Below, one piece after another: positions 1 to 64,000 of a DNA stretch of 64,000 nt. Every line of letters begins with the position of its first letter. Within the stretch, counting starts at the first letter, position 1. The DNA is taken from the NCBI GenBank assembly GCA_037447605.1, contig CM074820.1:930001-994000 (forward strand), read 5' to 3'. Origin of the DNA: Zygnema circumcarinatum SAG 698-1b (lineage: Eukaryota; Plantae; Zygnematophyceae). The translations under genes and the position numbers were made by a program. The notes under the pieces are model-generated. The model made no database searches. It saw only the letters and a program-made list of their open reading frames with translations, and had not been told where the DNA came from.

Positions 1-1
1 G

Positions 2-160
2 AGTCGTGGTCAGACTTCCCGCCATGAATATCTCGTGAAATGGTTGGGCTATGGGGTTAAACATAGCACGTGGGAACGTGAGAGCAATCTGACAAATTGC
101 AAGGAGCTCTTGAGATTGTACCGGGAGGCGAGACCGCTGGTGAGCTGGGCGAAGCGTTAG
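2..160 (+). mobile_element. Chromodomain C-terminus of a Ty3/gypsy (chromovirus) Pol, window-truncated
   Basis: Frame 2 reads SRGQTSRHEYLVKWLGYGVKHSTWERESNLTNCKELLRLY...KR* (stop 158-160). This matches the chromodomain pattern YLVKWxGY...TWE..xNL. A polypurine tract (about 324-335) and an LTR start follow. Confidence 0.85.
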
Positions 161-335
161 GGGTTTCAACCGCCCACGCAAAGCATTTCGAAAGCGGGAG
201 CCTTGACCGGATTAACGCCGAAGCCTTGCATACCCCGCATGCAGACGCACAATACCTCTTAAAATCAAGGGCTTCGCTGCCAAGATTATTTTCCCCAGTG
301 AACGAGGGCGTTAACGTACTCACAGGGGGGAGTAA

Positions 336-950
336 TGTAGCGTAACGCTACAGCGTGACCCTGGAGGCGTACTCATAGTGATACTATGACTATCCCTTCA
401 TCTCAGCGCCTAGCGGATAGGTTAGGACGCTGCCAAGACCGCAGGAGGTCTTGGGCTCGATCCTTGTGGCGTGCAAAGGATCTCTTTTGGATCGTACTGG
501 TCGTCCGTACAGTTGTACGGACGCACCGACATACGGATCCCGCCGCCAGAGACCTGGTCAAGCAAGGCCGCCAAGATAGCCGATACGCGACGGGCGGCAA
601 TACTCCACGGTAGATGCGCGCGGTGGCATTTTGATGGGGTACCGTCTGCATCGGTGACGGACGGGTGCCGGCTGTGTCCACTCGCCGCATTTCTAGCCGC
701 GGCGCCACGATGGCCGCGCGCCGCTCGACAGCGCCTGAGCGCGGGCGAGACCACGGGCTTGTCCTTAGCCGATAACTCGGTTAAGGATCTCCGCCACGCG
801 GCGGGCTCTGATTGGGCAGTCCCGCTCCCGGTCCTCCATGCTGGTAGGGGGTTCAACGGGGGGAGCTTAAGGGGGCTGCGCCCGGATGGGAGACCATCCG
901 AGCTCTTTGTACCAGCATTGAGCTCACGCTCCTCTCTCTCTCTTCCGCTC
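336..950 (+). mobile_element. 3' LTR of the chromovirus (right end approximate)
   Basis: PPT AGGGGGGAGTAA is directly followed by TGTAGCGTAACGCTACA at 336. Segment 440-545 resembles the reverse complement of 8260-8390 (the other chromovirus LTR). Confidence 0.6.
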
Positions 951-959
951 TTGACACTT

Positions 960-3207
960 AGACTTTCAGAACAGCCTGCTAGGGGGCAGGTTGTTACAAC
1001 CGGTCACTTCAAGAGGAACTGCCCCAACGTTCAGAATGGCGGTTCATCCTCGAATGCAGATGCTCTAAACGAGCAAGAAGGGAGGAGGGGTGATGGCAGG
1101 TATCCCAGAGATGAACGCAAGAGGATTCACGAGACGAACTTGATGTTCTCAGATTGGGGACCTAATGATGAGTTTGTCGGATGTCTTAGAGTTGAAAATT
1201 CAGCTAAACCTTGGGTGATCGATTCCTGCTTCAAGGCACATGTGCGGATGACTCCACTCTTTGCGCAGAAGGAGATTCTTGGAGGAACCCGCCGGCCCAC
1301 TCAGCAACTGGAGAAGTGAGTCTCGTGACGCAAGGCGAAATGTAAATTTCAAGCAGGTGCTCGGGAGGGAAGCACGCAGAGGGTTGTCCAAGTTGGTAAC
1401 GTACTGCATACTCCCGGACTACAGATTAATTTCCTCTCTGTTAGTCAGCTGTGTGAGAAGGACTATGGAGTATGGTTTGAGAAGGGTAGTTGTGAGGTCA
1501 TTCACAAGGAGACAGTAAGTAAGTCTTGTGCAAGGGGAATCCAAGGTGGGCTTTACTTTCTAGAGTGGAAGGAGGCTCAAGGCCCCACATCCCCGCCAAG
1601 GACCCTGTGGAGGGAACCCATTCTACCTCATAAGATAGATCCAGACCTGCTTGAGGTGGAGGGAAAGGGGATGCTAGAGTAAGCATTGAGGCTCAAAAGG
1701 GAGCAGGGATTATTTCGCCAACGACATTTCAGATAGCCGGGCTAAGGGGGTTGAAAGACCCATCACCGAAAGGGTGGACATTAGTGGTGGTGAGAATGTG
1801 TGCGAATTCCAGGATCACTCAGAGTTAGTGAGCTCCAGGGAGGCCGGAAACACGGGCTTGTTGCATCCAAACAAGGATGGAGTTGAAGTGGAGGAGTCCT
1901 TTCAACCCAGGGTAGTTGAGCAGCCTGAGCATAAGGTTGCGGCTACAAAAGGAATACCCGCTACGTTGACCTATGAGGAGTTCACGGAAGCGCCCAGGAT
2001 CTAATGTGGAAGCACTGTAAGTGGGAGGGATCAAGAGGGGATGATGATCTCGGCCTTTGGATCAAGAGGGGCAGCTTGTTCAGACAAGGAGCATACATTT
2101 AGTTGTGGGACACTAGGATTGTAGTGGTCCCCAGCTGGAACTAGGGGTCTAGCTAGAACCAAGTACCAAGAGGGGAATGTTAGTGTTAAGTAGTTAGGGA
2201 CTTGTTGTACACTAAGTTGTTGGTACTAAGTTCTAAGGAGGGGTGTGCTCATTATGTCTACATTGTACGGCGAACCGTCTAAGTGACCGTACAAGTCTTT
2301 AAGGGGTGTGCGTGTAGCGCGCAGAGCCTGATTTGGCAAGGCAAGGCATCAGAATGTCGGTGCGGCCAATCAGTGGTACGATTTGGAAGGCCAAGACCAT
2401 GGGTGTACGGACATTGGTCGGTGGCGAGGCGCGGCGCGGCGGAGTCAGATGTGACGTGGCGCGACGCGACAAATCGAGAAGTGACGAGGCGCGAATCAGC
2501 GCGCGGAGCAGAACTGACGAGGTACGGAGTCAGCAATGTCTCATTTGGAGGACAGTGGCGAATCGGAAGGCGCCACGTGTCGGGTGAAAGGGAAGGCCTG
2601 TACGGCCTAGGTCGGTGGCGCTCGTAGGCTTACGGGGTCCCACATGACGCCAAGTAATGAGGAGTCAGATCCTACGGTGGAGGACTCGGATGGAGATAAG
2701 GCTGAGGCGGATCTGACGGCAATGATGTGCTGGATCCGTGCAAGCCTACGAGGATCCAACGGCGCGAGATTAGGATCGGGATAAGGGTCTTGCAAGGCGT
2801 TGCATGTGCGGCCGTGACGTGACAATGTCACTAATGGCGCCATATTGTATTTAAGGGTTAGATTGTTTGGTAGAAGTTAACCTTCTCGTGACTCACATTG
2901 GGGAGTGAGGCTATCTTGCTTAGGGCCTAGGAGATAGTGGGAAGAGTTCAGCTTGTAGTGGGTGGTTTATTCACGTAGCTTGAGAGAGGTGCTTGAAGCT
3001 TGGCTCTAGTGTTGTCAAGTTGTATTTCATCTTTATCTTAAGGAGTTTTAGGCTGCTGGCTTTCTCCTTACATTTTCATATTTCTGCTGAGTTGTTCTCT
3101 TGCATTTAGTGTGCTTTGTGTGATTGAGCAATTCATTGAAGATGTCGAGTTCTACCCAGGGTAGAGGAGAAGTGGCAGCCCCACCAAGGGAGGGCGCTGC
3201 ATCAACA
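960..3207 (+). mobile_element. Copia family D, internally deleted copy: decayed gag knuckle/protease/GAG-pre-integrase remnant + PPT + 3' LTR (2178-3207)
   Basis: Remnant motifs GHFKRNCP, PWVIDS and NVLHTPGLQINFLSVSQL are present; there is no INT core, RT or RNase H. PPT AAGAGGGGAA precedes TGTTAGTG at 2178. The LTR ends TCAACA at 3207, matching the end of the second copy at 16260. Confidence 0.75.
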
Positions 3208-5843
3208 AAAGCATGCTGGAGACGGAGACTCGGGGTTGGCCGGCCCCTCACCTCTGTCATCTCGTTCCACCAACACTCGAGTCGACGAGCGCACCATCCA
3301 GGCAAGATGCCGAGGGTGCCTGCTTAGTGGGTCTGCCACATTCAGCCTGCCTGGCCGATAGACCCACTGGCAGTCAAACCTTTGGAGGAACTCAGACCAG
3401 CGTGCCTGCCGCCTAGACAAGGTCTGTTGGGTAGAGAGAAACGTGAGCGGACGGTGGTCNNNNNNNNNNCGCCCCCTCTAAATAGCACCGCCATGTCCTC
3501 AGGGCGTGGACCACTGCAAGCAGTTCTTGTTCTGTTGCAAAATAGTTGCGCTCAGCGGGATTCATTTTACGACTTTCATACGCCAAAGGTTGGCCATCTT
3601 GAAACAAGACGGCACCCAAGGCGAATCCCGAAGCATCACAAACCACTTCATAAGGTTTGGACGGGTCCGCTAAACAGAGAGTGGGTGCGGTAACAAGTGC
3701 ATGGCGGACACCCTCGAATGCTTCCTGGCACTCAGGGGTCCATACAAAGGGGACACCGGAACGTGTCAAATTAGTCAAGGGAGTCACCAACTTACTAAAC
3801 CCTTCGATGAACTTACGAAAATAATTCGCAAAACCCAAGAACGATCGCAACTGATGCAAGTCAGTCGGTTCTGCCGAAGTTTCTACCGTAGAAACTTTGG
3901 CAGGGTCTGGCCGAAGGCCTTGATCATTCAAGATATGCCCAAGATAAAGCAACTCACGTTGCATGAAGTGACACTTCTTCCTCTTGGCATAAAATTGGTG
4001 TTTCCTCAGGGTCTCAAACACTTTCCGAACGTGTTCAAGATGTTCCTCCTCTGTCTTACTGAAGACAAGGATATCATCGAGGTAAACCAAAACAAACTCA
4101 TCCATGCCTATGAACATCTCGTTCATCACAGCCTGGAAAGTCGCCGGAGCATTAGTCAATCCAAAGGGCAACACCTTATATTGGAAATGACCAATCGGCG
4201 TCCGGAACGCAGTTTTTGGTACATCAGCCTCCGTAACACGGATCTGATGATACCCTTGAGCAAGGTCAAGTGACGTAAACACTTTGGCGCCGTGAAGACG
4301 ATCCAAAAGATCATCAATACGTGGTAAAGCAAATCGATTCTTTACGGTGATTTTGTTGAGTGCGCGATAATCAATGCACATCCTCAACGAGCCATCTTTC
4401 TTGCCTACAAACAAGATGGGCGCCCCAAAAGGGCTTTGGCTGGGCTCTATCCAGCCCTTGTCCCGTAAATTAGTCAACTGCTTACGCATCTCCTCGGTTT
4501 CCTTCAGACTTAACCGATAGATCGGCCGCCAAGGCGGCTTTTGCTCAGGCTCAAGAGGGATTGTATGCCCCACTCCTCGAGAGGGTGGCAACCCCCTTGG
4601 AAGGTCATCAGGGAAGACATCCCTGAACTCATCCAACAGAGGTCGGATTTGGGATGGAACAGCCGAGAGCACATCCGTAGGTGTGATCTGCCATTCTTGA
4701 TCTTCGTCATGCACATCCTCAGTGGCTGCCATGACATGCACCATAAACAAGGTGCAACCCTCCTTTACCGCTTTGGCCAGTTGCATGGCGGAACAGAGAT
4801 AAGGGTCATCCAACTGTTTGGTAACAGTGGATGTGGATCTGCCAGGGTGTAAGGTTATGCGCCTGTCACCACTGTGCAGGACGCAATTTGGGATGGAGGA
4901 ATCGAGTTGGGCCTTGACCATGGTTAACCAAGCACTCCCCAAAATAACATCAGTTCCAGGGGCCAGCTGTGTCAAAAGACACTTCACTGCTCCGGAGTAG
5001 GATTGGAGCTTGATTTTGAGTGTGATGCTACCAGAGATTTGGCCCTTGCGTCCATCCCCGAAAAAGTAAGTAAGTAAGTAAAAAGTAAGTAAGTAAGTAA
5101 AGTAACACTTTCAAAATGGGGATCTGTGGTCAACCCAAATCTCGGGTGAATGCAGAGCTAACAAAATTAGCATCTGCCCCAGTAACTAGCAGTATAACTG
5201 CTGGGTGGCCATTGGCTGACCCTTGGAAAGTCATGGCACGATGGGCAAGATGGAACATGGATCGCACTATATGCGAGGGTTGAGGACGAGCCGTCCTCCA
5301 CACCAAGGTGTAGGGGGATCCAACCAGAGAACTGGTGGATCCTTCCATTTCTTGCACCAATTTGTGCCCTTTCCTCAACGGTTTCACCAACCGCCAAGTG
5401 GCGTTGGGAAAAGTGCAAACTGCCATGTGCTGAGGAACCAGCACATGCAGCCCGAGGATAGGGGAGGTATCTCCCATGATATGCAAAGCATCCATGGCAC
5501 ATTGCATGAGAGAATCATCACCCATGACATTGAGGATAAAGACATTCCATTGACCATGCATCACTACACCCATGAATCCAGAAGGAGTCACCACAGTGGC
5601 AGGGGAGAGAGAAATGGAATCCGGAAGCGCATTACAAACAAACAGGTCATGCACTCCGAGAGGTCTGCCCATCAATTTCACAATATCCAAAGTTGTTAAG
5701 AACCACCATTTCCTAACCCCGATGGTAGCCACTTCTCCCTTATCCTCTAGCCTATCCTCCCCACCAGCAGCGACTCCTAAGCTGCTGGTGGGTTGGGGTT
5801 TTCCGGCCCCTTGCCCTTCCTGTCCTTGGTGTTCAAAGGACAA
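3208..5843 (-). pseudogene. Ty3/gypsy pol (protease-RT-RNase H), truncated before integrase by the family-D LTR
   Basis: ORF 3413-4987 has SPFGAPILFVGKKDGSLRMCIDYRALN, YLDDILVFS, CDASGFALGAVL and ELLAVVHALRTWRCYL; LSRRQARWSEFL lies at 3202-3420. The protease site is decayed to ILLVTGADANFVS (D to V), and a TTAC expansion breaks the frame near 5066-5103. Confidence 0.92.
5760..5804 (-). promoter_or_regulatory. Candidate -1 programmed ribosomal frameshift signal (slippery G_GAA_AAC + 5-nt spacer + 12-bp hairpin)
   Basis: Minus strand reads GGAAAAC CCCAA CCCACCAGCAGC TTAGGAGTC GCTGCTGGTGGG. The heptamer is in gag codon phase, the downstream protease ORF (5130-5843) is in the -1 frame, and the gag TAG lies in the loop. 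Confidence 0.7.
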
Positions 5844-6928
5844 TCACGGGCCTTGTGCCCCTCCTTCCTGCAACGGAAGCATTTGTTCTCCCGCTGCATC
5901 TTCTCCATCTCCTCTGGAGTCAACTTCTGCGGTCTCGCAGTGGCTGGGCGGGCAGTCGCTTCCGGCTGCTTCCGCTTATGCTTTCCTGCCAGTTTGGCAG
6001 GAGCTGAGGGTCCCGCCTTCATCGACCCTTGTACATCACCCGCCCGCTGCTGGGGTCGGGAAGGTCCTGCATCGCCTGCAGGGGCGGTGTCCAACTGAAT
6101 GGCTGCATCAAAGTACAGCTCAGAGTCAGCGGGATCCCACGGTTTCAGAGTCCGTGGGTTAGTCCCTAACTGCTTCCCCAGGTGTGGCTTCAAGCCGTTC
6201 CTGAAGTGGTAGAAAAACTCAGCCTGTCCAGGCTTGTGCGTGGTGATCTGGGGCACCACTTGGCGCAGGTCTCGCAGAAACTGCTTGACACTGCCGGTTT
6301 GGACCATGTTCTGAAACTTGTCCCTGGCCTCCAAACCCGGGTCCAGGGACCCAAAATGTTTGATAAGTTCAACTCTGAACTTATCCCAATCGTCCCCAAT
6401 CTCATCAGAGAGGCCCTCATATACACGGTATGCGGCTCCTCTGAGTGCTGGGTAAGCAAAGCTTACCCACTGGAGGGGGGGACAGTTGGTCGCCAGAAGG
6501 TAACCCTTCGTTTGACCCAACCACTACTCAATCGAGCAGTCCGTGTTAAGATGTTCACCCCAAACGGAAATCGGGGCCACTTTGGCCCGATTCCGCTTGG
6601 CATCCTCAGTAGGTTGCGGAGGAGCAGTCCGAGGACTGGGATCTCCTCCGCCGCCAGCAGCTGCCCCTGACGGGGGTCCCTCACTGTTGGGTGGTTCGCC
6701 ACCCCCGTGCGGGTGACTCCCCCCTGTGGGAAAGCCAGGGGGTGCGGACTTCTGCCGGCTGCTTCCGGCAGCCGGTTGGGGCGTCGGTATAGACGACGCT
6801 ACCGGAGTGGTGTGCCTTACCCCTTCCCCAGGACCTGCCGCATCTACTGCCTCTACAGCCTGAGGGGGGGTTCGGGGCATACCTTCTTCGATGATTCGGA
6901 GCCTCTCCGCCAGGCTCCTGAACTCCAT
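5777..6928 (-). pseudogene. Ty3/gypsy gag with CCHC zinc knuckle (one in-frame stop at about 6524)
   Basis: ORFs 6524-6928 and 5777-6520 are in the same frame. The knuckle CFRCRKEGHKARDCP is near the C-terminus. Confidence 0.85.
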
Positions 6929-6969
6929 CTAGAGCGTGTCCACCAGCCGTCGGACCGTCNNNNNNNNNN

Positions 6970-7582
6970 GACGCGTCATCTATCTTGGAGGCAAGGTCAG
7001 ATCCTACGGCGCAAGACGTGGATCGAATGGAAGGCTGAGTCGGATCCGACGGAAGCAAAGGGCTGGATCCGTGTGAGCCTACGAGGATCCGACGGCGCAG
7101 GATTAGGATCGGGATAGGGCCCTTGCAGGCCGCTAGTCGATGTTGTGAAGCTTCGTAGCATGTTGTTGTCACGTGTGTAGTGACATAGTATTTAAGGATT
7201 GTTTTTTGTTGTAGGCAAATAATTCATTGAGAGTACATTGTAGTGTCTACATTATCTTTGTTGCTTCGTGTTCGCGACACTACACTTACTCGTCTTTGTG
7301 AGGTAGTGGTACGTGAGATTCTTGGCCGGTGATTTGAGAGGGTCTCTCAATGTATGAGTGAATTCACTATTAAGGAGTTTTAGAGCCAGGAGCTTTCTCC
7401 TATTCATTTCTCTCTGTTATTCCGCTGTGCATTATTTGCTGTGATTCACTCTGTGAGTAAAATGGGCTATGAGTGAATGTGAGAGATTTGGAATGTCATC
7501 GTCGATTGGAACGCGAACTCCGATGGAGGGTGACCCGAATGGAGGAACGGACGGCAGCAGTGGAGGAGTCCCTCCACCAACA
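6970..7582 (+). mobile_element. Copia family E LTR (left part lost in gap), inserted in the gypsy leader
   Basis: Ends CCAACA at 7582. Near-identical to 17454-17672 (minus). Contains the hairpin motif (7371-7402) and ATG-TCA-TCG (MSSS) at 7493. Confidence 0.8.
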
Positions 7583-7866
7583 ATGTGGGCCTCGATCATG
7601 GGGTAGGGCCCAGTTGAGGCTTCTACCGGAGCCAGGGGCTCCGGTTGGATGGGGAGAGGGGCGGTGTTCTCCGGGTGACCTTGGTCACCCGTGGGCTGGG
7701 ATCAGCCCCTCCATCAGGAGCCAGCACATCTCCAAGTTCTCCTCAGTCCTGCGTCCCGAGGACGGGAGTGAGGGTGGCGATCCCCGAGGGCCCAAGTCTC
7801 CTTCCAGCCCAACGGGTGGTTAGCGCCATGACCCACTGGGTTCTCTCGTGGAGAAGGCTGCAGCGC

Positions 7867-8494
7867 GCTCTGGTGCCAATTATGACGCCGCGCTGACCCT
7901 GCTCTCGGTCTGCAGACGGAATGCGTCGTCTGCACTCAGCCGGGCAATCAAGAAAACAGGAGAAAGAGGGAGAGCTTCAGAGAGAGGCGCAGCCCTGGGC
8001 AGGGGTGCAACCGAATGCCGGTACGTTGGTTGGTTGGCGCCAGCCAACCTCGCCCCTATATGCTTCCCCCGTTGAACCTCCTACCAGCATGGAGGATTGG
8101 AAGCAGGGCTGTCTAGTGGTAGGTTGCCACGTGTCCATCTCTGACCCGAATGGGTCAGAGGAGTGCAACGTACAAACGCTCGCCGCGTTCCGTGGGCGCG
8201 CGCTGCGACGCGGCGCGCCGCCGTACGTCGGTGCACGGCCGGATCCTACGCGCGCGGCGCGGGGTCCGACTGTCAGTCCGTCCGTACCAACGGCAACCCG
8301 AAATTGTACGGACGACGGTTACGTTCAAAAACGTTACAAACCCTTGCGACTTTCGCAAGGTTCGATCCTAAGACCTACCAAGTCCTAGGTGGTCCATGGC
8401 GCCCTGACCACTCGGCCCGCGCCCGGGGTGAGAGTACTAGGACGGAGTGCGCCTTAAGTACACCTCTCGTGGGTGACTGTAGCGTTTCGCTACA
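7867..8494 (-). mobile_element. Gypsy 5' LTR (about 7883-8494) and degenerate tRNA-iMet PBS (7867-7878)
   Basis: The minus strand begins TGTAGCGAAACGCTACA, like the LTR at 336. The PBS-like TGGCACCAGAGC has two mismatches to TGGTATCAGAGC. Confidence 0.65.
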
Positions 8495-11400
8495 CATATT
8501 CGAGGTGACCCAACTCTGCGGAGTTGGAGGTGGCAGCGTGAGAGACGCACAAGCGAAGGAGAGACTACCTTTGGAAGCTTGTATGCTCGGATATGTCGAA
8601 GGCGAAGTTGCTTCATCAAAGGATTCGAGAGGAGGACTTGACGGCACTTCGAGAAGTGGAGAGGGCTCCAGTGCCATATCGAGATTGCCATGGTATGTGG
8701 AGGGGATGACCCTTCAAGCACACTCTTGGGATTAGAGACTAGCTTTGGAGTTAGAGACTAATGAACTAGAATCGTCACATTGGTTGTGGGATAGGCTAGG
8801 AGAGGTGCTGGGTGGCAAGGAGTGCCACGGATGGAAAGAGTTCACTTCAAATGCGTTTGGGGTGAAGGAGGCCCAAGATCTAGGGTCTAAGAGAGAGAGC
8901 TGCCCAAGGAACCATTGCTTAAATCCTGACTAGTCTGGTGGACAGAGCTAGTGGAATTGATAGTCACTAAGATGTTAGTGATGGACCACTAAGCAGGAGT
9001 TAGGGAATTCCCCAAGGAGTAGTGGAGGAGATCAATTCGGAGGTAGGAAGGTCGCAACTTCCTATGAGGAGTCTACTTCACGGAGGAGTAGATGTAGCAA
9101 AGGAGTAGAATGGATAGAGTCAAAAGGAATTGACAACCATTCAAGGAGGGGCAAGGCTGAAGTCGGACAAGGAGGATTCCACTCCAAGTCGACATTTTGG
9201 AGCCGTGAGCTAGTGGAGATCACATTGCTAACGGACTTGCAGGGCTTATCTTGTGGAGGGATCATTTGGATCTAAGGAGATGGCAGGGTGGCTCAAGTGT
9301 GTCCAGACGTGGACTTGATCTTTGTTTGAAGAGTTTGCTGGGAGTGCACGCCTAGTTTACTCGGGAGCAAGGAACAGAGACCTTTTCGAAGGAGGAGCCG
9401 AGTTGCTGATCTCAAGAGAAGTCAAGAGAAGCTGGTGGATCTCGAAGGAGAAGTGGCGTACAGTTGTCGTGGAAGACAAGGTGAAGTACTTTTAGGCCAC
9501 AAAATTTTGTTTGAAATTTTCCTTAAAAGGTGAATTTATTTTGGAGGCAAGCAGGTGGAGTTAGATGCAGGTTGACCCTTGTGATGGGATAGAGCGGAGT
9601 AGCTTGTACTTCTTCGAAGAGGGGAAGGTGCAGCGGTGGACGTTGGCACGATAGCTTGTGGAGCTCGGCATCGAAGGAACTCGGACACCTAAGCTAGAAG
9701 ANNNNNNNNNNGTTGAAGCGACGAACTTGAAGGTTCGAGGAGCTGCGAGTGATCATGGAGATCAAGAGGCGGCAAGGAGCGCTTGAAGGCGCGGCTGGTG
9801 GCAACGGAATCAAGGGACGAGCAGAGTGTGGAGAATGTCATCATGATGATGGTGCAGTACACTTCCCTTCGTGGTATTCCTTAAAAAGTCACTAAGCTAG
9901 AGTAAGGTGTTTTCAGATGCATATGAAAGGTGCAAGAATTACACTTTTGGAGAAATTGACACGCAATGAAGAAAGTGTCAAGCAGGGTTTGTAGGACCCT
10001 GATAGGGGAAGAGGAACATCCGGTTTGCCAGCTCATTGATGGAGTAAGTGAGCAGAATTGAGACCCCAAAGGTGGAGTACAAGAGGAGGGTGCCAAGATG
10101 TCGAAGCTAGAGTTGGCTTTGGAGGACCAGTTTTTGTACAAGTAGGCTGTTGAGCTTAAGAGGGGGTAGGCAAGGTGTTCAGATTTGACCTTGGCAGATG
10201 GCGCTGAGGCGAGATTGTCCATGGGGGACATGTGAGTAGAGATTGTCCATGGGGGACATGTGAGTTCATAGTGCGAGGTCCCAGGATCGTGAAGAGGAAG
10301 ATGTTGGTGAAGGCGACACTTCATTTGGGAGGATGCCTACAACAAGTGGCGAGAGTACCACGAGGAGGATTCTAGGGACAAATATGAACGACCTCATGTT
10401 TATGAGGGGGTGAGCGGCATATGGAGAAGACGACTTCATGGATATGTGAGTTGGGAGGAGAAGATGGGACTTCTCGGGTTTACCTTGGAGGATGACCTTT
10501 GCAGAGTTCAGAGGTTGAAGGTTCCCACCACATTGTTGACAAGGTGTCAACTACGCTCAAGGAAGTTCTGATGTGCAACGATTGCACATGCGAAGTGAAG
10601 ACCATCTATTGGACGAGGTGGCCCGAGGGAGAGTGCAATGGCTGTTGCATTCACGGTGGAATCAATTCAAGGGAATTGGTGTGCAAGCGGCAAGGTATGC
10701 CTAGTTAGTTGTTGCTAAGCTTAGGGTGCCATGCTAGTATAGCTTGCAAGGAACTTACGTACCAAGAGGGGGATTGTTGATGTATAGGTACATCAAGGTG
10801 TTGGTACTTAGTTCCTCGCATGAATGTTGTCCGGGAGATCATGTGTTGATGTAGGGACAATGTCATGCTTGAATGGTCATGTTTGGTGTAGGTCCAAACA
10901 TGGGGGGTGCCCAAAGTGCTAGGGCATGGTACGGAAGGTCTAGGGAAGGTCTAGGGTCGTAGATTTGCGGCTTAGGCTTAGACCGTGCCAAAGGGGGTGC
11001 GCTGGATGCGCATTAATTGGTTTGGAGCGCGACCGTACGGACGGCGCGCGACTGTACGGACGACGCGGAAATGTTCGGACGCGGAGGTCTTTGGTGCGAA
11101 AGGCGGATCTGCGCTAAGCGACATGATTGGTCGCGCCAGAGTGTAGATCGCGACGCAATCTATAAGCGGAACATAACTCATGATTAGGTATGTACTTTCG
11201 AGGTACGGACATTGGTCGGTGCTGAGGCCCAGCGCGGCGGAGTCAGAAGTGACGTGGCGCGACACGGCAGATTCGAAAGTGACAAGGCGCGGCGTCAGAA
11301 TGTCGGCGCAGTGAATCAGGAGTGAGGAGGCGCTGCATCAGCAGTGTCTTATGTGGAGGACAGTGGCGAATTGGAAGGCGCCACGTGTCAGATTCGGGGT

Positions 11401-12387
11401 AAGGCCTGTAGGGCCTAGGTCGGTGGCGATCGTAGGCTTACGGGGTCCCACATGCAGCTGAGTTAGTGAGGAGTCAGATCGTACGGTGCAGGACGAGGAT
11501 CAAGATGAGGCTGAGTTGGATCCGACGGGCTGAGGAGCTGGATCCGTGTAAGCCAAGGAGGATCCGACGGAGCACGATTAAGATCAGGATAAGGCCCTTG
11601 CAAGGCGCTGCATGGGTGGCCGTGACATGACGGCGTCACGTGACAAAGGCCGCCATGGTATATTAGGGAGCAAGCTTGGCTTCCTACCTACTCACTCACT
11701 CACTCGGAACGTTATGCTGCTCAACCTTCGTGTTAGGAAGAGTAGGCAAAGGCGGAGGCCTTGAGGAGTCCGGCCTTGTGTAGGAGGTCGTGAAAGAACT
11801 ATCTCTCATCATGGTTAACTCTAGTGAAAGAGTTAGAGATGTGTCCCTCTCGTGTTGAGGTAGAGGAGAAGTTCAAGCAAGCATATAGTGCTTAGCTACT
11901 GCAGTTGGGGTGTAAGCTGCCTATCAGTGGATAGGGCAGTGCTCATAAGAGGAAGAGAATCGAGCATAAGGTTATATGTAGATTTCCTACGAGAGCTTGT
12001 ATTACACCTATGAATGTTAAGGAGTTTTAGGGCCGAGGGCTTTCTCCTTATACTTGTGTCATTCGTCACATGTGAGTCCTTGTGTTGGATTGGAGTGATG
12101 AATGGGTGGAGGCGACCATTGTATGGGCGGTGTGTCGCATCACACGTGGAGACCATTGGAGGAGCGTGGAGCTGAAGGAGCCGAGACCATGGAGGAGATG
12201 AAGAAGTGTTCTTGTAGGTGGCGCGTTTTGTTTTCCGCTGTGCGCACCTGGTGAGGGGAGGAAGAGAAGGCATATCATGGCGGATGTGGTATGTGGCCTA
12301 AGTAGAAGTGGAAGAAGTTTTGGAGTGTTCACTCAAGCATGTTTTATCCTTCCACTAGGTCTCTCCTTCTGCCCCCTCACACCAACA
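8495..12387 (+). mobile_element. Copia family B non-autonomous element, copy 1: decayed pol interior + PPT + 1.6-kb 3' LTR (10775-12387)
   Basis: [14 protein letters not shown] precedes TGTTGATG at 10775 and the LTR ends CCAACA. The interior has faint pol relics (ACMLGYVEG; KERLKARLVA). It matches 18810-22104 and 22105-24234. Confidence 0.8.
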
Positions 12388-12659
12388 AGGAACGGGTTCC
12401 GTACCATGCTCAGAGATCACGGTGTTTTTAGGGTGGATTGCAAATACCAGTCCTTAGGCTCTGATACCAATGTAACAAACCACTGCCTCCAGCAGGGTTC
12501 GAACTCAGGACCTCCCAATATTCACCTAAGTGCTTTACCATTAAAAGGCAACCGCGGATGTAAGTACTCGGCCATACAACCCATGTATAGCGTTTTAATA
12601 CACATACCTCCTCCCTCTTCTGCTATCCCTGTCCTTGCCTCTCGTAGGCCTTCCCTACA
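12388..12659 (-). mobile_element. Family H LTR element 5' end: 189-bp LTR (12471-12659) + intact tRNA-iMet PBS (12457-12469)
   Basis: Minus strand TGTAGGGAAG...TTTGTTACA is followed by T-TGGTATCAGAGCC, with a TATA-like TATTAAAA at about 12595. The far LTR end (12659) is inferred from the TGTA...TACA termini only. Confidence 0.7.
12484..12550 (-). other. tRNA-like cloverleaf/Pol III B-box module inside the family H LTR (not a canonical tRNA gene)
   Basis: Sequence TGCCTTT TAATGGTAAAGCAC TTAGGTGAATATTGGG AGGTC CTGAGTTCGAACCCTG CT GGAGGCA. It has a 7-bp acceptor-like stem (TGCCTTT/GGAGGCA), a D-loop-like TGGTAAAGC and a B-box GTTCGAACC. Confidence 0.6.
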
Positions 12660-13048
12660 TGCGGGACCTAGTCCGTCTGCTTGGGCGTTTGCTCAGTCTC
12701 TTGATGTCCTTGGATCTTTCTTTCTTGGGTCTCGGCGTCCCTGCTTTATGCTCGCATCCCACGAGCTTTGCGTGTTTGCGTCCGTGATGCTTTGCGCTTG
12801 CCCCTTGCTCGCCTTGTGTGTGATCCGTCTGATATTGCTGCCTGGCATCTCCTCCTTCTCTTCCCCCTTTGGGTTTTGGTTTTGCCCCCTCGTGGTGGGG
12901 CCAGTGCCATTCGTGAGACCCGTCGGCGGTGCCTTCGTTTTTCAGCAGGGGATTGGGAGCTTTTGCAGGCGGAGCATACGGATCGTATTCGTGCTCTATC
13001 TACGTCGACCACTAGCCGTTTGCCTTCTCTTTTTGATGCCCCTGCTCG
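12660..13048 (+). mobile_element. CRE-like non-LTR retrotransposon fragment (region N-terminal to RT)
   Basis: With one frameshift it reads WAFAQSLD..RIPRALRVCVRDALRLPLARLVCDPSDIAAWHLLLLFPLWVLVLPPRGG..RRRCLRFSAGDWELL. This resembles from memory the W.LLLL.P..L..P.RGG...F..G.W..L block upstream of CRE-clade RTs. Confidence 0.55.
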
Positions 13049-16000
13049 TGTTGGAGCGTGNNNNNNNNNNAGCTGTTGCAACCCCCGATGGTTAAGATGT
13101 CCAAGTCTACGATGCCAGAGATTTATGGCAGTTTCAGCCACAGCCATCACATCTTCATCCTCTGTCCTTCTATAATGAAGATAATACAGGCCTCCCTTCT
13201 CATACCCCTCAAACAGCCGCTTCCCCGTCACTGCATGAGTAGCTACACAAGACTTCTCCTTGAACGTGATCTCGTACCCCCTCTTACACACCTGGCTAAC
13301 AGACATGAAGTTCTGTTTCAGCTCGGGGGTGTGAAGGACATCACCGATACATAGACGCTCCTCCCTCTCTTCTTCGTAAGATGGCAGACCGTCGATCATC
13401 TGACTGCTCCTCCTTCGATAAATGTCACTCCCTCTTCCGTCGTGAGCGGATCGGGTCCTCAGCGTGTAGCGTGAAGCATTTGCTTATCGCCACACATGTG
13501 TGTGGAAGCGCCTGAGTCGATCAACCACGGCCGCTTCAGATCCTGAACCTGGATCTTCCCAACAAAGTCAGAATTTTCAGGCCTTTCAGCCATCATCAGA
13601 TTGGTCTCATTCGACCCTCTGCATTCGGTGCTCTTGTGACATCGCTTCTTGTACTTGAAGCGAGATCCCTTAGGCTTTTCGCTGCTTCTTGCGGGTACGT
13701 AGCCTCCTCCTCTCCCGATCTTGGGGACTCTTGTTCTTATGGCGATCGCGTGGTGGCGGTCTTGCCATACGTGTAGCACGCTCCCGCAAGGCGTTCTCCT
13801 CGGTCCGACTTCGGCGCACCTCCTCTTCGGTCTTGTCGTGAGTGCAGCGCTAGCACCTTCTCCTCGGTGCTCCCGGTGTCTTGGACGGTGTCCTCCTCCT
13901 TGATCCTCCGCTTCACTTGCTCAAGGGTCATTTTCGAGTTCGTTAGGACAGTCCTAAGCGCTGCGACTGCTACATCAAATCTGGAGGTCAATCCCCCTAA
14001 GAACTGGCTGATCTTATGGTCACTCTCTAACGGTTTCTGTAGAGCTATGAACCTCTCCATCAAGGTATCAAACCTGACCATATATTCACTCAGTTTCTCA
14101 TCCGAGGTCATCTTCATCTTCCCAAGCTGCGTGTAAAGACTCACTATCGTAACGTTATCCTTTACATCATACATCTCTTCTAAGCACCTCCACATAGCAT
14201 GTGAGGTCTTGAGATCATACAGCATGGACGAAGGACTTCCCCTCACACTCATGACGATCTGGGTGAGCGCTTTGTTGTCCTTGGCACTCCATCTGGCGAG
14301 CGACCGCTTCGTGCTCCGGCCTCCTGCTCCCGCCGTGGCTCCCTCGGTAGCACCGCTGCCTTTGATGGTGCCGTTGGCGTTGCAGCATCCCTTGCCCACG
14401 AGCAAAGGAACCAGCCGCCATCTCCACCCCTTGTAGTCTTGACCGTCGAATGCGGGAATGCTGAACTTCACGTGGTCCTCGTCGCCACCATTGGCTCTGA
14501 TACCACTTGTTGGAGCATGGATCTGCTCGCTGCTCCCGGCGCCACCTCGCGTGTCGCCCTCCATTGGAACTCCGGTTCCCACCGATGAAGACATCTTCAC
14601 TCTCTCTCACTCTATCTCACTTCACTCATAGCCCATAACTCACAGAATGAACGCAGAGACGAGCACAGCGGAAATCACACACGAGAGAGTGTAGGAGAAA
14701 GCTCACGGCTCTAAAACTCCTTTATAATAAGAATGTCACCCACATGAAGTTCTCCCCCTCTCACTAGCTACTTCTCCCCTTACTCACTACCTTGCGACAC
14801 AAGCAGGGCAGCCCAGCAACACGCAGGCACAGAATAAGTCACGGGACTACAGTAGGCTAATGTGGTTATCCTCATGAGCAGGCTAAACCCTATGTGCCGC
14901 CATAGCCGTGTTCGTGACATCTTCCTAGTTGACCAATGTCACGTCACGGCCACCTCATGCGTGCTTCCATGTCGCTGCGCCGTTTAACATCCAGCTTTGC
15001 GGTCCTTCGTAAACCTACGCCAACGCCGACCTAGTTAGGCCGTCCGTACAGTTCCGCCGCCCATCTGAACTTGTCGATGATTGGCACGCAGAACTTCCGC
15101 GCCAATGCAAGTGCACGTGGCCACCCGCGCGGCGTGTGTTGGCTCGCGCGCGCCCCGTACATGTCGCCGCCATGGTCGCAGAGTCTCCATCGTTGGCATT
15201 CGCGTCACGCTTGTCCACATCGCTTCGCGTTTCGACCTGCATCATGGCCCTGACGATGCCGCAACCGCACTAAGGCATCGACGCAGTTCCGCCGACATCA
15301 CAGCATCCTCCGCACCCCGTAGGGCGTCCGCGGGGCCACGATGAGCCAACATATTGTCAAAGCTAGCCAACCTCATATTTCCAGATGGGTACAACGTGTT
15401 AGTGTAAACCCGTACAATGTCTAACTATAGCACACTAACACTAACAATCCCCCTCTTGGGCCTCAGTTCCTCATGGGCCCTAGCCCAATGAGTCTGCTAT
15501 TCACTAGTAGCGTCTCTCCACTAACTCCCTTAGTCAACATATCCACAGCCTGCTCCTTCGTCCCCACGAACTTCACAACAATCATCCCCTCCTCTACCAA
15601 TTCTTGCACAAAATGGTATTGCACTCTGATATGCTTTGTTCTCTTATGAAACAAAGGGTTTTCAACAAGAGCTATGGACGACTGATTATCCGTGAACAAA
15701 GTCAAGGGACGTTGTGGCCTCTTACACTCATCAAAGAAATGTTGGAACCAAACTCCCTCCTTCGCTGCGTGACATGCTCCCATGTACTCGCCTTCGGTGC
15801 TAGACAACGCAACCGAATCCTGTAGCTTCGAGCTCCATGAGATCGCTCCACCTGCGTTCAGGTAAACAAATCCGGAGGTCGATCGCGATGTGTCCACGTC
15901 ACCTCCCCAGTCAGAGTCGGTNNNNNNNNNNGCCTCCCAATGCTCAGGGCCGGGATTCTCCATGAACCGACTCGCGGCGCTCACAGCTTTCGCCAAGTCC

Positions 16001-16259
16001 GGTCGGGTACCAATCATTAGGTACATTAAACTTCCGATAGCAGATCTGTACGGCACTCCGTACATGCGCTGAACCTCCGCGTCCGTCGCGGGCTCCATAT
16101 CTTTCGACAATCTCGCGCCGATCTCCATCGGGCTGGTGCACGGTCTGCACTCCTCCATATTGAATCTCGCAAGTACATCCGCGGCGTACTTCTTCTGACT
16201 TAGGAACAGACTTCCGTCCTGCCCCCTCTTCAGCTGTATCCCCAGGAGATATTGCGCCT
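13049..16259 (-). mobile_element. Copia family A tandem: LTR end (13049) / gap / gag-PR / shared LTR (14508-15446) / RT-RNase H of an upstream unit
   Basis: TGTTGGAGCGTG at 13049 is the A-LTR terminus. The central LTR has a PBS on one side (14493-14505) and a PPT on the other (15447-15457). RNase H ORF 15463-16158 has DSDWGGD..RSTSGF and DNQSSIALVENPLFHKRTKHI. The gag copy carries many small indels. Confidence 0.85.
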
Positions 16260-18628
16260 TGTTGTTGCAGCGCCCTCCCTTGGTGGGGCTGCCACTTCTC
16301 CTCTAGCACTTGTAAAACTCGACATTTTCAATGAATTGCTCAATCACACAAAGCACACTAAATGCAAGCAAACAACTCAGCGGAAATATGAAAATGTAAG
16401 GAGAAAGCCACCAGCCTAAAACTCCTTAAGATAAAGATGAAATACAACTTGACAACACTCGAGCCAAGCTTCAAGCACCTCCACTCAAGCTACGTGAATA
16501 AACCACCCACTACAAGCTGAACTCTTCCCACTATCTCCTAGGCCCTAAGCAAGATAGCCTCACTCCCCAATGTGAGTCACGAGAAGGTTCACTTCTACCA
16601 AACAATCTAACCCTTAAATACAATATGGCGCCATTAGTGACATTGTCATGTCACGGCCGCACATGCAACGCCTTGCAAGACCCTTATCCCGATCCTAATC
16701 TCGCGCCGTTGGATCCTCGTAGGCTTGCACGGATCCAGCACATCATTGCCGTCANNNNNNNNNNATTCGATCCTGGGCGCTTCCGCTGAACTCCTCATAG
16801 GTCCAGCAACCGGGTATTCCTTTGTAGCCGCAACCTTGTCCTCAGGCTGCTCAACTACCCTGGGTTGAAAGGACCCCTCCACTTCAACTCCATCCTTGTT
16901 TGGATGCAACAAGCCCGTGTTTCCGGCCTCCTTGGAGCTCACTAACTCTGAGTGATCCTGGAATTCGCACACATTCTCACCACCACTAATGTCCACCCTT
17001 TCGGTGATGGGTCTTTCAACCCCCTTAGCCTGGCTATCTGAAATGTCGTTGGCGAAATAATCCCCTGCTCCCCTGAGCCTCAATGCTTGCTCTAGCATCC
17101 CCTTTCCTCCTCCAAGCAGGTCTGGATCTATCTTATGGTGAATGGGTTCCTCCACAGGGTCCTTGGCGGGATAGCTCAGGCCTTGAGCCTCCTTCCACTC
17201 TAGAAAGTAAAGCCCACCTTGCTGGATTCCCTTGCACAAGACTTGCCCTGTCTCCTTGTGAATGACCTCACAACTACCCTTCTCAAACCATACTCCATAG
17301 TGCTTCTCACACAACTGACTAACAGAGAGGAAATTAATCTGTAGTCCGGGAGTATGCAGTACGTTACCAACATGGACAACCCTCTGCGTGCTTCCCTCCC
17401 CGAGCACCTCCAACTTGACTGTTCCGCCTTGCGTCACCGAGACTCCATCTCCATGTTGGTGGAGGGACTCCTCCACTGCTGCCGTCCGTTCCTCCATTCG
17501 GGTCACCCTCCATCGGAGTTCGCGTTCCAATCGACGATGACATTCCAAATCTCTCACATTCACTCATAGCCCATTTTACTCACAGAGTGAATCACAGCAA
17601 ATAATGCACAGCGGAATAACAGAGAGAAATGAATAGGAGAAAACTCCTGGCTCTAAAACTCCTTAATAGTGANNNNNNNNNNCCAACTGCAGTAGCTAAG
17701 CACTATATGCTTGCTTGAACTTCTCCTCTACCTCAACACGAGAGGGACACATCTCTAACTCTTTCACTAGAGTTAACCATGATGAGAGACAGTTCTTTCA
17801 CGACCCCCTACACAAGGCCGGACTCCTCAAGGCCTCAGCCTCTGCCTACTCTTCCTAACACGAAGGTTGAGCAGCATAACGTTCAGAGTGAGTGAGTGAG
17901 TAAGTAGGAAGCCAAGCTTGCTCCCTCATATACCATGGCGGCCTTTGTCACGTGACGCCGTCATGTCACGGCCACCCATGCAGCGCCTTGCAAGGGCCTT
18001 ATCCTGATCTTAATCGTGCTCCGTCGGATCCTCCTTGGCTCACACGGATCCAGCTCCTCAGCCCGTCGGATCCAACTCAGCCTTCCGTTCAATCCACGCT
18101 CTTGGCGCCAGAGGATCTGGACTCTTGCCTCCAAGATAGATGACGGGCCAATCCTCGCAGCCGCCCCACGCCACCGACACCCGGACGCAGCTCCGCATAG
18201 CTCAATCAAGCACACGATAATCCGACGCCACTTTATGCCAAGTCCAAATCAGCTAATCTGGCGCTGACGCCAAGGCCACGCCACTTCAAATTTATGCTAG
18301 CTTTCAAGGTGGTCGCGATCACATCTTCGGGATGGCTCCGCTAAGCCCGCCACGCCACATTTCACCGTCGCTGCCGCCGCTCGCCACTGACCACAAGCAG
18401 CCGCCGCTCTCCATCAATTAAAGTCCGCATCGCCGCTTCCACGGCCCAGGGCGCTATCAGCCAGTACACACACAAAGACACGACACAAAACTAATGTCCC
18501 AACAACAACTTGTCTAGTGACTAACTACTATACACTAACACTCCAGTTGCCGAGTAGCCCGAGCGGGTTCCCTCCAAAGTCTCCTTCTCTGCAAAGAGTG
18601 AGTCGTCCACGCACATGTGCCTTGAATC
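16260..18628 (-). mobile_element. Copia family D copy 2 (3' LTR part 16260-16754, interior 16765-17453 and 18541-18628), inserted into family-A RT
   Basis: Reverse complement of 2720-3207 and 1225-2000. The flank resumes the RT frame EAQYLLGIQLKR. Confidence 0.8.
17454..18540 (-). mobile_element. Family E solo LTR with 5-bp TSD CTCCA
   Basis: Minus strand runs TGTTAGTG...CCAACA. CTCCA occurs at 17449-17453 and 18541-18545, and removal rejoins the pol frame YSATG|DGVSVTQGG. It contains a gap and a B-like block (17683-18078). Confidence 0.85.
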
Positions 18629-18629
18629 A

Positions 18630-18809
18630 CCGGAATTTGGAGGAGGTCAGCATGCCCGAGAGCAGAGGAGCTGAACCAGAAACGTTACCAAGCGTCGAAG
18701 CGGACGTGGGAGCTGAACCCAAAGTGCCGCAAGCGGGAGAGCCGCAGATTTCGACGGAAACGGCTCCACTACACACTCACCTGTCAGACGAGGAGAACTC
18801 GGCCGAAAC
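18630..18809 (+). mobile_element. Fragment of family-A-like integrase-RT linker
   Basis: NLEEVSMPESRGAEPETLPSVEA resembles ALEEISMPESEGADSGAMPNVEAE at the end of ORF 26185-28764. Confidence 0.55.
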
Positions 18810-21800
18810 TGTTGGTGTGAGGGGGCAGAAGGAGAGACCTAGTGGAAGGATAAAACATGCTTGAGTGAACACTCCAAAACTTCTTCCACTTCTACTTAGG
18901 CCACATACCGCTTCCGCCACGATATGCCTTCTCTTCCTCCCCTCACCAGGTGCGCACAGCGGATAACAAAACGCGCCACCTACAAGAACACTTCTTCATC
19001 TCCTCCATGGTCTCGGCTCCTTCAACTCCACGCTCCTCCAATGGTCTCCACGTGTGATGCGACACACCGCCCATACAATGTTCGCCTCCACTCATTCATC
19101 ACTCCAATCCAACACAAGGACTCACATGTGACGAATGACACAAGTATAAGGAGAAAGCCCTCGGCCCTAAAACTCCTTAACATTCATAGGTGTAATACAA
19201 GCTCTCTTAGGAAATCTACATATAACCTTATGCCCGATTCTCCTCCTCTCATGAGCACTACCCTATCCACTGATAGGCAGCTTACACCCCAACTGCAGTA
19301 GCTAAGCACTATATGCTTGCTTGAACTTCTCCTCTACCTCAACACGAGAGGGACACATCTCTAACTCTTTCACTAGAGTTAACCATGATGAGAGACAGTT
19401 CTTTCACGACCTCCTACACAAGGCCGGACTCCTCAAGGCCTCAGCCTCTGCCTACTCTTCCTAACACGAAGGTTGAGCAGCATAACGTTCCGAGTGAGTG
19501 AGTGAGTAAGTAGGAAGCCAAGCTTGCTCCCTCATATACCATGGCGGCCTTTGTCACGTGACGCCGTCATGTCACGGCCACCCATGCAGCGCCTTGCAAG
19601 GGCCTTATCCTGATCTTAATCGTGCTCCGTCGGATCCTCCTTGGCTCACACGGATCCAGCTCCTCAGCCCGTCGGATCCAACTCAGCCTCATCTTGATCC
19701 TCGTCCTGCACCGTACGATCTGACTCCTCACTAACTCAGCTGCATGTGGGACCCCGTAAGCCTACGGTCGCCACCGACCTAGGCCCTACAGGCCTTACCC
19801 CGAATCTGACATGTGGCGCCTTCCAATTCGCCACTGTCCTCCACATGAGACACTGCTGATGCAGCGCCTCCTCACTCCTGATTCATTGCGCCGACATTCT
19901 GATGTCGCGCCTTGTCACTTTCGAATCTGCCGCGTCGCGCCACGTCACTTCTGAATCCGCCGCGCTGAGCCTAAGCACCGACCAATGTCCGTACCTCGAA
20001 AGTACATACCTAATCATGAGTTATGTTCCGCTTGGAGATTGCATCGCGATCTACACTCTGGCGCGACCAATCATGTTGCTTAGTGCAGATCCGCCTTTCG
20101 CACCAGAGACCTCCGCGTCCGAACATTTCCGCGTCGTCCGTACAGTCGCGCGCCGTCCGTACAGTAACGCTCCAAACCAATTAATGCGCATCCAGCGCAC
20201 CCCCTTTGATACGATCTAAGCCTAAGCCGCAAATCTACGACCCTAGACCTTCCCTGGACCTTCCGTACCATGCCCTAGCACTTTGGGCACCCCCCATGTT
20301 TGAATCCTACACCAAACATGACCATTCAAGCATGACATTGTCCCTACATCAACACATGATCTCCCGGACAACATCCATGCTAGGAACTAAGTACCAACAC
20401 CTTGATGTACCTATACATCAACAATCCCCCTCTTGGTACGTAAGTTCCTTGCAAGCTATACTAACATGGCACCCTAAGCTTAACAACAACTAACTAGGCA
20501 TACCTTGCCGCTTGCACATCAATTCCCTTGAATTGATTCCACCGTAAATGCAATAGCCATTGCACTCTCCCCCGGGCCACCTCTTCCAATAGATGGTCTT
20601 CACTTCGCATGTGCAATCGTTGCACATCAGAACTTCCTTGAGCGTAGTTGACACCTTGTCAACAATGTGGTGGGAACCTTCAACCTCTGAACTCTGCAAA
20701 GGTCATCCTCCAAGGTAAACCCGAGAAGTCCCATCTTCTCCTCCCAACTCACATATCCATGAAGTCGTCTTCTCCATTGTCGCTCACCCCCTCATAAACA
20801 TGAGGTCGTTCATATCTGTCCCTCGAATCCTCCGCGTGGTACTCTCGCCACTTGTTGTAGGCATCCTCCCAAATGAAGTGCCATCTTCATCAGCAACTTC
20901 CTCTACACGATCCTAGGACCTCGCACTATGAACTCACATGTCCACCATGGACAATCTCTACTCACATGTCCCCCATGGACAATCTCTCCTCAGCGCCATC
21001 TGCCAAGGTCAAATCTGAACACCTTGCCTACCCCCTCTTAAGCTCAACAGCCTACTTGTACAAAAACTGGTCCTCCAAAGCCAACTCTAGCTTCGACATC
21101 TTGGCACCCTCCTCTTGTACTCCACCTTTGGGGTCTTAATTCTGCTCAATTGCTCCATCAATGAGCTGGCAAACCGGATGTTCCTCTTCCCTTATCAGGG
21201 TCCTACAAACCCTGCTTGACACTTTCTTCATTGCATGTCAATTTCTCCAAGAGTGTAATACTTGCACCTTTCATATGCATCTGAAAACACCTTACTCTAG
21301 CTTTGTGACTTTCTAAGGAATACCACGAAGGGAAGTGTACTGCACCATCATCATGATGACATTCTCCACACTCTGCTCGTCTCTTGATTCCGTTGCCACC
21401 AGCCGCGCCTTCAAGCGCTCCTTGCCGCCTCTTGATCTCCATGATCACTCGCAGCTCCTCGAACCTTCAAGTTCGTCGCTTCAACACTTCAAGACTGCTC
21501 AGCCTCCTCTATCATAGCACCTTCTTCATTTCTCCAACTCCGGAGAGAAGTCATCTGAAGTCAGCATCACCGGTCCATCGTCCATCGCTAATGATAAGCA
21601 TGATTGGGTCTATTGGGCTACCCTTGTAGCATCCTCCTCCAACCAAGTCGCCGAGTCTTACTATCTTCTTCTTTTGAGGAAAACGAAACTTCCCCTTCAA
21701 AACTCTATCACACACANNNNNNNNNNNNNNNNNNNNNNNNNNNNNNNNNNNNNNNNNNNNNNNNNNNNNNNNNNNNNNNNNNNNNNNNNNNNNNNNNNNN

Positions 21801-22104
21801 NNNNNNNNNNNNNNNNNNNNNNNNNNNNNNNNNNNNNNNNNNNNNNNNNNNNNNNNNNNNNNNNNNNNNNNNNNNNNNNNNNNNNNNNNNNNNNNNNNNN
21901 NNNNNNNNNNNNNNNNNNNNNNGTACGCCACTTCTCCTTCGAGATCCACCAGCTTCTCTTGACTTCTCTTGAGATCAGCAACTCGGCTCCTCCTTCGAAA
22001 AGGTCTCTATTCCTTGCTCCCGAGTAAACTAGGCGTGCACTCCCAGCAAACTCTTCAAACAAAGATCAAGTCCACGTCTGGACACACTTGAGCCACCCTG
22101 CCAT
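18810..22104 (-). mobile_element. Copia family B copy 2 (3' LTR 18810-20423 + decayed interior)
   Basis: Reverse complement of 9280-12387. The LTR is 1614 bp and the PPT is at 20424-20434. Confidence 0.85.
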
Positions 22105-24234
22105 CAGGGGCAAGGCTGAAGTCGGACGAGGAGGATTCCACTCCAAGTCGACATTTTGGAGCCGTGAGCTCGTGGAGATCACATTGCTAACGGACTTGCA
22201 GGGCTTATCTTGTGGAGGGATCATTCGGATCCAAGGAGACGGCATGGTGGCTCAAGTGTGTCCAGACGTGGACTTGATCTTTGTTTGAAGAGTTTGCTGG
22301 GAGTGCACGCCTAGTTTACTCGGGAACAAGATAGTGACCTATTCGAAGGTGGAGCCGAGTTGCTGATCTCAAGAGGAGTCAAGAGAAGCTGGTGGATCTC
22401 GAAGGAGAAGTGGTGTACAGTTGTCGTGGAAGACAAGGTGAAGTACTTTTAGGCCACAAAATTTTGTTTGAAATTTTCCTTAAAAGGTGAATTTATTTTG
22501 GAAGCAAGCAGGTGGAGTTAGATGCAGGTTGACCCTTGTGATGGGATAGAGCAGAGTAGCTTGTACTTCTTCGAAAAGAGGAAGGTGCAACGATGGACGG
22601 TTGCACGATAGCTTGTGGAGCTCGGCATCAAGGAACTCGGACACCTAAGCTTGAAGAGCTTGAAGATGCTTGCAAGGACTACGATCTTGAGAGGTGCCTA
22701 GGTTTGGAAGTCACAAGGATGGAAGAGACGCCGACATGGAGATGGCGAGATCGCACTCATGAGGGGATGGCGCTCTTAAGCAAGGTACCGCAACCTTGCA
22801 TACCTTGTGTGTGATAGAGTTTTGAGGGGGAGGTTTCGTTTCCCTCAAAGGAAGAAGATAGTAAGACTCGGCGACTTGGTTGGAGGAGGATGCTACAAGG
22901 GTAGCCCAATAGACCCAATCATGCTTATCATTAGCGGAGGAGCAGCTAGACGATGGACCGGTGATGCTGACTTCAGATGACTTCTCTCCGGAGTTGGAGA
23001 AATGAAGAAGGTGCTATGATAGAGGAGGCTGAGCAGTCTTGAAGTGTTGAAGCGACGAACTTGAAGGTTCGAGGAGCTGCGAGTGATCATGGAGATCAAG
23101 AGGCGGCAAGGAGCGCTTGAAGGCGCGGCTGGTGGCAACGGAATCAAGGGACGAGCAGAGTGTGGAGAATGTCATCATGATGATGGTGCAGTACACTTCC
23201 CTTCGTGGTATTCCTTAGAAAGTCACTAAGCTAGAGTGAGGTGTTTTCAGATGCATATGAAAGGTGCAAGAATTACACTCTTTGAAGAAATTGACACGCA
23301 ATGAAGAAAGTGTCAAGCAGGGTTTGTAGGACCCTGATAGGGGAAGAGGAACATCCGGTTTGCCAGCTCATTGATGGAGTAGGTGAGCAGAATTGAGACC
23401 CCAAAGGTGGAGTACAAGAGGAGGGTGCCGAGATGTCGAAGCTAGAGTGTGCTTTGGAGGACCAGTCTTTGTACACGTAGGCTATTTAGCTTAAGAGGGG
23501 GTAGGCAAGGTGTTCAGATTCGACCTTGGCAGATGGTGCTGAGGAGAGATTGTCCATGGGGGACATGTGAGTAGAGAATGTCCATGGGGGACATGTGAGT
23601 TCATACTGTGAGGTCCCAGGATCGTGAAGAGGAAGTTGTTGGTGAAGGCGGTACTTCATTTGGGAGGAGGCCTACAACAAGTGGCGAGAGTACCACGAGG
23701 AGGATTCGAGGGACAGATATGAACGACCTCATGTTTATGAGGGGGTGAGCGGCAATGGAGAAGACGACTTCATGGATATGTGAGTTGGGAGGAGAAGATG
23801 GGACTTCTCAGGTTTACCTTGGAGGATGACCTTTTGAAGAGTTCAGAGGTTGAAGGTTCCCACCACATTGTTGACAAGGTGTCAACTACGCTCAAGGAGA
23901 TTGTGATGTGCGAGGATTGCACATGCGAAGTGAAGACCATCTATTGGAAGAGGTGGCCCGGGGGAGAGTGCAATGGCTGTTGCATTCACGGTGGAATCAA
24001 TTCAAGGGAATTGATGTGCAAGCGGCAAGGTATGCCTAGTTAGTTGTTGCTAAGCTTAGGGTGCCATGTTAGTATAGCTTGCAAGGAACTTACGTACCAA
24101 GAGGGGGATTGTTGATGTATAGGTACATCAAGGTGTTGGTACTTAGTTCCTAGCATGGATGTTGTCCGGGAGATCATGTGTTGATGTAGGGACAATGTCA
24201 TGTATGAATGGTCATGTTTGGTATAGGACCAAAC

Positions 24235-27200
24235 TGTTGGAGCGTGGATCTGCTCGCTGCTCCCGGCGCCACCTCGCGTGTCGCCCTCCATTGGAACTCC
24301 GGTTCCCACCGATGAAGACATCTTCACTTTCTCTCACTCTATCTCACTTCACTCATAGCCCATAACTCACAGAATGAACACAGAGATGATCACAACGGAA
24401 ATCACACACGAGAAAGTGTAGGAGAAAGCTCACGGCTCTAAAACTCCTTTATATTAAGAATGTCACCCACATGAAGTTCTCCCCATCTCACTAGCTACTT
24501 TACTCACTACCTTAAGCACACAAGCAGGCGTTCTCAAAGAACACGAAAGGTGCAATTTAATAAGTTTCGCATAGAATATGCGACCAATGTGGTTATCCTA
24601 CATAATCAAGCTAAACCCTATATACCGCCATGGCCGTGTTACGTGACATCTTCCTTGTTGACCGATGTCATGTCACGGCCGCCTTCATGCGTTCAGCAGC
24701 CAGGTACGCGTTCAACATCCAGCATTGCGGTTCTTCGTAAACCTACGTCCGCGCCGACCTAGTCAACTCGTCCGTACAGTTTCGCCGCCCATCTGAACTT
24801 GTCGTCCGCTCGAAGCGCGGTAATCCTGCCGCTCGTCTGCATCGCCCGCCGCCTGCGGCGCTATTACGTTCGACAAGGCTACGTACACATCCGCTACCGT
24901 CCGCGACAAATCTCCGGCCGCCGCATTCGCGCTGCCACACCTGTCCGCTGGCCGCCACTGCCCCCTCCGTGAGTTGACCTCGCCGCAGTCCGCTGATCAA
25001 GACGAAGGGGTTCGGACGCTGGGTTCCACGACATCGCCGCATATATTCTCTCAGCGCTCGAAGCGCATCGGCCACCGGAGCATTTGGCCCACCGTATTTC
25101 TAGACTACTAATAGCGTGATCTCATGTTTCCTAACCGAGGACTACAACAATGTTAGTGTGAACCCATACAATGTCTAACTATAACACACTAACACTAACA
25201 ATCCCCCTCTTGGGACTCAGTTCCTCATGGGCCCTAGCCCAATGAGTCTGCTATTCACTAGTTGTGTCTCCCCGCTAACTCCCTTAGTCAACATATCCGC
25301 AGCCTGCTCCTTCGTCCCCACGAACTTCACAACAATCATCCCCTCCTCTACCTATTCTCGCACATAATGGTATTGCACTCTGATGTGCTTTGTTCTCTTA
25401 TGAAACAAAGGGTTTTCAACAAGAGCTATGGACGACTGATTATCCGTGAACAAAGTCAAGGGACGTTGTGGCCTCTTACACTCATCAAAGAAATGTTGGA
25501 ACCAAACTCCCTCCTTCGCTGCGTGACATGCTCCCATGTACTCGCCTTCGGTGCTAGACAACGCAACCGAATCCTGTAGCTTCGAGCTCCATGAGATCGC
25601 TCCACCTGCGTTCAGGTAAACAAATCCGGAGGTCGAACGCGATGTGTCCACGTCACCTCCCCAGTCAGAGTCGGTGTACCCGATGACTTTGTTCGGCCCT
25701 CTCTCGTAACAGAGTCCTTACTCCAAGGTCCCCCGTACGAACCGAAAGATTCGCTTTACGGCCTCCCAATGCTCAGGGCCGGGATTCTCCATGAACCGAC
25801 TCGCGGCGCTCACAGCTTTCGCCAAGTCCGGTCGAGTACCAATCATTANNNNNNNNNNGGGCACGGAGGGAGTTAAACTTCACCACCGCGGCGAAAGTCT
25901 CCGTGTAGTCGATTCCGTACTTCTGGCTGTAGCCCTTCGCCACCAGCCGCGCCTTGTAACGGTCGACACTCCCGTCCGCCTTCCGCTTCACCTTGAACAC
26001 CCACTTGCATCCAATGGCTCTCCTTCCCTTCGGCAGCTTCTCCAGTCGCCACGTCCCGTTCTCTATCAGACTATTCCACTCGCTATCGATCGCTGCTCGC
26101 CACTTCGCTCCATCGACCCCATCGTGAGCCTCCTCGAAGGTTTGCGGCTCAGTGATCATGTAGCAGTGGGCAACTCCTGCGAGGTCAGCNNNNNNNNNNC
26201 TCCGCCTCGACGTTCGGCATTGCTCCCGAGTCAGCTCCTTCGCTCTCCGGCATGCTGATCTCCTCCAAAGCCGGGACCTGAGAGGCTTCAACGCCTTCTC
26301 CGCTGGTCTCCACGTCCTCATACACAATCTCCAATCCTGTCTTTTGGGGCTGGGTCTCACCTAGCCGTGTCACCGCCCCTTTCTCGTCCACCGTGATGTC
26401 CCTCGAGCTCTGCACTTCCTTCGCTCGCGGGTTCCAAATCCTGTAGGTGCGACTGTCCATGTTGTAGCCGAGAACATACCCTTCAACGGCTCGCGGGTCG
26501 AACTTCCTCTTCTGTCTCGCCTTCGGCACCGTCGACCAGCAGCGCGCTCCGAAAGCCTTCAGGTGGGAAACCGTGGGTTTTCTCCCACTCCACACCTCCT
26601 CAGGAACCTGGTCCTTGAGCACAGAAGATGGGCATCTATTCCTAAGGTAAGCTGCGGTCATCACCGCCTCTCCCCAGAAAGAAGCCGGGAAGGGGGAATC
26701 TATCAGCATGGTCCGCGCCATGTCCCCCAACGTCCTATTTACCCTTTCAGCAGCTCCATTACTTTGAGGGGAGTAGGGAGCAGAGAATTCATGCCTAATT
26801 CCACGAGTCTTGAGGTACTCGCCGAACTCCTTCGACTTGAACTCCCCTCCGTTGTCTGAGCGCAGAGTCTTCAGTTTCTGTCCGCTCTCTCGCTCCATCT
26901 GAGTCTGCCAATCTCTGAAGGCTCCGAAAGCCTCAGACTTGTTCTTGAGAATTTTCACCCAAATTTTCCTCGAAAAATCATCGAGAAAAGTGATGAAGTA
27001 CCGAGCTCCTCCACTCGTTGCCGGTGTCACGGGGCCACAAAGGTCGGTGTGAACCAACTCCAGTTTCTCCTGCGCATGGTACGCCTCCTCTCCGCTCCTC
27101 GCGAATGGTTTCCGATGCGCCTTCCCCTCTACACACTCCTTGCAAAAGCCGAGCTCCTTCTCCACGACATCTACGTCTAACCCACGGACCAGCCCCTTAG

Positions 27201-29692
27201 CAGCAAGCTGTTGCAACCCCCGATGGTTAAGATGTCCAAGTCTACGATGCCAGAGATTTATGGCAGTTTCAGCCACAGCCATCACATCTTCATCCTCTGT
27301 CCTTCTATAATGAAGATAATACAGGCCTCCCTTCTCATACCCCTCAAACAGCCGCTTCCCCGTCACTGCATGAGTAGCTACACAAGACTTCTCCTTGAAT
27401 GTGATCTCGTACCCCCTCTTACACACCTGGCTAACAGACATGAAGTTCTGTTTCAGCTCGGGGGTGTGAAGGACATCACCGATACACAAACGCTCCTCCC
27501 TCTCCTCTTCGTAGATGACAGAGCCGTCTCCGAGAATCATCTTGACTACTCCACCCTTCGTGACTGTCACTCCCTCTCCGGTTGCCGAGTGAACAGATCG
27601 AGTCTTCTCCAGCGTGTCCAACGTGGAGAACATCTGCTTGTCGCCACACATGTGTGTGGAAGCGCCTGAGTCGATCAACCAGGGCCGCTTCAGATCCTGA
27701 ACCTGGATCTTCCCAACAAAGTCAGAACCTTCGGGCCTTTCAGCCATCATCAGATTGGTCTCATTCGACCCTCTGCATTCGGTGCTCTTGTGACCTCGCT
27801 TCTTGCACTTGAAGCAGATCCCCTTGAAGCCTTTCTTCTCCTTCTTGCCGAATGCCGGCGCGCCTCCTCCTCCCCGATCTTGGGGACTCTTGTTCTTGTA
27901 GCAGTCTGCCGAGTAGTGGCCGGTCTTGCCACACATGTAGCACGCTCCCGCAGGGCGTTCCCCTCGGTCCGACTTCGGCGCACCTCCTCTTCGGTCTTGT
28001 CGTGAGTGCAGCGCTAGCACCTTCTCCTCGGTGCTCCCGGTGTCTTGGACAGTGTCCTCCTCCTTGATCCTCCGCTTCACTTGCTCAAGGGTCATTTTCG
28101 AGTTCGTTAGGACAGTCCTAAGCGCTGCAACTGCTACGTCAAATCTGGAGGTTAATCCCCCCAAGAACTGGCTGATCTTATGGTCACTCTCTAACGGTTT
28201 CTGTAGAGCTATGAACCTCTCCATCAAGGTATCAAACCTGACCATATATTCACTCAGTTTCTCATCCGAAGTCATCTTCATCTTCCCAAGCTGCGTGTAA
28301 AGACTCACTATCGTGACGTTATCCTTTACATCATACATCTCTTCTAAGCACCTCCACATAGCATGTGAGGTCTTGAGATCATACAGCATGGACGAAGGAC
28401 TTCCCCTCACACTCATGACGATCTGGGTGAGCGCTTTGTTGTCCTTGGCACTCCATCTGGCGAGCGCCACTTCGTGTTCCGACTGCTGCTCCGCCGTGGC
28501 TCCCTCCGGTAGCACCGATGCCTTGATGGTGCCGTTGACGTACCCCAACAGTCCCTTGCCCACGAGCAAAGGGACCAGCCGCCATCTCCACCCCTTGTAG
28601 TCTTGACCGTCGAATGCGGGAATGCTGAACTTCACGTGGTCCTCGTCGCCACCATTGGCTCTGATACCACTTGTTGGAGCGTGGATCTGCTCGCTGCTCC
28701 CGGCGCCACCTCGCGTGTCGCCCTCCATTGGAACTCCGGTTCCCACCGATGAAGACATCTTCACTTTCTCTCACTCTATCTCACTTCACTCATAGCCCAT
28801 AACTCACAGAATGAACACAGAGATGAGCACAGCGGAAATCACACACGAGAAAGTGTAGGAGAAAGCTCACGGCTCTAAAACTCCTTTATAATAAGAATGT
28901 CACCCACATGAAGTTCTCCCCCTCTCACTAGCTACTTCTCCCCTTACTCACTACCTTGCGACACAAGCAGGGCAGCCCAGCAACACGAGCAGGCACAGAA
29001 TAAGTCACGGGACTACAGTAGTCTAATGTGGTTATCCTATACAATCAAGCTAAACCCTATATACCGCCATGGCCGTGTTACGTGACATCTTCCTAGTTGA
29101 CCGATGTCACGTCACGGCCGCCCTCATGCGTTCAGCAGCCGGGTACGCGTTCAACATCCAGCATTGCGGTCCTTCGTAAACCTACGCCAGCGCCGACCTA
29201 GTTAGGCCGTCCGTACAGTTCCGCCGCCCATCTGAACTTGTCGTCCGTTCGAGCGCAGAACTTCCGCCGCCCGTCCGTACGCGTCCGCCGCCCGCGCGCG
29301 CATGTTCGATTCGCGCGCGCCGTACACATTCGCGCCGTCCGCGACGAAATCTCCGTCGTCGCATTTCCGCGCCGTTCACACTTGTCCGCGTGGCTGCTGA
29401 CTCGGTCTCCTCCGTAGTTGACCTCGTCAGAGTCCGCGGACCGCACTAAGGGTCTGACGCGGTTCCGCCGTGTTGACCTCGTCAGAGTCCGCGGACCGCA
29501 CTAAGGGTCTGACGCGGTTCCGCCGACATCACCGACATTCTCCGCGCCCGAAAAGCGTACGGGCCACCGACATTTGGCCCGACCGTATTTCCTAGGACTA
29601 CTACTAGCAGATCTCATGTTTCCCAACTGAGGACCACAACAATGTTAGTGTGAACCCATACAATGTCTAACTATAACACACTAACACTAACA
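24235..29692 (-). mobile_element. Near-complete Ty1/copia element (family A) with 5-bp TSD CAAAC
   Basis: 5' LTR 28672-29692, PBS TGGTATCAGAGCC 28657-28669, [14 protein letters not shown] 25201-25211, 3' LTR 24235-25200. CAAAC occurs at 24230-24234 and 29693-29697. Confidence 0.95.
25217..28758 (-). CDS. Copia Gag-Pol polyprotein (gag, two CCHC knuckles, PR, GAG-pre-integrase, INT, RT, RNase H), broken only by two assembly gaps
   Basis: Motifs: CYMCGKTGHYSADC, CFKCKKRGHKSTEC, WLIDSGASTHM, LWHRRLGHLN..CKEC, HTDLCGP, LRSDNGGEF, NGAAERVNRTL, WVFKVK..RYKARLVAKGYSQ, DSDWGGD, KRTKHI. The first ATG is at 28758, inside the 5' LTR. Confidence 0.92.
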
Positions 29693-30919
29693 CAAACATG
29701 GGGGATGCCCAAATGTTAGGGCAATGTACGGCAGGTCTAGGGAAGGTCTAGGGTCGTAGGATTGCGGCTTAGGCTTAGACCGTACCAAAGGGGGTGCGCT
29801 GGATGCGCATTAATTGATTTGGAGCGCGACTGTACGGACGGCGCGCGACTGTACGGACGACGCGGAAATGTTCGGACGCGGAGGTCTTTGGCGCGAAAGG
29901 CGGATCTGCACTAAGCGACATGATTGGTCGCGCCAGAGTGCAGATCGCGACGCAATCTCCTGTCGATGTATATNNNNNNNNNNNNNNNNNNNNNNNNNNN
30001 NNNNNNNNNNNNNNNNNNNNNNNNNNNNNNNNNNNNNNNNNNNNNNNNNNNNNNNNNNNNNNNNNNNNNNNNNTCAGCCGTTATCTATTCGTCACAGTTG
30101 TATAATATAATATATAATATATAATCGTAACTAATCCCCGAATCCCCGAAAGAGGTTGACAGACTTTTCATTGGAAGGAATTCTTCACTGCAAACAGTTT
30201 GATAGTTTGACCACTCTTCGAGGGTCTCTTTGAGTAGTTTGCATCACTTCTATAGCTGTCTTGATCAGCCTAAAACTCCTAAGGGAGTGAGACCATTTTT
30301 CATTTCATTTCTAATTTTAGTTCCTATTTCAGTTTTTCTTTTGTGACTACACCTAGAATTTCAGAGGTTATGATTTGGAATAGAGTTTTTGTGAGGAAAT
30401 TTCAAGACTATGATGGATTCTAAAGTGATACTTGGAGTAATTAATGATGGATGGAAAAGGAAATAGAGAGCTTAGGATTGGATCTACAAAGTTTCAGTGC
30501 AATTGGGTTTTTGAATAAGCAACTATATGTTGTGATTGCCAAATGCACAGTTGTTCTAATTGATTGGTAAAATTTACCAATCTATAAGAGTCGAAGAGGT
30601 TGCACCAGTTTCTAAAGCCGTGTTGTTATACCAACAAGTAAAGTTCATATACATCATTGCTATCGTGGTTGCAAATGCAATTCATTTCCTTTCTGTTTTT
30701 AACCAAAAAAATGCTTTTTTGGGGCTTGTGTGGTATTTAAGTTGAAATCACGTAAACTAATCTCAAAATCTTACATAAATAAGCTATTTACGATATTTAG
30801 GGGATCTCCCCTATTTGAAGAGGCCTGCGCATCAGGCTTGTTACACTAGTTGTCAACGGTTGGCAACCCACCAAAAAACACATACGATCCATTTTTGCAA
30901 TTTTTTTTAATTTCAGAAA

Positions 30920-31050
30920 TTCAATGGTTGCCAACCATTGGATCACTGGTTCCGAACCAGTCGAATGGTTGTTTCGGTCCTGAGCCACTGGTTGGTAACC
31001 AGTCGAATGGTTGTTTCGGTCCGCAACCACTGGTTGCCAACCAGTCGAGT
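30920..31050. repeat. 42-bp tandem repeat (about 2.5 units), each with an ACTGGTT-N3-AACCAGT dyad
   Basis: Units start at 30944, 30986 and 31028. A related dyad AATGGTT-GCC-AACCATT lies at 30923-30939. Confidence 0.85.
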
Positions 31051-31143
31051 GGTTTGTCTAATGGTCCGATCTGTGCAACCCTTTGAAGTACAAGGCAGCC
31101 CACTATTACGGGTTTGGAACGCGGTGTGGCAATTGCGCTGACG

Positions 31144-31250
31144 GAACTACGGTCTCGAAACTACGGTCTGAGAACTGCGATCTTCGAACTACAATGTCGG
31201 AACTTGAATTACGGAACGACGGTCATGGGACTACGGTCTGAGAACTACGA
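31144..31250. repeat. Degenerate ~14-bp repeat (ACTACGGTCTgaga)
   Basis: ACTACGGTC occurs three times, with degenerate ACTRC units between. Confidence 0.6.
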
Positions 31251-31673
31251 TTTCTGCCCACCGCGTGTTCAACATGGCAGTATGAGAGCATTGCCGCCTA
31301 GCCGCCCGCCGGCACATGGCTTACGACCAGGAAGTACGGACGGCCGTACATGACGGAGCAACTGAACTTTCACCGCATTGATCGCCGAAGCTGCCGCCGT
31401 CGGAAGGCGATTGGCCGGCCGTCAGCCGCCGGCCGGCAGCGTTTTCGCCGGTTACTGNNNNNNNNNNAGGACATTGTACTTTTTACCACGTTAATCACAC
31501 ATCTGTCTTTTGTGTCAACTCTCTCTGTCCTCACTTTGATCGTACAATGTCCACTCCGTCTTTTTCAATAAAGTTGGGACATAAATGAATGATAAGTAAA
31601 AACAAAAAAAGGTAGTTCAGTAGGTGCAGGTCGCTTGACAGTTGTGGGAGAGAGGCAGGCAGCCAGCTCTCAC

Positions 31674-34600
31674 CTGCAGGCGTAGAACATGTATGGCTCG
31701 TAGATCTTCGACATACGAGTGAGCTTCTCAAACGTCTTCATTTTGATGCTGTTTCGCTTGTGGGCGAGCGCATTGGAGGCATGCCTTGATCCCTTAAAGG
31801 CAGCCAAAACCTGCTCGACCTGCAACAGTCAAACAGAATGTCAGAGCTTACAAAGAAGCCATCAAGTCGGTCCATAACTTGCGAAATGTATAGGCAAAGG
31901 AGCGTAGTGGACAAAGATGTGCCAAGAAAAACCCTAACTGTTCTCAAATCTGACTTAGCTGCAAAATTCACGCATCTTATGCCCTGTTCTCCTTATCCTG
32001 TTTCTCAACGAACTGCAGAAATACACTTTGGAAGCAAACACTTCGCAGTATTGTAGAACTCTACCTGGACAGGCAGGCAATACTTGAACCACAAGTGCGC
32101 CTGGAAACTGAAGAGGGCGCCATACACTTTCATAGGCTTCACATTGATCTTCTGCCCGTCCTTTCCCACCATCGGAGAGGCTGTAAAGTGCTCTGAAATC
32201 GCCTCTGCAAACTCTCTCATGGTTAACAGATTCGAAACTGACGTGGCCACATGATACACGGTAAGGCCGGGCTGTTTCGCATGCTTCACCAGCATTGCCA
32301 GAATAGCATTGATCACCATATCCACAGGGACCTGCAGAAGGGGGGGAAAGAAAAGGGGAGAATCAAAATGACATAAATGAGAGGGATCACAAATAAAGAG
32401 GAGCCTGCAGTCCGTTTCTTGTACAAGAGACTCAGTAGGGAGCCTTACCAAGTCTACAGGCCCATCCTTATCAGCAAAGAAGCCCTCCATCTGACATTTG
32501 CCATAGGCTAAAATTATTGGATCTGTCATGCTGGCGTCACATAGAATAAGAGAAAGTCAGAGAATCGCAGAAAGCTATATCATGTTCGACAAACAGCAAA
32601 GCGCTATCCTTGCTCCCACAAAATTTCTCAGTGAGTCCACAGGAACTAAGCGGCGAAAATGCAGGCACTTCACTCATGCGAAAAGCAATGTAAGGACAAA
32701 ACCACATTCCTAATTCATCACAGCATGAAGCTCTTACCGAATGCCCTCAATCCATCCCAGTATGGGCTCAGAAAGAGAGCTTTCCACAATGCTGGGTCGG
32801 GCAATGGCTATAGGGAGCTTGTGGCTATACTCCGATAACAGCATCTCCCCCATCGCCTTTGAAAAGACATAAGTGTCTTGCCACCCAAATAGGTTTGCCC
32901 TGCCAGTACCATGACGCTGCATGTATAAGCAGTTGACCGATTGCCCACAGCTCTATTGGAATGAGTAAATCCGCCGCAAATCTTGCCCTGTTAGATTGCA
33001 GCGTGATTATTATGTTCTTTGCGTGTTCAGACTCTGTTTCAACCCCATAGTAATGCTCCCATAAAAACACCTCCCTAAACTGATCGCATAAGCTCGAATA
33101 AGCCAGCACCTTTTAGCAAAGCCCCAAAGCTATTGATTGCATGCATTGCGAGTCGACCTGATAGCCATCACATATTGTAAGGATGTGAACATCATCATCG
33201 TGTTCTGCTTAGGTTTCGAGCATTCCACAGAATACCCCAAGGAGCAGTGGGATCAGACCGCTCACCTTTCCAATCCAAGCTCTACCATTCTCTTCTGCAC
33301 AAAGGCTTGGCCTTTCTCTGCATCCATTGCTGCGGCCTCTGCTTGAACAGCTCTCAACTCTCTCTCCATAAGCGCAATCTCCCCTTCCACATCCAACCGG
33401 GGCACATCTCCTCCACCAGAAAGTTCTTTTGCAATTGAATCTCCCATGGCAAAAGGCTGCTCCGCTGTACGGCTGACTCTTCGTCCATTCACATAAGCTG
33501 CAAATAGACGAAGATCATATCCCGCGGTACACGTTTTTAACGTCCATTTCTGCTAGAAAATGAACGAACTGAAGTCGCTCGTACAGTTCTCGTACCAGCA
33601 CAAGACTGTGACGTAAGTTCGGATATGAGGGTTGTAAGGTGCCAAAGTTTGTCGAGAATACGAATGATGAAGGAGGATGAGGAAGGCTTCATATATGCTG
33701 TGCATCACCAATGTATAATACGGTACTCTCCACAATAAACGTCCTTAAGAATAGCACTGAATTCCTAAACAGAGGAAAGGTAACATACTTCAGAATTGTT
33801 CGAATATGCTATGTACATTTTTCCCACGACTCACCTGTGGAAATATGGAGATGCAATTGGAGCTTTTTGCACCTTGCCGCAAACTGAACTGCTCGACGTG
33901 CTCCTAAAGTGTTCACATTGAGTGCAACATCATACCTGCATTACGGCACACATGCAAGGGTCAAAAAGTGAACAGAATTCACAACTCCTCTTAAATATTC
34001 TACTTCTGAGAAGAAGTCAGCCTGATGCTTCGACTCGTTTGATTTACTTGTTGCGCAGAACGGTGACGGAGTGCTATCTCTTTCCTTCATAACCTCCGAC
34101 GTTTCCCTTCAGAAATCCGGTTTGCGGCTCTGTAAAGATCTATGCAAAGAATGAGCGAACTGTTCAAAATGAAAGGGTGCGTATGCTTACTTTCTTCTCG
34201 ATGAAATAATTCATTCGACGTTTCAGGCTGCATATATAACGTGAGGTGACACCTCCACCTTTTAACTTCCGCATCTCCACTCACTGACTATCTCTGTGGC
34301 ACCTTTCAACCCCCACTCGCTGTCTCCTTGATATGTACCTCTCATCAAATGTCGTATTTGCTGCAGAATTAATGATGATGTCAACATTCTCCACGAGCCC
34401 CTCAGCCACAGAAGGTGCCAATCCAAGCCCTTGTTCGGTCATGTTGCCCTCCACCGCTGTCAACTTGCTGCTCATGAATTCTCCAAAGCGGCTTTCATGA
34501 ACATCTCGCAACACGTTGAATACTTGTGAGCCAATAACCTGAACATAAAAAACGTTTCTGTGTGAGTGCTTTGAAATTGAACTAGCAATGCGCTTTGTGT

Positions 34601-35409
34601 TTCTTACTAGAAACACAAAGCGCTGAAAAATAACACTAGACAGCCGCCTTAATACCTTAAGAAGTTCCCATGCTAGGCAGAGCCTTTATCTGCCTAACAC
34701 GAGCTGAAAATTTGGCCTAGTAAAAAGAAAATGCTTAAAGCATTGAGCGACCACCTGTCCGTCCAGCCGCTGCTGTGCTGACACGTCAGCCCTTTTCTGA
34801 ATGACGAGGTAAAGTTGACCGACGTTCGGCTGCTCGCGCAGTACTTTTTCAACAAGAACTGGAGAACAGAAATGCAAGATTGAATATGCAACATCAGATC
34901 ATTTCCTTCCTGGAAAATTTCCACTGTGAAGGGTAAATGTATGCCAATAAAATGCTGACGTTTACGTCAAGCTCCACTTACACAAGATAACAGCTCAAGC
35001 TTGCCTCTTCTATACGCCTGATTCCCTATGTTCCTCTGAATGAGCAAACAAGCAGCTCCCAAAATTCCCCATAAATTTCATATGCACATAGTCAGTGTGG
35101 ATGCAATGTACTCTCTTAAGCCGCTTCTTCACCTTTCGCCAAAAAACCCGTGGCTCCTGTGATAAGAATGTTCTTCCCCCGGAGGAAGTCTGTGATACTA
35201 AGCCCTCTGTGGCTCGTGTTTCTGCTTGAAGCGGTGGAATCAGACCCCTCCTCACTCCTTGAACCACCATTGCTTTCCCTATCCACGCTGATTTCTGGAA
35301 AGGATTTCAGATTGGCCATATCCTTTTCAAAGCTTCTTAGCGTCTTCGCCGCTCGCCTCGGCACACTTCTTTCCTTCTCGCCGATATCCGCCGTCGCCTT
35401 TACCACCAT
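31674..35409 (-). CDS. FAR: Fatty acyl-CoA reductase (FAR/MS2 family), multi-exon; terminal exon(s) not found
   Basis: Exons encode GKNILITGATGFLAK (Rossmann), VLVEKVLREQPNV, VDIIINSAANTTFDERY, GWQDTYVFSKAMGEM (YxxxK), IARPSIVESSLSEP..GWIEG, VPVDMVINA and SKIYEPYMFY. Confidence 0.93.
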
Positions 35410-35717
35410 TGCCAGCCTCCCCCCCTTCTCCTTTGCCTTCCCCTCCGCCCTTTCTTTTAGCTGTCGGCCCCACACTCACACATTCCTACGAAACGCACCC
35501 ACGCACGATTGCTTCGCTCCTCCCCTCTGCGAATCTCCTCCCAAACCTCGGACTAATCCACCACATGACTGTCAGTGTATGGATCTCTGGATCAAGTGTA
35601 CAGCTGATACTTGTAGGATTTGGTCGAAGTGTAAAAACATGTCAATGTACGGATCGCCGTACAGTAGAGATTTGTGGGATTTGGTCGAAGTGTACGGATC
35701 TACGGGTAATAGAATAA

Positions 35718-35917
35718 GGGGGAGTCAGACCTTGACCATCGCTTACGAAATTCCCGAATTCCTTATACTAAAAGTCACTTCTTTCGTGTACGAATTCCGG
35801 ATCGGGATCCGCGGCTCCGCCGAGCCCAGCCGTACCAAAATTCGTACCTAGCCAATGCTTAATTCGCCCGACAGGCTTACGAAATTGGTTTGGCGATGGT
35901 CAAGGTCTGACTACCCC
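35718..35917. mobile_element. MITE-1 copy 1 (~200 bp)
   Basis: TIRs GGGG(T)AGTCAGACCTTGACCATCGC. Near-identical to 36622-36820. Confidence 0.85.
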
Positions 35918-36621
35918 TATTGTATGCTTATTGTATGGCGGGTAGTGCGATATGCCACCGGTTGGCTGAGCCGAAGGGGCAGCCAATCCGGGGCTGCCAC
36001 TTGGCAATTAGGGTTGCAGGTCTCCTGGAGGATGGAGGCAGGAGGCAGGGACTGCAAGGAAGCAACGCAGAGGAGGACGAGCTCCCAGGCTCACCGTTCG
36101 GGGAGGGACCCCCTCTCTCTCTGCTCCCCTCTCTCCGCCGCTCTCTTTCTCCCTCCTCCCCGTCCCATCTTCCCCTCTCTCAGTACCCGCCACCCCTTAT
36201 CCACACCGCCCTCATCCTCATCCTCGCCAGTCGGCACGCCCGTTTCGCCGGCCCGCCCGCCCGCCCTTCCCGGTCGCGCCGTGCAAGGCGGTGCATGCGC
36301 CGCTTTCGGCGCCTTGGGGAGGCCTCTTCGGCAGATTTGCAGTTCGGCCGGGTCGTGGCCACGGGTTTACCAAGAAGCTTCGCGGCAGTTGCTCAGATGC
36401 AAAACGACGCGCGGCGTACTTTTGGTCGCAAATTCATAGTAGCATCGGATTTGTCGCCTAGCGTCATGCGCCGCCGTCAGGCCAATCTGAGGAGGCCACG
36501 TAGTGGGCCTGCAGCGATCGGACCTGCTGCTCCCCCGCCCCCGCCCGGTCGGCCCGCGCCTGTCCGTACGGACACAAAATACTGTACTGTACAGTACAGT
36601 AGCAAGGGGGCAGACAGAATA

Positions 36622-36820
36622 GGGGGAGTCAGACCTTGACCATCGCTTACGAAATTCCCGAATTCCTCATACTAAAAGTCATTTCTTTCGTGTACGAATT
36701 CCGGGTCGGGATCCGCGGCTCCGCCGAGCCCAGCCGTACCGAAATGCGTACCTAGCCAATCCTTAATTCGCCCGACAGGCTTACGAAATTGATTAGGCGA
36801 TGGTCAAGGTCTGATCCCCC
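36622..36820. mobile_element. MITE-1 copy 2, TA target duplication
   Basis: TA|GGGGGAGTCAGACCTTGACCATCGC ... GCGATGGTCAAGGTCTGATCCCCC|TA. Confidence 0.85.
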
Positions 36821-36836
36821 TAATGTGGCTATACTA

Positions 36837-37414
36837 GGGGGTGTCAGACTTAAAAAATTCTCGTAATACTAAAAATTCGATATTCGTAACATTTCGAGTC
36901 AACGTTAGTAAAACTAAAATTCTCGAGCGTAGTTTTTCGCACTCGCGGCGCGGTCCTGTTCGCACTCCGCGATCGCCGTCTTCGCACTTCTCCAAACGCC
37001 GTCTTCGCAACTTCGCCCTCGCGCGGGGCCCTCAGACTTAGAAACAGCGCCGGCGCGGCGCGCGGAGACCGCTTGTCGTTGTGTCGTGTTGCGCGTCACG
37101 GCCGGGCGCGGGCGCGGGCGGGAAGCCGGGAAAACAACCATGACGTCACGTTGACGCGATTTTCGCCAGTATTTTCTTCGCACGTCCATTTCGGCGCCTC
37201 TTTTGGGTGCGAACAAAATCGTGCGAAGAAGTGCCCTTTTTCGTAAACCCCACGGGTCAATCTTCGCAACGTTGACCCGTTGACTTAGCACAGTTGACTT
37301 CCGTTCGGTTCGGTTTAGGTTCGGGGGCGCGATGATTTTTAGTACTTAGTAACCTCGATTCTCGTAATACTAAAAACTCGATATTCGTAACATTTTGTTA
37401 AGTCTGACACCCCC
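36837..37414. mobile_element. MITE-2 (578 bp), TA target duplication, TIR related to MITE-1
   Basis: TA|GGGGGTGTCAGACTTAA ... TTAAGTCTGACACCCCC|TA. Confidence 0.85.
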
Positions 37415-37632
37415 TACTGTACGGGATTTGTATGAAAGCCGTCCTTTTGAGAAATCGTTACTGATTTCAAATTAGAACGGGGAAATTTCATAGAACTCAC
37501 GATGGCGAGGCCATCAAATGTACATGGACAAAGGCAAAATGTGGAACCACGAGGGACTGGTCGCAAAGGACCTTAACACAATAAAACGAAGCTAAGAGCG
37601 GAAAACTACGCTTAGGCGCAACAACGCAGCCC

Positions 37633-38995
37633 CTAGAAGCAGCCGCGAAGCTCACCGATGTGAGGCACATCGCGAGGAGGGAGCGGCGGAAGTCCACCGA
37701 CACGGTCGCCAACAACCGCAGCACGCCGAAGAAGCGTAGAAGCGAGGCAGCGCTGAAGGGCCAACGAAAATGCGCTGTCGACAAAAGGTAGCCAGGATCG
37801 ATCGCCGGAGGAGGGCTTGCGGGGCCGTGCATCTCGAAGGAGCGATGGGCGCACTGGCGAAGGAAGGTATCCAAACGGGTGTCGAGGCAACCAAAAATCT
37901 CAATAGCCATAGGAACAAACTGTTGGTGTAACATAGTTAGCATGTTCCACGTTCGTGTTAGCGCTAGAGTTCCTAGGGGCTGGCCTCTATGTCGTTTAGT
38001 AGGAGGGGGCTGTTTGTTTGTCGGTCGGCGTACGACTCAGGCGCGCGGTGCGGCGCAGTGGACAGACAGGACCACAGTGGTACGGCTCCGAAATCAGGAC
38101 CGTACGGACGATAAGGACCGGAGAGGAATGACGGCGCGCGGCGTCGAACGGGCCCGTCCCACGTAGGTTTTCGGGGCTAGGCATTGCGGCTGCGCCTCTG
38201 AGGACGCGACTTCGNNNNNNNNNNGGCCCCGCAAGTGCGGCCGTGACGTGATATTGTCGCGTCACATCCTGTACTATATAGTGTGTAGGATAGAAGGATA
38301 TTGTAACCCTTCTCTTTGGACGGCAAGGCACTGCTGGTGTTGCTGAGTGACTGCCGAGGAGGGAGCTGCTTCCGAACTCTTCATGCGTTGAAGAGGCTGT
38401 TTTGAAGAAGGAGGTAGTGTGGGAAGTAGCAGCCGAGAGTTAGCTTGGTAGAGAAATAGAGGAAGTGGGCAGTCAGGCTTATGGGAGCCTGAGTTGTAAT
38501 CTTCTCTGTTTATATTAAGGAGTTTTAGGGCCTTGAGCTTTCTCCTTACTTTTCTCTCATTCCGCATTTTGTTTTGTTTTGAGGATTTGTTGTTGTATTA
38601 TCTTGGCAAAGAGAGTTGAGAGAAAATGTCTGCGACCACTGAGGATGAGGGAGACAGTTCAGGCGAAAGAAAGAGTGTAGAGGAGTCTGTGAGGAACACC
38701 TCTGCACCAACACAAACTCGTCGGCTGCATCACGGTGAGTATATGCACATTCCTTGCAAAGGGTCGCATCACGAGCAGCCACGCCTTCATGATGTGCTGC
38801 GCGTAACAATAAATCACGACGGGTTGGATCGGCCAACACAATATCCCAAAAAATGCGCCGAGCACCGTCCATAAGAGCCAAATCAGGGCAAACTCCGCGC
38901 TCGCCACGAATTTCAAATTTCATATGTGCAAAATTTGTAAGTCTGTCCTCCCACTCTCCTTTCCTTTTTTCGTGTGATGCCGACAGGGGTATCAC
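37633..38995 (-). mobile_element. CRE-like non-LTR retrotransposon 3' fragment (restriction-like endonuclease domain), split by a solo LTR
   Basis: Removing the solo LTR and one TSD joins CPDLALMDG..WDIVLADP..AA...G.AA.....K...Y..DAADEFV|PMAIEIFG..D..L, followed after a frameshift by LALQRCLAS. This matches the PD..D...K..Y..F.P.A.E.FG...QR RLE pattern. Confidence 0.7.
37921..38712 (+). mobile_element. Copia family G solo LTR with 5-bp TSD CAAAC
   Basis: TGTTGGTG...GCACCAACA, with CAAAC at 37916-37920 and 38713-38717. It contains TATA (about 38276), the hairpin motif (38516-38548) and ATG 38626. Confidence 0.9.
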
Positions 38996-39025
38996 ATGTC
39001 GTGTCGGTCCCGGGGTTGCAAAGGC

Positions 39026-39142
39026 AGTTCATGTCCAACGTCAATGTCCATGTTCAATGTCCATGTTCATGTTCATGTTCAATGTTCATGTTTAGTGTCC
39101 ATGCTCAATGTTCATGTTCATGTTCATGTTCAATGTTCATGT
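39026..39142. repeat. Degenerate (CATGTT)n minisatellite
   Basis: Runs of TGTTCA/TGTCCA/TGTTCAA. Confidence 0.8.
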
Positions 39143-39477
39143 TAATCCCTTTCCAGTCGTAACACAGTTGGTGCCATATCTTGTCTATGTCAACACGATT
39201 CGCAATCCCGTAAACACTGAAATGTTGACTATGAGCGGCAACCATAGAAATGACGACTATGTTGGCTGACGGGATCTGAATGAAACTCACGTCGCTCCTT
39301 TCACTCGGGGGGAGATCGATGGCTGCAAACCTCCCATTCCCTTTTCAACTGAAACATCACCCTCACTTTGTGGGAGGAGATTTGAGCGCAGTCCCATAAA
39401 GTCATGTTAAGTAGTGGCCGCTTCAAGCACGCAGCAGCTCCCTCGTGCTTTCAGCAGATAGTGACGCATTTGTATAC

Positions 39478-42400
39478 TCACACTTGTGAGCTTTCTTCTT
39501 CCTCAATTTGACTCCACAGTGCCTCCACATACTCCGCTGCTGCTTCTTGGGACCCTACCAACAACTCCTCTACTGAATGTCGGGTCACCTCATCATCAGG
39601 TCCACCTTTCAGCCCAGGTATCACTTCATCTTCATCTTCATCTCCGTCCACATCAACGTCTGCTTCAATGTCCTTCAAAAACTTTCTTAGAGCTGCCGCC
39701 GTAGCAGGATAATCATTCGAACCATACCTAGGAGCCGGCGTCTTGAATGGCAACAAAATTCTGTCGATGCCACTTCGCTTTTCTTGCGAGCTCCTTCCCT
39801 TCACTTTCTTCATAGTTTTCATGGGTCTTTCAACTTCCACAACTTGACCCACTTTTTCCACTCCTATGGCGGTTATCTCGTTCACCAGAGTCCCTTCATT
39901 CACTAAGATTCTGCCCGCAGTCTTCCCCTGCTGGTCTACCTTTCGCCTCCTTTTTCTACCACCTCTTTCAGTTCTAGACAGAGCTCCCACTTGCTCGGTT
40001 GAGAACGAAATCTCCCCTTTTAGCTCTACTGTACTCTCGAGTGCTTCCTTCTCATCTCCGATGTCTCTATTCGTTAAATTCCCTTCAAAATCAGCTTCCT
40101 CATTCATCCCTTCAGACATTCTTGAATCCTCCTTTTCTCTTTCAGACCTTCCTTTACCTGAACCCGGCGGTGGCTCTACAAATACAAGACCGAGTTCATA
40201 GTTGTGTATATAGAGGGCGGAACCCACCCCTGTTGTAGCTGAGGAAGGTAACCCTAATGTGTTCTCGATTGTTTTCTTCATTGGTCTTCCCCATGCTGCT
40301 GGACTGAAGTTGTGGGACCCACAATAGACCCACCCAAAAGGTGGGAGACCATTGTGAGCTTGAAATCGTCTCCTACCAACCTGCAACCTTCACCATTACA
40401 CTCCTCAATTACAAGCCTGTCCCCTTAGACCCAAACATCACCTTGCTATTGCTTTGTTGTAATGCCCTGCCTGCGGCTGCCTACAAACAGTTTGTAATGG
40501 GGGGGACCTTCATTCTATCATATGCTTTGTAATGATGCAAACTGCAAATCATTAGTCAAGATGCTTCTAAAATTACAAGTCGACCTTCTCTCTCCCACCT
40601 TGGAATGCATTGGGATGCCCTCGCGTTCAACTGGTTCAGGAATGCAGTCATGGAGCATATTTGCAGGACCAAGTCTCTCCCATATCCTCTGGAGAGGCAC
40701 AACCAAAGATTCAAATACCCAGAGAGATATCAGAGATTGGGATCTGGGAAAGGAGGCAGATTATTCTGCACCAATCAATGTACTTTGGTTGTTTGCAACA
40801 TGTAAGAATACTGAATCTTTGCTTGCCCTCTGCATAGAGCATAGCATAGAGCTTTAGGTATGCGTAAACTGATGTGTGAACTGTCTGAGTTGAAGTTTTG
40901 TACCGGTGCAAAGCAGAGCAGACCCAAGCTACCCAAAGCTGCAGACTTGCAAGCAGTGGCTCTCTTAATGGTTGGGAAAACAATCCCAAGAGATGGGTTC
41001 TTTGCCTCCCGATCGGCTGTCCAGCACTTCCACTGTCATTTGCACAGAGCACAAAAAACAGGAGACATCACAGATCCGGTCTATTTCTCTCACTTCTTGG
41101 TAAAAGGCAGATTTTTCTAAGGAGCAATAGCTCATACAAGCGGCAATCCAAACATGATGTTCTGCCTGCTATCAGGAGTTTGTTGAATAAACAAGTCTTT
41201 ATTTAAGTGAATGAAAATCTACTTACGTCTGTATTCAGGATATGCAAGGATCTACTCCACATAGATCCATTATGGCTACTCAGAAGAATTTGGTTCTTAC
41301 CCAGAAACACAGACTTTAGCCACAACATAGGTATTCTATATTCTATCTGATGATTGATTCGTATAAGACTGACTCTGTGCTGCATTGCTACCACCTTCTT
41401 TTTAGAGTTTTTTTAGTTTTCTTTTTACCTACCTGGGGATCGGACTCCTGCGAGCTATGCACAGCCTTAGGCTTTCGCCCCGCAGCTGCTGAAAATGCTG
41501 CAAGAAATTCAGCATCTACAGATGTCCCTACTGAAGATGAACCTGCATAGAAACTCAGTTTTCATTCGCAGAGTCAAAGACGGCAGAATACTTGCAATGC
41601 CCATCACCATCATCATCATCATCAGTTTGGATTAGTGCGTATGTTCGTTTGGTCCTTCCAAGATTCCTTGTCGGAGCAGAAATTCCAACGTACGCTCAAA
41701 TAACAACCTTAGCAACCAACATTCATGTTCTCCCTGTCTTGAAGCAAGGAGGAGGAAAATTTGAAGCAGAAGCAGAAGTAGACTAGTTGCTAGCCTTACC
41801 AAAGAGAAAGTCTGTTTCCAACGAGTCTGGCCAGTCGTAGCGGGATAGCACCTGCATTTCTTTCTTGTTTTTTAACTTCCAAGTATTTCCAGTAAACCCT
41901 CAGCATCCAATCAAGCTTTCTGATAGCGACTACCATTGCAGAAGCAGCGTTATAACTTCACCCCCTACTACAAGCATATGTTTGGAGGCAAATTCTAATA
42001 TCTGATGAATGGCAAGAACATAATAGCAGGAGAAATGGACCTGCTCTAAGCGCCATAGACCCCTTGGTCGGTGAAGTGCTCTCAGCAGCTCTGTTAAAGC
42101 AGGGCGAAGTTCATCTGCTCGCGAATCATTCATCAAAATTGTTTCGAAGTTTGGGCCCTGCAATAGACTAAATGGCAAACCATAAACGTCTGCATTTGAA
42201 CAGCAGAAGATTGTGACTTCGCGCATGCTCCCAACGTCGACAGAACATTAGAACATTGTGTATGAATGTTTGAGCATAACATCTTGAAACCAGATGTAGG
42301 ACTATGAGGCTACACAATTCTATTTTAAAGCTAAAAATGTGAAATAAGTTGGTAGGTTGCCAACCTGCAATACATAAACGAACAGCTGCAGGAAGTATTG

Positions 42401-45400
42401 TCCCTCTCCACCTGCCGATGCAAGTGCTTTTCTTGGCTCAATGAGACCGATGAAAGTGCAAACTTTAGCATCCCATAAAGGAGCAATCCATTTGACCAAC
42501 CCTCGTGGAAGGAAACCTAGTCGAATTCCCCTATTTTGCGACCCCCCTCCTCCTTTTGACCAAGTAGGAAGTGACTCCTGCAAACTATGAGCACTGTCTG
42601 CTGCATTTTGCTCACTGCTTGCGAACTGGTTTCGAAGGGTCGTATTTTTTTTTATTTTGCTTTCTGCGTCCAGCAATAGCACTTCAAATCTTCGTCGGTC
42701 CTTGGTTCGAAAACGAGTTCATGCATTGCCACAAGATTCTGCAGCTGGATAAGATTCATCTACCACTGGTAATGAATGGTATAAGGCTTGCTTATTATGC
42801 TTCCAACCAATCGAATTAACAATACCTGCCTGCAAAATACATGTAAAGCCTGGATTGAAAAGTAGCTAAGCATAAGCTATCAGCCAGGAAATCGAACCCG
42901 GCAACTTGATGCTAAATGTGACATATTACGTCAAGAGTGATTTGCATTGAAACCCGTTTACACAGTGACTTATTTTCGCATGTTGAAATGTAAAAAACCT
43001 TCGGTCTTCCTTGAATGGCTACAAACTCACTCTTGATGGGAGTTGGAGGGTAGTCTGCACTCTCCGAGCTGCTCACAATCACTCCCACTGCATGCGGATC
43101 TGCTCGGCATCCTTGAACCCTAACAAGATTAGCGATACAAAGACTGCCATCTCCATTCCATTTCCCTCCATCAGAGCTCGTTTTTGAAGGCAAATTAAAG
43201 GCAGCTGCGAGTGCTCGCAGACGAGCACCGGTAGGGTCTGCTTCAGGACGAAAGCGTTGCTGCAGACCTACAACTGCAGATGTAAAGGACCCTAAAACCC
43301 TCTTCCCAACCAAATCCATACACAAAAAGAAGTTCAATGCAAGCTGCAAAAGCGATCAGCTTTTATAGCTTTTTGACTTAAAAGATAAAGTTATCTTTGT
43401 CAGCATTATTCTTTAGCCGGAGACACCTTCACTGAATGAAGTTCTTGCATTGATAACTCTTCAAAGATAGCCAGATTAATATATAGAGATATAATTCATA
43501 GAGTATTGCAGATCCAAAGCCCACAAAATATAGACAGGTTGGAGGCAAAGCTCACCAAATCCTTAACACTCTGTGGAGATGCTTTTGAAGGGGTGGTATT
43601 TTCGCTGCCAGATATCAGTACAGGATTTGATTGCATGCCGACTTTTGGAATACAGTGAGTAGGTAGGAATGGTGGGGAGGGTAACAGCATTCCGGGAACT
43701 GACGAGACTAGCAATGCAGTTGCTTCTTTGAAGTCAAACTTTGCCAATTCAAGGGCAAAAGAGGAATGCTGAGGGGGTGAATCAGCAGTCAATGCAGCCA
43801 CAAACGATGCTAACTCAGCTGCAAATTCGTCTCCCGCATCTATCTCAGTCTTTTGAGACTTTGAAACATTTGAGGCATGTATCCACTCATAGGGTTGCTG
43901 AAGGGGAAATAGGGTGCTAAACCGAGCTGTTTCCCGTCGAGGAAAATCTTGCCACCAAACTGTATTCGTTACATGGAGCCACTGTTTAATCCCCCGACAA
44001 GAAAATAAGACAGTAAGCATGATAAGGGTTCTCTTCTTGGCATTAGGAATGGTGCCAAACTATTTTCTTCGGGTTGATAAACGCAGATAGGGAATTAGAA
44101 AAAGGAAATTTGGGAGAAAAGGGAGGAAGAGAGAATGGGCTCTGAACGTTTCTCTCCTTCGGGAAGAGAGCACAACCAATAGAAGATACATTGATTTCGC
44201 AAGACTGTGAAATGAGGTCAGTTTTACTTCCTAGAACACAACCTTGGCCAGATTTTTTCAGACGAAGCCATCTAGTAATAAAGGATGGTCAATAATTGTA
44301 CCTGGCGAGCAGTTAAATTGGCAGAGGAGATCACCACTCGCAAAGAATTGCTCCTAAATAGCAAAAAAAATTTAGGGTGGTGGCAGCCCATTCCGGGGTT
44401 GTCCTTCTTTTTTCCCCACCGTGACGAATCAGGAAATGGTGGATACCTGCACTGGGCCATAGCAGCCCTCCCTCAGTTTTGTTTCTCAGGATGTCATCAA
44501 TGCATAGGATATGTAAATTGACAATCATAGCCAGCAGTTGCAATTCTGATGCAAAAGTGTTAATGCCCAAAAGGTTAATCTACGGTGCAGATATTAGGCA
44601 GCAAAAGCAGAGCAGGCGAGCTTTGGCCAAGGCATAGCTGTAAAAAAATATTCAGGCAGCGCTAAGTCCTAAAGAAGTAATTCCAATCCTCCTCTATCCT
44701 CTAGTACTAATTCTAAACTACAGCTTCTGGCCTGCCCTTCATGAAAAAGTTCGTTTAACTTTCACTTTCGGTAGGACAGAAAGCAACTTTTCAACTATCA
44801 AAGCCACTTTTGATGAGAGGCAAGCAAGTATATTTTCTGAGTTACAACATAAATTAAATCTGTGCCCGCAGAGAGTAAACATCACCATCAAGCATCGAAC
44901 AAACCTCAGCTTGCTCTTCAGCGTGAGATAGACGAGATTATGAACTAGACACAAGGTTGTACCCATTCAAAGCACATATGACTCGTGACAAAGTTAAATA
45001 ATTTACAGCATTTTCACATGCGGCCATGTGTCGGGATAGGGTATCGCCATGCGAGCTGCTTCCTCAGAATTCCATGAGTGCTCACTATGATGGGTCGCTA
45101 TTGTGATAGGTAGGGTCCTTGAAACTTGTGAATATTCAAGAAACCTAAACAGGGGCAGCCAAAGGCTGGAGGTTATTGCAGATCAATAGAACGGTCCACA
45201 GAAGAGAAACACGGAAAAGGAGCTCAATAACGTTTTGTTCTATGCAGGGCAAACAATCTTGCCTTAAAGGACAGGATATACAGATCTAACTGGATTCATT
45301 GATGCTTTCTAGACTTAGCTTTGTTGACTATAATATAATCACATTGCTTAGAACTGTCTATTCCCTATAAGAAGTTCGTTAAGCTGGTGGATGTGCCAAA

Positions 45401-47232
45401 GCATGAGAGTTTCGTTCTCTCTGCCAATAGGGAACATGGCAGTTACAATGCTTCCATGCCTGCAAAGCAGAACTAAGGAAAAAAGAAGCATACCACTTGA
45501 GATCAAGAGTAAATGTTGCAGCAAAAATAAACTGTAAGTCATCCAATGGCGCCAACAGCTCTGCCAAAGTGACTCCATTAGCCCACCCTCTTCCAGGCCC
45601 CTCTCTGAACCCCTTCAGAACTTCCAGACGATTCAAGCAAAACCCTCGTTTTTGGGGTCCCTTGGCGCACAGTTGGGAAAAGTCACCTGCTTGTTGATGC
45701 ACCTCCGTAGGAATTTGGTTCTCATCATTGATTTTAGAGATACCTACAGGGATTGCAGGGTGATACTTACTCTCAGTTTCATTTGCTAAAACGCCATCGT
45801 CCAATGACGATAAAGTGGCAGCTCGCGCATTAATTCGTTGTTGATCGATGATGCTTGAAGGTTGGCAGTCTTCGGATGGGAGCTTTTGAAGAAGATCAAA
45901 CGACAGCTGTTGAGTCGCAGTCAAAGAAAGCACTTGTGTAGCCTCTACGTCAGAGCTATCTCTTTCTGCAACTTCAGCGTCAGTCTTGCGATTCTCTATG
46001 GGTCCAACTATACCAGTGCATAACCCTATGGAATTTGGCTCTGCTTGAGCTATGTCTTCATCTTGTCGCGTTTTAAATATGCTTGCATTAGTATTGCCCA
46101 TCAGCGAGCGTTCTGAGGCAGCGTTCTGGATATGTTCCCAGCTATCGCTTTTGCCCACGTCCTCCAATTTCGCCTGTCTGACTTTTCCTACATTTTCTGC
46201 GACCGCCTGCAAAGAACTCAGCGCAGCTTCACTCTCTCTTTGCTCCGACAGTTGGTTTTGTGCTTTCTGTTCTTTCGAGTTTCTCTCATTTTCCGGTTCT
46301 TCACTGCTGAATCCCATAATGTCAACATCACCTGCATGGCCCGAATTGTGTTCCAAGAAACATATTTGCTCTTGAATGCATTTTCCCACAAGACGCAAGC
46401 TTGCAAATTCAGAATGATGATGGTGTTCCTTTTCAAAAATAGTCCCCGGTTCCGATGTTTTGGTCAGAAATCCAAAGAACCCTTCCCCTTCTCCTTTCCC
46501 TTCACCTCCCGTTCGTCCTTCACAAACGTTTTCTCTTGCACTGACACCCTCTTGATCTCTTGCATTTCCATCCTTCGGAGTGGACTGAACTGGACTGGAG
46601 GTTTTCAACTTTGTGGAACCCTCCTGGTCTGCAACATTGCTTGGCCTAAATTCTTCTCCGTGGTTCGTGTTTGATAAAATATCACAGTTAGGAGCCGATA
46701 AATGATGCAATTCAGAAATAATTTGAACTCTGAAACCGATGGGTGATCCGAATGCAGCATCCGTAGGCAGGCCATCATGAGTAGGAGACACGAATGAAAC
46801 CTCAACACCGTTGTTTAGAACGGCTGAGCCTCCTGCAGGAAGCCTCACTCCCTGAATGTAGACACCGTTCCTTGATGCAGCAGACTCTCTTCTACTTTTA
46901 CGATCCATAGATGTTGTTGCTGTTTCTGAGGCTGCAATTCCATCCGTCAGAATCACTTCGCCAGTGGACGAAGAGACAGAGAGCTGGCAGTGGCTCCTGC
47001 TGACGCGAGAGTCTTGGAAGATTACATCACAAGCAGTTCTGGATCTACCAAACGAAAGCGTCGTCCCTATCGCCACGGCAACAGAGCTGCATTCTTTAAA
47101 ATTTGGACTGCAAAACATCGGCGCAGAGAGAGGGTAGATAATGGCAGCAGGGTTCCTAGCAAAATGACCTCCATGAACTTGCTCCGGTGAAAAATCAGGT
47201 CCCAGGACTTGCCTGCCAGCTGTACTTTCCAT
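39478..47232 (-). CDS. TDP1: Tyrosyl-DNA phosphodiesterase 1, beta type (FHA + HIRAN + TDP1 catalytic domains), multi-exon
   Basis: FHA: FGRS..CDVIFQDSRVSRSHC..SRNGVY. First HKN-type site: GCHHPKFFLLFRSNSLRVVISSANL. HIRAN-like: ADPHAVGV, LGFLPRGLVKWIAPLWD. C-terminal: GWVYCGSHNFSPAAWG, NYELG. Confidence 0.9.
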
Positions 47233-47886
47233 ATGAATTCTGACTCTTTCTTGCTAGTTAGCCGCATTCCTGGAGTGCAATCTAAGAATTTTCACACATA
47301 ACTGACATAATACACTCGACAATAGAACAGACACATCAATAACAACTGGCATGACATCCTTCATCCTTTCTCTTCTGTCATTCCCTTTTAATAAGGCCGC
47401 TAATCAGTAAGCCTGTGAAGACCAGCGCTCCGCATTAGCATGCCTGCATGACAGCGAGCCCCTCCCTCCCCTAACGAAAGCCTGTGGCTTCCCCTCCCCT
47501 CCACTCCCCTCCTCTCTCCTCACCCACCCTCCCNNNNNNNNNNCCCCTCCTCCCTCCCCCTCCCTCCCCTCCTCCGCTTCTCCAGGAAGCAGGAAGTCTG
47601 GACGAGCCTCCTCCCAGGAAGAAAGGGCGGGCGGTCTCCCTTTTTGAATCCTCCACATTTATCGTATCGACTAGTATTCGTATAGAACCAACATCGCTGA
47701 CGATATATTGCGATACTTCTGTGGCCGGCGACCCCTCGCCAGTTGACAACTAGCTGTGGCCTTGAGCCAAAATTCCTGACACGTGTTTTTCTATTATTGG
47801 GCCACGTTTCATTATATTACACGTGTCAAATACTTATTGGATAACGCTTGACCACGTGGAGCGGTTAACATTTTTCCCTTTGATGG

Positions 47887-49141
47887 ATGATGGATGCCAT
47901 GGCCATGGCCGCATCCATGGCCGGCATGGACGCCGGCATGGACGCCGCCATGGCCGCCATGGAAGCTCGCGCGGAGAGGCAGGGGCGGCACGTGTGGCTC
48001 CCGCATCTTGGCGTCTGGGGGATGCTCCCTCCTCCTTCTCCTGCCGCCATGGCCGACAGGGACAGGGCGTCTCCTGCACAAGGAAGCTCGTACTCAGAAG
48101 GACCTCCTTCGTCCTTTCCCTCTGCGTGCTCTACAGGGCAAATACGGAGGCCTGAAGTGAATTTAGGGAAATCAGATGTCGAGTTTGATGTGTCAGACCG
48201 TCGATTCTCACAGATATCCGATCGAGGTTGTGGTCTTCACGACTGTAAAGCGGCTCCTGCTTCTGACTCAGCGGGCTTGGAAGCCTCTCCGTCTTCGTGT
48301 CATTTTTCTGCGGCTGATGGAGACGACACTTTAGAAAGGAGTTCCAACAGGCAATCTGAAAGCTCACCTTCTCCTCGATGCACACCTCGTCCACTGGCGG
48401 AAGTCTCTGAAACCTTGGAAGCTTCAACTTCATCACCCGAAAGAAACGAGCCAGGCGCTTGTCCAATATGCTTGGTAGTGATTAGGTCAGATGCAAAGGC
48501 CGTCCTGCAGTTCTGTCTGCATGTTTACTGCATAAACTGCATCGATAAGTGGAGTAATATTCGACGTTTTTGCCCTCTTTGTAAAGCACCGTTTGTTGGA
48601 TGGTACTACAATATTAAGAACGACTCCACATACGATGAAAGAATTCTGCCAAAACAGAAGGTGTCTGAAGGGTCGCTGCAGAGGCCTCCGGAGTGGGCTC
48701 TCACAGCGAGGGAGCCATGGAGGTTTGACTGGAGACCTCATCGATCGGCACAGCGGCAGCAGCATCGGAGGTACACTACTCCCATGGCGGCGCCTCGATC
48801 TTGGAGGAAAAAAAAAAGTGGAAGAAGAAAAATCAAGATGCAAATTGGAAGAACGGTGTGCAAAAAACGTATCAACAAGTTTTGACTATTTTGGTTAAAA
48901 AAGAAGGAGAAGGAGCTGCCTGGTTTATTTCAGTGTTTCATGAGCCATCGGATTTTGACCCGTTTTTTTTTTTCATTCAACTTTTGGAACGTCTCCTTAC
49001 ATGGTTGAATTCAGGGGATTTTTCTTGTTCAGAAGTTTCCATAGCATGCTCTAGCAGTCAGTGACACCACAATTTTGTTGCAACGTTAACGCAAAGATTT
49101 GACGATGAGTGCATGTCAAATATACGTTCAGCTTACACGTA

Positions 49142-49193
<52 letters not shown>

Positions 49194-51932
49194 TGCACAC
49201 AAACAGATACACGCTAAAGCATGGCTTTGTTCATTGAGATAATGGAAATTCGTGAACGTTTCAAAAATTGTACCATTTTTCAATGTGTTTATTCTCGTGA
49301 AGGTGACGGCTGACGTGTGGTGTTTAAATTCTGCGGCAGAAGGGGGGAGAGAACACCATCTCATCCGCAGCCATACTTCTTTCGATTGCAGCGCGGCCTG
49401 CGATCTACTGCTGAGAGCGCACGTGACAACTGGCAAAATCCATCTCATGGAGGGAGAGATGTGCAAAATTTCATGACTGGAAGTGGAAGCCGCATTAACA
49501 ATTCTCTTCAAGAATCACCAAACATAGAGAGGACGAATTCACAAGTCCTGAAGTGGCGGCAGAGGTGCGCGCGCTTTTATGCTTCTGCAGGGTCTGGCTT
49601 GGCATGCAGACATTGGTTTGGCAGTAAGCAGACATGAAGCAGAAATTCTTCAAGTTCTTGTATGGTGTTATCTAAACTGCTTCTGAAAGCTCACGAGTAC
49701 AGAAGCTTAAACGTGTCGATGCCTAATTTATTGATTTTATATCTCACCTGCAGCATTTATGAACGGAATCTGCGTGCCCTGCCAGTGGAGTTGGGCGCGA
49801 TCCCTAGGACACAGCAGGTATTTAGGGTTTAGGGTTTAGGAATTAGGGTTTCGGGATGAAGAAGGGTCAAGGTTCAGGGTGTAAGGTTTAAGGGTTAGGG
49901 TTACGGGTATAGGGATTAGGATTTAAGGGTTAGTTCAAAGTTTATGGTTTAGGGGTTAGGGTCAATAGTTAAAAGGTTTTAAAGATTAAGGTTCAGGGTT
50001 TAGAATTTGAGGTTTAAGGGTTAGGGTTCAGAGTTTAGGGTTTAAGATTGAGGATTAGGGTTCAAAGTTTAAAATTTAAGGGTTAGGGTTCAGGATTTAC
50101 AGTTGAGTGTTGAATTTCAGGGCTGAGGGTTTAAGGGTTAAAGTTTTAGGTTTGAATGCTGAAGGGTTAGGATTAAGGGTTATAAGGTTTAAGAGTTAGG
50201 GACAGGTTCAGGACATAGGGATTAAAGGTAGGGTTCAAGGTTTAGGGTTTAAGGATTAGGATTCAGGGTTTAAAGTTAAGGGTTAGGGTTCAGAGTTTAA
50301 TGTTCAGAGGTTAATGTTCAGGGTCGAAAGTTTAAGGATTAGCGTTAAGGATTTTAGGTTTAAGGATTAGTGCTCGAGGTTTAAGGTTAATGAGTTAAGG
50401 TTTACGTTTTAGGGTTTTATGGTTAGGGTTCAGCGTTTAAGGTTTAAGGTCTAGGATTGAAGGTTCAGGGGTTCAGGTTTTCGGGTTAAGACTTCAAGGT
50501 TCAGGGTTTAATGTTTTAGAGTTGGTCTTCAGGGCTTAGAGTTTAGGTTAAGAGTTAGGGTTCAGGGCGTAAGGTTTTGTGCCGACAGGAAGAGAGGGAG
50601 AGAGAGAGAGGTTTTGTGCCGAAAGGGAGAGGGAGAGAGAGAGCGAGAACGAGAGCGAGAGAGAGAGAGGGTGAGAGGGAGGGAGACGCGACAGCTGGAG
50701 AGGGTGCGAACCCTTTCTTTGTATGAAGATATTGGGGTCAAGGCATTTTTTTCACCTCCCCGCCGCAGCTGACGAATGATCTTGAGCAATCTTTGTCAGT
50801 CTATTTGGACTGAAAGTGGTGGCATGGGAGCAGGGCATGCCTCAACAAGATGATGATGCGGAAGCAGAAGCACGGAAACTGCGGCGGTTGGAGCCTTGGA
50901 TCGAGCGGGAGCTCGAGGTTCGTCTGCTACTTACTGAATTCGTGCATTAATAATAGATTAATAGAACAGAAGCCGTAACTGTATCATGTAAGAAAGGATG
51001 CATCCACCTGATATTTTATGAATGTATTGCTACAATCAATGCTTTTGGGTCATACGTCTTTGAAACGTGTTTAAGATAGGATCCATTCTGCAGAATTGTC
51101 AGAAATTTTTCCCTGTTGGAGTTTTGCTGACTGCAGGCTTTGCTAGGCGATGCCGACATTCCATTTTTTCTGCAAGTTGTGCGCGGCCTGTGGCTGGCAT
51201 GTAGACGACAAAAGGCCACGAATCGTAGAACGACATCTGGACCAGTAAAAATGCGCCACGTGGCGGAAGGGCCTGAGGCGACCAATGCCGCTGCTGTGAA
51301 GGAACTTGGAACGTTTTTGGGCAGCCATGCTCCCTCCTTTTGGCATGAACTGAGGTGAACGGAAAACATCCTTTCTTCCTGAGCTCACATTTGAGGTGGT
51401 CTTTTGGAGCTATTTTTGTAGCAGAGCAAGGTATTTTGCAGTGGCTGATTGCTTCACTGAATGTGCTGGTTTACTTCTGGAGGATGGCAGAAATTTCGCT
51501 GCAAATCCGTTCACCATGCAGGCATATGATTCCGTTGTCCGTTACGCACCTTTTGGTGGGCCTTCAGCAGAAGCGGCGACTGGAAGTGGAAACCACGAGG
51601 AGGCTAGCATGCACTCTGAGCCGCAGAGGGAGTCATTAGGTAGGGAAGGGAATCTTGTAACGGAGCAGAGGAAAAGGAGGCACGTAGAGAGTAGGGAGGG
51701 AGGGAGGGGGTCTGAACCACGGAGGGTTGATGAATCGAGTGGTAGGGACAGATTGGGAGCTCGAAAGCAAGAAGGGAGGCAAGGAAGAGAAGTTAGGGTT
51801 AGGAAAGAGAACGAGACATGCAAAGTAAGTTGTAGGGATGGAGTAGAAGGGGGTGAAGTGGGGCATCAGGGTCGATATTTGAAGGCATCTGTTGAGAGAG
51901 GGAAGCTATTCAATGGACCAAGGGAGACCTGA
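47887..51932 (+). CDS. C3HC4 RING E3 ligase, TOPORS-like, multi-exon
   Basis: RING: CPICL..CLHVYC..CI..W..CPLCK. Later exons encode RRLEPWIERELE, FLGSHAPSFWHELR and ANPFTMQAYDSVVRY, resembling the TOPORS-type PW.RREL / F.HEL / SP..M..YD pattern. Confidence 0.8.
49144..49192. repeat. (CT)n(CA)n compound microsatellite (intronic)
   Basis: Directly visible. Confidence 0.9.
49821..50578 (+). repeat. Degenerate telomere-like array (TTTAGGG/TTAGGG/TTCAGGG/TTTAAG) inside an intron
   Basis: Starts with perfect TTTAGGG units 3 nt after the GT donor at 49818, then about 750 bp of G-strand variants. Confidence 0.85.
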
Positions 51933-53477
51933 GGCATCTCCTATTTGTACAAATCTCGCAATAAGTTGAAAGTTGAAGAGAGTATGAATGCAAATCATGG
52001 GATGCATGGCATGGCAAGAAACGGACGTGAGCTGTGTGAGGTTTGCCAATTTTAAATCATTTAACACGTTACCCCTGACAGTTGGACTCGTGGGGTTTTG
52101 CGACTGTGGGATTTAATGCGAGGACTTTCTCCTTTGCGAACTATTTTCAGGCATCATCCAATGCCGACTCGCCACGTCGACACTTTTTCACACGGGCCAA
52201 AGTGCGAGTGGAAGTTGCGTTGGAGAGGCATTGGAGCTCTCAAAGTCTCTTCAGGATCTGCCATTTCTCGTTTTTCCATCTCATGTCCTTGCCCTTGAAG
52301 GCATCGCATGCACATGCAATAACCTCGAACCACTTGCACCACACGAATGTCAATCACTACGGATTTCCCACGTAACTCCCCCCAAGGGTACCGCTATAGG
52401 CCGGTCCTACCAGCACCCAGACTGCTTCACTTTCTTCAGGACGACTCGGCAGCCGCCGATCTAGCATGCAAAGGGGCCCTCTACCTCCACCCCCTGCCGA
52501 CAACAGAACACCGAACATGACAGAACATGCCCCGTCAACTGGTCCGTACGATCCTCCTCCTCTCCCTCTCCCTCGCCCTCTCCCTCTCCCTCTCCCTCTC
52601 CCTCTCTATCCCCCTCTCCCTCCCAGAGATTCCGATGATCCGATCTCCCTTTTACAGCAGAGAGCTAGGCACTTTTCCCCCTCTGTTGCACCGCACGGCG
52701 GCAAGATCTGCACAAGCCCATCTCGATTCCAGCCAGGATACGGATACGTGCGGGGACCCGTTCCATGTGGGCGTCCCCGTTCTTTCTATTCCCTGTCACA
52801 CGGATCCAACACGGAGCCGCGCTTCGATGAAACGAATCTCGAACTTTCAACTGATTTCGCCATGGATTTTCGCAAGGAGGCCGTATCCCGTTGCGCATCT
52901 CGAACAGAACGGAACTGATCTCAACCCCGAGGTTCCATGCCGCGACCCTACTCGTACGGCCTATCGGGCAGTAATGAGCCGTCCGTACAACCTCCCCTAC
53001 TCCCGGTACCGTGGTAGCCTACAGTGCCGACCGCCCCCTCGTAGCCCCACCGACCTACTCCACCGACTAGGCGTACCCCGCGAACGTCGCCCCCAAAAGC
53101 CGGCGCCCATCAGCCGCCCGTCCGCCCGCCCGCCCGGCCCACCCCCGTGGGCGGGCGGGCGGGCCGACCGGGCGGCCTTGACCCGCGCGCGCGCTTGTGC
53201 CCGCCTGGCGCTGGGTCTACCTCCTACCGTACGAATCCACTGTACGAAGGACCTCCCATTGGAGGGTTCAACGGAGAGCATGCTTTAACTCCGCCGCCCG
53301 GGGCAGATCTCGCTATTCGAGTGGCCGTACGGTACAAATAGCGAAATCGTCGCTAGACGACAAGCATGGTGATGAGTTGGTCGGGCGTCCCGCCAAGGTC
53401 AACCAGACAATGGAAGGGCTGGTCTCGGATCCACCGACGGAGAACAGATCCACCGCCGCGCCGTCAGGCCAATTGCA

Positions 53478-53904
53478 CACGTGGCGACAGTTGAACCCGC
53501 CCTCCGCGGCCAAATTCCGTCCTCAAAAATTGGTGTTTTGGACGCATACCCCATTTGGTACGAACGTTTGAAAATTCCCGCGCGTCAGCCGTCCCCGTCC
53601 ACCTGCCGCACTTTTAGCGACCTCACGACCACCGAAGACCGCGTCAATATGGACAAACCTCTGCCGTCCGATCTGTATCCAATCGGACGGCTCTGACTGC
53701 GCCCCGATCCTCAGTCCCCACACGTGCGGTAAGGCAGGTCCCCCGCACGGGCGAGGCGCTTAGGACAAGCGAAAATGTACGGTCCGTGCACGTTCGTACG
53801 AACGGCAGGTGCCGGAGACAGGCGGTGGGCCCCCTGGCCGCAGCGGAGGAGGCCGCAACCTGGAAGGGCAGGCGCCGGGAACTGCGGGCCTGCTGACACG
53901 TGGC
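53478..53904 (+). promoter_or_regulatory. G-box/ABRE-like motifs upstream of RAV
   Basis: CACGTGGC at 53478 and 53897; CACGTG at 53721. Confidence 0.35.
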
Positions 53905-54096
53905 GGAGGGAGAGGGAGGGAGGAGCGGGAGGAAGGGGGAGGGAGGGAGGGAGGGAGGGAGGGAGGGNNNNNNNNNNGAGGGAGGGAGGGAGGGAGGGAG
54001 GGAGGGAGGGGAGGAGAGGGAGGGAGAGGCCATGGCGGGAGGGTGGGGGGGGAGGGAGTGAGGGGGGAGGAGGGAGAGCGTGAGGGAAGGTCGAAG

Positions 54097-57000
54097 ATGG
54101 CGACGATGTCAGCTTGGAATGCGGAAACTGCAACAGAAGGGAGCCGGGGGGGGCAGCTGAGCCCCAGGAGCAGTCTGCTTGGGGGGGCGGGTGAAGGCGA
54201 GGGGTTTAGGGCAGGGAGCGGGAGTGCAGGGGTTCAGGGAGAAGGGGTGGGAGGAGGGCAGCGGGAAGGGGAGGGCTGGAAGGCGGTAGAGGGGGGATTA
54301 GGGTTTCGGAGACCGGCAACGACGGCGCAGCAGTGGCAGGCTGTGGAGACGGAGAGGAGCTTGAACTCGGGAGGGGCCGCAGGGAGCGTTTCTGGAGGAG
54401 GGGCAAAGTCTGCAAGTTCAAGAGGGCAAGGGGGAGGATTAGGGTTAGGGTTAGGGGCGGGAGAGGGAGCGGGGGAGTCGGGATCTGTGTCTACAGCAGA
54501 CGAGGAGGAGGAGAGGAGGAAGGAGGAGCTCGCTGCAAGGGATCCTGAACACTTGGCGGAAGTTGGGTTATTGCCAAAGGTCGAGCCCCGGAGCGACACG
54601 TGGATGGCTGGGAGGCATGAAGAGAGTGCGGTGAAGCCGGTGGGAGCGGGAGTGGTAGCGGACAGGGCAACCAGTACGAGTCTGGGGGGAGGGGCGGAGG
54701 TAGGAGGGCAGGTGGGAGACTCAGAGGGAGAGGACGAAGCTCCAAGGAGTACAAGTGAACCGAACAGATTGTGTTCCAGTCAATACAGGGGAGTGGTGCC
54801 GCAGCCTAATGGGAGGTGGGGGGCTCAAATCTATGAAAAGCATACAAGGGTGTGGCTGGGAACATTTAACAACGAGGAGGAGGCGGCACGAGCGTATGAT
54901 CGAGCTGCGATTAAGTTCAGAGGGAGGGATGCCATGACTAATTTCAGACCAATGCCGGAGTCGGATCCTGAAAGCGACTTCATTCGAACTCACAAAAAGG
55001 AGCAGGTAAATGGCGGAAAATACGGTTTGCTGCTATGCGGCTTTAATTGCAGCCGGGAAAGCATCGGGCTGCAATTCCCGGTCGGTAACTCGAAAGCATT
55101 GCATAACATAGGAACATTGTCATTGTAGCAGTAGTCCGTGATATAATGAAGAAGGTCGGAGCTCGCTCCGGGCTTAGCAGGCGTGTGGGGCGTCATGGAA
55201 GGAATCTTGGGAGAAGCAACCAGTCATTTCTATGAGGGCTGTGTTTGAAATGGAGTTACAGAACGCAACTTTTCGGAAATGAGCACAAGTACAAAAGGCA
55301 TGACTCAGTAGTTGCGGAAAATGCAGCATTGTCGTGCATGTGCGAGGGAATGCAGAGGAAGAGAAGGGGAAGAAAGCATGGGCCGAGGAAAAAGAAAAAA
55401 GCTGAATCAAGGTACTTTTAACAGGCAGACATATAGACCTTACTACGAAGGTAGATAGAAAACGAGTGTCAGAGAGAGACAGGGAGAAAAGAGGAGGGGG
55501 GGGGGGGGGGGGGGGGGGGGNNNNNNNNNNGGGGGACGTGGACCCAATGTGAGGGTAGTCGAGTCCTACCTGTTTTCCGAGTCTTGAAGGTGCTGATAAT
55601 CGTCGGCACTCACATCAAAGACTTGTCCTTATCCAGAGGTTCACGAGTCAACGAGTCGATTTCTGTATCTGCGGTCTTGGCAGAAGCATCCTGCAGCGTT
55701 GTGCCACCTGTCTTTCTTGCAGCAAAATCTCAGAACTCTTTATTTCCAGTTATTTTCCTATTTCGGATAATGCAGTTGGCAAATATGACATACTTTTAAG
55801 CTTTCAAAATGTCGCAAGCAGGTCCTCTTTAATGTAAGAATTGTGATACAAGAGATTAGATTAGGGCTTCTTTCCCAGGTTACCTTTGGTTTAGGGTTAG
55901 GTTTCCTCGTAAGGCAAGGCTATCGTATTCGCGGTAAAAGCTGAATTTCAGTTACCCTCCCCTCCTCCCGTTTACCGAGATGCACGGTGTTGCAGTGGAT
56001 CGCATTTCAGCTTTTGGCTTCCTTTAAGCGCAAGAAAGCATGTTCGTATTTAGAGTTCTATCAACGATACGCAGAATTGCAAACGTTTAAGGGTTTGCTC
56101 GTTTAGAGCACCTTGCATTCCGCGTTGTTACTCCACCTACAAGATTATCTTTTGCTCTTACTTAGGGGTCATTAACTCTCAAGTACTTGCTTTTAAAAAA
56201 GGAGGGAGAGATAGCAGAATTAGGTCTGTCTTATCAGTTCGCATGTTTCTAAATGCACAGGAAACGCTCAAAAAGGATCCATTTTCATCTAGTCTCTGAA
56301 GGTGAAACGTTGAGTTATTTCGCTTCCTGCTTCCCTTCTGAGAGTAATCAAAATGTGCACTTTCTGTGACAACTGATAGAAGCTGATCCTTCCTTGCTCC
56401 TAAAAATTGTATTGAAATTAGTGTGATCAAGTCCCCCCTCCTTTGACTGAATGCTGTTCAAATTATGGTTGATGCAGCTTGTAGACATGCTGAGAAGACA
56501 CACGTATGACGAAGAACTCGAGCAGAGCAAGAAGTTGGCAGCAGGGGGGGGAGGAAGCACTCCTACTGCTGCTACGGAAAACGGAACTTCAGGGAGGAGG
56601 GAGAACATGGAAGGGGGGCATGGAGGGGCGTTGGTTGCCAGTGGGTTTGGAGGGAAGAAAGGCATTCTGAAGGAGCATTTGTTTGAGAAGGCAGTGACTC
56701 CAAGCGATGTAGGGAAACTGAACCGACTTGTTATTCCAAAGCAGCATGCAGAGCGTTGCTTTCCGTTGGACTTGAGCTCCAATACGCCGGCACAGACACT
56801 CTCGTTTGAGGACGAGGGAGGGAAGCATTGGAGATTCAGGTTGGCTTCTTTACTGCCACTGATAGAAATGCACCTTCACACTCGTCCAAACTCAAACTCA
56901 TCTCGTGTACTTTCTTCTTATCCCTTTCACTCCCTAATTCAGACTCCTTCGTTTGCAGATACTCGTATTGGAACTCGAGTCAGAGCTATGTTCTCACCAA

Positions 57001-59062
57001 AGGGTGGAGCAGATTCGTTAAAGAGAAGCTTCTTGTACCCGGAGACATTGTCCTGTTTGACAGAGGCCCTCAACAGGAGCTATTCATAGGGTTCAGAAGA
57101 CGCCCTGCTCAGGGGTTTATGTCTCCTCCCTTCCCCTCTCCTCAGGGGGGTCCCGACTCACGTCAATGGCAGCGTTCAGGCCCTGCAGGGGGAGCAGTAG
57201 GACCTTCCAGACTCGGCAATCGGACTCCCCCACCAGTGGTAAAGCAGCTATCCTGACGAAACATATATAAAAGTAGAGAAAATATGCAAAATGTGACCGC
57301 AATGAACTTGGCATTGTCATAATTATCATTGTCATTATTGTCATAAGCTCATAATCTTCGTCGTTTGTATCAGTAATGAACTTGGGTTTTGCTTATAATC
57401 GTCGTCGTTTGTATCAGTAACCATCTAAAGAATGCTAGAAACGTTAACTTTTCATGTGTAGAGAGATGGGTGTGAGTTACGTTGTCTATGGAGACCACGC
57501 TGACAGAATGGCGAAGTCGAACGCAGGGTGGTGAAGGCGAGCTTTTGGCTCTCCCGGAAACCGATGGTGGGAGCGGCGGAGCAGAGGGAGAGGAGGGAGA
57601 TGAGACAAACACAAAGCTGTTCGGAGTGCAGTTAGAGGGCGAGGGAAACGGACAAGGGTCTGCAATAGGCAGCATGAACGGCAACCAAATGCAGCTGCCC
57701 CCTTCTTTGCTATCTCAACTTGGAGGGGGGGGACTCGCCCATATTATAGGACTCTTGAATCAGTCCGGAGCATTGGCTGCTAATCCGGGGCTTCTTCCTC
57801 AGCTTCAGCAGCTTCATCAGCATCAGCAGAGGCAACAGCAGCAAGAACAACAAGCAATTCAGGAACAAGAGAGGCAGCAGCAGCAGGCAATGGCAGAGCA
57901 GCAAAGGCAGCAGGCAAAACGAGAGAGAGAGGAGCAAGAGAGACAACAGCAGCAGCAACAGCAGCAGCAGCAGCAGCAGCAGTTAGCGCAGTTGCAGGAA
58001 GGGGGGGGAGAGGAGGCTCACAGAGGAGGGGGAGATGGGGGAATGCAGGAGCAGATTCTTGCTGCCTTAGCTGTTGCACAGATGCAGGGTATGCCTCCGG
58101 GAATGACCAAAGAGCAGTTTGTTTCATCTCTAGCGAGTTTGATACAACAGCAGCAGCAGCAGCAGCAGTTTCTGCGGCAGCTTCAGGAACAACAGCAGGA
58201 GCAGCAACAGAAGCAGACGCAGCTCATAGGGGGAGGAGTGAGGCAAGCAGAGGAGGAGGGCGCCATGGTCAGAAGCTTTCCGCAGCTCTCTCCTTCTCCT
58301 CTCAGTCAGAGAGCAATGCTCGATGCTTTGCAAGCTCAGACGGCAAATCAGGTGGGCAGCAGTCCTGTCCATGCCCCTCAAAGCTCAGGAGGTTCTGCTC
58401 CATTAGGAAATGGCAGAAAGAGGCAGGGACCCGAGGGTTTTGATCAGCAAGAAGGGTTCAGGGTGGGGGGAAACCCCCACCTATCGCACCATTCTATGGC
58501 AAATGATGAGGTGTTGATGAACCCCTTAGGCAGCAACAAGAAATTTGCAATGAGCCTCTCGGGAATGGACGGCAGCGCTGTTGGTGCAAGCAACAGTTTA
58601 GCTACGGAGGTTAACCGATTACTGCAGACTCCAAGGATAACTTCTACGGCAGTCAATTCTGGCCCGAGTTCACCTCTTTCTCCAGATAATCGATCAAATG
58701 CTTCCTCCCAAGGGCTTGTTGCCATGGGAGCGGGAGGGAGGTCGTTTGACGATGGTCTTCCAAGCGCAAAGACGTCGTTGGAAGGAAGTGCAGGAGGTTT
58801 GGTAGGGGCAGGGGCAGGGGGAGGGGGAGGGGGAGAGGGAGAGGGGCAGAGAGTGAAGTGCTTTGTGGAAGGATCGCCATTTGGAGTTTCGGTGGACTTG
58901 TCAAGATTCCATTCAACGCAGGAACTTAGAGAAGCGCTGCTTTCAGTCACGGAAGGCACGTCCGTAGTTTATCAAGACAAGGACGGAGACATGATTTTGC
59001 TAGGAGACGAGTCGTGGGAGTTCTTCCTCAAGTCAGTTCGGAGAATGTACATACGAAGGTAG
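54097..59062 (+). CDS. RAV: RAV-type transcription factor with AP2, B3, KLFGV repression motif, Q-rich middle region and C-terminal PB1
   Basis: AP2: [30 protein letters not shown]. Linker: [19 protein letters not shown]3: [29 protein letters not shown]|[28 protein letters not shown] at 57614-57628. PB1: [34 protein letters not shown]. Confidence 0.93.
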
Positions 59063-60031
59063 GTCAGTAACTAATTGGGGCCTCCAAAGTAAGGCCCAAA
59101 CTGTAGATGAACTCTTAGTGTCGCCATAATTCCGTGAAGGCGGGTGAACCCTCTCCCTCCGTAGCCCCGCCCACCCACCCACCCACCCACCCACCCACCC
59201 ATCAGTAAGCTTTATTCGCAGCAATAAGAATCAGTTCAGTGCTGTTGTAGGAGTCCAGGTGGCAGTCGTAGGGCAGTCAGTATTTATCAAGGTCATGGCA
59301 TTTCGAATTTTGAATGCTGGTTTCCCCCATTGCCGTGTTTGTCATGGGGGGCTTTTCTCCCCCGTCCTACCAACCCTAAAAAGTTGCGGACAGTCGGACA
59401 GCAGGAAAACACCCTTCTTGGACTTTAACGGCTCTTTCTTTTGTTGGGTCCGATCCAAAGATGAATAGATGCTTCATCAGGGGCTTCATTTTTGTGCCCA
59501 ACTGTGCCACATAGGGCAGAGCCTTTTTAATGCGGACTTCTATTAGGGCTATTTCTACTGTGCACTACGTTTTGGGTCTTCCCATTGATCGTATTTTTTT
59601 CCTGAGCTGCCACTTTCCGTGACATTCCATTTCATTCTGTTTCCCCGAAACCATCCTTCCGAGGAGAATTGGGCGTTGCATATTGTTCGTTATAGAATGA
59701 GCGGTGCCCCTTGGCAGTGAGTGGCTCACTGACTAAATCGGCGAGCTTTCACGGAGACCCTCCAGCCGCTAATCTTTGGCCAATGGGTAAAGCCAATGGT
59801 TGGGAACCTCGCCAAAAATTGCGTTGTTTTTACTTGATATTTGCCCATTCATAAGATAAGACCACAGGCAAAGGTGAAGGCGGTAAGGACAAAGTATGAG
59901 GTGCCTCTCTCTTCGTACTGAACCAACGGTTGGCGGTTGCAGCCAACCATTTGCCTACCAATGGTTGGCCTTGTTGCCACGATTTGACGTTGGACTGCCA
60001 TATGATTTGTTTGGTTGGTAGGAACATTGTC

Positions 60032-60058
60032 GTCCGTACAGTCCGTACAGTCCGTACA
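60032..60058 (+). promoter_or_regulatory. Triple GTCCGTACA tandem (GTAC-core, candidate SBP/SPL sites) upstream of the transporter gene
   Basis: GTCCGTACA x3, about 670 bp upstream of ATG 60728. Confidence 0.4.
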
Positions 60059-60727
60059 TCCTTTATGGGACGTGGCAGACAGTCATTGGTTAATCACATG
60101 CAATGTGCCCGTAATGGTGTCACGTGGCGGCCTGGTAACCGCCGGAAGATTCGCTAGAAGGAGAAAGTCAATTCTCGCCCTTCACATGTTGTTATGAATC
60201 ACGGATACAGTTATGGAAAACCGCATAGAACTGTGAAAATCCTTATATAGCACTATTTAACTGCGGCGTAAAACTGTGAACTGGGCTTCATGTAGACGGT
60301 TTGGAGCTTTTTTGAAGGCCCAGGAGAGTGGAGAGGGTGGGAGGGAGAGTAAGCTTACCGGTTCCTACGGCACACGACATGGAGTCCCTTTAGAGCGGAT
60401 CGCGCGGGGGAGAGAGAAAGAGAGAGAGAGAGAGAAAGGGAAAGAGAGAGGGAGAGGGAGAGGGGGAGAGAGAGGGGGGGAGAGAGAGAGTCGGGGCTGG
60501 AGATTATCCTCTTCTTGCAGAAGCTCTCTTCGTTCTCCCATCTCCTCTGTCTCTTGCAGCCCTCTGTCGCTGTTTCAAGACTGGCAGAGGAACAGGGGTG
60601 ACGTGGAATTGCTAATGCTGAAAAATGAAACTGCTGCCGCGCACGCAGAGCAGCCCTAGATGAGCTGCGTCTGTTGTCTGCGAGCTTTATTTTTTGCAGT
60701 TGAGCAAGCAGGGGAGGTTTCAGTTAA

Positions 60728-63700
60728 ATGGCAGTTGGCTCTTGGAAGTATCGCTCGGGCCTGCTCCTGATTGCCGCTGTGGTGCTTATATGGGTGGCTT
60801 CGGCGGAAGTGACGCAGGTATCGCTCGATTAGTCTGCAGATCATTCTCTCCTGGAACTCGTTCACACCTAGTTTTGAATACTTTTGATCCAGGGGATGAT
60901 CCTGTTGCATTGCAGAAGGATCCGTTGTCTGATTGTGCTTTTGACGTATCAGATAGCAATGTGGTTTTTTCATCAGCCTTCATTTTAGATGCGGATCAAT
61001 AGAGGTCAAGAGGATGAGGAACGCTTGACTCATTCTCCTCTTGGACTTTCGAGCATCTCGAGCCTGGCCTTGAGTAGATCACTTGCAATTCGAACTAGCT
61101 GTTTGGCGTTGTTCTATCGTATCAATTCGTTCTTGGGGACATTGGTCTTGCTAAGGTAAATACACTCCTTAAGACGTTCAGCAATGTCAGCTGTATCACA
61201 GCGAATCTAATTGGTAGTTGATTTCTGTTTTTTTTTTTGGCCGTGAAGCTCATTTTTACGAAGTATCGGCATCCGTTTGTCCTGACTTGGCTCGGTGCTT
61301 CTTTACTCGCCATATACCTTCCCATATCCCTGTTGAAGGACTATATTCAATCATTCGCCAAAACTTCTGGCGCAAAACCTCCTAAAACCAAACATACTGA
61401 ACAGGCAGATCACTCACCTCGCGTCCCAATTTCCCTCTCCCCAAGATCAGTCACCAAGCAGGAAATAGAGCTCCAACGCTTGACAAATGGATCTGGGGAG
61501 TTGGATGGTCTGGAAGAAGGCAAAAGCCTTCTCTCCCCTCGCCTTATTGCCAGAGATAAGCTATCAGTGCAGCACACACAGCTCACTCTCCGTGAGCTCT
61601 TTCACGTGGCATTGGTTCTCGCCCCGCTATGGCTCCTGACAGAGGTGAACTCCGTCCCAGAACTTCCCGTCATATGTATTTCGGGAGTTACCATCTCACA
61701 GCTTCACCATTGATGGAAATTCAGAGAGAGCGAGGGATCAGCAGGATGGTTTAATAAGTGACAGTGGATTTCTTGTAGATCTCAGTGAACTTCTTAGGTG
61801 AAAATCTTCCAGCTCTTGATATGTTCCGTCTATAGACATTGAAACTTGCATTATTGATATCCGTCCAGATTAGTTGTAGATGATGAAGCTAATTTTTTTT
61901 AGTGGCTATTTTCAGCTTTTTGCTGAAATTCGCTGTTTGGAATCCTTCTATAGCTAGTGCTGGATTAAGGCCTGAGTTCTGGCCGCATTTTTGGGGGAAC
62001 TTGTGTTTCTTTTTTATGTTTCAGTATTTATCTAACGCGTCATTATCCCTCACAAGCGTTGCAAGTACGACTATTTTATCATCAACTTCTGGCCTTTTCA
62101 CACTTTTCTTTGGAGTCAGCTTAGGGCAAGACTCCCTGACTACGGCAAAAGTCGTAGCGGTTTTGGTGACAATTGCTGGAGTCATTATGACAGAGCTTGG
62201 GAAGTCGACCGCTTCTGATGACCAACTCCTATCAGGAGACAGAATGCCTGGCGACACAGCGGGAGAGTCCGGGTAAGCGATGATTTCGATCATGTTACTT
62301 GATTAGAGGAAGGGTAGAAAGGCCCAAAGCACGGGTAGAGATCATACCGCTAGCTACTTTTTGGGCTTTTTCTGGACTAAGCTTGGAAAGTTAGCATGGA
62401 AAGTTACTTGTTGGCCAGTTCAAAATCAAAAGTTTTTGTTATGTAGTAACTATACATACGGCTGAAGGTCTTGTATGACCTGAATTTGCTGAACACGTCG
62501 ACTGTAGTGTTCCATTCAGTTCCTGGCAGGCACAACAATGTGGAAAGTAGTCCTGTAGTTTGATCTGGTTGGTGCTTATCAAAGAGTATCCGACCAATAT
62601 TAATGGCTCACCCTAGCTCTCCTCATTTCTGTTGATGACTTGAAAAGGTGGTAGTTCTTATGCTTAGGGCAGTCCATTCAACGTTAATTCGTGGTTCATT
62701 AAAAGGCCGATGTTGACTGATGTAGGTTGGCGGGCCATACTCTTGTTGGAGATCTATTTGGCCTTGCATCTGCAGCCTCCTACGGCTTTTATACGAGTAG
62801 GTTGATCCCTCCCGTTCCATTCACATGTCACTGTCGGGAAAAGCTCAAGTCCGATACACCATTTGGGTGTAAGTTATTTTGCGTCGACTGAGGAGTCGCA
62901 TAACCCATCCTTACAGAATAAATCGTTCTATGTCAACCGCCCACTCTACTTGCTCAATAGCATTTTAGCCAAACACCACACATTTTAGCCACACTACCTA
63001 CGCATCTACACTAATCACCTACCTTCCCATTCCTCCACCATCCTTTGCCGCAACTTCCCTTTCCTCTATCGCTCTGTCTCTGTTTGAGGATTTTGTATAC
63101 ATCGTCCCAGAGTTCGGCTAAGATATGTTCCATTACCTTAGCTTGGTCGACCATTTGAAATAAATCAAGTTCATTCCACTTTGTTTCAGTCGCAAGAGTG
63201 AACTCTCCTATCAAACATGCCTCAGTGTATGAATTTAAATGCCAATAATATTTCTATTTTCCTTCGCTATGAGGTCTTAACGAAACAAACCTGACATGAG
63301 CGTTTTTATGTTTGTTTGAGTGGGTTCAGTAATGCTAAAGAAATATGCTGGCGAGGAGGAGGGCAAGGAGGCTAAAGCCGACATGCAGAAGCTTTTTGGC
63401 TGCATCGGCTTGGTCACTTTTTTCGGCTTATGGTGGTTGGGTGAGCGTTTCCTAATTCCAAGTAGACAGGCCACTGTTGCACTTTAGCAGCTCACGTGTT
63501 TTGACGTTTCAGAGCGTTTGAGGAAGTTTGTCACAACTTAGCACGAAAAAGTGAGCCACACTCTTAAGTTTCCTTAGACGAAAGTAGGGGGAGCAACTGC
63601 GTTGATGTTTCATCAAGATCATCCTCAGAACAACAAGTAGTCATTCAGCAAGGCAGTTCGAGAGCATAGTGCTGTGCCTTTCCCTTATAATGGCTTGTTT

Positions 63701-63956
63701 CCTTTTCTTTGGAAGACAGGTGGAATTCGTAATCATGCCGTGAAATGATAAAACTAACTCAAACTCGACATCTGGCTTTTAACTTAAGCTGTAGTATCGC
63801 TTTTGCTCACCTACATTACTGTCAATGTACTTTTGCAGGAATTCCACTGATCTTTGTCGGCTGGGAGCCCTCATTTGGGCTTCCGAGGTCAGTAGGACTC
63901 GATGAAGATATTCTGGCAAACAGCCTTATAGGAAGTGTGGTCTCTGATTATTTCTG
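60728..63956 (+). CDS. EamA/DMT-superfamily transporter, SLC35F5-like, multi-exon, continues beyond window
   Basis: Exon 1 (60728-60817) reads MAVGSWKYRSGLLLIAAVVLIWVASAEVTQ. Later exons encode IFTKYRHPFVLTWLGASL..YLP, YLSNASLSLTSVASTTILSSTSGLFTLFFG, GDLFGLASAASYGFY, DMQKLFGCIG and NSLIGSVVSDYFW. Confidence 0.88.
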
Positions 63957-64000
63957 GTAAGTCGTCCCTTATCATTGTCTGTCTCAGATGCGTGTGACAT

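What the first reader, a model, noticed from the sequence alone, without database searches (positions are those of the whole stretch)
3039..38548. TAR-like bulged RNA hairpin conserved in the R/U5 region of five Copia LTR families
Seen: ten copies of AAGGAG-TTTT-AG(R)GC-N5-GCTTT-CTCCT(T/A) at 3039-3070 and 16397-16428 (D), 7371-7402 and 17634-17665 (E), 12018-12050 and 19147-19179 (B), 14692-14722, 24419-24449 and 28856-28886 (A), and 38516-38548 (G). The sequence around it does not align between families by eye. It folds as an outer stem AAGGAG/CUCCU, a 4-U bulge, an inner stem AGRGC/GCUUU and a freely varying 5-nt loop (CGUGA, CGAGG, UGCUG, UGGUG, CAGGA, CUUGA). Stem substitutions stay pairable (A-U to G-U; GCUUU to GUUUU). 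It lies downstream of the TATA box; in A, D, E and G it is about 70-100 nt upstream of an MSSS/MSAT-type ATG, so it would be transcribed. Established: HIV-1 TAR has the same stem / U-rich bulge / GAGC..GCUC stem / loop layout. Inference: a protein-binding RNA element (elongation, packaging, dimerisation or translation control) specific to this Copia clade. I do not recall it being described.
Basis: partly seen in the sequence, partly recalled or inferred. Interest (0 to 1): 0.82.

Follow-up and report, generated by a model that had tools for sequence, protein, structure and literature searches.

The report
Conserved hairpin motif in Copia LTRs
A 30-letter sequence that can fold into a small bulged hairpin is kept almost letter for letter in the leader part of several otherwise unalignable Copia retrotransposon LTR families of one alga. 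It is real and probably a signal for the element's own RNA, but only its shape resembles HIV TAR.

Summary
Ten copies of AAGGAG-TTTT-AG(R)GC-N5-G(C/T)TTT-CTCCT lie at the stated places, against zero expected by chance. Cross-family identity is 0.88 in the motif and 0.54/0.58 in the 100-nt flanks (shuffled baseline 0.50).

The motif lies inside the LTR:
- 175-360 nt after the TATA box
- 14-20 nt before a second conserved box (TTCCGCTG) in four of the five families (a degenerate TTCGTC there in family B, whose full box lies about 185 nt downstream)
- 74-99 nt before a gag ATG that itself lies in the LTR
- 139-339 nt before the LTR end

In family A the LTR end is followed by a tRNA-iMet primer binding site.

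The hairpin reading is plausible but not shown. No stem pair changes on both sides, and only two one-sided wobble changes occur. Stability is modest (-6.6 to -12.8 kcal/mol). In full leader context the hairpin is the predicted fold in only some families. Both arms and the U4 bulge are invariant and only the loop varies, which points to sequence-specific recognition.

TAR membership fails on position, loop conservation and the lack of a Tat-like gene. My best reading (about 0.4) is a cis-acting leader RNA signal for packaging or reverse-transcription set-up, read by a factor the families share.

No match turned up in Rfam, the metagenome contigs, five of the nearest available Copia loci or the literature. 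Other first-reader notes report what appears to be the same hairpin elsewhere in this genome.

The parts
28857..28886 (-). motif copy A3, in the 5' LTR of a near-complete Copia element
24420..24449 (-). motif copy A2, in the 3' LTR of the same element
   Evidence: the LTR ends CCAACA at 24235, and the same 5-nt GTTTG flanks the element on both sides
14693..14722 (-). motif copy A1, in a 5' LTR followed by a PBS (14494-14505) and gag
3040..3068 (+). motif copy D1 (29 nt, inner arm AGGC)
16399..16427 (-). motif copy D2
7372..7401 (+). motif copy E1
17635..17664 (-). motif copy E2 (GTTTT arm; upstream flank cut by gap 17673-17682)
12019..12048 (+). motif copy B1
19149..19178 (-). motif copy B2
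38517..38546 (+). motif copy G1
28828..28837 (-). second conserved box TTCCGCTGTG of A3. Equivalent boxes: 14664-14673 (-), 24391-24400 (-), 3082-3089 (+), 16378-16385 (-), 7420-7429 (+), 17607-17616 (-), 38560-38565 (+), 12233-12242 (+)
28672..29692 (-). 5' LTR of element A3 (TGTTAG...CCAACA), with TATATA at 29058-29063 and the gag ATG at 28756-28758 inside the LTR
24235..25200 (-). 3' LTR of element A3, preceded by the polypurine tract AAGAGGGGGA
28657..28669 (-). primer binding site TGGTATCAGAGCC (tRNA-iMet 3' end type), 2 nt after the LTR end and inside the gag reading frame

Best explanation
The motif is a cis-acting signal in the 5' leader (U5, possibly R) of the genomic RNA of one Copia clade of this alga. 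It is presented as a small hairpin: a 5-7 bp outer stem, a UUUU bulge, a 4-6 bp G-U-rich inner stem and a free loop. A trans-acting factor common to all these families reads the sequence of both arms and the bulge. That factor is most likely the elements' own Gag/nucleocapsid. The signal would mark the RNA for packaging or dimerisation and help set up reverse-transcription initiation, together with the adjacent TTCCGCTG box. The closest functional parallel is the 5' cis-acting domain of yeast Ty1 RNA.

Shown: the conservation, the position within the LTR, the pairing potential, and the sense-strand bias of that pairing.
For: - Ten copies against 0 expected by chance.
- 25 invariant columns across five families, while 100-nt flanks sit at the shuffled baseline: 0.54/0.58 against 0.50, motif 0.88.
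- Further LTR families in public contigs of the same organism match only 14692-14724 and diverge on both sides.
- The position tracks the gag/PBS end of the LTR, not the promoter. TATA to motif is 175-360 nt, motif to second box 14-20 nt (about 185 nt for the full box in family B), motif to gag ATG 74-99 nt.
- The only pairing conserved across families is the local hairpin. Alternative partners in minimum-energy folds differ by family, and enforcing the hairpin costs 0-5.3 kcal/mol.
- The G-U pairs make the sense strand fold better than the antisense strand.
- LTRs are mosaics between families (E shares U3 with B/D and U5 with A), as expected if the RNAs are co-packaged and recombine.
- Ty1 has its gag start in the LTR and its packaging and reverse-transcription signals in the 5' region (PMC3592414, PMC5454406).
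Against: - No covariation: 8 of 12 pairs never vary and none changes on both sides.
- Modest stability and z-scores.
- The hairpin probability is about 0.01 in A1/A3 and D leaders in some contexts.
- The loops are not palindromic, so this is not a kissing-loop dimerisation site.
- No RNA evidence. No run is on record as RNA, and contigs show neither starts nor ends.
- Gag is available only for family A, so a shared reader is untested.
- Invariant arms fit a DNA-binding protein equally well.
Confidence: 0.4

Rival explanations
1. It is a DNA-level element. An interrupted inverted repeat in the LTR is bound by a host or element protein, such as a transcription factor dimer acting downstream of the start site.
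For: Both arms are invariant in sequence and only the central 5 nt vary, as in a bipartite binding site. There is no covariation. Another short DNA-type box (CCGTGACGTGACA) is conserved in U3 of the same LTRs.
Against: The distance to the TATA box varies from 175 to 360 nt, while the distance to the leader box and the gag ATG is kept. The arms are asymmetric: TTTT sits on one side only. The inner arms match as G-U pairs, not as a DNA palindrome, and the three natural variants lower DNA symmetry while keeping RNA pairing.
Confidence: 0.15
2. It is part of the 3'-end processing signal that sets the R/U5 border. Cleavage would occur at the conserved YA just after the motif or just before it. The AT-rich and UGUA-like letters upstream and the U/GU-rich letters downstream would serve as auxiliary elements.
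For: A TGTA(T/A)-like word lies about 19-22 nt upstream of the motif in four of five families. The motif is the most AT-rich spot of a G-rich leader. It is followed by TACA/TTAC and U/GU-rich runs.
Against: In plant Copia LTRs studied so far R is very short and the poly(A) site lies close to the TATA box (PMC3601003). That would put this motif well inside U5. Family A has TGTGG instead of TGTA. No 3' ends were seen.
Confidence: 0.12
3. It is an accessory site for the tRNA-iMet primer, like the HIV-1 primer activation signal or the Ty1 boxes. The TTCCGCTG box pairs with the D arm of tRNA-iMet, and the hairpin positions or masks that box.
For: The box is complementary to positions 13-20 of the tRNA-iMet 5' half (8 Watson-Crick pairs, up to 13 with G-U) in A, D2, E and B1 (using the sequence printed in PMC13625232). 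Family A uses a tRNA-iMet PBS. Ty1 offers a precedent for T/D-arm contacts (Friant 1998, cited in PMC3592414).
Against: A run of that length occurs in 4-6% of shuffled leaders. G1 keeps only 6 nt. The Ty1 D-arm contact was not confirmed in particles (PMC3592414). The alga's own tRNA-iMet was not available. The hairpin itself has only a PBS-like 6-mer (AGAGCC), which is lost in D and changed in B and G.
Confidence: 0.12
4. It is a TAR-like element that recruits a trans-activator to the nascent RNA to boost elongation.
For: It has the same layout as HIV-1 TAR (established knowledge): a stem, a 5'-side U-rich bulge, a GAGC/GCU(U/C) upper stem and a loop.
Against: It starts about 145 nt or more from the predicted start site. 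The loop, which is essential and conserved in TAR, varies freely. The long gag-to-integrase frame of the one near-complete element carries only Copia gag/pol domains and no extra reading frame is evident, although that element has two assembly gaps.
Confidence: 0.03
5. It has no function of its own. It is a patch of shared sequence kept by recombination or template switching between co-packaged families.
For: The LTRs are mosaics, and the A-E homology begins exactly at the motif.
Against: Recombination spreads sequence but does not protect 25 of 30 positions while the flanks decay to baseline in ten pairwise comparisons. The self-complementarity and the free loop would be unexplained.
Confidence: 0.08

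Closest known systems
HIV-1 TAR hairpin
   Same: A bulged hairpin in the LTR-derived leader, with a U-rich bulge on the 5' side and a GAGC-type upper stem.
   Different: TAR sits at +1 of the RNA, needs Tat and a conserved loop, and is about 59 nt long. This motif is about 30 nt, lies at +145 or further, has a free loop and has no Tat-like gene.
Yeast Ty1 5' cis-acting domain (pseudoknot, PAL sequences, CYC5/CYC3, tRNA-iMet boxes)
   Same: A Copia/Ty1-type element with gag starting in the LTR, the PBS inside gag, a tRNA-iMet primer, and GGAG/CUCC-type short helices in the 5' region needed for packaging and reverse transcription (PMC3592414, PMC5454406).
   Different: There is no sequence similarity. 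The Ty1 leader is much shorter and its signals lie mostly inside gag. Here the motif is a discrete hairpin upstream of the ATG.
HIV-1 primer activation signal / retroviral U5 stems
   Same: A U5 element upstream of the PBS that may contact the primer tRNA outside the acceptor arm (the neighbouring TTCCGCTG box).
   Different: Complementarity is to the D arm, not the T arm. It lies 150 nt or more from the PBS and is statistically only suggestive.
Lineage-specific conserved non-coding motifs of plant Copia LTRs (Sirevirus, Retrofit)
   Same: Short motifs conserved across diverged families of one Copia lineage while the rest of the LTR is free (PMC3601003).
   Different: Those motifs are TATA, poly(A)-site and U3 or PPT-flanking repeats. 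A leader hairpin of this sequence is not among them.

Membership tests
TAR (lentiviral trans-activation response element) | Lies at the extreme 5' end of every transcript (in R, from +1) | tested here: not met
   The motif starts 175-360 nt after the TATA box, so about 145 nt or more into the RNA. The start site itself is inferred, not mapped.
TAR (lentiviral trans-activation response element) | Conserved apical loop needed for cofactor binding | tested here: not met
   Six different loops occur in ten copies.
TAR (lentiviral trans-activation response element) | A cognate Tat-like trans-activator gene in the element | tested here: not met
   In element A3 the long frame 26185-28764 carries only Copia gag, protease and integrase domains, and no extra reading frame of 200 aa or more lies in the element. 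Two assembly gaps limit this test.
TAR (lentiviral trans-activation response element) | Stem with a pyrimidine bulge below a short upper stem | tested here: met
   Isolated folds give this shape in 7 of 8 sequences folded.
Structured RNA element supported by covariation | Compensatory changes on both sides of stem pairs above background | tested here: not met
   0 of 12 pairs change on both sides, and shuffles reach the observed score 500 of 500 times. Only 8 distinct sequences were available, so power is low.
Retroelement packaging/dimerisation signal | Lies in the leader or 5' region of the genomic RNA, conserved among elements that share Gag | tested here: inconclusive
   The position between the TATA box and the gag ATG is met. 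Transcription is not shown, and Gag is known only for family A.
Retroelement packaging/dimerisation signal | Self-complementary loop for kissing dimerisation | tested here: not met
   None of the loops CGUGA, CGAGG, UGCUG, UGGUG, CAGGA or CUUGA is palindromic.
Retroelement packaging/dimerisation signal | Specific binding by Gag/nucleocapsid | not testable with these tools
   This needs binding assays.
Primer-tRNA accessory site (PAS, Ty1 boxes) | Complementarity to the primer tRNA outside its 3' acceptor end | tested here: inconclusive
   The hairpin shares only a 6-mer with the PBS. The neighbouring box gives 8 Watson-Crick pairs to the D arm, and 4-6% of shuffles do as well. The tRNA sequence used is human.
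Any Rfam family | Match at the gathering score | tested here: not met
   There are 0 matches in the window. With permissive filters on the A3 leader only a chance snoRNA hit appears, at E=7.9.
Poly(A) signal / R-U5 border | RNA 3' ends mapped next to the motif | not testable with these tools
   Only contig runs were served, and they show no ends or tails.

The most novel reading that the evidence does not exclude
The hairpin and the TTCCGCTG box 14-20 nt downstream form one module that the clade's Gag and the tRNA-iMet primer read together. The bulged hairpin selects the RNA, and the box captures the D arm of the primer. This would be the first defined packaging and primer-activation signal for a Copia lineage of the plant/algal branch, and one shared across families that therefore co-package and recombine.
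Probability: 0.2. Interest if true: 0.6.

Novelty: new member of a known kind. Interest (0 to 1): 0.42.

Why it matters
Cis-acting RNA signals for packaging and for starting reverse transcription are mapped for retroviruses and for yeast Ty1/Ty3, but hardly at all for Copia elements of plants and algae. A 30-nt element kept across families whose LTRs otherwise share nothing is a ready-made handle for finding that signal. It can be mutated, probed and used as bait. It also gives a simple marker for collecting this clade's LTRs genome-wide, and it may explain why these families exchange LTR segments. It would not change how retroelements are understood.

Tried and rejected
- RNA evidence. No run is on record as RNA, and contigs gave neither starts, ends nor tails. 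One GT..AG 'skip' (14719 to 14823, one contig, 27-nt side) is best read as a diverged LTR that aligns only at the motif, not as an intron.
- Other organisms. An exact-pattern scan of metagenome contigs gave 16 hits, none with the inner stem, so they are chance matches.
- Relatives. The first protein search found at most 29% identity. The integrase-region search found at most 51%. Five loci of such relatives have no motif. The exact window proteins are not in the protein collection.
- Rfam: no match. Literature search for the motif strings returned only primers and guide RNAs.
- PBS-likeness of the 5' arm (GAGTTTTAGAGCC against TGGTATCAGAGCC, 9 of 13). Rejected, because it rests on one 6-mer that is lost in D and altered in B and G.
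- Coding. Rejected, because D has a 1-nt deletion and two of the three frames hit a stop.
- 3' splice site (TTTTAG), histone stem-loop, Sm site, hammerhead. Considered by eye and rejected, because the defining letters or pairings are absent.
- Short upstream ORFs ending at or in the motif (A, E, B), as in ribosome shunting. Rejected, because D has none and the hairpin is far too weak.
- A conserved alternative long-range helix. Rejected, because the partners differ in every family.
- The plant tRNA-iMet D-arm string was not found in searchable papers. Only the human sequence could be cited.
Full report
**1. The observation**

A pattern search finds eight exact matches to the 30-nt pattern and two 29-nt D-type copies. 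Shuffled sequence gives none. The copies are D1 3040+, D2 16399-, E1 7372+, E2 17635-, B1 12019+, B2 19149-, A1 14693-, A2 24420-, A3 28857- and G1 38517+. A covariance model built from them recovers only these ten in the 64-kb window.

None of the copies touches an assembly gap. E2 has a gap 8 nt upstream. Public contigs bridge gap 15922-15931 with about 85 letters. They do not bridge gap 16755-16764 and continue instead into B-like U3 sequence. The scaffold is therefore a patchwork of repeat copies, and continuity across gaps should not be assumed.

**2. Where the motif sits**

Element A3 on the minus strand has these features:
- The 5' LTR runs from 29692 (TGTTAG) to 28672 (CCAACA).
- A 2-nt spacer follows, then the primer binding site TGGTATCAGAGCC at 28669-28657.
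- A gag-protease-integrase frame follows (Pfam).
- The polypurine tract AAGAGGGGGA precedes a 3' LTR at 25200-24235.
- The same 5-nt GTTTG flanks both ends.

Copy A2 is therefore in the 3' LTR of A3, and the motif lies inside the LTR.

All families end their LTR with C(C)AACA, 139-339 nt after the motif. Pairs of copies diverge exactly there. The TATA box lies 175-193 nt upstream in A, D and E, 242 nt upstream in G and perhaps 360 nt upstream in B. A second conserved box (TTCCGCTG) lies 14-20 nt downstream in A, D, E and G. B has a degenerate version there and a full one about 185 nt downstream. The gag ATG lies 74-99 nt downstream, inside the LTR.

The motif therefore keeps its place relative to the gag/PBS end of the LTR, not relative to the promoter. 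In plant Copia LTRs R is very short and lies close to the TATA box (PMC3601003). By that analogy the motif is in U5, but this is inference.

**3. How conserved it is**

Across A3, B1, D1, E1 and G1 the motif is 0.80-0.93 identical. The 100-nt flanks average 0.54 upstream and 0.58 downstream, against 0.50 for shuffled flanks. The exception is the A-E pair downstream, at 0.73. Twenty-five columns are invariant: both arms of both stems, the TTTT run, and two T positions upstream.

Contigs from four public runs of the same organism match only 14692-14724 and then run on with unrelated letters on both sides. This shows further LTR families with the same motif, and one of them also carries TTCCGC downstream. 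Three other first-reader notes on other pieces of this genome (s1-393350, s1-406486, s1-387219) report what appears to be the same U-bulged hairpin. I could not see or test them.

**4. Is it an RNA hairpin?**

Folded alone, 7 of 8 sequences give the proposed shape, at -9 to -12.8 kcal/mol. E2, with its C-to-T change, prefers another fold at -6.7. Z-scores are only -0.45 to -2.3.

In leader context the pairing probability is high in B and E, variable in D and G, and about 0.01 in A1/A3. Enforcing the hairpin costs 0-5.3 kcal/mol, and the competing partners differ in every family. The local hairpin is therefore the only pairing common to all families.

The sense strand folds 2.3-3.4 kcal/mol better than the antisense strand in six of seven variants, because the inner stem uses G-U pairs.

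Covariation is absent. Of 12 pairs, 8 never vary, 2 show a one-sided wobble change, 2 outer pairs are simply missing in A and E, and none changes on both sides. All 500 shuffles reach the observed score.

The pattern of invariant arms and bulge with a free loop argues for recognition of sequence, whether by a protein or by another nucleic acid. A shape-only constraint would not produce it.

**5. What it is not**

- It is not TAR. It sits in the wrong position, its loop is free, and no accessory gene is evident.
- It is not a known RNA family.
- It was not found in metagenome contigs, nor in five loci of the nearest retrievable Copia relatives, which are at most 51% identical in integrase.
- It was not found in the searchable literature.

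**6. Best reading and rivals**

I read the motif as a cis-acting leader RNA signal of this Copia clade, read sequence-specifically by a factor the families share. That factor is most likely Gag/nucleocapsid, acting in packaging or dimerisation and in setting up reverse transcription (confidence about 0.4).

The mosaic LTRs fit families whose RNAs are co-packaged. E shares U3 with B/D and U5 with A, and the A-E homology starts at the motif.

Ty1 is the closest functional parallel. Its gag starts in the LTR, its PBS lies inside gag, it uses tRNA-iMet, and it has short GGAG/CUCC-type helices and tRNA contacts in the 5' domain (PMC3592414, PMC5454406).

The neighbouring box is complementary to positions 13-20 of the tRNA-iMet 5' half, and up to 13 pairs form with G-U. 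A run of that length arises in 4-6% of shuffled leaders, and the alga's own tRNA was not available, so I rate this only as a lead.

The rivals are:
- a DNA binding site (0.15)
- a 3'-end processing element at the R/U5 border (0.12)
- a primer-tRNA accessory module (0.12)
- a recombination relic (0.08)
- a TAR-like element (0.03)

**7. Verdict**

The structural and TAR-like interpretation is only partly supported. The motif is an undescribed, lineage-restricted member of a known kind, the conserved cis-acting leader elements of LTR retroelements. Its function is untested. Interest is moderate.

Noticed in passing
window 28828-28838 (-), 14664-14673 (-), 7420-7429 (+), 16378-16385 (-), 12233-12242 (+): A second conserved leader box, TTCCGCTG(TG), lies 14-20 nt after the motif (about 185 nt in B). 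It is complementary to the D-arm region of tRNA-iMet: 8 Watson-Crick pairs, and up to 13 with G-U. This recalls the Ty1 tRNA boxes, but 4-6% of shuffled leaders do as well.
   Followed up: partly
window 28756-28758 (-) ATG; LTR end 28672; PBS 28657-28669: The gag start codon lies inside the LTR, and the frame reads through the LTR end and the primer binding site, as in yeast Ty1. ATGs at matching distances occur in D, E and G.
   Followed up: partly
window 24235-29692 (-): Element A3 has matching 5-nt flanks (GTTTG), but its two LTRs are only 82% identical, in patches. The ends, the promoter and the leader are 95-100% identical, while mid-U3 and the stretch just after the TATA box are 28-75% identical. 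This suggests conversion, recombination or a chimeric assembly; two gaps lie inside the element.
   Followed up: partly
window 6974-7134 vs 11473-11609 and 2664-2794; 7368-7537 vs 28714-28890: The LTRs are mosaics. Family E shares U3 segments with B and D and shares its leader with A, and the A-E homology starts 4 nt before the motif.
   Followed up: partly
window 29107-29115 (-), 2814-2822 (+), 38243-38251 (+): A conserved U3 box, (CC)GTGACGTGA(CA) with an ACGT core, lies about 32-52 nt upstream of the TATA box in families A, D and G.
   Followed up: no
window 12458-12469 (-) and 12471-12659: A second tRNA-iMet-type PBS on the opposite strand lies about 70 nt beyond the end of the B1 LTR. It belongs to a small element with a tRNA-like LTR, which earlier notes record as a TRIM.
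   Followed up: no
L017:1-330: A distant Copia element (29% identical protein, Logan contig) has an LTR ending CAACA followed by GGTTATGGGCCCAGG. From memory this looks complementary to the anticodon stem-loop of tRNA-iMet, the half-tRNA primer type known from Ty5.
   Followed up: no
window 28886-28910 (-), 7350-7384 (+), 12005-12031 (+): Short upstream reading frames end exactly at the start of the motif (A) or at the TAG inside it (E, B). D has none.
   Followed up: no
window 15922-15931 and 16755-16764: Public contigs bridge the first gap with about 85 letters. At the second gap they continue into B-like U3 sequence instead of the letters after the gap, so the two sides are probably not contiguous.
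   Followed up: partly
window 29417-29537 (-): About 60 nt are duplicated in tandem in U3 of the A3 5' LTR. The 3' LTR lacks a clear second copy.
   Followed up: no
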